Source: Moniliella sp. 'wahieum' (lineage: Eukaryota). Taken from it: a DNA stretch of 64,000 nt. The notes under the pieces were generated by a model, which was given only the letters and a program-made list of their open reading frames with translations, was not told the DNA's origin and searched no databases. The DNA lies in assembly GCA_003971905.1 (NCBI GenBank), contig RSEE01000096.1, forward strand, positions 1-64,000. The letters are read 5' to 3'. Below, in pieces: positions 1 through 64,000 of this stretch (position 1 is its first letter; every line of letters begins with the position of its first letter). The translations under genes and the position numbers were made by a program.

Positions 1-15
1 CTAACCCTAACCCTA
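1..15 (+). repeat. Telomere-type (CCCTAA) motif at the window start
   Basis: CTAACCCTAACCCTA at base 1 is the C-rich strand of TTAGGG. Only about 2 units are visible, and the same junction recurs at 190-200, so this may be interstitial rather than the true terminal tract. Confidence 0.65.
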
Positions 16-159
16 GGGAGGGCCGAGGGTAGATAGCGAGCTACCCGAAGGGAGAGAGTTATGCCGAGGCGATAGCTCGCTATAAAATCGTCCGCTCTAT
101 GCAGCATATGCCCTCCGTTTCTCGATTGGACGCACCGTTGACAAGTTACACCCACCCAT

Positions 160-200
160 CCCTAACCCTACCCAACCCAACCCAACCCGCCCTAACCCTA
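160..200 (+). repeat. Degenerate interstitial telomere-like tract
   Basis: CCCTAACCCTACCCAACCCAACCCAACCCGCCCTAACCCTA; another CTAACCCTAC lies at 631-640. Confidence 0.7.
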
Positions 201-225
201 GGGGAGGGCCGAGGGTAGATAGCTC

Positions 226-560
226 GCTACCCGAAGGGGAGAGAGTTATGCCGAGGCGATAGCTCGCTACCCGAAGGGGAGAGAGGAGAGTTATGCCGAG
301 GCGATAGCTCGCTACCCGAAGGGGGAGAGAGTTATGCCGAGGCGATAGCTCGCTACCCGAAGGGGAGAGAGTTATGCCGAGGCGATAGCTCGCTACCCGA
401 AGGGGAGAGAGTTATGCCGAGGCGATAGCGAGCTACCCGAAGGGGAGAGAGTTATGCCGAGGCGATAGCGAGCTACCGAAGGGGAGAGAGTTATGCCGAG
501 GCGATAGCGAGCTACCCGAAGGGGAGAGAGTTATGCCGAGGCGATAGCGAGCTACCCGAA
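226..560 (+). repeat. Subtelomeric 40-bp tandem array (8 full copies plus a partial; one more copy at 40-80)
   Basis: Unit GCTACCCGAAGGGGAGAGAGTTATGCCGAGGCGATAGC(TC/GA) starts at 226, 266, 311, 352, 392, 432, 472, 511 and 551. Confidence 0.97.
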
Positions 561-1159
561 CGTATGCGATGACCTCCGCCTCGATTGTTATGCGCCTCGG
601 GACTATTGAATCTTTGAACATACGTCTAGGCTAACCCTACTATTTTGAATTGCACCGATGCATGCGCGGCCGGCGCGGTCAGACAGAGCTTGTACGATTT
701 TCACCAACCGGGCTCGCTTTTTTTCACCTAGTGGTTTTTGGAACAAGGTGGGTGCCGATTTCAAATTGAAAATCACCAATTGATGCTGACAACATATGTC
801 TAGACTCTAGAGTCGCCGCGCATAGGTCAATCTCTGGTTCCGCTCTTTGTTATACCCTCTTCGCCACCACCTCGCCTTCCCTTACCTCCCGCTTGCCGCA
901 TTAATCGCATTGCCTTGATTACCACTGGCTAATTGGTCTGTGCTTTAGAGACGATGTGTCTCCTAGGTACGAGCCTTTTACGCGTCGCTGCAACTCTCGT
1001 AGCACACAAGCATAGTGTGGCTCGTCACATGCTTTCCTCTCATGTGTCCGCAGGTTGAGCCGGAGCCAGCCATCGTCGTGTCGCTCAGGGCACCACCACA
1101 CTGAGGACTTTGCTGCGCGTTGGTCTCACACTACTCTGCTTTTTCGCATCGAGTGCATC

Positions 1160-4100
1160 AGCTAGGGGTAGCGAGATGGAATGAAGATAGATTGTCCCTT
1201 GATGATACACACTCCCTACAGTTTTGTAACGACCGCAGCCAAGACCCAAGAACCGGCATCAGGCGTTCACGGCCGATCGGCATGCGGCGGGCAGCGGGCA
1301 TTCCACTGCAGAAGAACCTTCTCCCATTGCGCGGGATGTGCGCATCGTTTTGGCCCGTGCTACCCGCTGTAAGAATTGAGTGTTATGGCATTGGTAGTAG
1401 CGAGAGAGAGCCAGAAGGAACCTTATCCATGACGCGAATACTTTCAGTAGCGCTTGCTCTTCTTTACGACTCCATATGATTCTGCCTACTACAGCGCGTC
1501 CAGTTTCGTGACTGCAGGTCACAGCGTTAGCGGTTACCGGAGCACCTGGACCCCTTTTCAAACTGGTCCGACAACCTACGTACGCGCCTACCTCGGAGGG
1601 TCTAAGCTGCGGCCTTTGCACGCAGACAGCCACCCAAACCAGAGGGTCTCTGCCGCCTCTACACCCGCTCAAGTCAACCAGGATCTGAGGGAGGACCTAA
1701 CGAGACTCCGATTTGCCCGTCCAAGGGTTTACACCCCTAAACTACAGGGGTGGGCCCACCTCGGAACTCCCCCCAGGACAGTTTCCTTGCACGACGGCAA
1801 CATCTTCCCGGATTTCGTCTTCGTATACGATTGGCTCGGGGATATTGCTAAGTTCCACCATCGAACGCCAATGCACGCCGAATTTGGCCCACAAGGCTCG
1901 AGCGGCTGAGTTCGAATTGTGGAATGACAACTTGTGCCTGCGCACCTTGCCATGTTGTAACCCCGGGAGCGCCCAGGAGTACCTGACTCCTTTGAAACCG
2001 GAACGAGTAGTGACTTTTCTGATAGCACACCTCTGGATTTGGAAGATCTCCCACTGGACTAGTGGCAGGCGTTCAGGCGGCGGGCGCGGGGCGGTATCGT
2101 CCACGTCGTCAAGCGGAAGAGCGGGACGAGGAAGCAAACGATCAGGGCTCGAGGCAGAGTTCTCAACTGGCTCTGCTTGAATGCGGATCTCGGCGGGCGT
2201 TTCTGTTACCTCCCCCCTCACACCCGGTGCATCGGTAGTCGGGGGCGCGACAGCCATCACATCCGTCTGCATCTCGTCCCACCCGTCGGGCTCACGTGGT
2301 CCCCCACGCCCGAACTATCTTTCAGCGGCGGCAAGACAGGAGTGTCGGCGGGAGTGGAAACGGATGCGGTATGGGAAACTTGGTTGTGTCGAGGCACGCA
2401 GGGAGCGATTCAGCTCCGCCCACCACCCATTCGGTGGCGAAGACGGCGACGAGTACCCGTCCACAGGCTCGCTGGTCAGGTCGATCATGTCGGTAGCAAC
2501 AGGAGTATGGGCGACTGTTAGGGAAAATAGTAGGGGAAGCAGTAGGGGAAGCGGAAGCAGAACTAGAACTAGAAGTGGAAGTGGAAGTGGAAGTGGATTG
2601 GTCGACCGAAACCCAAGTAGCGGAAAGAGGCCCCGCACTCGCTTGCGTTGTGACGGGTGCCGGTGCCGTGGGGCTGGGGGACGCGCGTAGCGCGTGGGGC
2701 TGGGAGGTTGTGGGCAGCACCACAGACGAATTGGACGCGGCGCGAACGTCCCCTCGTTCCTCCTTTCGCCTTGCACCCTCCCATCCACTTCCACTTCCTC
2801 CTGCTCTTGCGCTTGCTCTTGCGCTTGCTCTTGCACGCACACCCGCCTGCGCTTGATCAGGAAGCGCCGAGCGCCCAGCGGCACCACGCGATGGGAGGTG
2901 CTACCCCCCGCCGAGTGCGAGTCCTGGGCAGCGAACTGCTGGGCAGCGTCAGGATGCGTGTCGGGTGCGCGGGCTTGGAGTGTGGCATGCAGTACCTTGC
3001 ACGCCGGGGTAAGCCTGGTCAGAAAAAAGAAAAAACAGACGGTCAGGGCTCGAGTTTGGATTTGCACACAGGCACAACACGGGGGCAGGGAGGAGGGGTT
3101 AAGCGCCCGCCGTAGCTCAAAGGGAAAACGCACCCATCCGAACCAGGAAACCTCGAGTCGACGCAACAGCTCCTTGGCGCGAGCTGGCACACTTCGTCTG
3201 TCGATAGGCCCGCGACCAAGCTCCTGGCCAGTGAGAGCATACAGCGGGGTACCCCCTTGCTCGCGACCGCTCGGTCAGGGCAAGAGAGCGCGTGCCAGTG
3301 GACGAGGCGTAGACACCACTGGGTGGGTCGACTGGCGCCCCTGAGGGCAGGTCGGGCGGCCTGGCAACCGGTTCAGGCACCATCAACAACAAAAAGGGGC
3401 AGCCGGGCGTAACGCAAGTGAACGTGTGCTGCAGCGGGTTGACGAGACGTTGCTGGTTTGCCGTCTCCGGTGCCAATTTGTACGAGCGCGAGGAAGTGTT
3501 TGAGGGCTGGAGGCACCACAGCTTGCCGGGATGGTGGATGAAGAGCGTCGAGGCAACATAGGCCAAGGCCGCTTCGTAACTGTCAACCCGGCGATCCGTG
3601 AGCCACGCAAAACTGGCGCCGGAGCCATAGGCTCGGTACCGCGCTCGGGCGCGGCGTGGGGCAGCGGGAGCGGCATCATCGGCCATTGCATGTCGGCGGC
3701 GATAGCACGCCGTTTCCGGGCGCTGCGGAGCACATTCGTTGCGCAGATGTATGGATTCTGGAGACAGAAGCCGCACGGCCCGGGAGAAAAAGAAGGTCAG
3801 TGGGCGCGAATGGGGATGGAGAAGACACGCACGGTCCAGGTCAAGGGGTGCTGTTGGAGCACTAGTTTGGGCGTCATGTGTAGCAGCGTGTGGTCATCGA
3901 GGCGAGAGAGCGCGGCTAACACCTCCTCGCGCCAGCCCAGCGGCGCGCCCCTGGCCAGTGCGGGCAGGCAGGGGCAGGCGTCGGCGTGGGCAGTGTAGGT
4001 GCGGATGGTCCACCCGCGGGCGGGGGATCGTCGGGGGCGGCAGCGGTGGCGGGGGCGGGGGCGACGATGTGCGGGAGGACGAGGAGGAGGAAGGGGCAGT

Positions 4101-4556
4101 CGTGTATGCGGCAGGTAAAGGCGGTCTGGATGGGACCGACGTGGGCGGAGGGCTGGTAGAGAGGGCCCAGGCCGGTGCGGGAATGCGTCGCGTGGCGCTT
4201 TGGCAGTGGCGTGGGTGCAGATTTGCTCGTTGGGGGCGTTGCAGGGCGCTCCGACGCATCCTCCGGCGCATCCCCCGGCGCAACCGCCCACTCGCCCTTC
4301 TCCGACGAGGTGGAGGTCGCCTCCGGCGCAGAAGACGACGCGGACGCTGCGGCCCACTCGAGGTTCAACTCGGCAAAGCTGGCCAGATGCGGGGGCGAAG
4401 AACGGAGCCAGCAATCTTGTTGGCGGCAAACTGCTGCTGCACCACCCTCCCCACCGCCATCTCCCGCGTCGGGTACACCGTCCCATCCGAAGTCCACGTC
4501 CACGCCACCTCCATCGCCGTCGCCGTCGCCATCGCCATCGCCATCGCCATCGCCAT
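1160..4556 (-). CDS. Multi-exon hypothetical nuclear protein: two repeated CxxxxC (WRKY/GCM1/MULE-like) motifs, a chromodomain-like segment and a Myb/SANT-like segment
   Basis: Clean minus-strand introns: 3832-3758 (GTGCGT..CTGAC..CAG), 1591-1512 (GTAGGC..GCTAAC..CAG), and a GTGCGT donor at 3133. Repeated motif FTCRIHDCPFLLLV / FTCVTPGCPFLLLM. Also WEIFQIQRCAIRK..GVRY..RGY and IIWSRKEEQALL..HG..QWEKV. Several frameshifts must be assumed, and both ends are approximate. Confidence 0.55.
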
Positions 4557-5059
4557 CGCCAGGAAACAAGCAACGGCAGCGGACACGAGACAGCAAGCAC
4601 CGCTCGGGACGCACGCGTCACGTGACGTGTCATATGGCGGTCGCGTGTCACATGTCACATGTCAGAGACTGGGGTCCGTGCGCCGATGGCAAATGTCAAA
4701 TTGCTGTCAAGCGGCAGCAGAGCAAGCCCCAATTGACTCCTCCTGTCCTACCGCCTTCTGCCCCGACACGATTCCACCATCTGGTACGCTTCCCGGGGTT
4801 CCCCGTCGCAATGAGGGTCAAATAGCGTGGCATACCCGACCGGGTTTCCATGGCTGGAGGAGAGATTTTGCTTTTCTCCCCCCACGCACTTGTCCCATCA
4901 TTGCGCTCCTAGCCCAAGGATGTGTGACGGGCGAACGCTGGCAGGCCGGCCAGCGGTGCGCGCCGATCCCCTTTTAGTCACCCCAAGCCCTTGTATTCGT
5001 GTGAGCGAACGTTGACAGGCGGTCCAACGGAGCTTGTACCCTCCCCAAGTCCCAGAAGA

Positions 5060-5930
5060 AGCGAGAATTGGTCGGCGGGCCAGCAGCGCCTCTACCCCCT
5101 CCGTTCCCTTGCTCCCAAGATGGCTTTGCCTCGCACCCCCGACGAACGAAGGAAGGAGGGGCGTGCGAAGGAGAAGAGACTGTGGCTCGCAATCCCGACG
5201 CTCGAAGGAAAGTGGGGCATGTGAGCAAGAATCCGTTTGGATGGCATGCCCAACGCTCGAAGGAAGGAGGGGCGTGCCGAGTATCCAAGTGCCCAGTCCC
5301 CGTTCCAAGTTTGGTCCCTCCCCACTGTTGGAAGAGAGGGAAGCCGTTCCTTTAAGCATAAGGACACGCTTGGTGCAGAGGAGCATGATGTCACGGGCCA
5401 AGGCGGGATGGCAAGCCCGGCGGCGCCTATGTGCGTCCCTTGCCTTCCTAACCCCGTCCCCAGGTTGGCCAGTGTAGCGGATCCGACCTGATCCAATCTC
5501 CAAGCTAAGGCACGTCTGCTCAATCTGATCAAAGAGCTCGCTCCCAAGTTTAGTCCAGCTCCATCGTGGCTGGCTCGACCGCCAGCGCGATATTGGTGAG
5601 TCTCCTTCGTCTCTTTGTGGTTCTCTGTGATACATGTGATGATTCTGGAGCTAATTGCCTGTCAAAGGTTCATCTTGCTTAGACTACAATCGTGTTGTGA
5701 TGCACTGGGGGTGTTGTTCGACGGATGGGTTTAGTGGGTTGTCAAGAAGCGCTGGGCGGCGGTGCTCCAATCCCAGTGGAACGTGTACGTGCAGCGCGGA
5801 GACGCGGCAAAGGGGGCCAACGTTGGAACTGAGATCTTCGATCCTTGTGTCACCGGGAACACCGACTGGCGGGGTCCGGGAGTAGCATTTGAGCTGGAGC
5901 CGGTAGGGGGGGTTGAGGCATGAAGTTGAA
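5060..5930 (+). CDS. Possible small hypothetical gene (or relic), divergent from the 1160-4556 gene
   Basis: Intron signals GTGCGT(5431)..CTAAC..AG and GTGAGT(~5597)..GCTAAT..AG. Protein-like exon pieces NLQAKARLLNLIKELAPKF and WVVKKRWAAVLQSQWNVYVQRGD. Three degenerate ~54-bp repeats encode W..PT(N/L)EG(R/K)(R/W)G. Confidence 0.3.
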
Positions 5931-6174
5931 GGGATATAACGAGCACAATGACATCCGTTGCTTGTCCCCTCTCCTCCATCTTTTGGCTTCAATTACCCCC
6001 TGACTCCTACACGGCTTCGTGCCATCTCGACTTTGCTTCCCTCTCTGCCCTCGTCTTGACTCCCGGTGCTTCTCTCTGCCATAGACTGTATTTGCCGCCA
6101 GTCCAACTGCCTGGCCCACCGCAACAGACGACCGACTATATCCCCTCCATCGGCCTGAAAAGGCAATTAGAAGG

Positions 6175-6312
6175 GAGAGCGGCCGAGAGACAGCGGCCCA
6201 GAAAGCGGCTGAGAGACAGCGGCCAAAAAAAGCGGCCGAGTGACAACAGCGGCCAAAAAGCGGCGCCGGGAGCGGCCGGGAGCGGCCGGGAGCGGCCGAG
6301 GGAGCGGCGCAA
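6175..6312 (+). repeat. GC-rich minisatellite built on AGCGGCC
   Basis: AGCGGC(C) recurs about every 10-14 bp, e.g. GAGAGACAGCGGCC..AAAGCGGC and (GGGAGCGGCC)3. Confidence 0.8.
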
Positions 6313-7157
6313 CAGGCGGCGCCGCCTTGTGGGGACGGCACACGCGCCCCAGCCGCTCTGCCGCTGCGCTGCTCTGCGCCACAGTGCCCGAATGGGTTCT
6401 ACCGACGAGGCACGGGGGCAGCGGGCGCTCAACGCCCGTTGCGCCCTCCCGCGCCGGAGATACCGACGGGATGGGTGACCGGTGACCGGTGACGGTGACG
6501 TTTACCATCGATCACTGATCACACTGTCACCCCTGAGGCTGAGGCCAGGCTCGTGACGCGTGAGAGCGCGTGAGCAGTGGGAGTATGCACGAGTACGCCC
6601 GCTGCGAGTTGCCAGCTGCTGGGAGCGCAACCGGGTGACCGCCCCCAACATGGTGGCGACCCATCGCCCTCCCCACACGAGGCCGGCGGCAAAGCAGGCC
6701 ACGCAGGGGCCCTGCCCCTGGTATACTTGTAGCGCACCAAGTCCGACCGCGTTGCCTTGTACCGGATGCCGGTAGCCACAGGCACCGACTAATCGACAGT
6801 CGCTCAGCAGCAGATCGAAGCCATGTATCTTTACCTACAGCCTCGCGCCTATGCCCTCGCTGCCTCCATCGCGTATCCACGTTGGTCCAGCACGCCATCA
6901 CCCACCACCTGAAACCACAGATCAGATCACCGCCGGCTGCCGAGATGCCAGCACACAGCATAACCTTTTTCGCCTCGTCGCCCACTTGTTTCCACCGGCC
7001 GCAACCGCACCTCCCACGATCGCGTTCTGGCAGCTATAATGGCTAGCACACACGCCACTCCTCTCTCCCTGCTCCCCCACCATCCCTCCTATCCCTAGGC
7101 CGTCACCCCCAGCGTCTCGCCGTTCCCGCCTCCCTTCCGCCGCCGCCGTCAGCCTCC

Positions 7158-9395
7158 ATGTTTGCTGCGCCTGAACAGGCGGCCTCTGCCGCCCACCGCA
7201 CAATACGAAACCCCACCCCTCTCACCGACACCACCGCCACCACCACCACCACCAACAACAACAATGCCACCAACGACGACAACGATGCTCACTTTGGCAT
7301 CCCGCCCGAGTCTTGGGACGAGCTGGACGAGGATGACCATGATTTGATCCGTGTCGCCTCTCGTCGCGGGGAGCTAAGCTCGATTCGGTCTCATGACACC
7401 ATTGCGCCCTGAGCGGGGAAGCTGAGAAGGAGCATCAGGGCCTGTCTCCGTCCAAGGCCCAGCTCGACAAGGTCCCTAACGCCGACGTGGAGGCCCAGTC
7501 CAACGGATCGAACTTGGACCTACGCCCCTTTGCGTCGCAAGAGGACAAAGAACAAGTGATCGTTCATTGGGAGTCGTCCGACGACCCTGAAAACCCGCGG
7601 AACTGGGGCATGATCTATCGGTGCGTCGCTGACTCTGGTGGCACACCTCCCTCCCATCTCCCCTGGCTTAGCTTCAACAAACGGAAACTGAGTGCTGACC
7701 CCTTCTGGTGGACCAAATAGCGTGTATGTCACTACGCTCGCTGGTATTCTCGTTTTCAACTCAACGTTTGTGTCCACCATCCCGCAGGGTACCATGGACC
7801 AAATCATTCAAAAGTTCCATGTCTCGAGGGAGGTGGGAACACTTGTCATCTCGGTGCGTATCGCCTATCGTTGCCGTGCGTCCGGTTGCCGATTGGCCAG
7901 GTACTGTGTGGACCCCGGACAATTGACCACGGGCAACTGACCACTGCCTGTTTCATCGTATGATGCCGCCACAGATCTACGTCGCAGGATATTGCTTGGG
8001 CCCATTGATCTGGGCACCGCTTACAGAGAGAGTTGGCCGATACCCCCCCACTGTTATGGCCCTCGTTGGCTTTGTCGCCTTCAACGTGGGTTGCGCTCTC
8101 TCGCAAAATATTGGCTCGCTGCTCGTGTTTCGATTTCTGACGGGCGTGTTTGGCGCCTGCCCGTTGACCACCGCGGGCGCAATTATATTCGACTTATGGG
8201 AACCTGAGGTACGTTGCTCTGCCTTTGGGCCATTGGAGTAGTAGCAGTGAAGTGATGGAACTGATACCATTTGGTTTTGGTTTTGGTTTTGGGCGTGGTT
8301 TTCGATGGCAGCCACGCGGCTATGCCATGGTTTCCTTCTCGCTCGCACCCTCTGCTGGGCCAGCATTGGGGCCCATCGTTTCCGGAGCGATCCATGTGAC
8401 TGGTACGCTGTGGCGCTGGTCGTTTTACGTGTCGATCATGTTTAGCGGTGCGATGCTGGTGATTACGGCGTTGACGCTTCGGGAGACGTATGCGCCGGCC
8501 CTACTGGCTCGTAAGGCGCAGCGTTTCCGCAAGACCTATTCCGACCAACGCTACATGGCTCCGCTCGAGCTCATCGAGTTTCAACCGAGGGACTTTGCCT
8601 ACCAACTGCTGCTTAAGCCATTGGTCATGATGGCTTTGGAGCCCATGCTTCTCTCGGTTTCCATCTTCCTCGCCTACGGTACGTCCTCCTCCTCTCCAGT
8701 CCCGTCCCGCTGTACACGTTGCGTGTGTTTTGGGTTTGGGGGGGCCGCCGTAACAAATTTGCTGACCTGTGGAACAATTCGCCACTTAACCAACAGGCTA
8801 TGGACTCTTGTACCTTTTGTTTGAGTTTTACTCGACGTACCAAACCATCTATGGTCTCAATGCGCTCCAAGAAGGATTGACCTTCTTACCCTTTTTCGTG
8901 GGCAACACGCTCTGCATCATTTGGTATGCCGCCATCACTTTGCCCCGGTACAATCGCAAGCTCGCAGCGGCTCAGGCAAGGGGAGAAACCAAGTTACCAC
9001 CGGAAGATCGCTTGTCGATCAGTAAAGTATGCGGCCGCGTTGGCCATCAGTTTCTTTTGGTTTGGTTGGGCGAGTTATAAGGAGGCGACGCTGTGGGCGC
9101 CGCTGTTGAGTGGCCTGTGTATTGGGGTTGGGGTGTGTGCGCTGTTCCTGTCCTTGACCACGTACGTGGTGGAGGCGTACCAGGCCAATGCGGCCTCGGG
9201 CTTAGCTGCCCAAACTGTCTTGCGGTCCGGTACGGGCGCTGGCTTGCCCCTCGTCGCCCAGGCATGCTGTCCAACATGGGTGTCCATTGGGCTTCCTCCC
9301 TCCTCGCCTTTCTCGCCATCCTCATGACACCCATCCCGTTTGTACTGGAACGCTGGGGGCCCCAGTTACGTGCCAAGTCGCGTTTTGCCTTTTGA
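7158..9395 (+). CDS. MFS transporter, DHA1 (Tpo1/Flr1/CaMdr1-like) drug:H+ antiporter family
   Basis: Motifs WESSDDPENPRNW, GYCLGPLIWAPLTERVGR, LLVFRFLTGVFG, GPALGPIVSG, ETYAPALL, PPEDRL, ASGLAAQTVLRS and PIPFVLERWGPQLRAKSRFA. At least 4 GT..AG introns (donors near 7621, 7854, 8209, 8679) and several indels. Confidence 0.92.
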
Positions 9396-9586
9396 TCCAT
9401 CCCTCCCTCACTCCCTCCGTCCATTCATCTATCTCATCGGTGCTCGGATCGGGTTCCCTTTTTTGTTTTCTTGCTGGTCTTCTGGAGGTCTCTTGCTAGA
9501 CGTGTTCTCTGTAACATGTAACACAGCTGTGCTCCACCGTACATTCCATTCATGTTGATCTTGTGCTCATCCCTTTAGCTTCATTG

Positions 9587-9811
9587 TGATGAGACCTGGA
9601 GTCCTGATGGTCCTCTAGGGTGATGCAATCGCACTGGTGGTGGTGGTGTGGCAAGCAGCATTGCCTACAGAGGAACGTCAAGCAGCGAGTCGCCATCAGG
9701 GGCTAAACTGCAGGACAAGGAGAAAAACAGGAGAGGGAAAACAGCGGAACTCCTGCGCCTGAGGAGGAACTGAAGGGACATTGGCCAAAGCACGAGCCAC
9801 CCAGCTCAACA
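9587..9811. mobile_element. Solo LTR (225 bp) with a perfect 5-bp target-site duplication
   Basis: TGATGAG...CTCAACA ends (TG..CA, 6/7 inverted match), flanked by CATTG at both 9582-9586 and 9812-9816. Homologous to 15681-15920. Confidence 0.85.
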
Positions 9812-12690
9812 CATTGCCTGCTTGGCCCACGTGCGTTGCGTCTGCGGTCAGTATTCCTTCATTGTGATGTGTGATGATGTATCATGCATGATGATGATCG
9901 GCCTACAGAAGAGGCGGACCGGCCTGAGCCCAATTGAACCGATTGACCGTTGGCTGGTTGACGCGTTGACGTTGAACACATGAGACTCAGTAGGGGCCAT
10001 CTCCATCTGACTGTGCGGTCAGTTGGTCACCCGGTCAGGGCACAACATGGGGTTGAACGGTACATTACCCGTTACGTATTGCTGAAAGATACCCAGCATA
10101 TACCCTGCATATAGACAGGTCATATGTTAGTGTTAACGTACTGAGTATTACTGAGTATTACTGAGTACCGGGTGGGAAAAAGTCATCGAGGGCATATCCA
10201 ACCTAGGGGAGAAGGCGGTGGCGCTCTATCTCTCGGTACATTGGTATAATAATAGAAGTCACTCTGGACCCAAAACAGAAAGGATTAAACCGGTGCAGAG
10301 TGGTCTGTGGCACGGTTGACTTGTTCTGAAACGACTACTAAACGGGTGCTGGCAGGATTGGGAAGGGCCCGTGCGTTGGCCGATATTACGCATGGTGTGA
10401 GCAGATACACTATACCTTCTTGATGGAAGGCGAGGGGAAAAAGCACAGTATGCTCTTTACCCATGTCTGCATCTCGAAGGAAGAAGCGTGTTCTCGTGAC
10501 GAGTTAGTTGTTGCTGTATACGCGCCCCACTTTGTCTTGGCTGTGGCTTTGGCGTTTCTTATACCATTACTTGCATAGGCTGTAATCCCCATATCAACAA
10601 AAAAGGAACCATGCGGGAACACACCCAGTACTCTGGGGGGGTCCAAATGGACAGGAGGAGCCTTGTATACCCCTTGTGCTGGAAGTCCGCTTCTCTTGTG
10701 ATTAATGATTATCGATTATGGAGGAGGGATGCACCCTTTTGTCCTTTCCCTCTCCTCAGGACTCAGGCCTCAGGATAGACAGAGCAGTATACCTAGTGTG
10801 GTCACCGGTCATTCGGGAGACTAGGAGTATACGACAGGGGCACCGAGCGCGTCTGACACCGCGAAACATTGTCACAAACTCGACAGGCAGCGTGGGAAGA
10901 GGCTGAGAGCAACAAGTATTATACCTGAGAACCTGGCTCGCCTCCGCCCCATGCTGCATGTGCATGATGCATGACTCATGAAGCACATGAAGATGTATAG
11001 GTGCTGAGTTGTCTCAGTGTCACACCCTACGGCACATAACCACGTGCTCTGGGCTTGACGAGCTTGACGGACGACAGGGGCCGCGGTCCCTCAGAACCGG
11101 ATCCGACTCTCAGGACAAAGCGTCATCGTCCAGGGTCGTCGGAGTTTGTCCTTTTAGGCAGAAGGGAGCGACGGGGCGGGGAAGCCTCCGGACATTTACA
11201 GACAGCTATGCGGCTGTGTGCCGGAGCGGATCCGCTGCCCGGATGAAAATCGAGGGTCTGTCGTCTGTGGCGTCGATGGAGCGGAGGGAATGTGAAAAAG
11301 GATGACCAACGCGCTTTATTCTGAGACCGTCCGTGGTCAGCAATGAGTAATGAGACTCTTCATCTCCAGGTATGCCGCATTTCATAGACCTCTCATCTTC
11401 GACTCAGTATTTCCCCGGCCTTTCATCTCATCGAGGCTCGTTAGAATAGTAAAACAGTCTGGGGACTATAAACGTGGGACGCCGCGGATTTCCGCCGCAG
11501 CGCCAGAACCGCTTGAACTTAACGTTACGACGGAAGCTTAGCAAGCATTTTGTGCCCAGTGTTGCGAGAGCAATGTATCAACTGTTGATCCTGACTGGCC
11601 TGCGTTCCCAGTCTCTTCGAACTGCGTCAAACTAGCGTAGTACCAGTGTCCTTCAAAACTCGGACCGCGCTTCTTCCTTCACCCGTGCCTCTAGTTCTTC
11701 ATCTGCTGCACCTGCTTTTATGTCTTCCCGTTTCGTAGAGCTCTACTCATCGGTCTGATCTTCGGCTCAAGATATGTATTCTGATCGTGGAGCTCTCATT
11801 TCTTAACCCATTTTTGTATCGTATAGAGTTCTTAGGCCTCTTATTTCTCATCGACGTAGGTACTATATATAGCCCTGATGGGGGGAGGGGGAGAGTTGCT
11901 GGTAGGAAAAACATCCCCACCATCCCTTTGTCACCGTGCAACCCTTCTCAAAACCCATATGTTGGTTCCTCTATTTTTTACCACCATCAAGCCCTACGAC
12001 GGGCACCGACGGTGAGCCCATGATACTCTACCGCCCCGAAGGCGAACTCACGTATCATTGCCTCACCCTCGACGTAATATAGCGGGACGGACGAGTGGCT
12101 CGGGTGGGTACGTTCGAACTGGTTGCAATGTGCAGGGTCCAAGCCACCTCCTCTACCACTCCTTCTCATTGCATCCTGGTGCGTCCTAATTGCCATGACG
12201 TTTACCTCCACGAGCAAATGGTTTCCAACCCGGAAGGAACAACTTCTAGCTTCAAGCTTCAAGCTTCATCGATTATCTCTCATACTGTAACACGAAACAT
12301 GCGCTGCATCGAGGTGTCACTTTCCTTGACAGGAAACTACAGTTGAGTTGAGTTGCAAACTCAAGTCATTTCTTGTTCGTGCAGCTTCCGCGCTCTTTCC
12401 TGCTGCCACGAGAGTAGGTGATGGGCGTGGCGTTACACGCCAGATACAGATGCCGTAGGACCTGTAAAACGCGTCAAACTCCATCATGTCACATGTCAGC
12501 CCCGCCATCTCCATCGGCACCGACTACTACCACCACACGCGTGTTGATGGGTTGTGTCTCGTCAAGATAACTTGTGACAGTGCTTCGACGTTCCCACGAC
12601 AGCATCGGATCGGCCTTTAAGCTTTTACCCCACCGACCTTGGCAACAGTCGGATAATGCCGTCAAGATAACCTGTTTTTTTCAAATACAT

Positions 12691-13610
12691 TTCCCCCCTG
12701 TCCCAGCCTTAAGCTCTGTCAATGATATGGATGCAGAAGAGAGAGAGGATTCAATGGTGACCGGTGACCGGTGAGATCTGAGATGCAGAGAGAGCGAAAG
12801 AAAGGCTGCGCTATTGTAGCGAGGAATAGGACCAGGGGCTACGGTACAAAACACGACGTACAATGTGGGTGTGGGGGTTACATATACGGTGGAAGTCATA
12901 GTGCATATATTGATAGCAAACCTCTAGGACTGTAGTGCGATGAAGGCAGAAACCGTAACAGTATATGGCTGGGGCAGGCGATCAGGGCCTACTCAACACA
13001 TCGCCCACCCTGCCGCCACCCGCCCCCCCCCGCCACCGTTAATAAAAAGCACCCGTGCCCCGCCGTCCAGATCTGATCAAACCCCACCAACCTCCCCCTC
13101 CCTCCCTTCCCCTGTTGCATACCCCCCCACAGAGAGAGCGTGGTCTCTCTACCCAAGCCTCTTTTCACCGACCCCTTCCATTCCTCCCGCCGCCCCTCAC
13201 AGTCTGCACAAACCTGATGAGCCTGCTCCCGTTCCAATCATTTCTTCCCCTTGAGGGGCTTGCCCAACTTCGTCTTGCATCTGGCGATGCCGTGCCTAAG
13301 GCTGATTTCGGGCTTGGCCCAAACGGCACCCCGACCGGGGTCTCCGTTGAACAAGAATCCCTTGGCCCAAACGGCAGCCCGACTGGGGCCTTCGTTGAAC
13401 AAGAAGCCCGTCTCATTCGAGCCAGACTCGGAAAGCGTTTGCCACAAGTCTCCGAATATGGACCCCACGGCCTGGTACAAAAGCTCAATAATGTTGGACA
13501 ACCCTCAGAAATCGAGGCGGCCGAGGCGGCTCATCAGCAGCAGCGGCAGAGGGGAGTGGACGTTACTGCATCTTCAGAATCCCTATCCCACGAGGAAGAA
13601 AAGATGGAGT
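12691..13610 (+). repeat. Segmental duplication, copy 1 (promoter and 5' coding region)
   Basis: Aligns by eye with 20414-21680: shared TTTCCC..TGTCCCAGCCTTAAGCTCTGTCAATGATA, ATTGATAGCAAA, AACAGTATATGGCTGG, TCTGGCGATGCCGTG and ATTCGAGCCAGACTCGGAAA. Confidence 0.9.
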
Positions 13611-15295
13611 TTACGAAGGGCCCGGATTCCACCGCCCCGAACAACATTCAAAGTACAAACGGAGGCGGTGAGACGGGATTGGAAGGTGGAGCATTGAACA
13701 GACTGCACAGTCACGGGAAAAAGCCTGCCACATCGATCGAGTCGGTTGACATTTGGTTCAGAAACACCCGCACACGGTCGGGCTGGACCAAATTTTCGAA
13801 GCTTATGCTCAAAAGGATTTGGAGAAGATGGACCGCATCATCACTCAATGCTGGCCGATCCAGACCTTTGCCTCGAATGTAGAAAAAGGTGGTGATGACG
13901 CTCTGAAGGGTGTTCGCCAAGAACACCTGTGGGGCCTTCAAGGCATCCTTGACACGAAGCCTTCCCGTTCCAAGCGCAGAAAGACAGCATCCGGAAAATC
14001 GGCGTCGGCCAAGTCCACTCATCGGGGAACGAAGTGGTGGATGAATCGACCGCACGCCAGTGCTTCACTGACTTTCAAGCCATGGTGCAATACATCGCCA
14101 TGCCCAAGGACGAACACGTTCGCGCTTGGGTTGATGATGTAGCGGAACTCGCGCGGAAGACGATCCCTGGCTCGTACATTTATGGATCCAATGCCGAGGA
14201 GAATCGGGCCATGTGCCGGATTGGATGCTCACGTCCTCCGCCCCAGACTGTCTTTTGCAACCGTTGCAACCTTGTAGTCTCTCTCTTTAACTGTTATTGA
14301 ACACCAACAGGTCATTGACATTTTCTTGTAGTCCCACTTCAACAGAGCCCCCTCATTGACTGACGGACCCGACTCGTCAAATCGAACCTTAGCAGTGCCG
14401 CATTCACTCCTGGGGTTCAGTACTCTGATTACAGTGGGAGCCCAAATGTGGGGGCGAATGCTACGCCTGGGGATTACTCGGGTGGTCAACCCGGTCCGTT
14501 CAGCCAAAGTCCCACTTTCAAAGAACTCTTGCGTCAGGCGATCTTCTGGGAAAGTTTGGTCTCTGCTCCGACGGGTTTGCCGAGCGAGGTGAGAGAGAGA
14601 GGGTTCATTCTGACGTTTTTCCGAAACAATTAGATATCAACTGATTTGGGGGATGGACTCTACCCCGCGCCCCTTTTAGAGGGCTTGTTTCTCAGAGCGG
14701 GATTGACTACCATATATCTCGCTCGCCTTCCGGTGGCGCAGAGTCACATCCTCTGCAATGATTATCTCTCAATGATCTGTTCGACAACAAGTTTTCCATC
14801 TTCTGCCCTCATCATCCTCAACCACCACGGGGAGATCCATCTGGCTACTGGCCAGCATTTCTCCCACTGATTTTGACGCCGTACCAGGCATTGGACATTT
14901 ACTCTGTCTTTATCTAGTGCCCAGCACCGAGAAAGGGGCAACGTACATGTCCCGTGCTTTTAACACGCTTTCCCACTGCGTTCACGGATCTCTTTATCTT
15001 GCGCGCGTGGGGTTGCACTGGCCATTGCTTTCCTTTTATATCCATTTTACCACAACCCGGTGGCACTTTTCGAAGGTGTGCACAGCAACTGCTATCTGCG
15101 TTTCTATCGAAAAAATCCCCACGGATTCCACAAAGAATACAAACAAATCTGTTTTTTCACATACTCTTCTTAAGATCCAATCAATCAGAAATCATTTCTA
15201 TATCGTGTGCTCTTCTGTATAGGTGTGTGAACCGACTTATAGGACCCCTATATCATGGCCAGGGAGGGATCGCCGAGAAGAAGTGCCTGTATTAG
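13217..15295 (+). CDS. Hypothetical protein (multi-exon, paralog of the 21325 fragment)
   Basis: ATG at 13217 (MSLLPFQSFLPLEGLAQLRLASGDAVP..). Consecutive overlapping ORFs at 13753, 14034, 14448 and 14646. Intron 14589-14633 (GTGAGA..CTGAC..TAG). No family recognised; the 3' end is uncertain. Confidence 0.5.
13313..13408 (+). repeat. In-frame 48-bp tandem duplication
   Basis: Encodes LGPNGTPTGVSVEQES / LGPNGSPTGAFVEQEA; the paralog at 21325 has only one unit. Confidence 0.9.
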
Positions 15296-15680
15296 TAGTG
15301 TTGAATGTTGATGTATTAGGAACCAAAGAAGTTTTGGGAGTTGAGAAGCAAAGATTTATACCATTGTTTTGTCCTTCCCTAACACACTGGTGGTTTTTTA
15401 ATTTGCCCAGTTGGTCTGGGCATTCTTATAGGCACTAGAGTGCCATCGAACCGACGGCCTGGTTTGGGTGCTAATGGGCAACCGTTCCAACGTCCGCCGT
15501 TCTGCTGTTCCTATTATTATTTCGTCCAAAAACTTGTTGCCAAAACGACCCTCTCTTTGTCGGCCTCGCTCCTACCACTGTGGACAGTGTGAGCCCTGAA
15601 AAAAGTCGTATTGGACTCATAAACTTCTACAACTCATCCCGAGACGTGCGAGCTCGGAAGGAAGGAAAAGCCGGCCCACG

Positions 15681-15920
15681 TGATGAGACCTGGGGTCCTG
15701 ATGGCCCTCGAGGGTAATCGAATCACACGGTGGTGGTGGTAATCTAATAAGCGAAACAGCAACGCCTGCAGAGGATCATCAAGCAGGGGTCACCATCAGG
15801 GGGCTAATGCAAGACAAGGAGGAAAACGGGAGAGAGAAGACAATGGAACTCCCAGGCCTGAGGAGGAACTCAAGGGACATTGTCCAAAGTACGAGAGCCA
15901 CCCTATGGCTAATAACATCA
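15681..15920. mobile_element. Second solo-LTR-like copy of the 9587 family
   Basis: Begins TGATGAGACCTGGGGTCCTGATGG and shares GGTGGTGGTGGT, CCATCAGGGG and CCTGAGGAGGAACT..AAGGGACATTG.CCAAAG with 9587-9811. Ends ..ACATCA (or ..TAACA at 15917). No clean TSD. Confidence 0.75.
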
Positions 15921-16440
15921 CTTGTGACTCAGGGTCCGCGTGGTTCTGGAACGGATGCCTTTTATATATAGTGGGGTAACATTTACAAGCTCAAGCTTGG
16001 GAAGCGAAGAAGAATCGCGGCGCCTAACCGGCCTCCAAAACCGGCGTCTGTAGCTTGCTGGTGCAAAGCCGTTTAGGAAACCATAGGAACCTCCTGCAGG
16101 TCTATCGACTGAGGCCTGTCGTTTCCAATTAACGCACACCGGCGTAGCGTGATGGGTCTTGGTGGGCTCAGGTGCTCGCACCATGTGGGGGTACATGTGA
16201 GATGGTGAAACCTGTCCTGAATAGAGCGGCCACCGGGACCGGCTGAGGTAATGGCCCGGTTGTGCCTCCCGGCACTAGTGCGGTGTCGGCAATCATTAAT
16301 CCAAGCCCCGGCGGAATGGGTTGGGCTAATTAGTTTTGCCTTTCACGTCCCCAACGCTGCCGTTGGCCATCGACGTCGTCAGGGGACGTGGCGTGACGTT
16401 GCGTACAAGTCGGCGGCCTCCTTCCGGCGTCACGGCCACC

Positions 16441-18346
16441 ATGACGGCGTCCGTGCTGGCCAAGGAGGCCCTCCAGGCCGCTGCGACCGATCCAGCGCGG
16501 CTGCTCCTCCCCCTCGTCCCCCCGCCACGGATGCTCCCGCCCGCCCCCAGCGGTGGCAGGTGCCAGCCACAGCGGCGGACGCCTTGGCGCCGCCGCTGCA
16601 CCTTCTTCCAGGCGGTCAACTCTCGGCGGCTCGGACGGCGTTCCGTATCCGATGGTGTGGTCTGGACCGCGCGCTCCCACACCTTTCCTGCTGCCTGCGC
16701 GCATCTTGCCCACCGGCACCACCCCCGCAGGCCATCCCATCCCGCCCCCGGGTCTGTCCAAGACCGGTGCGGCGGCGGCGTGGGAAGAGATGGTGCCACA
16801 AGTGATTGATGCTTCGGTCTGCAACGTTCTTATCACGGAGGAGTACAGTAATCAAGTGATCCAGGAGCGCATCACAACTCAAGAGCGACAACTTTGGTCT
16901 GTGGTCGAGCGCATTGTACCAGACCATCCAGGCGGTGCGGAGCAGCCAGGTGCCCAGCATGTTACCCTCGTAATGGCCCATGCCAATGGGCTCCACAAGG
17001 AGGTGAGTCCATCTCCCCCTCTTCCCCTCTGCCCCCTTTCTCCTGAAACGCAAGCGCGGGTAAACTAATCAGGATTCATCCCGAGCAGACGTTTGAACCA
17101 TTCCTAGCTGCCTGCTGGCCAGGCTTCCGTCCGACATTGTTGTTGATGATTTGGTCCCTTGATGGGATCGACATGGGCGAATGTGCCTCGCTCAATCGGC
17201 ATGGCATTGGGGCTGGGCGTACGTGCTCTTTCATTGCCCTCTTCGTACCTTGAGACCTGTTCGTGAGGAGCAAAGAAGAAATACTGACCTGGACACCTTT
17301 TCTCAGTCAACGTTTGGCCCGATTTGACCAGAGATCTGATTCAGTTGATCAAACACTACCTTCCCGCCTCCCGTCCTGGTCAGGAGGTAGGGGACGTCCT
17401 TCCGCGTGCCGAGGATGACGCCCAGCCCGTTCGCGTCATCCTGATTGGACACAGCTTGGGAGCATGTCTTTCCGCCATGGTAGCCAATACGCACCCTGAG
17501 CTGATCGACACGCTCAATGCTTGACCCACCGCTGCCCCACCCTCCTGTCTTCTCCGTCGAGGGTCTTTCACCGGTAGTTGGACCAGATGGGTCAGAAGTG
17601 CCCCGCGGAGCGGTAGTTTTTTGGGAATCACCTCTTTTGTATGTGAATGAGCCGGCGCGGGCTAGCATAACGGTGCGCAGACGGGACACTTGGCCTTCCC
17701 TTGCGGCAGCGCGAGATTCGCTAATCCAGTCGTCGTTCTACGGGAGTTGGGATGCCACAGTACGGGACTTATTTGTGGAGCATGCGTTGGTTCCTCTCCC
17801 CAGGGCGGATGGGAGCATTCCGGGCCGGTGGAAAGACCCCGATGCACCAGTGGGACTGAGTACAGCGAAGTACTCGGAAGCTTCTCTGTCTTTGCCTCCA
17901 TCGGAGCTGGCGGCATGGGCCATTTCCTTGCTCTCTTTTCGGGTTCCTTTGCCCACTATTGGGAACGCTATGCTCCCCCCCCAAATCGTAAGGGTCGCAC
18001 CTTCACCGCTTTTGCGACCGAGTACCAGCTGTACGGCTTGACCATGCCGTACTACCAGCGCATGCGCGTTGTTATTGGTAACGCCGATGCAGTTCCCGTG
18101 TCGGAACAACGGAGGGATGGGGAAAGGCTACGATCCCAGCTGATTGAGCACAAGGTGGCCGAAGTGCCAACCCAGTACATTTCCAGATGGGAGGAACTAC
18201 GGGCACGCTTCCATATCAAAGGAGAAGCCGCTGTGTTTGCTGATTCGGGCCACATGTTGCCGCAGATGCAGCCGGACAATGTGGCAAGTGTGGTCGCCGG
18301 TTGGATAGCTGAGACGGTCAGCGAGAAGCCAACTGTTCATCTCTAG
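16441..18346 (+). CDS. Alpha/beta hydrolase (Abhydrolase_6, fungal Lpx1-like lipase/esterase)
   Basis: Motifs TLVMAHANGLHKE, IWSLDG, the VILIGHSLG nucleophile elbow, RRDTWPS..A..FY.SWD..V and DSGHMLPQMQP (catalytic His). Introns near 17003-17087 and 17219-17306; some indels. Confidence 0.88.
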
Positions 18347-18938
18347 GTTGCGCACATTCTATCTCTTTTTGTTGCAACTGAACTTATTGGCCTGTTAACG
18401 GGCCATATGTAGACCTTTTTAGATGTATTCACGAAAGCTGGATGCCCATCACTGTATGAGTACGCCGGGGAAGGGCAAGCACATGATTCTTCTTGCCATT
18501 GCTGGTCCCCCATCACCTTCAATATAACTTGCACCATATGCGGTTGCAACCATCACACAGGTTGGGTAGGTTGCGCTGGGGGTCTGTGAGCCTACCGATC
18601 TTGGTGAACCACACCACAGGCTGTCAGCGCTCAACAGAGGCCTGGCGGTCCTCGTCTCATGGGAACTCTATCAGAAAAAGCCCATAGAAATAGCTGCTTC
18701 ATCAAAGGCTGATTGATGTGTGCGTCCGTAGCGCTACCATGCTAGAGTGCTTTTCGTTTTCCGCTTCCTACTAGACCTTCTACTGCGATATCAATACATC
18801 TTTGCTTCCAATGGAGATCGATTGGGGAACAGGTGGTATGGTTCGAGCCACAAATGGAGAAGGCCATCATCATAGAGAAAGCGTCCCTAGAGGCAATACA
18901 ACGAAAGCCAAAAGGGGGGCACAATCACATGGATCAGC

Positions 18939-19325
18939 TTACTGAAGGCCGGCCTCGCTGAAGGCTTGCTGCTCAGCGTGGCGTTTGGCCTTCTCTTTGT
19001 CGACAAAGTCAAGACCCTTGGTCTCCACAACGCGGGTCAGACCAGCCGAGACAAGGCCGGCAAGGATCTGCTTGGCCTGGGCGTGGTCGGCCGGCTCACC
19101 GTTCTTGGCCTTGTGGTCGTTGTAGGCCTTGAGAGCCTCGTAGCCAACTGCACCGCCCAGCACCTGGTGACTAAAATAGGGACGGTTGTGTGAGAAAAAT
19201 GGCAAGGATGCAAAGAAAGACAGTAGAGTACTCGACAGAGGGAAGAAGCAGGACGTACGAAGCTTGGCCTTGTGGCCCTCCGAGCCGTCGTAGCTCTGGA
19301 CAGTGTTGTAGTTGTCGAGACCCAT
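18939..19325 (-). CDS. CipC-like protein (DUF3759)
   Basis: MGLDNYNTVQSYDGSEGHKAKL|SHQVLGGAVGYEALKAYNDHKAKNGEPADHAQAKQILAGL..VETKGLDFVDKEKAKRHA. One intron at about 19258-19171 (GTACGT..TAG); TATA-like tract at about 19428-19437. Confidence 0.92.
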   Translation of the reverse strand: MGLDNYNTVQSYDGSEGHKAKLRTSCFFPLSSTLLSFFASLPFFSHNRPYFSHQVLGGAVGYEALKAYNDHKAKNGEPADHAQAKQILAGLVSAGLTRVVETKGLDFVDKEKAKRHAEQQAFSEAGLQ

Positions 19326-20413
19326 GGTGAATGGTTGAGAAAGCGTGGATGTTGAGGTGGGAGAGCGGGAGAGGGAAGGCGATGGGGTGGTGGGAGAAAG
19401 AAGGCAGAAGGGGGGGGCTGGGGGGTGGTATATATATGCTGTTTTCGCTATAGAGATCAGTTCCATGGCAGTTTTTGTTACGAGCAATAGAAAGAGGGGG
19501 AGTTGGGGGCGTGCACGGACCATAGTGGATCAGTACTGAGACTCAGTCGCGTTCTGCAGCTGCTCTCGTCGCAGCAAAGTCGCTCCGGGCACGTGGCTAT
19601 GTGGGAACATAGAAGTGCCGAGAGAAGGGAACTAGCATATAGGAATAGCGATGCTCACCCAGACCATTTTCGGTGTCCTCTCCCAACCATCCGCGCGCCC
19701 CCTCAGAATATGTCCGCACAGCAATACGAATGCCTGGTACAATTGTTGTACCAACAACGGCGAAGGATACTATTATCGTCCCTTGGCTGTTGGTGTGCAC
19801 AGCAGACACCCCCGTCCTGCCCCCCTGCAGCGCAACACCCCGCCGGACTTTGCGTTGGGCCCACTCCTGCTTCTCTCGCTCCACCGGCCACCGGCCACCC
19901 CGCACCGCCAGGGCAGATTTCTCACGTTAAAGTCTAAAGTCTAAAGGTCCAGGCCGGAGGCAGCATACCACTGCGTTTTGCACCACAGTGTGATCGCGCT
20001 GGTTTCAGGTTTTGTTGCCTGGCGGGCAGCTCTCGGACCAGGCAGCATGCTGACGGGTCCCTTGTGTCTTCCTCGGCTCTCCCCTGGGTGTGTGGCTCTG
20101 GTTGGCCCTGCTCCGCCCACTCGGCCGACCGCAGCAGAACACAGCTCCGCAGTCCAGTGTCGTACCTAAGCGTGTGTTGCTCGTGTTGGTCTGTGGCGCA
20201 CCGCAGCCAGTCGGAGGGGTCACGCGTGACTATATATATACACTTCAAGGGTGACTTCACGCGTCACAAAGCAAAACGCCCGAGATATAATACAGCTCCA
20301 TTACACGATGACGCCATCCGTCCTGTGCTCTTTCCATGTCTTGTATATCCTAGCGCGAGCTTGGCTGCGTCGCAGCACACGCAAGATGCACAGGTCGGTT
20401 GGGCGTCGTAGCG

Positions 20414-21680
20414 TTTCCCTGTCCCAGCCTTAAGCTCTGTCAATGATAAGGATGCAATAAAGGAGCGAAAGACGGCTGCGCCATTGCAGCGGAGCGAGAG
20501 ATAATCCCCGATATGAGGAGGATACGATGTGGCCGCAAAAGCATTCATGATGTGGGGCTAGGGAGTCCAAATATTCACAGCCCTATAGGGAGGATCGAGG
20601 CGCGGAGAATGAGAATACTGGACGCGGAGTAGCGTCACAGCCGCCAAAGCGTCACCCGCGGTGGCGAGAGGGGGTGAGAGTAGAAAGAGGGGAAGTCTCA
20701 CCAGGGCCTGTTGTGCCAACTGCAACCAGGCCGCGGCACGAGGTCGGTATGAAGAGGATACTCTCCCCATCCTGGCGAGCGGGCATGAGATCTGAGAGGA
20801 TAAGTACTGATGAATAACCCAGAGGATTTTGTATAGAAAACCTGGGATTGAGGAAGGCTTGGCACTGGCAATTTACGGCAATGGGGGGTGGTGGGTGCGT
20901 CATGCCCTCCTCATGCCACACCTTATGTATATACAGGGGCTATAATAGTGCCATGTGGGCGTGGGATACTTATGTATGTCGCTAGTCAAATTGGACAAAA
21001 GATTGATAGCAAAAAGAGGACTGTACCGCGAAAGAGGGCGACATGCATGATGGCATGCAATGACAGAGAGAGTCCAACAGTATATGGCTGGAGCAATGGA
21101 TCAAGGTCTACTCACCTCGCTCACCTTGCCACCACCCGCCGCCATGCCACTGTTAATTAAAGCACCGTTGCCACCAACCAGATCCTGAGACCAAACCCCA
21201 CCAACGTATCCCGCCCCCCTCCCGTGCTGTTCACGCGCTTACGACAGAGAGAAGCTCGGTCTCTCTTCCGAAGCCCATATTGCACAATCGCTTTTCCATC
21301 CCCCGGCCGCCGCACACATTCAGCATGAACCCGAACAAGGAGCTCCAGTCGCTCTTCCCTCTCCGTCAGGACCATGCCCAACTTGGTCCTGCGTCTGGCG
21401 ATGCCGTGGCTGAGATTTCTTCTGGGCTTGGCGGTGACGGCAGCACTCCTGCGGTCTCCATCGAAGAAGCACGCGGTTATTCGAGCCAGACTCGGAAACC
21501 GTTTGCCACAAGTCGCTGGTGAACGACTCAAAGTCCTGGTCGAAGAGCTCGTCAAGGCTGGACAACTCCAGAAATCGAGGCGGCAGAGAGGGCTCGTCAG
21601 CTTAAGCGGCAGCGCGGAAGTGGATGTTACTTCATCTTCACGATGAACCCCATCCCACGAAGGAAGAAGAAATGATGGAG
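20414..21680 (+). repeat. Segmental duplication, copy 2
   Basis: Homologous to 12691-13610, but with an extra ~400-bp segment at about 20500-20930. Confidence 0.9.
20528..20920. mobile_element. Possible solo-LTR-like insertion inside duplication copy 2
   Basis: The segment is absent from copy 1 and bounded by TGTGGC...GCCACA (perfect 6-bp inverted, TG..CA). No TSD is visible. Confidence 0.35.
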
Positions 21681-21700
21681 ATGATGCAGGACCCGGATTT
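21325..21700 (+). pseudogene. Truncated paralog of the 13217 hypothetical gene
   Basis: MNPNKELQSLFPLRQDHAQLGPASGDAV..IRARLGNRLPQV..VDVTSS matches the N-terminus of the 13217 protein. Similarity stops at about 21680 and is followed by transposon-like debris. Confidence 0.7.
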
Positions 21701-21957
21701 GTTGCGCAACAATGAGGTCTGAGTGCCAGCCACCTCCAAGAACACTTTGATGCTTTTGCGTATCCGGACACCATGCAAGTTCCACATACGTCCCCTGATG
21801 GCACTCTTTTCTCATCGTCTTCCTTTTTACTTTCCTCGGCTTCCTCAGTGATCGCTTCTTTTCCCGTCGCCACTGCATAACTGCGCTTAGGGCGTCGCTG
21901 GGGAACCAGGATCATCGATCATTATGATTCATCTAGTATAACGCGAACGACATTCAC

Positions 21958-22419
21958 TGTCACGGGGCGATGCACAGCACAGTCACCGGAAATAACCCGT
22001 TGGCGCCGCCGCTGCTTATCGTTCGCTCTTGGCTTCTAATCGGTTCGATGGCCGATGTTTCGCGTTTGCGGATCGACGGGAGCTATCAGCCGCGTGGTCT
22101 CCAACAGACCACAGTTAGGCCGCTTGCCTATTGTACAACCTGTGGGCCTTTGCCTGCCTATATAAAGACCCGCTCTGTACTAGGAATGCATAGAGGCAAG
22201 CGACCAATCGTCTTGTCCTACGTCCACCCTCAGCGCCACCTTCTCCAGGACTCAGCTTAGGAACGCTATCGCTAGGAAGGCAGAGGGGAGGACATCCCTT
22301 GGGTACGAAGCTCGTGCTTCGGGCCTGCAACTGGTCCCCTTGCCTGGCGAGCCAGAAGGCCGGCCCCTTGTGCCCCCGTCGGGCGAGGTTGTCACCGCCC
22401 GGGAGGCCACACCGTTACA
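21958..22419 (+). mobile_element. Solo LTR (462 bp), second family
   Basis: TGTCACGG...CCGTTACA ends (7/8 inverted); flanks TTCAC / TCCAC (5-bp TSD with one mismatch); internal TATATAAA at about 22159. Confidence 0.75.
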
Positions 22420-23569
22420 TCCACGTACAAGCGTAAGGAGGCGATGAGATGGAATCAGAAGGTGGAGCATCTTCCCGTCTGTGCGCAGTGGATGTGTGTC
22501 TCCTGAAGAGCGATGGCTTACAGATGACGTCGACGACGTCTCTTATATGTATATCTCCTCTCAGATCTCAGATCTCGTCCTCAGAGCCACTTTAGTATGT
22601 AGGCACGTAACTCTCTGTATAATTACCTGTTGGGTTCTGTCTTCCTTTCTCTTACTGTGTCTCGGGCCCTTGTCCTGTCAATCTCGCATTAATTAGAGTA
22701 AATAGGCATCAATTCCTGTTTTTCGTAAGAACCACCATTTCGTGCGCACCGCCATCGCGTCTTGGAAAGAGTCGAGCAGTGCGTGATCTCCCCCCGTCCG
22801 GCAGTTGATGGCTCCCAACGGGCATACTTTCTCATCGATCATCCCCCTCCTCTTCCCTCATCATTCTCCCTCATCCCCGTCGGTCCCTCTCATCTCGCAT
22901 CTCTCTCATATCCACCCCACGCTACACTGCATCAAATTAAATGATTGAACCTTCGCTTCAAAGAAGGTGGAGATGCATAGTAGACCGTACAGTTGAGGCG
23001 TCGTATCGATATCGTATAGGCTTCTGAGTGTTGTATTGTCCAAGAGAATGGAAAGGTAGGTAGTCTATCGCCGTACCGGTAACGAAAAAAGAAAAAGAAA
23101 CGGGCAACAAGGCGTAGTCGTGGCCTTTTGGTACCTTGGGTGGTACACAGTAGTAGGCCGGCTAGGCGCGATCCCCAGATTCAGCACGACCAGACGCAAC
23201 ACAACTGGGTAAATGCGAATACAGTATGCCTAGGGGACGATGCGTACCCGAGAGAGGCAGATGAAACGAGGTTGAGGTCCGTCTTATAGGCAGAGAGAGG
23301 CCCGTGATGCGTGACGCGGCCGGGTATACTTCGCCAAAAAAAAAGAAACCTCCCGTCGCCATCCCCACACGGCCCGTTGCTTCCTTCCTTCTCCGCTTGC
23401 CCCGACAGACCCCCACAGTAGGTGAGTGCGACCAAAGGCATCGTTCCGCAGGAAGAAGCACTGCTCAGGGCGGAGCAGAACAGAAAGGAGACGGAAAGAG
23501 AAGGTCACCCCACGAAGGACAGAGCAGGAGCACAGCGCTCTATCACCGGATCACCACGAGGTCAGTTGT

Positions 23570-24371
23570 TCAGTTGTTGCATTTTTTCTTGTAAATAATA
23601 TCTTCTTGGCGTGCAATCATGGCTAGCGTGGTTATAAAGACGGTATCCACATAGGGTGGTACTGTATGACCAAACGAAGGCAGTGTTAGTAAGGACGAGG
23701 GGTGGTGGAAAGGAGGGCAGGAGAGGAGAAGTGGAGGAAGGAGGACGAACCAGTTACGACAGCTCGGTTGCCAAAGACAGGTTCTTGGATCGACGCAACA
23801 ACCGTGTCGTCGGGGGCTAGGAACTCCCACAGACCCGAAAAGTGGTGTCGGTGCAGTTTGTACGTTTGTGTGGGGGGCGGGGCCGAGGAGGAATAAGAAG
23901 AAGAAGAGGGGGAGGCGCCAGCGGGACACTGGGCCCAGTTACGAAAGGTAACGCTCATGTCGCGCGAGTTGAAAAGGGTAAAGTAAGGTCGGCTCAGTTC
24001 GCAGAGCACATCGCCCGTGCGGGGATCCGACAGGACCCAGTTACCCTCGATCCCGGCCAGACTGGCCTTGCTCTGGCGCGCGATGAGCAGGGGCGCGTGG
24101 GTGCGCGTGTCTTGCACCAGGTACTCGCCCGCGCGGAACACAGCCGTGTACTCGTGCGACACGCTCTTCCACTGCAGCACGGGGGCGCGGGTGGCCTGGT
24201 CTGTCGCATAGAGCTTGGAGGAAAACGCCACCTTGCCCGAAAGCTTGATGCGCTGCGGCTCGCGGTGCTGCGCCCAGGCGGGGAAGAGGCCGATGGGGGT
24301 GGGTGGGAGCGCGACGCGAACTTGGTGTAGGGGGGGGGCGAGGCAGCACATTTGGCGTCGGAACGAAGCAT
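23570..24371 (-). CDS. LURP-one-related / Tubby C-terminal-like protein
   Basis: Beta-strand-rich core (RIKLSGKVAFSS..YLVQDTRTHAPLL..WVLSDPRTGDVLCELSRPYFTLF..FLAPDDTVVASI). The last exon, VPPYVDTVFITTLAMI, matches the V.PxVD..FI..L C-terminal helix of the family. Intron at about 23750-23662; one frameshift near the 5' end. Confidence 0.65.
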
Positions 24372-24386
24372 GATGCGAGATGGGGG

Positions 24387-24463
24387 TCGGATGGGAGTCG
24401 GATGGGAGTCGGATGGGAGTCGGATGGGATGGGAATGGATGGGCTGGATGGGCTGGATGGGAT
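24387..24463 (+). repeat. Short tandem repeats (GTCGGATGGGA)4 and (GATGGGCTG)n in the 5' region of the LURP-like gene
   Basis: Read directly from the sequence. Confidence 0.9.
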
Positions 24464-25846
24464 GGTTGTGATGGGACTCTATAAACAAGAGGAGCAAAAG
24501 TAAGGACAGCAGGAACAAGTAGGAACGACGGGAGTACGTAGCGGCTAGGACAGGAGCGACGGCCGGTGAGGTCACCGGTGAGCAGTTCGCTCTGCGAGAC
24601 CATGACGTCGGTTGCCACGGGAGTCCGCCGGCCCACGTGGGTTAGTAAAACGCTGCGCGGGCAGCTCTTGCGTCGTGGACTTCGCGCCCGCACACGCTCG
24701 CCGGGTGTCGTGGGCAGCAGACCAGACGATACGAGGGGTCGCCTGTAAAGAAGAATGGAATGGGGTGGTGCGGAGAGGACGGAGTGGTGGTCGCCCCACA
24801 GGAGGGACAAAGAGAAGGACCGCAAGGGGGAGGTCGCGCGCTCGCGCGAGCTGCCCGCTGCGCCCCCAGTGCAATATGGGGCCCACTGCGCCAGCTGGGC
24901 AAGCTATCTATCTACGTCACACAGCCTGTCGCTCGTGCGGTGGCTGCGGTGGCGTTCCACTCAGTACTCATGGCACCTTCAAGCTTCAAGCTTCACGCGT
25001 CACGCGTCACGAGCCCCTGTTAGCGGACCTGTGCAGTGACGCCATCCTGGATACACGAGCCGAAGTACGCTGTATGACCGTGACACGCGCGTGACAGCCA
25101 ATCAGACAGACAGACACAGAGGGTGAACCAGATTCTCGAGCAGCACCTTCGTTGCTACCTGTGGATGCGCAGCAGTCTAACTGCGTTGATCTTCTCTAGG
25201 CCGTAGCTCGGAAGGCGAGTGTCGCAGCCCAGATGCGGTATCGGACCTACGCTACGGAGATCAGCATCGCACCGAGGCCGACTCCTTTCATGTTGGTCAA
25301 CATGGTTTGGTCCGTCGCGGTGGCGGTACCTGCCTGCTGCCTCTTGTTTCCCTCTTGTTTCCTCCCACGAAGAATGGTCTTGCCATTTCCCCTGCCTCTG
25401 ACAGCACCTTGGTCTCCCTTGTCTAGCCCCGACGGTTTCATCCAAGAGAATCCGGCTACATGCTTGGTGTCAGTAATCCACCCTCTTCTCGAACGTCGCC
25501 GTTCCGCAGCCGTCAGATAGACGCCACGTGTGAGTGGGGGGAGGTAGAACACAGATCAGATTTCCAAAAGACATCATATACAAAGGCAACATTTTCTTCA
25601 CGGGTACACTAATCATCGGTACATACATTCTTGGCAAAGCCTTTACTCTCGCCCACACATCATTCATGTGCCGTGTGTGCGGGGAGGGAGATCAAGACGC
25701 CAATCGTCCCTTGGGGAATTCGCACATCCCGATGCACGAGCCCACGCGTGCACAGTACAAAGCAAGAAACCGAACGGGAGTGCAAGACCCGACTTCTTTT
25801 CTTGCTTCTCGGTTGGGGGGGTCTCGCACCACTAACGGTGACCTTA

Positions 25847-27622
25847 TTATGGCACGTTTCCCTGGGCATCAGGTCGCGTCGGTTCGTACAGGTTAATATC
25901 TCTTGTTATCACAGGAAGCAGGGTCACTCCCCACCGCGATTCCTTCTTACGTTGCACATCCGATTTAGTGTGGGTGGAGCGCCAGGTTGTCCAGAGTGCG
26001 TTGCGCATGCGCGGACGCTGAGCGCGAGCTTGCTCGGCAGCCTCCAGAATCTCCACTTCTCCTGTGCACATGCAATCGCCTCCCGAAGCAGGGCCAGTCT
26101 CCTGCACAGCCGACAGGCTCGGCTCGGCGGGATCGGTAGGCGCAGAAGCGCAAACGGGATCCTGAAACAGGGGATGAGAGGTATTAGTGTCGATCTCCAA
26201 GGGAGAGACGCAGTTGTGCTTGGAGTCGGACGGGATGGGCTGAACGGGATCCGGATCCAAGGGAGGGGGCGGGACCGGTATAACGGGTTGGCCATTGATA
26301 CTCACAATCCGTCTTGATCTACTACTTCGGTGGCCGACCTGGGACGAGGAGCACTGCCCACGTTCTTTGGGGGTCCGCATCCGCTCTGTCGTGTGCGCCG
26401 GGTTGTAGTTGGGGAAGAGCGTGGCGAGCGTGGGATACCGTTCCCGCGTCTGCCCCTCCTGGGGAGGGAGGATCAATGTAGGCGGGCGCCGGGGTGCTTG
26501 AACAGCGCGCGAGGTATACCGCCCCCGGTCCAGCACCGTGGGGGAGGTGGGAATGTCAGGACGTGCTTCGCCCGAGGGAGAAGGTATAGACAAACTTGTC
26601 TTCCTCTGCGAGGGGGCACAACGGGGCGGGACAAGTGAGACCTTAGGGGTTCGTCCAGTTTGCCTACGGGTAGGTGGAAAGCCCGAGGTGCGCGAAGAAA
26701 GTGGTCGTGGACGCGCAAGGATGGAACCGGTAGAGTGGCGATTGGCTGGGCCGAAACAAATTGGGGAAAGCTGATCGAACCTTCTCCTTCAAGATCTTGC
26801 TCAGACAGAGCTGAGAAAAAGCTGTTGTTCCCTACCGTGGAGGTTTCCCAGTCGTTCCTTCCCAAGGACGAATCCGTCCGATCCGACACGCACACTGACA
26901 TTGGCACGGACTCGAATTCTGACTCTGGTGCCGACTCAGAAGCAGAACGGTGACACCCCGAAACGGAGGTCTTGCCCATCCCCCTACTCGAAAGAGAAAC
27001 AAGATCCGTCGTGCTCGTACCATGAGGTGGGGAGGATCCAGCGTGAGGTCCAGTAGGTACGGCCGAAGGCAAATTCGCTTGGACGGTAGGTGCAGGTACA
27101 GGCTCTGGGGATGGGATCCGCTCAGGTTCCCATCCAGAGCCATCATCCCGCCCAGGACAGGACGAGTCGAACGTGCCCAGGCTTGCCGATCGTGGACCAC
27201 AGACTCGGAGGGGATTACAACAGACCACGACGGTCTGTTCCGGTGGGAGGCAGTGGAAGATGAGTTGTCCCTGTTGGTCTGGCTGTTCCATCCCGCTGGA
27301 CACGGCTAGATCTTCATCCTCGCCGTTCTGGCTTAACGAACAGAAACTTTGTTCCAACCGAAGCATCTGGGCCGCTTCCGGGTTGGACCCGTCTTCATCC
27401 TCCTCGTCATAGTCCACTGCATCGAAAGGGGAGAGGGCCGACCAGTGTGTATGCCTCAGATGGGGTGTTGATGGCATGGACCCGAGGGGGGGGCAAGCGG
27501 AGCGGATGGTGACCCAGCGCCCCAGACAGAGAGTCGGCGCCTGGGGCACGCACGGAGCAAGGCAGCAGTGCCATGATGGCATACTTGCCCTCCCGGTGCG
27601 CCCCACTGGGCATGGTGCTCAT
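25847..27622 (-). CDS. Hypothetical Ser/Pro-rich protein
   Basis: Long overlapping minus-strand ORFs (377 aa at 26473-27606, 248 aa at 25847-26593) with protein-like acidic and Ser-rich content. ATG at 27622, divergent from PAP1. No domain recognised; the 3' end is uncertain. Confidence 0.45.
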
Positions 27623-28241
27623 GCGGCTGATTGAGGTGGAGTCGGGTTGGAGTGGTGGACGTACGCGCCCCCCACGCGGGAGATAGTGGTGGGGAGGTGA
27701 GAGGCGGTACAATAATAATAGGCAAACGCAGGCCCCCTTGGCTGCGCCACGAGAGACCAAAGGGGGACGGAGAGGAGGGGCAGTGGTGGTGGGGGGGAGG
27801 AGGAGGCGGGGGCAACTCGCCGGAGCGATTGGATCTGCTCCATCGGGCAGGCAGTGTGCGGGTGGATAATGGGTGCGCCTGTCGATCTATCTATCTATCT
27901 ACTGCTGGGATCTCATGTGCCTACCCCGCACTCTCCTTTTCCGGCAAGAGCCAGCGCGAGTGTGCCCAGCGCGACGCATCATGCATCAGACATCATGCAT
28001 CGCCCATCCTGCCCCAGGCGACGCATCGTGGTTCCGCCTCTTGGCGGAATAGGTGCCGGCACTGCTTACCTCACGCCCGCCACGCCCCCCCTAATGGCTG
28101 CTGCTGCTGCTGGATTGTGGTTGGGCGTGCGTGCCATCACCACCGCCACCGTTTCTGCTGTTGCTTGCGTGTTGCCTGCCTGTGCCTGCCCCCGCAGTGC
28201 GCCTACTGTCTCCGTTTCTTGGTTCCTTGGCAGCGTCCCCA

Positions 28242-30225
<1,984 letters not shown>

Positions 30226-30840
30226 CGGCGACCACGCCAGCCGAAGCAGCCGCAGCGGTTACGAGTTAGAAATGTGCTTGCTGTGGATGGATATCTGTGT
30301 AGTTGAGAAATACGATATGCTTCAGGTAGGACCACTACTACTTCAATGACATGAACATGAGGAGAGCGCCTGCCAGCAGGTAGGATGAGGCGGGGGCTTG
30401 TGCGGGGGGCTGTAGATGAGGGGCTGTTTTAAAGGCAGCTGCATGATCATGATGGTAACCGCTGTGTGAGCGGGGGCGAGCTATTTCCTATCTAGTTGTG
30501 CGAGCTCGCATGTATGCAGGAAAGCAGGAAAGCGTACTATGAGGGTGCGAAACCAGATTCGATGCGTTTTGTGGCATGCAGTGCGATCCAATTTGATGTC
30601 CACAGAAAACCAATACGCGACGACGGGAATATGCTGCAACAGGAACAGGCGACTCGTGCGGGAGCGGGGCGAGCAGAGGAGCCAGGTGCCGAGGGAGAGG
30701 CCGGCTTTTGCGATGAAGAATGAGCGTGAGGGAGCAGGAAAGGTAAGAGGAAGCAGCAAATGTGAGCCACAGGCCAGGGCGATCTAGGGTATGGGAGGAG
30801 GATGAGGTGGTGGAGGAGGAGGGGGGGGGAGTGATGACGT

Positions 30841-31917
30841 CTAGTTGTCAAAACATCATCTTCTTGCCCCACTACGGCCGCCAAACCCACCCCGTCCACC
30901 GCCACGGCCGCCAAACCCACCGCGGCCCGCACCGCGTCCACGCCCACCAAACCCGCCGGGCGGCCACCGCCGTTGCCGCCCTCGCGGTTACGGGGAGGAA
31001 GCATAGTCCAAGCGAATGGGACGACCCTTGATGTCGGCGCCGTTGAGGGCTGCGAGCGCTGCCGTCGCCTCGTCGACCGAGCCAAACTCAATGTAAGCAA
31101 AGCCCTTGGGCTTGCCCGAGTTCATGTCGGTAGGCAAGCGGACGCTGGCTACCGAGCCGTGCGGCCAAACGCGTCGCGCAGGTCACCCTCCTCGGCGGAC
31201 CAGGCCAAACCACCAACAAAGGGGTGGCAGAAGGGTCGGAGGCAGGACGGCGGGTTGTCGCGCTTTTCGCGCGGCTGGGCGGGGTCACGCGGAGCACGTT
31301 GGGTGGCAAAGTCGACCCGGATCGCACGAGTCCACCTCGTGGCCTGCATCGTCTCTACCGCCTTCTTGGCCTCGGCAACCGAGGAAAACTCAACGTAGCC
31401 AAAGCGCGCGGAGAACGGTGCGAGTCGCGCGTCCAACTGCAACGCGCCGCCTTGACCGTGCCCACGTTGGCAAAGATCCGCCCAAGCCACTCGTCATCCA
31501 CGTTCCACGACAGCTGGCCAACAAGATGTTGGCCGGCTCGGCATCGGCATCGGTAGCTGCGTTGGTAGCGGGCGAGTCGTGCTCAGTGACCTTGGCGGTC
31601 TTGTTGCTGATCTCCTCTCCGCCTCGTCCTCCGCCTTGCGCTCTTGGACTCGGACTCGGACTCGGAAACCGACGCGTCCGAGGCGAGCTCGCCGACTCCT
31701 CCGAAGCAGGCGAGGCAACCTTGGTCTCCTCCTCCGATGCGTCGATGGCCTCCTTGTCAGCCTCGGAGGGCACCTCGGTCTTGCTCTTTGCTCTCTTGCT
31801 GGCCTTGTCAGTCTCTTGTCGGCCCTTGTCGGTCTTTTCGGCCTTCTTGGCAGCCTTCTTCAGGGCCTTGTCGTCCTGGACCGGGGTGGCGGTGGCGGTA
31901 ACGTCCTTCTTGCCCAT
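30841..31917 (-). CDS. NSR1: Nucleolin-like nucleolar protein (Nsr1/Gar2): Lys/acidic N-terminus, 2 RRMs, RGG tail
   Basis: MGKKDVTATATP.., VGQLSWNVDDEWL, FGYVEFSS..AKKA, FVGGLAWSA, VRLPTDMNSGKPKGFAYIEF, GRPIRLDY and GGRGGFGGRG repeats, reconstructed across frameshifts. Confidence 0.93.
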
Positions 31918-32304
31918 GATGGTTCGCAAACGAAATGGAAATGTGGGGTGGAGGTGAGCAGCAGGGACAGCAGTGAGGCTGCGCGTGGTTTATATGCGGG
32001 TGCAAGGGGCCATTCAACAGGGCCCGCAGGAAAAAAATTAGGATCGGTTCAACGCGAAACTTTGACCTCTTGTTGCGGGGGCGGGTGCAAGTTGCAATCT
32101 TCCATGCGGATGGAATCTCTAGACCACGTCCATTTCATTGACAGAGCTTAAGGCGGGACAGGGGGAACGCTACGTCTAAACCTAACCGTTCATCTTGCGG
32201 GGGTCGGGGTGTGCACCACTCTTTTACATTAGCATTGCGTAAGCCACCGGGGCGCAGCCAGCCACCCCAGCCACCCCAGCCAGCGCGTATCGGTGATATT
32301 ATAA

Positions 32305-32410
32305 CTACGGTGGCGAAGGGGGGAACGGTGGCTAAGGTGGCGACGGGGGACCGGGGGAGGGAACGGTGGAACTAAGGTGGCGAAGGGGGAACGGTGGCTA
32401 CGGTGGCGAC
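32305..32410 (+). repeat. Degenerate direct repeats CTA(C/A)GGTGGCGA..GGAACGGTGG
   Basis: Four CTAMGGTGGCGA and three GGAACGGTGG units lie in the NSR1/oxidase intergenic region. Confidence 0.75.
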
Positions 32411-33452
32411 GCAGCAGACCGGGCCGTAGGCCCGGTGGCCTCCTCGTTGAAATTGAGATAACCCACAAAAGAGGCCCGCTGCGCCGCGCTCATAGAAGGG
32501 CCGGCTTGAAGCTTGACGATCAACGCCTAAGGATGGAGATGAGCGGATGGAGCGAGCCCCTCGCATGCGCTTTCTGGAGTTGTGTGTGGCTAGGCGCGGG
32601 GTGTGGTCTGTGCGAAGGGGCTGGCCTGCAGCGGCCGAGATGCCGCTGGGGAGCGCCGACAAAAAAAACAGAAAAAGAGCCCCCGCGCCAGGAGGAGCAC
32701 AGGCGCACACCGACGGGCATCAGGGCAGGCAGCCGCACGTGACCAGCAGCGGTACCCAATGGTTACTCGAAGGAGAGCGCACGGGGAGAATGCATCATGC
32801 TCGGGCGAATGCTCCGGCTGCGGCAGGGCTGCAGGGGACGATCAGAGGGGGTGTGTGCATCTGCTCCACACGGGCGCCGCCCTCCCATGGCAGCTGGACC
32901 GCGTCGATCGCTGGTAGGGAGCCGGCAGCCGGTAGGAGCGCATCAGCTCAGCAGCCGCGCCGTGACAGTGGCGCCGGCCGCCCCCGCCGGCTGGCTGCAT
33001 GCCCCCCAGCAGCAGAGCATGTCCGACGCCCACACCGCCAATTGTATAAGCGAGCGGCCAACATCGGCTATATCGAACAGGCAAGCAAGCGGCCGCAGCA
33101 TTCTGCCGTCCCCGACGCAGGGGGGGTGGGGGTTGGGGGGCGCGGTGCAGGTGCAGGCGCAGGCGCAGGCACACGCACAGGTACAGGTACAGGTACAGGT
33201 ACAGTGGCCCACACCACCCACCGCACAGCACAGCACAGCTCTCAGCCGCCCGCAGCGCCCTGTATACTCTGTGGTTGTGTTGTACAGCGCATGAACAGAA
33301 CAGCAGGTGCATCCGCTCCCGGTGCCCCTTATAACCCGCGCGTCCGCCCGTCCCCCTCGGTTCCCCCCCCCACCCGTCCCACCCCTCCTCCCACAGCACG
33401 ACCTTCTTTCCCCGCCTCACTCCTTCTGGCCCGCCCCAACCATCCTCCTCTC

Positions 33453-36221
33453 ATGCTGCTCCCTCACCCCCTCCTCCGCGCCGGCGCCCTCGCCCTCGCC
33501 TCGGCCTCAGCGCCGCTCCCCTCCCTCCCTCGCCGTCCCCATCCAGGGCCAAGTCCGTGCCCCGCCCGGCGCTGCCCTCCTCTACCCGGCCAAGCAGGCA
33601 CGCGCCCCCTCCCCGGCGACGACGAGTACACTGCTCCCCGCGTCGGCGGCATCAAACCCCCCAATGGCTACATCGTCCGCTCTCCGGACCCCATCCAGGG
33701 CCCCCTCGTCGGAGGTGACTCGCCCGCGATGGGCTTTGTCACACGCCAAATTGTCGACCCCAAGATCTACAACGAGTCCAACTTCCCCGTTGCCGACAAG
33801 GAGTTCAACCTCACCGTTACACGCGATTGGTATGCTCCAGGTACGTATCATTATATGCACTCCTTTTCCTTCTCCTCACATTCTGCACCGTCTTGTACCC
33901 CTTATTCCCATAAGGAAGAAATGTTCTGACTCGGGCAATTGTGCATACACAGACGGCTATGGACGTATTCACTATCTGATCAATGGCCAATACCCCGGAC
34001 CTCTTCTCCTTTGGGACGAGAACGATTGGGTCAAGGTTCAAGTAACCAACAACTGCAGCAACCCTTCACGATGCACTGGCATGCATCTGGCAAGTCGGCA
34101 CTCCCCCAGATGGACGGTGTGCCCGGCGTCAACCAATGGAACATCCCCGTCGGCGAGACATACGTCTACTACTTTCCAGCTGCTGAAGCAACACGGCGCC
34201 TACTGGGCTCACACCCACAATCAAGTACGTTTCTCTCTCTCCTAGAGTCTCGATCGCGACACCCTCTCTATGCTGCCTCGCTTTGGCCTCCTTCTTCCCC
34301 TCCCCCCAAAAAAGAGAAGCATCACTGACTCTCCATTTGGTTTTCTTGATTAACTACGACAGGGCTACTACTCTGATGGTCTTCGTCTGCCCATTTACAT
34401 TCGTCCCAAGGCCGGTACCAAGAAGCCATGGTATCTCATTTCAAACAACACCAACGACATTGCCGCGATGGAAGCAGCCGAGCAAAACTTGGCCTCAACT
34501 GGCGTACCGACGAATGGCATGTCACCGCCGAAGAGATGGAGCTCACGTGCACGCCACGGGTGTCCCACCTGCATGCATGGATGCACTCCTGACCAATGGC
34601 CGGGCCGTCAGTTCTGCTTTAACAACTGGACCGCTGTGGCCAGCCGGTGGAATCGATCCTCTACAACGCAACAAGGACATCAACAACGGCTGGTCGTCCA
34701 AGGGACATTTCGCTCGTCAAGGCCAAGCCTGGCTTGACACGGTCAAAGTCTTTGACCAATACTATGGCGGAAAGTGGCCAAACACGACGGCTCCCATCAC
34801 GGTGACAATGCAGGGCGGCGCTCAAGGCCGGAAGGAAGTACTTCAACCTGCAAGTGATTGAAGCTACGACCAATTGGTTGACGGATTCAGTGTGGATAAT
34901 CACAACGTTTGGCTCGTCGCCGTCGACGGACATTATGTCATTCCGAAGTTGATTCAATTTGCTCAGCTCACCATCGGGAGCCGGCTAAGCTTCATGATTG
35001 AGCTCGACAAGAGCAAGGCCTACAAGGACTGGCCCATCCGCTTTACGGGTGTGCGTGCATTGCAGCCAATCGAGGGTTACGCCCTCTTGTCGTACAATGA
35101 GACAGCTGGCGAAACGGTGGACCTGAGTGTGGACGAGGGCTTCAAGCACTTGACTGACCGCGTCAACGCCTCCGTCACCATGGGTGGTCTGGTCAACAAG
35201 ACGGCACTGGAATGGGTTCAGGCAGAGGACGAACCGTTCGACTTGGAGTGGAAGGTGCCTCAAACGTCCAATGTGACCCTGCATGCATTTGCGGCACAGA
35301 ACTCGCTCAACGTGTGGCAGGTGGCTGAACAGCCGTTGAGCACGGTCAAGACAGACAGCATTCAGCCAGTCATGTTCCAACTGCTTAACAACGGTGGCGA
35401 TATCTCCAAGATCAACACGACCATGCTTCCTCTCAGCCCCAAGATCCCGATGGGCGCCGTGGTCGATATCGTGATTCACAACCCAGCTCTCTCCATTGTC
35501 GGCAAGAGCAACAGTCCGCACCCGTTCCATCTCCACGGCCACAAGTTCTGGGTCATCAAGGCTGCCACGGGACCCTTCACCTACGATACAGTGGCTGATG
35601 CGATGAAGGGTGGACTCAACTTTTCCATGGTCAACCCTCCGTTCCGTGACGGGTTTGATGTGACGAATGACGGCTATGCTATCATTCGCTACATTGCGGG
35701 TGTGGGCCCCAACCTCCTTCACTGCCACATTGGTACGTCTCCCCCCCCTCCCCCCCTATTGTGTTCCCACTCTTGGTTCGCTCGTTTTACTGACACTTTC
35801 TCCATTTCTGCACACAGACGACCACTTGGTCCAGGGGATGGCCTCTGTTTTGCTTGAAGGCTTGGACCAAATCCCTCAAGGTGCCTTTGCGGCGAAATAT
35901 ACGGACAAGCCCAACAACTGGCGCGAGACGAACCAGGAGCCTGTCCCGATCGAGCTGGACAAGAGCTGGAACACGGCCATCGTTAACGACCTGATCTACC
36001 CCACTGTCAACCCAAGCAACCCTTGGGGCGACCCTCGTGTGGAAGGCCAGTCGGCCCAAAGCCTGGCGTCCAAGGTCTCTGTGTCGCTCAACCACTCGGC
36101 CATCTCGGCTCTGTCGGTCGCCTCAACAGCCAAGCCGACAACCCCACCGGAGTACACGTACATCAACCCCATTGCCGCCCGCAACACGATTGTGCAAGGC
36201 GCGACCAAGCTGGCGGTGTAA
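33453..36221 (+). CDS. Secreted multicopper oxidase (laccase-like, AA1)
   Basis: Copper motifs HWH(G)..PQMDGVPGVNQW, YWAHTH, HPFHLHGHKFWV and LLHCHI|DDHLVQGM, plus INGQYPGPLL and VAVDGHYV. Introns near 33841-33951, 34225-34361 and 35733-35817. Confidence 0.95.
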
Positions 36222-37189
36222 AGCAAGGTATATGCTGTGTTTATGTCTCTTCTTCCGCCAATTCCCCTCCCCTTCTCGCTCTTTCCAAGGGAGACTACAT
36301 TCTCCTGTCATGTTCCCATTCCCTTTTGTCCTGCTTTCCTTCTCTCTACGTGTTCCCATGTTTGATAAGCACATTTCTCTTCCATTCGGCTCTTGCGTGT
36401 TCAATCGTTGGTGCCTCGTCATCGCCATCAGGTGCAGGATGCGATGGTGCGATGGAACGATGAAGCGCATCACGCTGTCGTTTTGGTGGGATGGGGATGG
36501 GGGGTGAGGGTTGCATTTCAGTTCCTCTTGCAGCCAATCCGTCCCAATCAAGGGGCATATCATGCTTGCCTGCTCCCTCCCTTTCCCCTCCCCCCACCCC
36601 CCGGCGCACTCCCCCACTAACGTTGTTTTTTCGCCCACCCCCGAATGTTCTTTTTCCATATCACTGTTGGGGGCGTTGCACAGACTAGCATGTGGTAGTC
36701 TGCTGCGGCCTTCCTGTGATGCTGAGCTTATGAATTGTTTCTCCTCGTCTTGGAGGGACGGATTTGGACAGAGATAGAAAGGTCAGGTCTCGATCCTTTG
36801 GAAAAGGGGGAAGTGGCTCCCCTCATCGAGAATGCGGGCTAGAATGAGTGGTATGATGCCAAGAAGTGGGAACAACCAGCGGAGAAGCAGACGCTAAGCG
36901 CTTCCCTTACTATAGCCCATGGGTACTAGTACTAGTAAGGATGCTATACTTGTTGCATTGGCTCACTTGCTTGGCTGGCGTCTTACCCTGGCGTGAGCGC
37001 CCATTCCAGATGATTGATGCGTGCCAACCCAGGCCCACTATGGCGCTACACAGGGGAAACGAAGAAGACAAAACGAAAGAAAAAGTCCGTACAGTAACTA
37101 CTTGTCCTTGTAGGCCAACCGAATATTAGCCTCGGGCGCACTGATCGCCCATCGAGCTCACTCTAGGGCCACACTACGAGTAGCCAGAT

Positions 37190-39046
37190 TCACGCACCAG
37201 CCCACCCCACCGCTTGCGAACCAGCCTTCGTTCTTTTAGTACAAGTTCGGCTTGGAACCTGCCTCTTCCTCCACGCTCCGTCGTAGTTGGCCGTAAAGAG
37301 GAACGGGAGAAGCAAGTAGCACAGGGCGACTGCGCCGCAGGAGCCGCCCAAGAGGGAGCGTGCCATGGTCTTGTGTACGGGCGTGGCGAATTTATGCAAC
37401 CCAGTCGAGTTGGTATGGTTGGTGTGGTTGTGATGGATGTGGTGTGGCTTGTCGCCTGGGTTGGTAACGTTGGTGAGCCAGGGATTGCGCTGGTGCAGCC
37501 CGTCCCAAAAGAGCCGCTGGAGGGACATGTTGGCGGTGTACATGCCGTAGTCTTGGTGGGTCATGTTGGCAATAAAGTCGGCGGTATGTGTGGGCGGGAA
37601 ACCACCTGGGAAATCGTTGCCGAGAGACATGATAAACTTGGCACCGCGGTCCAAATGGTTAAAACCTTGCCACATTGCCGGCGCGGCTGTCACGCCAGCT
37701 CCAACGTCCATCAAGGCCAAGCCGTAACCTACTGTGCGGTTGCGGTACCGGTCCGCGACCAAGCTTCCGTTTGTGCTACTACGTCGCGTCGCGCATACGA
37801 CGGCACTTTGGTCGTGTTTTGGTGGATCCCATACGGCCATTGGTCGTACGTGTCGGCGGCTGAGGAGTTGGTGTTGGGGCGTTGGGAGGTAAGGTAAGCC
37901 CAGCTACCGGGGTTGCCAATCCAAAAGCGGACATTGGGATCGTACGCCTTGGTCTTTTTCAGCACGGCGTATCGTTGTGCACCTTGTCCTCCGAGGGAAT
38001 GACCAGCGACAACCACTTGGTTCAGCATGGGAAAGGTGGTGTTGAGAAACAACTGGTCCAGCAGTTGGTCCATGGCCAAAAAGGAGCTGATCGAATGCTT
38101 CATCACGGGGTTCTTGTTCGACCCGCCCTGTTGCCAATACGAGTTGAAACACAGGTACTGAGGCTTGCACGCGCCCGCCTGCAGATCTTGCATGTTGAGA
38201 AACACGGGCGCCACAATCCCCACACTGGCATTGGTCAACTTCCAGTCGGCCCAGGGCTGTATCCCTTTCCCACCCTGGATCACAGGATGTTGCGTGCGTT
38301 CAGCATAAAGTTGGCGTAGTTCCATACATCTCGCGGCTGGACCGGCAGAATTCAAGTAAGCAAGAAGAATAAAGCGAGCATTATGTACTTGTGTCAGCCA
38401 CCCCCTCCCCTTTAAGCAACACCGAAGCATACGGTACGTACTTTGCCTGGAAGGACGACGATGAACCGTTCCACCTCCGTCGCGGGGTCATCGACGGCCA
38501 TGTAGTATGGAAAGATGGCCGACTCGTTGTTGAACCGGTTCGAGACGCGGAAGGTATCATTAAATGTGAACCCCTGAATCTGGGGCAGTTGCTGCCACCC
38601 TCCCTGCTCGGAACCATTGACGTTCGGATCAGCCGTGACGGGAATCATGTTGTTCCAAGGGTACTGTTGGCCATCACTACCAATCAGTTGGCCAGGCACG
38701 TTGGCCAGGTTACCATTCGCACCCGTCTGAACTCCTGGGATGTTATCGGCAGCCTGGGCAGCCTGGACATAGTTGCCCTGCAGCGCGTCCTGCACCGCCG
38801 GAGCTTGGTTGGCGTCCGTGGGCGTAAACGCCTGCGATCCCTGGCGCCGGTCGAGCGGAGCGCGGGCGTACAGCTGAAACCCATCTTTTTTCCCACTGCC
38901 ATGGGAGGAGACAGACGCAGACACAACAGAGGGAGTGAACGTGAACACGAGCAGAGTCGCAGCCGCAGACAAAAGGAGGGTAAGCGCGCGGGCGGCGCTG
39001 AGGTTGGCCCGCCGGGGGGGGGTGGTTGTGGGTGGTGCACAAGCAT
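37190..39046 (-). CDS. Secreted, C-terminally membrane-anchored alpha/beta-hydrolase-fold protein
   Basis: Hydrophobic N-terminus, FIVVLPGK|PRD, IVAPVFLN, SISSFLAMDQLL, VVVAGHSLGGQGAQRYA, IGNPGSWAYL, YDQWPYG, and a C-terminal TM segment LLGGSCGAVALCYLLLPFLF. Intron at about 38441-38338. Confidence 0.8.
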
Positions 39047-40067
39047 ATCACAAGGGGAGGGGGAGAAGACCCGCAAGGTGATATTGGTGGTGGTGGTGGT
39101 GGTGGTGGGAATGGCAGTGGTGGTGATGGCGTTTTTCGTCGCCGTGGCGGCCCCGAAGAGAAAAAGCGGGAGGGCAGACGTGCTGATCTGGGTGGCAATA
39201 GGCGTGCCAGTTGTCAGTTTCCGTAAGTACTAAGTGGTCGCTGTCGGTACCCGCCCACTGGGCTACCTACTGCGTGGCGGACCAAACCCAATGGGATATG
39301 TGGAGCGAGCGCCGAGCGTCGCAAGCGATCCCACGCTGAGCCGTGCGGGCGAGCAGACGTGCACACTGCCCCCGTAGCTACGCCCCCACCTGCTCGCACG
39401 CTCGCTCGCACAACCACTCGCCCCGTGCCTGCTTCTGCACTCGCACGCTCTGCCTCGTCCCGGCCCCTGCAGCGTCGCGGTACACTGTGCCCGTGCGTCT
39501 GCTGGGCTGCAGTCATCGATCACCGATTGCCAGCCGCCGATCTCCGCTCGCCCTTAAAGCTTCACGCTTGTTACGCCGCAGAACGTAGGATGCAACTGCG
39601 GACGGCGCAGTGCTTCTGCCCCCTTGTGCCCTTTGTAGGCTAGTTGCTAAAGGGCTCCACATGTACTGGACTGAGTTACTGATGGATTGGCCAATGATCA
39701 ATGGTCGATGGGTCATGGTCCCCTGCCGATTGATCGCTCCGACGCTCCGATCTTTCAGATGGCCTCATTAATCATTCAACCCACCACTGCAGCGCAGGAA
39801 ATGTGGGAGGAAGCTGGTCTGGATAGTACTAGGATTGGCGCGATGCCACCATTGCGCTTAGCAACTCATGGCTCCATCTGAGGATTCGGTACTCGCTACT
39901 GAGCTCAGTACTCATCCTCAGTTGAACGTTGAGTGCTCATTAATCATTGCCATTTCCGGTCCCGGTTACCGATTGAGCCCTCCCTCAAGGTTGAAGGTTG
40001 AAGCTCGAAGACCGGACAGGACTGGTGGATGGGTATGGCAGGGCGACGCAAGGCACGCATGCATACA

Positions 40068-40107
40068 TAGGTAGGTAGGTAGGTAGGCAGGTAGGTAGGT
40101 AGGTAGG
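40068..40107 (+). repeat. (TAGG)n microsatellite
   Basis: About 10 units with one CAGG variant. A long polypurine (AGAGA/AAAGG) tract follows at about 40250-40385. Confidence 0.9.
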
Positions 40108-40420
40108 ATAAGACACTACGATGACAACCCCACGCCCGCGCCAAGCCCGTAACGCATAACCTTGCAAACGTGGGGGAGGAAAAGAACCAAAAACGAAGCG
40201 AAGCCAAGCCAAGCGCATGTCGGCCGATGAAAATCGTCCATAGCGAGACAAAGACGGGGAGAGAGAGGGACAGACAGAGAGATGGCGGGAGAGGCAAAAA
40301 GAAAAGAAGAGAAACGAAGAGAAGAGAGAGAAGAGAAGAGAAGAGAGGAAAAAAGAGAAAAGGAAAGGAAAGGAAAGAGAAAAAACAAACAGCGGTGGTG
40401 GTATGCAGTAACACATCCTA

Positions 40421-43400
40421 TTAAACGTTGGCCAATCGCTTGGATAACTTGGTCACACCCTCGGTGGTAAACAGGACATCCTCCTCCTCTCCCGACGGGA
40501 CAAACTCCTCGTCATCTTGGTTCAGCTGGGCAAGAATAGCATCCTCACTAAGCGCTTCCTCCGAAGAGTGGGAGGCAAGTACGGGCGAATGCCGGGACAA
40601 CAAGGTAGGTGTCCGGGGAGACGAGGAGAGGAGCATGGGCGTCATCGTATTCTCCCTCCCGACGGGCACGGGCGTAGGTTTGGGCTTGATCGTGTCGTTG
40701 CGAGAGAGGGAGGAGGGGTCGAGGAGCTGGGTCGTCGTTCTCGCCCTCGTTCTCGCCCTCGCCCTCGCCTCTCCTTCCCGCTGGGTCGTGCTCTGTCAGG
40801 GACCCTTCGGGCTTGAAGTTAGGTTCGGTCAGCTCCAATACCGGATCGGGCGAGGGCAGGCGCGCATGGCCATGGCTCCAATCGGGCGAAGAAGAGCCAC
40901 GGAGAAAAGTGGCAATGGTGTTGTCGGAAATGGACTGGGTACGAGGATCGTGTCGCCCGGCACGGATGTGATACGCCAGTGAGCTCGGTCGGCTCACCCG
41001 GCGAGAGGCAGACATGGTCCTGCTCAAGCCGGTGTGTGCCATGGGAGGTGTATCCAGTGGGGCTCGCCGGCTGGTCAAGCGGTCCGAAGCACGCGACGAG
41101 GCGGACAAGATGCTGTCTCTCCGTGAGGACGGCCATCGTCGTCACGCGAAGGGTTAGAGCTGAAAGTGGACGAGCTCTCAGCGCGTACGTGGCGGCGGGA
41201 AACGTGCGGGCTCATACTCGGACTGCCATTCCGAGACTCTTGGGACGGCAAACGGGCACGTGGCCTGGCGTCGGGGAAGTGTGACCGCGATTGGACGATG
41301 CAGAGAGGGAGGAGGCACCAGAAGCATCAGTGCTTGGGAGGAACTCGCGAAGGGGTCGGCACCGAGCTATGCTTTCGTCGCACGGCGGCAAACATGCCTT
41401 CAATACTGGATGCCAGCTGGCAGCCGAGGTACCCGACGCGGCCGACGTGTCACCACACTCCGATTCCAGAGTGTTCGACCCGAGCGCGGAGAGATGTGGA
41501 GAGTGGAGAGTGACGCGGGGAAGACCATTGGTCCACCAACAACAGTGACTTTCTCGTACTTTGGCGGGGGCTGTCGTCCGACGAGTGCACGGAGAAGGCA
41601 GGCGAACCTAGGACACTGCGCGGACTGCGGTTCGTTTCCAACTCACTGGCTTGGTGGATCGGTTTAATTGTCCCGTTGCGCGAGATTGTGTACAGTCACT
41701 GGTCACGGACGTGTCGGCATCTTCGGTGGCCGAGGTTGGCGCCGCCGCAGTGGCTTGGTTCCAGGACTTGAGCGCCTTGGCTGCCCAGACAGAACCTTTC
41801 CGAGATAAGTTGTTGACAGTGTCATTGGAAGAGATCTGGGTGGCATAACGGGACAGAACACTGCTCCCGCTCGCCAGAGAAGAGAAACTAGAGTCCCCAT
41901 TTGAGCCTGGGCTACCTGAAGGGGAGGGATTTTGAAGCCAAGACTTGGCGGCGGGAGAGAGACCGAAGGAGCCAAGAAGAGAAGTACGAGGTCCTTTTGC
42001 GGGGGTGCGGGGCGGTCGGTTGGCCTGGGACGCGGGTGCATCACCAGTAAGTGAGGACGTGATCCGACGTTGGCGGTAGTTGAGGGCAAGTGACACCACC
42101 TCGATCATGTCGGTCCGCCGGGGATAGTTGAGCAAGAGCATCATGACCCGACGATACGGGTCCTGATTGCGACCATCGTCCCTTCTTTGGTCGGGCGGCA
42201 TCAAAGAGTTGGTCGCGAATGGTCACGATCATGGCGCAACTAACGTCGATCAACAAGTCAATCTTGGATGTTGATTCTACGCTTTCCAGTCGGGTTTCGC
42301 GCCCCAGTCTCGGCCAAAATGCAGTCCCATACAAGCGCCACCGCCCGCGGCTGCATCTCGGTACTGAGAAGCGAAACAAACCAGCGGAACGAGTAGAGAG
42401 GTAGACGGGGATCGAGCGATAACGAAGAAAGTAGATCCCATACCTCGCGGTCGAGCCATTGGAGCCGAATACTGAATTGCTTAAGTGCGCCTGCTATCCC
42501 CTCGTTCTCCTTGGATGACACGGTGGCAGGCTGGGCGCGTGTGTTGCTAATGTGCAGCCGGCCGCCGCGCTGTGGTCAATCCCATCAAAGTCAAACAAAT
42601 CCCGCACCTCACTCATCAAGGCAGAGAAGCACCAAAACGCATCGGCCTCCACATGGTCCTCCAGCTCGAGCTGAGCCAGCCCGTCAGGAGCATCTGGCCC
42701 CATACTGTCTTGCCCGAAAACGTAGAGAGAAACACAGCGGCGGCATCATGCATTCCCTGGGGTGATGCGTACGGGTCAGCGACGCGCGGGGGGGGGGGGG
42801 GGGGGGGGGGCAAAAAGAGCGAGGGAGAGGGGAGGGGCGTACTTGAATGTACCGATGGATGGGTTGAGAAGGGAAAAGATATAGAGGATGCGCAAAAGAG
42901 AATGCCAGCGCACATCGCCAAACCGCATGCTGTCCATCTGCTCCGCAGAGACCGGCTCGCCCGTGGTGGACGGCTAGAACTGTCGAGAAAGGACGGGTGG
43001 ATCTTGCCGAGGCGCCGGAGCAGCATCCAGCGCGAGGCGATGCGGGGCACCGCGGGGGGGTGGCACTCGGCGTCGGGCACGGGGGACAGGGGGTTGGATG
43101 CGGAGGCGGGGATGGGGGTGGCAGGGTGCCGCGGGGTGGAGAGGGTGCTGTTGATGTCGTTGAAGACCGAGTCGAGGAGGACATCGCGCTCGGACAAAGT
43201 GCCGGGCACGCTGTAGGAGGGCGGGCGTGGGGGGCGCCGTCGGCGAGAGGGGAGAAAGTCGCGGACGAATTGCTGGGCAGCCGTCGCAGTCAGCAGCAGC
43301 AGCGGCGCACACAGGCGGAGGAGCACGCACATAGTACTCGGCGCGGCGGCGCGCGAGGTGGGCGGGCCACTGGGCCTTCTGGGGGGGGAGGTAGCTGAGC

Positions 43401-43569
43401 AGCGCCACGCGAGCATGCGCGTCCACGCCGGGCGCGCTGCGGCGGGCGGCTGGAGGCAGAGGTGGCGCAGCGCATGCGCATCCAGCACGGCGGGCGTGCG
43501 CGCAGACGCGGCGGGCGGGATGAGGAGCGCGACGAGCGTCGCGCGCTGGTGGTCTGCCGAGGCGGCCAT
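40421..43569 (-). CDS. TBC-domain Rab GTPase-activating protein (TBC1D13-like)
   Basis: RMLAWR.LLSYLPP..W...L..RRAEY, VEADAFWCFSALMSEVRDLF, LQWLDREVWDLL..LDPRLPLYSFRWFVSLLSTE..VWDCIL, LLIDVSCAMIVTIRDQL and VMMLLLNYP, followed by a long Ser-rich tail. Introns and indels are present. Confidence 0.88.
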
Positions 43570-43804
43570 GGCGGTGGGGCAGCCCAGCAGCCCCGCGAGC
43601 GCCCGTCTGCGAACGCTCGACGAGCGGCGGGGCGTGGGATGCATTCCGCCCCATTCCGCCCTCGCGCCCCACCCGGCCAACGCTACGCACGCCTTCCAAT
43701 TAGCATCCACTCTTACCCGCTGCCACGTCGATTCTATCTGTCGCCTGTCTGCCCAAACCCATGGTACATCGCCTTCATTAACGGGGCCACCGCCACGCCC
43801 CCCC

Positions 43805-45387
43805 CTACATCTTGCCCAGCCGCGGCTCATCCTCCGCCACACCCTCCGTCAGCGGCGAGCCCACCTTGCTGTCCGTGCTGGGCGTCGGCACATCCCCACT
43901 CGTCTTCCCCCTGTCCTCCCAGCCCTCGCCCTCGCCCGCACCGCCACGTCGGCCGCCGCCCCGCGCGGCGCGGCGCTCGGCCCGCATCTGCTGGAACGCC
44001 TTGCGACGGCGCGACTCCCACACCTTGATCTCTTTGCCCTTGTAGGTAAACACCAGCCCCATGCGCCCCTCGGCCCACATCCGGTAGTTGAGATACGCTG
44101 CCACCACGGCCCAGAAGAGCGCGTAGGCAATCGTTGCGCCGTAGCTCCACGAGTTGTTCTGTCCCAAAGAGGGTTAGGGTTAGCACTCTGCCATCTTTCT
44201 CCCCAGCAACCAAGGGCGAGAAGAAGATTCTTCCCGCTCCTCCCCACCTTCCTCCAGCAGCCAAGGGTTTCGAAAGATCAGAATAGGACGTACCCAGCCA
44301 AAGAGCGAGTTGAGGATACTCCAGCCCGTTCCACCTCCCTTGTCCTCCGGGTTGCCCGTGTCGAAATGGACAAACACGTCCCACGGCGCGTAGGACCAGG
44401 ACCCGATCCCGACTCGGCCGCCGAGTCGCCCACCAGTGAACATACTTGTAAAACTGGAGGTAATACACTGAGCGCGAAAACATGCCCGCCGCAATGATCA
44501 GCAATGCACATGTCGAAACAAGAGGAAGGCCTTGACCCGCTTGGCCCACGCGCCACCGCGCCAAATCAAAATCCCGATCCCAAACCCGATCAGTAAACCC
44601 ACAATGGCCGGGAAGGGGATCGAGCTGGCGGGCAACCCAAGCGAAACACCTCCGATGAATCCACACCTTCAGTCCTTCCCGAGCGTGGTGATCAACGGAA
44701 TGGTAAACATAACCCACTCGGGCTTACTCCGCATCGTGGCCAGCCTGTTTTCCTTATTGTTGTGCGACTTGGCCGGAGGAAGCAAGCCAAAGAATCGACG
44801 GCGAGGTGGGAGTTCTTGACCAGGAAGCGCGACCGCATCCCGTGTTGAACCGCTTTGGCCGCCTCCTTGCGCTTTGTTTCTCAGTGGCCTCCTCAAACGC
44901 CTTTTCAGCTTGACGCTCCACTTGGCCTTGGACCGATCGGCACGTAAGATGGCCATGCATGGGAAGAATGAGAACAACGGCAATCAAGTTGAAGATGCCT
45001 CCCACAGTTCCTCAGCTTTGCCGTACAAGTCATTAACTTGGGTGTAAAAACACAGCCAAGAAGGCAGCGCCAATGCAAAACGCAATCATCAGCCCGATGA
45101 ACGAGCCGAGAAAGATGGCTTTGCGCAATTGCTGATGAGCACCTTGCGTTCCAGCTCGACATGCTCTTTGGTTTCTGGTTTTCCGTCTAAGTCCTCCGGG
45201 GGCGGTGGGGCATTGGGGTCACGCTCTTGCGGGAGAGGGAATCGCAGATCGTCTTGACCAAAGACTCGACCGACGCGAGCAGGATGCCAATCACCAGCGA
45301 CGCCTCCATCGCCTCACGCCAGGCGATGAAGAGAATGGAAGGCGCAAACACCTTGTTGCCCGTATTGCCAATGAGTGGCGCAGACAT
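43805..45387 (-). CDS. FTR1: High-affinity iron permease
   Basis: KVFAPSILFIAWREAMEASLVIGILL (RExxE), LW.GIFNLIAV, KAKWSVKL, FTIPLITT.REGL, STCALLIIAAGMFSRSV, WSILNSLFGW|.N..SYG.TIAY.LFW. One intron at about 44291-44160. Confidence 0.95.
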
Positions 45388-46540
45388 GGTGGCGACTGCT
45401 ACGACTCCAGGTGGTGGGAAGGAGGGGAGAAGGATGAGGTAGGTATCTTTATGTGTGGTAACTTCGACAAATTGCAAGGATACGTAGAAGGGATGATCGA
45501 TGATCGATGAAGCTTGAAGGGAAGCAGGGGACCGACACGGCGAGAGAGAGAGCTCGTTGACGTGCTGACGAAGGACAGGGTGTGTGAGATACCGGGTCCA
45601 GGCACACGGAGTTGGGATTGCTGTTGTGCAGCATGTCGATGGGTACCAAGCACAGGAGGAGAGAAGCTGTTAGAACACTGTTCTTGCGGCTTGCCCTGAA
45701 AGAAGCGAGAGTGGCGGTATGTTGGTCGACGGGCGGAGGATGTCGTTCTAGCCCATATGTCACTTGCTCCCTACATCTGGGGCAGATGCAAGGAGGAGGT
45801 GCCGAGTCAGCTTATTGCGGTTTCGCACACGCACTGGCACGCCTACCCATCAATCAGATTGGCCATCCTGCCTCCCCCACATCTCTTCGTTTCATCTTCT
45901 CATCGATCACCGATCATCCTCACCTCCGAACTGAACGAGCCGGCGGGCTAAGCCAAGTGAGTGAGTGAAGTGCTGGTGAGCCAGGGGCCCTACTCAAGAA
46001 AGCTCTCATCCGCTCGTCGGGACCCGCGGATGAGATCGACCTTGCTGATGCTGCAGATAGCCATACGCCTTCCGCCTTCATCCATATGCGCGCATCACAC
46101 AACACATCAGTCCCAGAGGGTCATGGATTTTTTTCCTTCGGGTAGCTGCGTGAAAAAGAATTCTTTCTCGTCCCCTCCCTCGACGATAGTCCAGCTAGTC
46201 CACATGCAGTCAACACACTCCTGCTGTTGCCTTGGCCGCTTCCAGTCTTGCATCGTGTCTCGGCTCTGCGCTCCACATGGCCATGGAAGTTTTTTTGCTG
46301 CCTACTAGACCAAATTTCGTCTGGCCCCGCCTTGGGTGGGGTCTCTTGGCCCTCCGTCCGGCTCCGCCACACAATAAGAGGGGCTGTGTGGCCATCCCTA
46401 CTGCGCGGGTGCAAACAGTGTGTGCTTCAACTTCATTAGTCTCCAAGCTTCAGTAATCATTAACTTTGCTCGTTTAATTCGTCCTCACTGGATGAGCCCC
46501 ATGCGCTCTTCCGAAAAAAAAAAAAAATGCCCAGATGTGC

Positions 46541-46631
46541 ATCTGATTAAAATGCGCACACATCACACACATCACACCAATCACACCGGCTGCCAAGCCA
46601 GAGTGGCGCGGTGCGTGTCCATTTATCAGAT
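46541..46631. promoter_or_regulatory. Iron-responsive GATA-factor (SreA/Urbs1/Fep1-type) sites in the FTR1-FET3 bidirectional promoter
   Basis: TTATCAGAT at 46623-46631 is ATCTGATAA on the minus strand, a perfect ATCWGATAA. Near-matches: ATCTGATTA at 46541 and ATCAGATTG at 45853. Confidence 0.7.
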
Positions 46632-47736
46632 CTGCTATCGCTTCATCGATCATCACTCGCACTCGCCCACCGCGAGCCCCGGGCAGCTGGTCTCTGTGAT
46701 TAATGGTTGGCTACGTTTGCTGCTCGTCACTAGTGCTGTCCTCGGCCAGCACCGCCCCACTCTCCTCTCTGGCACCCGTGCTGCCCCATTCGGATGCGCC
46801 ATCAGATCTCAGATCTCTGATGTGCTATGGTCGATGATCGATGCGCCTCCGATTAACGCACTCGATTGCCAATGCGAGGCGCCCCGAGAGAAAGAGAGGA
46901 GACGAGACGGTCCCACAGCCTCTTTTCGAGCGTCCGAAAAGCGGTTTGTGAGTACACCAAGTGCACTTGTGCACAAGCGCAGCGGCGGTATTTCTGTTTT
47001 CAGGCGCTGTTCCTTGGTGTGAACAAGGGTCGCTCGGGTGCTACAGGAGGTGTTCATGTTATGCAACCACAACGGAGGGTGCGGGGAAGACACGGAAAGT
47101 CGCGGAAGAGGAAGAGCGCCGGGAATCCCCAATCACGCTGTCCCTGGTGGGTGTGTTTGATCCAATACGGGCACATGTGGCAAGGCCCAAGGGCGACAAA
47201 GAATAACAGCGCAGAGCCCCCCCCCCATGCCATACTACCGCCTGGGTGTTCTCCTCAACACGACGGATGGGTAAGTTTCAGAATATGGACCGGTTACTTG
47301 ATCCGATCGTTGTTTCGTCCATACCCCATAGTGGTTCCGCGGGAACCCCGTCCCCACCAGACGCCCGACAGTCGAATCATTTGACACTTTTTTTTGTTCT
47401 ACCGCCAACAGCGCAACTCTTTGCATCGTACTCAGTTGAGTACTCACTACTCACTACTCGCGGAGCCATGCACACGACATGTGACAGGTGCCGGTGCCTG
47501 AGCCAGAACCAGGCAAGGGACTTGTGCCCAGGTGCGTTGGTCATGTTCGGATGCACGCTGATCAATTATTCATGGATTAAGTTAAGGTGCGACGACGACA
47601 GCAGCTGTCAGTATTTTGTCTGCAGGCCAGTAAAAGTATAACTCTACCGCTCCTGGAAGCAGCTGTCTTTCTTCTCCTCTCCCTCACCTGCTCTCCCCCT
47701 CACCCCTTCCCCCTCCCGGTACGTTTTGTTCGCAGA

Positions 47737-49858
47737 ATGGACCGCCTTCTCCTGAGCACCGCCGCGGCGCTCGTCGCTGTGTCCGGTGCATCCGGCGCGT
47801 TCGTCGACCAGTACTGGAGCATGGACTGGGTCCCGAACCAGGACCCGCGGCGCTCGGCAAGCCCCGTTCGGCGGTCGGGTACAACAATACCTGGCCTCCG
47901 CCTGTGGTCAATGTCAACTCTACCGACCGACTCCACATGACCATGTACAACAACCTCGGTCAAGGCGGTTCGTTGCACAGCCATGGGATCTTTTTTAACA
48001 ACACTGCCTACTACGATGGTACCACCCCGGTCACCCAATGTCCCATCCCGCACGGGGGCAATTTGACGTACGAAGTGCTCAATTCTGCGCGGGCCGCGCC
48101 CAACTCGACGCAAAATGTGGGAACGTACTGGATGCATTCGCATACCGAAGGTGCCTACACCGATGGCATGCGTGCCCCGCTTATCATCCATCCCGCCGAG
48201 GGCAGCGCGCACCACTACGACGACGATTACACCATTATCTTTAGCGACTGGTACACGCGCTACAATGCCGATCTGCTCCAGAATGAGTTTTGAACAAGAA
48301 GAACCCGACGGGAGCCGAGCCGGAGCCAGACCGGTGCTTGAGTACGTTTCTTTTCTTTGACCTTTCGTATGGGAGGGGGCGCGGGGCGCCTTATGTTTTG
48401 AACTGGATACGATAGTGGGTCGGAGCTGACACTGACCTTCGCATCGGGAATAGTGTACGCCGCTCGCACGCGGCAAGACGGACCGGTCAATCCTCCGTAC
48501 CTACCTGGGTTTAACGAGAATGTGACCATCCCATTTGAACCGGGCAAGACCTACCGTCTGCGATTTACCAATGAGGGCGTCTTTGCCATGGCTAACATCT
48601 GGATCGACGGGCACGATATGAGCATCATTGAGCTCGATGGGGTGGAGACCGAGCCCTATCCGACCGACGTTGTGCCTCTTGCCACAGCCCAACGGGTCAG
48701 TGTCCTCGTCACCGCGCGCAACGATACGTCCCACGATTGGCGGTCAACTCGTACCAAAACACAGCCATGTACGATGTGATTCCGCCCGAATTGCGGTTGT
48801 GGAGTACATTCGAATCGGGTACGCTGCCGAGCCGCAAGAACTTGGCCCCACCACGGAAAAGTCCGACTTTCCCTTTTCAACGAGATGGCCCTGCGTCCGA
48901 TCGAGGTCAAGCCCATCCTTTCCCCCGATTCCAAGGCGCTCGTTCCCTTTAACTTCAACACCTTCCGCAGCAACAAGAATTATGCGACCGTCATGGAGAA
49001 CCAAACTACGTTTATTTCCCTCAGACCCCTTCCTTGTTCACTGCGATGACCATGGGGGAAGATGCGCGGAATATGGACGTGTATGGCCCGGCAGGCGGCA
49101 ATGCGTTCCTAGGCGACTGGCTCACCACGGTGGAGATTACGATTCAAAACATGGACACGGGCGAAACCCGTTCCATCTGCACGGGTTCCTGTTCCAGGTT
49201 GTGCAAAAAGTACAAGACTACACCACTGCCCCGCCTGTCAATGAGTCCCAACCGAACCCGATTCGGAGAGAGACACAGTATCAGTCCCAGCGGGGGGCAG
49301 GTGGTGTTGCGTGGTGTTATTATTGATGTCCGGGGGTCTGGTTTTGCACTGTCACATTCAATGGCATCTTCAGGTACGTGTGTGTCTCTATACCCCTTTC
49401 CAACCTTTGGATTTTCCTCCGTCGTGATGCGCAAAGTGTATCGGTTTGGCCTAACTTGTGTTGTTTGTGACGTACCATGCAGAGCGGGTTGGCTGCGTTG
49501 GATCGCGCTGCGCCCGAACGAATCCAAAGTGAAATCCCACTTGCCCGAGGGGATGAAGGAGGCACTGTGCTGCGATGGAACTTGCCGAGCGAAGGGAATG
49601 CGGGCGGACTGTACTCGCTCAACCAACTTTGGCACGTTGCCTAAACAAAACCGAGATAGTTCCGGTAGGGGGACGGGTAAGGCGACGGGCGCTTTTATTG
49701 GGTGCTTGATCAGTGCCAATCTTGGGCATCGGGAGGAGCATCATTATTTATGGTTCTGGCGAGGCGGATCCGGACGAGGAGTATATCCTTAAGACCAAGT
49801 GGTACAAGTCCCTTTGGAACAAGGCCCGGAGCAGCAACGCGTAGTAACGGCGCATAAA
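47737..49858 (+). CDS. FET3: Multicopper ferroxidase
   Basis: Signal peptide, SLHSHGIFFNNTAYYDG..VTQCPIP, GTYWMHSH..YTDGMRAPLII, FEPGKTYRLRF, IDGHDMSIIELDGV, PFHLHG, and LHCHIQWHLQ|.GL with a Leu axial position. C-terminal TM segment; divergent from FTR1; many indels. Confidence 0.95.
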
Positions 49859-52800
49859 GTAACCTAATATTATATGCACACAATGTGCTTTTGTGGGATA
49901 CCACACACACATGTCTTCGTGTCGGCAAGTGGACTGGTTGGTTTGTTGAGTGGATTTGACGACCCCATTCCTTAGTACCTGCCTCGTTCTCTTTTCTATG
50001 CCTTGGGTCTAAGATGCGAGTAGAATATAATGGTTCAAAGCAAACTGTAGCCTTTGTGATCCAAAATGAACTTCTCCCACTTCCCATTTCATTGGGAGAG
50101 AGATGGCCGCTGGAAAGTGACGCCGCGCGGGGTCGGTGGGTCTTACGACACAACGGTGTTCTATATCTACAGAGTGACAAGCTCAATAAGGAAATGCCTT
50201 ATGCAGTAGTAAGTAATAGATTCACAGTAAGCGGTATATATACGTCGTATTCCTCCATAGGGTCATAGAGAAACAAGAGCAGCCAACAACTGACCCGTAT
50301 ATATATCTTTTGTTCAACGGCTGTGGTGCAGGGCGTATCCAGGGAGACAGGATGTGACGGCTAATGCGAGCGCCAAAAGGGACTGCGGAGGTACATCGGG
50401 AGGTGCACGGTGGCAGCCATGTGGCTTTTGCTGTCCCTCTCTCATATTTGATGGACACAATGGATTCGTTAGTAGAGGTTGTTGACATCCGCCCGAGAAA
50501 ACCGTGCGGACCCTCAGTTGTGTCAGTTAGTTTTTTCCTTCCTTCCAAGCCCGCACCAGTGTACTGGACAATTCAGTCGCACATGCTTCTTCGTCCCCAA
50601 TACGGAGTTCAGTGCTCACAATCACAGTGGTAGTATAGCGAACCCGACAGACTTACCTTATTCATATCTGCTCATCCCTGAGCTGGCCAAAACTACACCA
50701 ACAACCATGGGCGCTAAGGTTAATACTGATCTCCCTTGTCAACGACACTATGATCATGATGGTGAACAAGCGCGACCGCTGGACGCCAGCCTGCAACCCG
50801 CCACACCGCCTCCACCCCTCATTGATTCCGACGGTAAGGCTCACAAAAGGCGATCGTTATCGAAGCGCACGTGTGGTGTAAGAAGACGGGTTCGATCTTT
50901 AGTTTTAAAGGCCGACAGAAGCGATGGTAGAGGTGATGGCGGAGGTGAGGCCTCAGCCTGAGGTCTGACGCTCAGGTGTAATGTCTAAGGAGACATGGCT
51001 ATAGGAAAAGGAAACGATGGAGACGAATGGCAGCAAGGGAATATTTATAGCTAAGAGCTCGATCATGCATCAAAAGCTTCAAGATTGCATCATACACGGC
51101 CGGTAACCGGAGTGTCCATAGAAAAGGCGCAACTGAAACAACCGCCGATCCTCGGTTTCGATCAAATGATCGGAATGGCGATGCTAGCGCGTAGGCCGTA
51201 GGCCCTAAGCGGTAAGACTTAGCGCCACCTTACAGCTTAGTTGCTAATGCGCTGCCGATTCACAACGTTGACATGGACATGTCCACATGTCATGCATCAT
51301 GCATCGTGTAACATGCGACAGTAGTCTTTCCCTGCCTTGCTACAGTAGGCAGTGGAAGGAGGAGCCTTATTGCATGAGACTGAAGACTGAAAAAGCTTCA
51401 CAGGGCCGTCGGGGTCCTGCAAGCTGCATTGGGCACTAAGGCTTAGTCCTAAGGTGGGGCCACTGCGTCGAGGAATCCTTATCGTATCCAGCTCATGCAT
51501 CATGCATGTGTTCTCAATTTCACTCTTCATATTCCTAGTCGCCTTTACAACGCGATGCATGGTAAGGAGGACACGAAACGCCTGTGCGCAAAACCGATTC
51601 CAGAGGACGTAACAGACGTAACCGCAGTGGGTTCTTGAGCACGTGAGCTCGAACCAGGTCGCGGCGGCCTATAAGCGCTTCGGTCTCTCAGGAGCACTTT
51701 CAGCAATCTCAGAACGTACCAACATCTCAGCCTTTTGAGCGTACTTTCTCAATCTCAATATTCTACTGTGCGTTCAACAACACACAGATGTGTACGTTCA
51801 ACTAACGTTTATCGCCACGTTCTCACAACAGAACAAAAATCCAACTCGCACTTGAATATACTAGTACTACTTAATGCCAGCCAGTACATGTCGTGTCGAC
51901 GGGGGGCGGTTGTACGTTGAACGTACGTGTTGAACGATGAACGTTGTCGACAAAATTAATGAGATCGTTGAGAGAGGCAAGGGCAAAACATGTAACGCGC
52001 AACGCCTCATCAATGTCAGAAAGCGTACTAGTTTTACGCTCACAATACCGGCCATACCCCAAATTTGGCTTCTGTAAAAGGGTCACTGTCGTCATGCTTC
52101 ATGACGGTCCACGCCGGCCAAGCTTCGAGCTTCAAGCTACTATTCAGGCTATAGTCATTGTAGTTAACCAAGCTTCAAGCGTCGCGTGCCAAAGGCTAGC
52201 GTCAATATAAGTGTGTCCTACAGCGGAGGGTTGAACGGTGGTCAGAGAAAAGTCGGACTCTCAGATCTCAGCCGAGATAAGGAGCATGTGTTGCATGCTG
52301 TGCATGTCAATGCATGATGCATGGTCATTCGATCATGAACAAGCAGCTAAAAACACACATTTCTTGGTCCTCTCTGGCATCTCTAGTCTGTCTAGTCCGT
52401 ATAGCATTCGCAGAAGTTGGGCAGCGAAAGAAAAATGCTGTTGAACATGCTTTTGCGCCTCAAGCATCATTTAATCATTAGTCGTTGTTGTTGTGCAACA
52501 TAAGTACCAAGTAGCCACGCGCGATCGATGGAGGGAAGGATTGCAGCCTACCGGCTAAAAAGGTCTAAAAGGTCTTATATTTAGCACCCTAAGGCCCTAG
52601 AGCCTATAAGCTCTAATCGAAAATTGCTTATCGAATAAAGTACCCCCTCGACTCTCTGCTCAGTTTTCCCCGCGCACTTGAAGCTTGACGCGGGAGGTGT
52701 GACGCGTGACGCGCGACGTGGCGCTGTGTGGGGAGAGTATACCGGTACTGTATATGTACGAGGAGCGGCAGTGTGCGGTCTGGTGCGACTGGGGACCGGT

Positions 52801-53048
52801 CTCTAAGTACTGGTAGGATAGTTGCATGAGTTGCTGTTTAAAGCTTAAAGCTTGAAGAGTCCCCAGTTGTGCGTTACATGTGTTACATGTTTTTATTCCA
52901 GAGCCACATCGGATGTCGGAGGTTGTTTGGCCGGCGTTGTTACATGTTATATGCTTCCGCGCGGCACACGGCTGCTTAGGCCTTAGGCCTTAGGTCTTAG
53001 GCCGCTAGCACCACAGACAAGACAAGCGGGCAGCTCAAGCGCTCAAGC

Positions 53049-53100
53049 TCAAGCTTCAAGCTTCAAGCTTCAAGCTTCAAGCTTCAAGCTTCAAGCTTCA
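53049..53100 (+). repeat. (TCAAGCT)7 heptamer array
   Basis: Seven perfect units; the longest member of the TSA + 4-bp-palindrome array family. Confidence 0.97.
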
Positions 53101-53991
53101 AGAAGGCCTGAGGCCTGACCGGCCTGACCGGCGACTGGCCTGACCTATGGGGCTAGCTGAACGCTGGGCTCAGCTGAGCGCTCAAGGCTCAAGATCAGTT
53201 GCGCTACGCTTAGTCTCCTGAGGATGATCAATGACGTTAATGACGTTAATGCATTAATGATGGGAACAAGAAGCCGCAGGCGTTGTGCGTTGTGTGGCAG
53301 TGTTCAACTTGAACACGAAAACACGTTCACGTACAGCGAACGTTGAACGGTGAACGCCGGTGAGGGCCAAAGGTGGTCTGATTTGCGAGGGGAAGAAGCA
53401 AAAACCCCGCACTTGTCTGCACTTTGTACTTGTACTTACTAGCTGCTCTCGCTTCACTGGCAGTGGCAGGCAGTGGTGGGTGGCCAGCCACTAGTCAGGA
53501 TCAGCATCAGTGGCCTTCTCCGATGGAGGGAACGCTGATGACCGTCACGCGTCACCGCTCGTCACAATCATTATATTACCCGAGGCAGAGTGCTCTTGTG
53601 CTTGCTGCTCTGTGTGGGACTGCGATGTCGCCGGCGCAGCGGCGGGGGCAGAGGGCGGCACACCGCCACGCCATGCGGACCAGGGTTCTGGGATCGGCAT
53701 GGCAGTACAGCACTAGAGCACTCCTCTTCAGTCCACCGTCTGAGTCGGGGTCTCAGAGGACAGTACGTGGTCATCCGTCTCATCCATCCGCCCCTGCCAC
53801 CCCGCCCCTCCGCGCCCCTGCCCGCCACCTCAGCCGGATCCGCATCCGCTCGTCGGCAGCAACACAGTATCCAGTCCTCAGCAGCGCCAGCAGCAGGTGG
53901 TACTGCCGCAGGGCTTCGTTTATCTATGTCGCTGTCCCTTCATCTGCTGCTCTCCCCGTTGCCCAACCTCCTGCCCCTCCCCCCCCCCAGC

Positions 53992-55275
53992 ATGTCCACC
54001 ACCGTCGCCGGCCCCAATGGCCACGCCACGCCAACCGAGCCGTGGAACAGACAGCTGCCCACCCGGCCATCCATGTCCAGCTCCCGCCCTGCCCGCTCCC
54101 GCTTCGGCCGCCTCCTGGCCAAGGCCAAGAGCGCACCTCCCTCCACTTCCTTCCACCTGGCCAGCGCCCAACCACCCCTGGCTCCCGACGACTCCACCGC
54201 CCCTCCCCCTCCCCCTCTGCCCGCACCTGCACCGGCACCTGCACCTACACCAGCACCAGCACCAGCACCCGCACCCTTTCAGTCGCTCTCGCCCTCGCCC
54301 TCGCCCTCGCCCTCGCTCTCGCTCTCATCGCCTTCGCCCCCGCATCCCGCATCCCCACCTCGCCCCAGCCTCGCCGCCCACGAGCCCCCGGCTGCCCCCC
54401 GCCCTGCCCCCGATGAACAAGATCCCCCATCCCACCCACGCGCAGTGGCCCGCACCGTGTCCATCCCCACACCAGCTCCAGGCCTAGCGACCATTCCGAT
54501 GGCGAGCCCAGTGGACGCCTGGCGGGAACGCACTAAGCCGTCGCCTTCTCAAGCGCAGCACAGCATCCATCGTGCCTGCCTCAGTCCATTCTGACAGCCC
54601 CCCTCCCCCGCCCTACCACACTGGAGCACCAGCCCAGCTTCGTCCCCCTTTTCTCTGCCCAGCCAACCCAAGGGTCACCCTTCGCCCCGTTCCCGGCATG
54701 GAACTTGCCCCCTTCACCTCGTGTGGCAGCACTCGAGATCCCACCTCCCATGCCACCTCCTACTTCTCCCTTGGCACAGGCTCATGCACTGCCTGCCTCG
54801 CCCACCTCGAGCGCCGCGCCCGCCCACGCACTCCATACTTCTGGGTCGCAACATTCACTCCCTTCTGCGTTGCTCGTTCCTGCCGTGGAGAATGTAGGTG
54901 CAGGTTCGATCCCCGGTACGCCACGGCGGGTGAAAAGTGCCGCGCTGTTACGGTCCGACCCAGACCGTAGCCGGGCAAGCCGTACCACCCTCCCTCAGCC
55001 CATTTGCCTCTCCTGCCGAACGCACCCCGTCAGACTCCCTGCCCGCGTGGAAGAAACGTACTCGGTCGCGTTCCACTGCTGGCGCCGCGGTCAGCGTGGT
55101 ACGAGAAGATGAATTTAATTTTGCCGCCGGTCGAGCGCCTAGGATAACAAGAAGGCACCGAACCACACTGGTACCGCCACCGCCACCTCTACCGCCCGTG
55201 CCGTCACCTGTTCCCTCCCTGTTCACCGGGCGTACCCTCCCCCTCCCTCGGTATCGGGCGAGACACAGGAGGTGA
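53992..55275 (+). CDS. Hypothetical proline-rich protein
   Basis: ATG in CAGCATGTCC context. MSTTVAGPNGHATPTEPWNRQLP.. continues through overlapping ORFs to ..WKKRTRSRSTAG..VREDEFNF..PPPPPLPPVPSP. No recognisable domain. Confidence 0.55.
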
Positions 55276-55599
55276 TGGAGGAGGACATGCCATCGCCGCA
55301 AACAGGTTGAGAAGCACGGCGAGCAGGGCACCAGTGGAGGGCACCACTGGTGTGCGCTGGATCGTGTCGGTCCCTTTTTGATGAACCTTTTTTTTTCCCA
55401 AACCATCTTTTGTATCGTGTCCCGCTCTCTGTTCTCTCTCACCCACCAAACGACTTTGCTGCCTCTCTGCACGGTGAAAATGCCGCACGACTGGAAATGA
55501 CTCGATGACCTGATTAATGATATCAATGAATGATGATCGACAATGAAGCTTGAAGGGCCGAACGTGGAAGAAGGATCTAGTCTGGAAGAAGGAATATGT

Positions 55600-58500
55600 C
55601 AGCTGGGAAGATCGTATGTAACGTGGGGGAGGGGACACAAACAAAGGATACGAGAGAGGTATTGCATGGAACCGTTCGTTGCAATCCTCTGTGGGCCAAG
55701 TCTTTGCTCAGCGCCTTGGCCCTCAGTTGGGGGACTTCCAGCTGATCCTCAAGTCCATATGTGCGCGTGAGATGCCGCCGGGATGAAGTACTCTCTCGTT
55801 GCGTTCCTCCCCATGAATGGGCCCTTCTCGTAGTTGTGCATCAGTACTTTATGGCCGTCTTGCTCTATCATACACTTCTTGGTGCAGACGTGCTGAATAC
55901 TGTGCCCATACCTTGACACAGTCCCTTGAGCTGGGAACCGATGTGCACTTGCTCCTCAAACAGCATCAACAATTGCATTAACCATCTCATTGGTTCCATC
56001 CGACAGTCATGCTGTGTTTCGTTTGAACACCGTTGGTACTTGCTGAGGTCCGTCTGTTGATCATCTCTCAAAGTGCATGTCATGCTGCGCTGGACCAACT
56101 GGGGCAGTCGTTCTTAGTATGTTCGCCTCAAAGACCCACGATCGTTCAACTGCTGTCATTGTGCGCTTCAACATCCACGACAGGTGTTCAGATGCTTCGG
56201 TGGTGCATGTTCCCAACAGACTAGAGTGGACGGAGAGATAGGCTGAATGATAACATACATTAGTATGTTCCTATTATAAATGCTTGATGTGGAGGATGGG
56301 GAGCACATGCTTGGGAATGGAGAGCGCAGGCTTGGGGATGACGAGCGCAAGGTTGATGGTGGTGATGGGCACAAGCACATGGAAAGTATAGGCTTGGAAA
56401 TGGCGGGCGCATGCTTGGACATGGCCGGCACAAGCTTGGAGACGCCTCAGGACACAAGGTCGAACCAACAATTGCCACCGGCCGAGCGCAAACGTGGGAC
56501 GCGACAGTGAGACAGAGCACCACGTCGTACTTGCATAAGAGCAACTCGAGCTTGAGCATGACCGTGACGAGCGTTGAGATGGGGGTAATGATAAGGGAGA
56601 GCGACGTGGTAAGGGCCAAGCGGCTGGTGGAAGAGCGGGTCAGAATGAGGAAAGGTGGGATGGGATGGAATGGAATGGGATGGGATAGCTTGTGACATGC
56701 TTACCGATGCGCGCGACCAGGCTGCACATGGCCAAGACGACGTTCGTCGAGATGAGGAACCCAAGCTCGACGACAGCAGAGGCGGCCAAGGAGGTGCACA
56801 TGGGCCGTCAGAGCGTCGGAATGGGACGGCGTGGCAAGCTGTACGGCCTGCTTGGACGTGGGCGAGGCAGGGGGGGAGATGGCCGAGACGAGCGTCCAGA
56901 TGACCAACTCAAGAGCGACGGTGCTGGCAGCAGGCGAGGCGGCGCTTAGTTAGTCAATGTATTGCCGAGCTCTCTGGTGCTTCCCACTGAGAGAGTTTCT
57001 TGTGCTGAGGGTTAGTTAGTTAATGTACTGCCGAGCAGGCGTCCCGTCTGGTGCCTCCTCCAGAGAGCTGTTAGTCAATGTACAGCCGAGGCTGCATGCC
57101 CTCTGGTGCCTGCCTCTAGCTGAGACAGCTTCACCCTGGATCACTGCCTCAGTGCCGCTAGTGTTGCGGCACAAGTCAGACATAGCTTTCCTATTATAGG
57201 CCCTGGCGTGGCCCAGATTGGCCTGTGCGCACAGATTGCTTGCGCTGCAGGCGCACGTCCCCTTAATCACCTGCTCCTTTGTGGTTGCATACTGTCTCCT
57301 CACCACCCCCCTTCTCATTGCGCCCGTAGCAACCAGTATCCCATCCCTACAGCCAGCACATGGCAGAGTGCTCTGGGCCACGGTACAAAAACTGCACCAT
57401 CTTCTTCCCCTGGTCACCAACATCACCATTGTTGCAGCCTGCACCGCCTGCTGCCCGCTTTTCTCATCCCTCCCCCATCACTCGGTCCTGCTAGCCTAGT
57501 CGGCATTGCAGCTGTACGTCTCCATTCCCTCACCCGTCACACTCCGTTCTCCTCGCCTCGTCTGCATCGCTGTTGGACCCCCCCCCCCCTTTTGCCCCAT
57601 CACCCCGTCCCCCTTTCACTGTCCATGCATCGCTTCTGCCGTACGTGCTCCTTCCCTCTTGCACAACAGCGCGCCGTTGCTGACCTGGCCCTGCCGCCTG
57701 CATACACAGACTTCCCCTCGCCGGCCATTAGTGCATTAGCCCCACCCAGCCAATCGGTTAGAGAGTCTACAAGCACATCCAACAGCTACTGTGGCGAGAG
57801 GTTTCCAACAAGATGGGGTGGGCAGTGGTTGGGCCAAAAGCCAGGAAGGGTAACTGGGATCAAACTTATCAGGAGATGAAGATGGGAGCAAAGATGAGGA
57901 TCGTATTCATCGAGTCGACAGGGGACGAAGAGGGATATATGCCTCGGAGAAGAAGATACCATGCGAGCTGGATCACGGGGACAGAAAGGGGAGCATAGAC
58001 AAAGGGGGGAAACAGGGTCTATAGAACAAATCAGGGACCACAGTCAACCTGGCGACTATGGGTAACCAGGTGGGTCTGATCCCGCCAGGGTAAGGGCTGC
58101 CCCTTTCACCCAGTGCATTCCATCAACATTGGCCTCACCTCGATCTCTCCTCAGTCGTGACAATGACACCCTCAGTCCCATCTTGATTTGCATGCACAGT
58201 ACACTCTGGTCGGCGCAGAGCGTAGAGCGAGGTGTCTATCTGGTGTGCAAACGTATCAGTAATGGCACCATGCATCGTTGGCAACAGGTTTGCGCACACT
58301 TTTCTTATGGATGGGCGGGTGAGTGCGAGTAGGATACGAATCAATAGGCGCAACGGGTGTCTTATATCCCAGCAGCTTGATGCAGCGCGTACAGGTACTG
58401 CCTGTGTCCTGCAGTTGACGTGCAGGACACGGTGTAGCCATCAGATACAGGCACAGTACTGCGGTAGTACACCTGTTGGCATACGAGTTGCGCGACAGCT

Positions 58501-58650
58501 GGCGGGTAGGGTGCACAGTGTGCGAAGGCGGGGGTCCATCGGGAGGTGTGTGTGAGGGAGCCCACCACGCGAGGGGGGGGGGGGATGGGGTAGGTGCATC
58601 GCATGCGCGTGGCGGGACGCGGTGGCTCATTGGTGTGGGGGTGCCATCAC
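55600..58650. mobile_element. Decayed repeat or transposon-like relic
   Basis: No coherent ORF. Visibly rich in TG/CA where flanking DNA is CG-rich. Contains degenerate ~21-24-bp repeats (56280-56445), three ~60-bp repeats (56948-57130) and stop-riddled protein-like frames. Confidence 0.4.
56948..57130 (+). repeat. Three degenerate ~60-bp direct repeats
   Basis: GTTAGT(C/T)AATGTA..GCCGAG...TCTGGTGC...GAGA.AG at about 56949, 57016 and 57070. Confidence 0.85.
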
Positions 58651-58694
58651 AGATCAGATGGGGGTGCAGTGCGGTGCAGCAGAAGAATGAGGAA

Positions 58695-59228
58695 TTAGGT
58701 GCTTGGCAGGGGGGGGATGGACTTGCCCATGCGTACCAGCGGCACTGCATCGAACAAGCGCTCGATCTCCGTGTAGCCGCAGGAGCGATACAGCGGTTCC
58801 CCCGCCAAGGTGCCGGCCAGTTCGAGGCGAGTAAAGCCCTCTTTGCGCGCGGCCTCTTCGCACAGACCGAGGATCTGACGCCCGACACCGCGACGGACAA
58901 AGGCCGGGTGGGTGTACATGGCACGCACGCGGGCTGCGTCCTTGGTGGGGTCGAGCAGCGCCGGTTCGCGACCGGGCGTGTGGTCACCACCGTACATGGT
59001 GTTGCGCCGGCTCCAGCCGCCGCAGCCAGCGACCTCGCCCGAGGGCGTCAGCAGGATAAAGTACGTCTGGTCGTGCAGCAGCTGCGTGTCCAGCCCCATC
59101 ACTTGCCGGCTCGCAGCGACCTGGTCTGGCGTGAGAAAGCCGTGCTGCAGCTGGCCGATTGACAGGTCCATCACCTGCCGCAGCGCAGGCAGGTCGTCCA
59201 GCGTAGCGAGGCGCGCGACGAACGCCAT
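58695..59228 (-). CDS. GNAT family N-acetyltransferase, intronless, bacterial-like
   Basis: Intact 177-aa ORF: MAFVARLATLDDLPAL..MGLDTQLLHDQTYF..AGCGGWSRRNTMYGGDH..LLDPTKDAARVRAMYTHPAFVRRGVGRQIL (motif A)..LAGEPLYRSCGY..VPLVRMGK. Confidence 0.93.
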   Translation of the reverse strand: MAFVARLATLDDLPALRQVMDLSIGQLQHGFLTPDQVAASRQVMGLDTQLLHDQTYFILLTPSGEVAGCGGWSRRNTMYGGDHTPGREPALLDPTKDAARVRAMYTHPAFVRRGVGRQILGLCEEAARKEGFTRLELAGTLAGEPLYRSCGYTEIERLFDAVPLVRMGKSIPPLPST

Positions 59229-59966
59229 GGCGGTGGAGGTGGGCCGAGCGGAGATAGCTGATGCGTGTCGATACCGTGTCGCGCAGGCACGGTTCGGTCG
59301 GGGACTCTTCTGACAGGAAAAGGGAGCTGTGATAAGGCCATAAGGGGGGGCTGGGTGCACGTGATTGCCAGGGTGATGTGCTGGGCCAAGGAGAGAGGCG
59401 ATGGATCCCCAACGGGGACGTGTGGGAGGGGATGTGCGCATGTGATGAGGGGGTGATGCCGCAGCGCTTGCGTGGGGGAGGGGTAATGGGTGATGCGGGT
59501 GCGCAATGGGTGACAGGCGCATGGTTGCATGCTGGCCCTGCAGGGGGGCGGCAGCCGGGGGGTGCGGGCACGGGGCGAGTGGAGACGTGGCGCGGGCGGC
59601 GGGGGGGGGGGCGTGCGGCGGGCGGGCTGAGCACTGGCGCCGTGCCCGTCGCCGCCGCGCCAGCACAGGTGCGGCAGGCAGCGGCCACACGGGCGCCGTG
59701 CCAGCGGCGCGGCGGGTGCACGGCGGCGGTGTGGGCCGGGCCGGGGGCACACACGGGCGTGCTGCGCGGGGGGGCTGGGGCGCTGGGGCGGCGGCGGGCG
59801 CTGCGTCGCTGCTTCGCTGCTTCGCCCCTCCATCCCACCGGCCTGCTTTGGGACACGCCGGCGTGTCCAGTGCGCTCCTCGTCCTTCTCTCGGCCGTCTG
59901 TGTCGTCTCTGCCGCCACCACCGCCACCGCCACCTCCACCTCCACCCCTCCTCTGCGCTGGCCGCC

Positions 59967-62177
59967 ATGAGCAGCCCCCCCGCCCCTCGGCTCGGCCCCC
60001 ATCGGCCGCACCGCCTCCCCGCGCCCCCCAGCGCCTCCCAGCCCGCGCCCCGCCAGCCCCGCCGCCCCGCGCACCGGCCTCCCCTCCCGCCCCGCCCCGC
60101 ACCAGCCCGACCTCGCCCGCCGCTCCTACGGCGCCGCCAGCCCCAGCCCCAACCCCAACTCCAGCTCCGCCCACTCCCAACCCCGCCGCCACCGCCCCCG
60201 CCGCCACCTCCACTGCGGCCCCTGCCGCCCAGGCCGCCTCCAACTGGCGCTCCTCCTCCATCATGGGCTCTGCTGCGCCCATGGCCAACCAGCGCATCGC
60301 CCGCGCGGCCACACCTCCCTCCTCGCCTCGCCCCTCACTGGGGTTTGGCGGGGGCCTCGGCGGCGCCACCTCCCACTCCTCCTCTCCCGGGCTTTGGTGC
60401 CTCGCCCCAGCCCCAGCGGCCCGGCACGGTGGGCGGCATGCCGGCCGGCGCGCACCTTAGCTTGTCGGCGCATGGCACGCCGGCCGACCAGAGCGGAACG
60501 ATGGACCGTTGGTTTGAAGATCTGCAGAACTACGAGCATACGCTCGAGGAGATGGCCGCTGCCTCGCTCGATGCCAACTTTAAGGAAGAACTGGGTGCGA
60601 TTGAGCAGTGGTTCCGTGTCTTGTCGGAGGCGGAGCGTACCGCGGCGCTGTATAGCTTGCTCCAAGAGTCGACCCAAGTCCAGATTCGTTTCTTTATCAC
60701 GGTGCTGCAGCAGATGGCGCGCACGGACCCGGTCCATGCCCTCCTCTCGCCCGTCACGGGCTCGCACAATGGCGTCAACTCCATGATGGCTGAACAACTC
60801 GAAGCCAAGATGTCCTCCCTCGGCTTGGCCCCGCCCACGTCCCAGCCGCCCCAGGGGGGCAAGTCTTACCGTTCCCCTGCGCTCGACGGCAGTGCCGCTC
60901 TGAGCAGGCCGCACGACTCAAAGCCAACGTACCTCGGCCCCGGAACACCTTGCCCACTTCACCTTCCCGGTGGCAACACCACAGGCACGCGTTTGCGCTA
61001 GCCGCTGGACGAGTATCGGAAGGCATTGCGTCGCGGCCCGAGCGCGGCCTACGACGCTCGGTGCGCCGGCTGGCAGCCAGTCCCGCTCTCTATTCCGGGC
61101 AGCGGTCCGACCAGCCCGCCGCCCGACGAAGGTGTCGTTGCCGCGTCGGGTCGCACCCGGCTTCGCGGTCGCGTCCGCGCGCCCGGCCTCGGGCGAGGCG
61201 CCCCTCGCGCCTGCTACACACGACTACCCCTCCGACCCGGCTGCGGACTGGGAGACGATGCGGCGGTGCTGCAGCAGGCCAGTTGGCCGCGCAGCTCCAA
61301 GCGCAGGGAGGACTGTACGACCCTGCGCAAGCTGCGGACCTACTGCGATGCGGGTGCAGCAGCCTTGTTGGCCAGTCCCTTGGCTGCCCTTGGCTCGCCC
61401 AACCCGGCTGTCGGTGGCCTTTCGACCGCCGCATTGCGGGCCTGCAGTCCCCTCGGGAGGGCTGGGAAACCCAGCCAACTTGCAGGCGATGAATGCGCTG
61501 GCCGGGCTTGGCGCCGGCTTGTCCCCGCCGCAACTGATTGCGTTGCAGAGAACCTCCTGGCACAAATCGCCGTGACCAACGGGCAGTTTGCCGGGTGCGC
61601 CGCCGCAGGGTTTGTCGCCCACTTGGGCGTGGGTGCGCTTGCCCAGCACGGGAGCCTACTCGGCCGCTGGGTCGCGCCAGGCTTCACGCCAATTCCACGG
61701 TGCCGGCTTGAACGTGGCAGCGGCGAATGCGGGTGTAGGTGGCGAGGGGGGGTAGGTGGAGGAGTCGGGCGTGGAGGTGTGAAATCGCCACGGCAAGTGC
61801 GTCGGTCGCCTGGACCTGTGCGACGTGCTCACTAGCCTGCCCCGCGTCCGCATACGCCACACACGAGGACGAAGTGCTGACCTGAGCGTGCTGGAAGATA
61901 CAGCGGCGTGGTTACGCCAGTTACGCCTGCACAAGTATACGAGTAACTTTGCTTCGAGCGAGTGGCCGCGATATGGTCGTTATGGACGATGCGGCGTTAC
62001 AGGCCATGGGCGTTGCTGCGCTCGGCGCGACGCAAGATGCTCAAAACGTTTGATGCGGTGCGCAAACGGTACGGTATCCCCGACCCGCCGTCGATCAAGG
62101 CTGAAAAGGCCGTGCGAAGGAAAAGGAAGCTGCGGGCGTGCCTCCCGTCCCGCGTTGCCTACCCGCAACCAGAGTGA
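59967..62177 (+). CDS. VTS1: Vts1/Smaug-family SAM-domain RNA-binding protein
   Basis: DRWFEDLQNYEHTLEEMAAASLDANFKEELGAIEQWFRVLSEAERTAALYSLLQESTQVQIRFFITVL, and a C-terminal SAM domain LEDTAAWLRQLRLHKYT..GVAALGARRKMLKTF. Frameshifts lie in between. Confidence 0.93.
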
Positions 62178-62904
62178 GCAGATCCACGCCCGTCGGCGCT
62201 CTTGCCCAGTGGGTTTGGGTTTGCGTTTGCCTTTGTCTGCCCCGGTAGGCGGTTGAGTCGGGTCCAGTGAAAGTGCAAGCGCTGGTGGGGCTAGGGACTG
62301 GGGACTGTGGTGGATTGGTGCATGGCGCATGGCGCATGGCGCAGATGCGCAGCTGCCGGGTCGCTAGTCTCTAGTCTCTAGTCACTCTACTCTCTCGTCA
62401 CTATGCTACGTTTTGTCCCTGTTATTGGTGGTGGTGGTGGTGGTGGGGATGGAGTGGCGGGAGATGGAGCATAGATCGATAGGGATAAGCCTTGGTAGGC
62501 ACCAGGATAGCTGCTTGTGCAGTGGAATCGTAAATGTCCCTGTCGAATGTGCTGCGAATGGCGAATGGCGGCGACGCCCCGTTGGGGCACGGATGCGCCG
62601 ATCGGCGCAGGGTACCGGTCACGTGGGTGTGCTGGGCGTGACGCGTGACGTGCGACGCGTGACATGGATATCACATGTCAGGTGCACCACACCTTCCACG
62701 TCAGCACGAGAAGGGTGCGATGGGGGTGCTCGCCTGCTCCCCGCTCCTCGTCCTGTCTTTTGCCGAGGCCGTTCCCCACCACCGTCACGGCTACCGTCAC
62801 GGCTACCGTCACGACTACCGTCACGACCGCCCTGCCGCCCCCCGTCTCCGTCTCCGTCTCCGTTCCCGCCGTCGTCTCCGTTGGCCCCCCCGTGTGTAAG
62901 CGCC

Positions 62905-64000
62905 ATGTCGGTACAAGCGCATACCCAAGCGCATACCCAAGCGCATACCCAAGCGCATACGCGCCTCGCCTCGGTGCTCGACACGATCCAGCGTGAGTTT
63001 GAGCTGTTGCACCAGGACGCCGGTGCGTCGCGCGCAGAGTGCGACGGTGTCCAGTCTCTCTCTGCCCAGCTGCACGAGGTGCAGCAAATGCGTTTGCTGT
63101 TTGCCCAGCTCGAGAAGCGGCACTCGGACTTGCTTGCTGGGTATGTCTGTCTGTCTCTTTTTCGTCTGCTCTGTCTGTTTTCATATCTTGTCTTATGCTG
63201 TGCTAACTCCCCGCCCCGCCCATGCGTAGCTACGATGAACAGATTTACCGGCTGCGAATGCAATTGCAAGCGCACGGTACGGAAGCGGACGAACGTCCGC
63301 TGCAAGAGCGGGACGAAGGGCAGTACGCCAGCCCGTCACCAAGTGGGAACATGCGCAGCCGCACGTTGCCATGCGCGACGACGCGCCGGATCCGGAGCTG
63401 GAGACCCAGGACAAGACCAAACGTATCCGCTTGACTGACCCCACCGCGCGCGATTGGACGGTCGAACGCGACTTGCCCGCATTGTCGGTTCCAGCTCCGT
63501 TGGACGAGCCTCCCGATACCCACTCCCCACGCCCCCGCCCGCCCACTCTCCACCTGCTTCGGAACCGCAGCAGGGGACGACCAACCGGTGCGCCCTGCTG
63601 TCGACGCCCACCCGAACCGACTGCGACTACGACCGCGACTGCGACTGCGAACCCGAACTCGACCCCGAACCGAACCCGGACCCAGCCGCCAGTGCAGCGG
63701 CCGAAGCCAATCGTGCCGTGGCTAACCTGAGCGATCTGGACCCGGACGAGGTGCCGAAGGAACTCAAGACCGAAGGTAGCGATTGGCATGCGATTTTCAA
63801 TCCGCAGGTGAAGCGGGTGTTGGATGTGAATTTGATGCAGACCTTGATGCATGAGTCGGTGGTGTGCTGTGTGCGGTTCTCGCGCGATGGCACGTTGCTC
63901 GCGACGGGGTGCAATGGGCAAGCGTGCATCTACGAGACAAAACGGGAGCCAAGGTAGCTGAGCTTGTGCACCGTGCCCCTTCCGGCGACCTGTACGTCCG
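62905..64000 (+). CDS. TUP1: Tup1-like transcriptional corepressor, 5' part (runs off the window)
   Basis: Tup_N coiled coil RLASVLDTIQREFE..Q..EVQQMR..LE..H..|YDEQIYRLRMQL (intron about 63140-63229). Pre-WD40 motif LSDLDPDEVPKELKTEGSDWHAIFNP..LDVNL..TLMHESVVCCVRFSRDG..LATGCN. Confidence 0.9.
62914..62960 (+). repeat. Coding 12-bp repeat (CAAGCGCATACC)4 encoding (QAHT)4
   Basis: Read directly at the TUP1 N-terminus. Confidence 0.95.

What the first reader, a model, noticed from the sequence alone, without database searches (positions are those of the whole stretch)
4648..62670. Window-wide family of 7-bp-phased arrays: fixed TSA/TWA spacer plus an interchangeable 4-bp palindrome
Seen: non-coding DNA repeatedly carries tandem heptamers made of TCA/TGA (sometimes TTA/TAA) plus a 4-bp palindrome, and the palindrome can switch inside one array without breaking the 7-bp phase. 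Examples: 4648 TCA-CATG-TCA-CATG-TCA; 6476 TGA-CCGG-TGA-CCGG-TGA; 12248 AGCT-TCA-AGCT-TCA-AGCT-TCA-TCGA; 12758 TGA-CCGG-TGA-CCGG-TGA-GATC-TGA; 22561 TCA-GATC-TCA-GATC; 24979 TCA-AGCT-TCA-AGCT-TCA-CGCG-TCA-CGCG-TCA; 45494 TGA-TCGA-TGA-TCGA-TGA-AGCT-TGA; 46802 TCA-GATC x2; 51290 and 51493 TCA-TGCA x2; 52679 TGA-AGCT-TGA-CGCG; 52839 TAA-AGCT-TAA-AGCT-TGA; 52976 TTA-GGCC x2; 53049 (TCA-AGCT)7; about 39923 TGA-ACGT-TGA. At least ten different cores occur, and the well-formed units are self-complementary. Inference: simple slippage explains repetition of one unit but not phase-preserving swaps between different palindromes. That points either to a binding grammar (a factor reading TGA-N4-TGA half-sites or DNA shape, perhaps a general regulatory or nucleosome-excluding factor) or to a specific mutational/repair process that writes these arrays. 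From memory, and needing verification, smut fungi have abundant intergenic TCA-CGAW heptamer arrays, which would share the TCA-N4 frame.
Basis: partly seen in the sequence, partly recalled or inferred. Interest (0 to 1): 0.8.

Follow-up and report, generated by a model that had tools for sequence, protein, structure and literature searches.

The report
Transposon-exit scars seeding heptamer arrays
The DNA between genes of this smut-related fungus is dotted with tiny 7-to-9-base insertions at T-any-A sites whose middle is copied back-to-front from the neighbouring bases; they look like scars left when a jumping gene lands and cuts itself out again, and repeated hits build short repeats.

Summary
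The pattern is real: 66 same-triplet TNA-palindrome-TNA units in the window against about 2 in shuffles. It is a mutational scar, not a binding grammar. The 4-bp core is dictated by the two flanking bases: bc-TNA-de becomes TNA-de-e'd'-TNA-de, or the mirror image. Mixed arrays are a left-templated block followed by a right-templated block (25 of 27 have two blocks; 17 of 27 fit at both ends). The assembly holds two haplotypes. Most arrays are shared, and 7 clean empty/filled pairs follow the rule. Rarer 8- and 9-bp forms keep the full 7-bp site on both sides with a 2-base mirror filler (59 of 78, 15 expected). That is the footprint expected from a cut-and-paste transposon with a 7-bp nnTNAnn target duplication and hairpinned flanks. 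I did not find the element. The young EnSpm-like family I found makes 2-bp duplications at non-TNA sites. Earlier notes of this scan reported the same scars on other pieces of this genome, and a decayed element with a 7-bp nnTNAnn duplication, which I could not locate.

The parts
4648..63854 (.). 49 arrays (66 units) of TNA-[4-bp palindrome]-same TNA; 40 of 49 obey the flank rule at one or both ends
4646..4664 (.). Two left-type units: tg TCA catg TCA catg TCA
6474..6492 (.). Two left-type units: gg TGA ccgg TGA ccgg TGA
9957..9971 (+). 8-bp form (second copy keeps one base of the left flank): gt TGA cg cg t TGA cg
11054..11069 (-). 9-bp form: full 7-bp site twice with 2 mirror bases between (cgTCAag ct cgTCAag)
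12248..12277 (.). Mixed array: left block agct (flank ct), right unit tcga (flank tc); last triplet reads TTA, read as a decayed TCA (inference)
12756..12783 (.). Mixed array, both ends flank-templated: gg TGA ccgg TGA ccgg TGA gatc TGA ga
22561..22574 (.). TCA gatc TCA gatc, at a palindromic site (both flanks match)
23541..23555 (+). 8-bp form: ta TCA cc gg a TCA cc
24977..25011 (.). Mixed array, both ends templated: ct TCA agct TCA agct TCA cgcg TCA cgcg TCA cg
39921..39932 (.). Left-type unit gt TGA acgt TGA
45492..45519 (.). Mixed array, both ends templated: ga TGA tcga TGA tcga TGA agct TGA ag; identical in the second haplotype
46802..46815 (.). Right-type unit TCA gatc TCA ga; second haplotype 8 nt shorter here
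51290..51303 (.). TCA tgca TCA tgca; present in both haplotypes
51435..51441 (.). Empty site acTAAgg; the second haplotype carries the filled allele ac TAA ggcc TAA gg
51493..51506 (.). Right-type unit TCA tgca TCA tg; present in both haplotypes
52261..52270 (.). TCA gatc TCA; second haplotype has one more unit
52679..52709 (.). Left-type ct TGA agct TGA, followed by cgcg units
52839..52855 (.). TAA agct TAA agct TGA
52976..53003 (.). TTA ggcc array, shared by both haplotypes with point changes
53049..53100 (.). (TCA-AGCT)7; much shorter in the second haplotype (expansion by slippage or repeated hits)
53114..53129 (+). 9-bp form ccTGAcc gg ccTGAcc
53230..53259 (.). Cluster of two 9-bp forms and one 8-bp form; an 8-nt gap in the second haplotype at 53252
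59331..59345 (+). 8-bp form ga TAA gg cc a TAA gg

Best explanation
The arrays are excision footprints of a cut-and-paste DNA transposon that targets nnTNAnn and duplicates 7 bp. SHOWN: a site bc-TNA-de gains de-e'd'-TNA (or the mirror image); rarer forms keep one or both bases of bc, giving up to two full copies of the 7-bp site with exactly two mirror bases between them; alleles with and without the unit differ between haplotypes. INFERRED: insertion duplicates bcTNAde; excision seals each flank as a flush hairpin (RAG/Transib-like geometry); a host Artemis/Pso2-type nuclease opens it 2 nt off the tip, leaving two palindromic (P) bases; end joining keeps the P bases of one side and trims 2, 1 or 0 bases from the other. 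Each scar leaves new TNA sites with palindromic flanks, so further hits add the same unit; a hit resolved from the other side adds the other flank's core. That gives left-block/right-block mixed arrays. Slippage then stretches some arrays. Frameshifting removes them from coding DNA.
For: Flank match of exactly 2 nt on one side, absent for non-palindromic cores. At informative asymmetric sites in 834 kb: 5+2 form 150 vs 0.3 shuffled and 3, 4, 4 for the ANT, CNG, GNC frames; 6+2 form 18; 7+2 form 20; three flank bases kept 0; hairpin tip 1 base from TNA 15 vs 17.7, tip at 3 bases 3. Isolated full 7-bp repeats with a 2-base gap: filler is mirror-derived in 59 of 78 vs 15.0 expected; repeats exactly 7 long with gap 0/1/2 number 37/19/25 when TNA-centred vs 6/3/7, 8/9/3, 10/9/12 for the other frames. 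Mixed arrays: 25 of 27 two blocks, 17 of 27 templated at both ends. Of 40 seven-base gaps in 81 kb of haplotype alignment the script flagged 8 as new units (7 clean on reading, 1 unclear) and 5 as array +1. Hairpinned flanks and P insertions are documented for Ac/Ds (PMC5873905, passages) and Muta1 (PMC5499845, passages); Artemis cuts at or 2-4 nt from the apex (PMC13041557, passages); 7-bp TSDs exist in basidiomycete hAT7 and Kyakuja (PMC12730594). The genome holds many EnSpm-like transposase relics (90 matches).
Against: No element flanked by an nnTNAnn duplication in my sample. The one young family whose ends I read has 2-bp TSDs (GG, TA, CT; 3 of 3) at non-TNA sites. No KDZ, hAT, MULE, Plavaka, CxC2 or Harbinger Pfam match in the genome (weak negatives). 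The spectrum is narrower than published footprints: P length is almost always 2, and forms with P bases kept in full on both sides number 0. A predicted bias of 9-bp forms to sites with bc = de was not clear (9 vs 4.7, p = 0.05). Gain versus loss between haplotypes is not polarised (no outgroup).
Confidence: 0.75

Rival explanations
1. A host or domesticated nuclease (or a transposase cutting targets without inserting) makes a 7-bp staggered cut centred on TNA; fill-in duplicates the site, and hairpin formation and opening add the two mirror bases, with no element ever resident.
For: Same sequence outcome; very uniform spectrum; no resident element found in 834 kb with 547 arrays; TIR-less Tnp2-like genes exist in both haplotypes.
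Against: Filled-in blunt ends have no obvious route to a hairpin (inference). The TIR-less Tnp2-like genes tested are not under purifying selection (substitutions by codon position 14/18/16, 19/25/11, 33/23/19). Three earlier notes report resident elements with a 7-bp nnTNAnn TSD (not checked by me).
Confidence: 0.12
2. Replicative template switching: the polymerase copies two bases from the opposite strand and re-primes at the quasi-palindromic TNA.
For: Produces a short inversion plus duplication; palindromic sites are over-represented among 7-bp units (67 vs 25.5 of 323).
Against: Should work at CNG, GNC and ANT and with other arm lengths, which show little or no excess; does not explain 8- and 9-bp forms or the sharp 7-bp boundary.
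Confidence: 0.05
3. Selected binding sites of a factor that reads TNA-N4-TNA.
For: Units are non-coding and clustered (variance 0.66 vs mean 0.26 per window). TNA bases of shared units differ less between haplotypes than flanks (1.3% vs 5.1%).
Against: Non-palindromic cores show no excess; cores follow the flank; 8- and 9-bp spacings exist. Because units were picked as intact in one haplotype, about half the flank rate (2.5%) is the neutral expectation, and whole units show 2.9%. Secondary co-option of some arrays is not excluded.
Confidence: 0.05
4. Ordinary microsatellites plus long-read error.
For: Unit number varies between haplotypes (53049, 52261); the assembly has many 1-bp indels (701 in 82 kb).
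Against: Single units repeat only 5 bases and add 2 inverted ones; shared by both haplotype contigs; 598 units in 834 kb vs 16 in 530 kb of other fungal contigs.
Confidence: 0.03

Closest known systems
Ac/Ds (hAT) excision footprints with P nucleotides (PMC5873905, passages read)
   Same: Target duplication plus short palindromic insertion and small trims at the joint; one or two dominant footprints.
   Different: Ac/Ds palindromes are centred on the complement of the base bordering the element (odd); here they are even. hAT TSD is 8 bp, here 7 bp with a TNA centre.
V(D)J coding joints and Transib/RAG hairpins (PMC13041557, PMC1131882, passages read; flush-hairpin geometry recalled)
   Same: Even palindrome at the flank end; opening about 2 nt from the apex gives 2 P bases.
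   Different: Transib/RAG TSD is 5 bp and GC-rich; here 7 bp, TNA-centred; no untemplated additions examined.
Fungal elements with 7-bp TSD: hAT7 (rusts) and Kyakuja (Agaricomycotina) (PMC12730594, parts 1 and 3 of 7 and passages read; figures and supplements not seen)
   Same: TSD length; basidiomycete hosts.
   Different: No hAT or KDZ domain detected in this genome (weak negative); the text I read gives no target motif or footprint for them.
EnSpm/CACTA (CMCT) elements of fungi, e.g. CNIRT6, CNEST (PMC12810828, passages read)
   Same: Related transposases are abundant here; the clade includes Transib/RAG.
   Different: Their TSDs are 2-3 bp, as in the young family measured here; a 7-bp TSD would be new for the clade.
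'10-bp repeats' of Ustilago maydis suggested to be TE footprints (PMC4081816, two passages read; primary sources not read)
   Same: Numerous small intergenic repeats in a smut fungus read as footprints of past transposition.
   Different: The passages give no sequence, rule or mechanism; identity with this pattern is unknown.
PIF/Harbinger (3-bp TSD per PMC12730594; TNA/TWA preference recalled)
   Same: TNA target.
   Different: A 3-bp duplication cannot supply the copied flank bases or the 7-bp repeats.

Membership tests
Hairpin-type transposon excision footprints | Target site present twice around the joint | tested here: met
   Exact 7-bp TNA-centred repeats with gap 0/1/2: 37/19/25 vs 0.5/2.5/1.5 shuffled
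Hairpin-type transposon excision footprints | Palindromic bases copied from the flank end | tested here: met
   150 vs 0.3; 59 of 78 vs 15.0
Hairpin-type transposon excision footprints | Scar allele versus untouched allele at orthologous sites | tested here: met
   7 clean pairs among 40 seven-base gaps
Hairpin-type transposon excision footprints | Resident element with the same TSD | tested here: inconclusive
   None in about 1.4% of the genome; reported only by unchecked earlier notes
Hairpin-type transposon excision footprints | Hairpin intermediate and transposase dependence shown | not testable with these tools
   Needs biochemistry
hAT (Ac/Ds type) | 8-bp TSD and palindrome centred on the complement of the bordering base | tested here: not met
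   7-bp boundary, even palindrome vs PMC5873905
hAT7 / Kyakuja | 7-bp TSD | tested here: met
hAT7 / Kyakuja | hAT or KDZ transposase in the genome | tested here: inconclusive
   No match for PF05699, PF04937, PF18758, PF18803; controls rang nowhere
Transib/RAG | 5-bp TSD | tested here: not met
   6+2 and 7+2 forms need a 7-bp duplication
EnSpm/CACTA young family of this genome | Inserts at nnTNAnn with a 7-bp TSD | tested here: not met
   2-bp TSDs in 3 of 3 copies read at both ends
EnSpm-like sister subfamily of this genome (55-67% identity) | Inserts at nnTNAnn with a 7-bp TSD | not tested
   Loci listed, DNA not fetched
PIF/Harbinger | 3-bp TSD; DDE_Tnp_4 transposase | tested here: not met
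   Duplication is 5-7 bp; no PF13359 match
Transcription-factor site arrays | Spacer free of flank, any N4 enriched | tested here: not met
Transcription-factor site arrays | Conserved above neutral | tested here: inconclusive
   2.9% vs about 2.5% neutral expectation; TNA bases 1.3%

The most novel reading that the evidence does not exclude
An undescribed lineage of RAG/CACTA-related (CMCT) transposase with a 7-bp TNA-centred target has written tens of thousands of stereotyped hairpin scars into one fungal genome. The scars re-create their own target and so found a whole class of heptamer repeats in intergenic DNA: a transposase-driven route to microsatellite birth, readable as a genome-wide record of hairpin repair. 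At the bold end, the enzyme now works without an element, as a host 'DNA-writing' activity.
Probability: 0.4. Interest if true: 0.78.

Novelty: new variant of a known kind. Interest (0 to 1): 0.62.

Why it matters
Excision footprints are usually seen a few dozen at a time in assays. Here they form a genome-wide fossil record: 0.66 arrays per kb in my sample (roughly 46,000 in 69.5 Mb if it is typical; extrapolation) and about one new unit per 460 substitutions between haplotypes (7 vs 3,245). They let one read TSD length, target motif, hairpin geometry and end-joining outcome from sequence alone. They show a non-slippage way for tandem repeats to be born, predict a transposase with an unusual 7-bp TNA-centred target, and warn that an enriched intergenic motif need not be a binding site. 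They also offer a testable reading of the unexplained small repeats reported in Ustilago maydis.

Tried and rejected
Free-core binding grammar, template switching and slippage as origin: rejected (see rivals). Tc1-type footprints (element ends left behind): rejected, since cores follow the flank and all 16 occur. 3-bp Harbinger TSD and 5-bp Transib TSD: rejected by the 6+2 and 7+2 forms. Microhomology bias bc = de for 9-bp forms: not clear. Three Tnp2-like loci (C17/C62, C34, C127/C44) show no TIRs; the two testable pairs are decaying. An abundant repeat first suspected as an element end is Helitron-like. Eleven copies of a solo LTR showed no 7-nt insertion. Sequencing runs: none was listed. 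A search for longer homologues of the C17 transposase gave none (weak). Literature: ten search slots listed no paper describing this rule; the library lacks most subscription papers, and the primary sources for the U. maydis 10-bp repeats were not read.


Full report
CONTEXT. The window is G000:C96:1-64000 of a 69.5-Mb, 223-contig eukaryote assembly. Pfam finds fungal genes (MFS, DUF3759, poly(A) polymerase, two multicopper oxidases, Vts1, Tup1). The highest identities among named relatives of the poly(A) polymerase piece are Ustilaginomycotina at 65-73% (Tilletiaria, Tilletia, Ustilago, Violaceomyces), so this is a smut-related fungus not matching any named species. The assembly holds two haplotypes 85-97% alike: C17 with C62, window 40454-64000 with C106, C127 with C44.

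OBSERVATION. All listed sites are present. TNA-palindrome-TNA occurs 78 times vs 7.6 in shuffles; same-triplet pairs 66 vs 2.3; non-palindromic cores, other triplet frames and other core lengths show no such excess. For genome statistics I used 78 sequences, 834 kb (window plus spaced and some targeted 10-kb stretches; 29 overlapping, second-haplotype or LTR loci left out). They hold 547 arrays with all 16 cores; N of TNA follows abundance. Units are absent from the 245 most codon-periodic windows and clustered in the rest. In 79 fungal metagenome loci around the same gene (530 kb, partly redundant) there are 16 units against 598 here.

THE RULE. The core is copied from the flank. In 188 arrays of the first 264 kb the repeat extends exactly 2 bases to one side far more often than 1 or 3, unlike non-palindromic controls. 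A site bc-TNA-de becomes bc-TNA-de-e'd'-TNA-de, or on the other strand bc-TNA-c'b'-bc-TNA-de. One-sided single units number 266 vs 2.5 shuffled; the next best frame has 37. This predicts mixed arrays with a left block set by bc and a right block set by de. Of 27 mixed arrays, 25 have two blocks and 17 fit at both ends; 2 have three blocks and 8 more miss at one or both ends. I noted this rule before consulting earlier findings.

HAPLOTYPES. Gap sizes between haplotypes have a bump at 6-7 (21, 36, 39, 13 for 5, 6, 7, 8). Of 40 seven-base gaps in 81 kb, 8 were flagged as new units (7 clean on reading: TTA-gtac, TGA-tgca, TGA-ccgg, TCA-tgca, TTA-agct, TAA-ggcc, TCA-catg), 5 as array plus one unit, 27 as other. 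One pair lies in the window: empty acTAAgg at 51435, filled in C106. Direction is not polarised. Shared units differ at 2.9% of bases, near the 2.5% expected when units are chosen as intact in one haplotype; the TNA bases are lower (1.3%), cores higher (5.3%). So there is no clear sign of selection, and a weak one is not excluded.

A 7-BP TARGET DUPLICATION. At informative asymmetric sites the forms are 5+2 (150), 6+2 (18), 7+2 (20), with 0 keeping three bases and 0 with full P bases on both sides; classes overlap in part. Plain 7-bp duplications without filler (32) and with one filler base (11) were not TNA-specific under that filter, but are when the repeat is required to be exactly 7 long (37/19/25 for gaps 0/1/2 vs at most 12 in other frames). 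Among 78 isolated full repeats with a 2-base gap, the filler is mirror-derived in 59 vs 15.0 expected. Palindromic sites are over-represented among 7-bp units (67 vs 25.5 of 323), which fits cohesive ends or re-use but also plain duplication.

MECHANISM. Two copies of a target with short palindromic bases between them is the known scar of transposases that hairpin the flanks: Ac/Ds (PMC5873905, passages), Muta1, Transib, RAG (PMC5499845, passages; PMC1131882, passages). Artemis opens hairpins at or 2-4 nt from the apex (PMC13041557, passages). Ac/Ds palindromes are odd-centred; these are even, as for a flush RAG-type hairpin (recalled). I infer insertion at nnTNAnn, 7-bp duplication, flush hairpins, opening 2 nt off the tip, and joining with 0-2 bases trimmed from the partner end. 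Scars renew the target, which explains arrays.

THE ELEMENT. Not found by me. Seven Pfam families gave no match (weak negatives). Transposase_21 matched C17 and C34, weakly C127 and C44; none has TIRs within the fetched flanks, and the testable pairs are decaying. The C127 relic led to a young family (five copies at 99-100% protein identity, 90 matches in all) of about 9.6 kb with CAC...GTG ends. It has no Pfam match of its own and I call it EnSpm-like from its ends and its 29% likeness to the relic. Its TSDs are 2 bp at non-TNA sites in 3 of 3 copies read, so it is not the writer. A sister subfamily at 55-67% identity was listed but not fetched. Three earlier notes report decayed 5-kb EnSpm-like elements with TIRs and a 7-bp nnTNAnn TSD; these are unchecked leads. 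Elements with 7-bp TSDs are known in basidiomycetes (hAT7, Kyakuja; PMC12730594, parts 1 and 3 of 7 and passages; its figures and supplements, which show TSD sequences, were not seen and may bear on membership).

PRIOR ART. PMC4081816 (two passages) mentions numerous 10-bp repeats in U. maydis suggested to be transposon footprints, with no sequence. PMC4824034 (passages) gives repeat content of smuts but no such motif. My searches listed no paper with this rule. This scan has noted the pattern on many other pieces of the same genome.

VERDICT. Real, genome-wide, mutational. Works like hairpin-type excision footprints; membership in a named superfamily is open. New variant of a known kind; interest 0.62.

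Noticed in passing
window 40454-64000 vs G000:C106:188186-214185 (-): The assembly carries two haplotypes or subgenomes about 85-97% alike, with many 1-bp indels that suggest unpolished long reads.
   Followed up: yes
window 55663-55895 (-): Fragment (86-93%) of the 3' part of the young EnSpm-like family; also in the second haplotype.
   Followed up: partly
L110, L111, L113-L118 (C16, C3, C20, C19, C153): Young 9.6-kb DNA transposon family, 99.3-99.6% identical copies, CAC...GTG ends with short TIRs, 23-bp subterminal tandem repeats, 2-bp TSDs, no Pfam match.
   Followed up: partly
window 32129-32449 (+), 20380-20452 (-), 12694-12731 (-): Abundant non-autonomous Helitron-like family: 5' TC, 3' GC hairpin followed by CTAG or CTCG then T.
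   Followed up: partly
window 9587-9811, 15681-15910, 21958-22420: Solo LTRs (TG...CA) of two families; 9587 has a CATTG 5-bp TSD.
   Followed up: partly
window 1-560: Tandem array of about 40-bp period at the contig start; possibly subtelomeric.
   Followed up: no
window 12957-13628 and 21076-21699: Diverged duplicate (68% over 690 bp) inside the window.
   Followed up: no
window 58695-60125 (-) and 59631-61001 (+): A GNAT acetyltransferase match and a Vts1-domain match lie in overlapping opposite-strand open frames; the matched stretches themselves do not overlap.
   Followed up: no
window 57088-57832: 745 bp present in the window and absent from C106, bounded by a 3-bp GCC repeat; no TIR seen.
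   Followed up: partly
L042 (G000:C34:513.4-516.7 kb): Single-copy Tnp2-like gene with long open frames, no second-haplotype copy found, a Helitron 5' end 0.5 kb downstream, no TIR.
   Followed up: partly
L043 near 4120 vs L068: One 7-nt gap reads ag TTA ctag TTT against ag TTT: the first A may come from a third mirror base; single case.
   Followed up: no
window 33295-35857 and 47634-49326: Two multicopper oxidase genes 12 kb apart, with further paralogues on C14/C19 and elsewhere.
   Followed up: no
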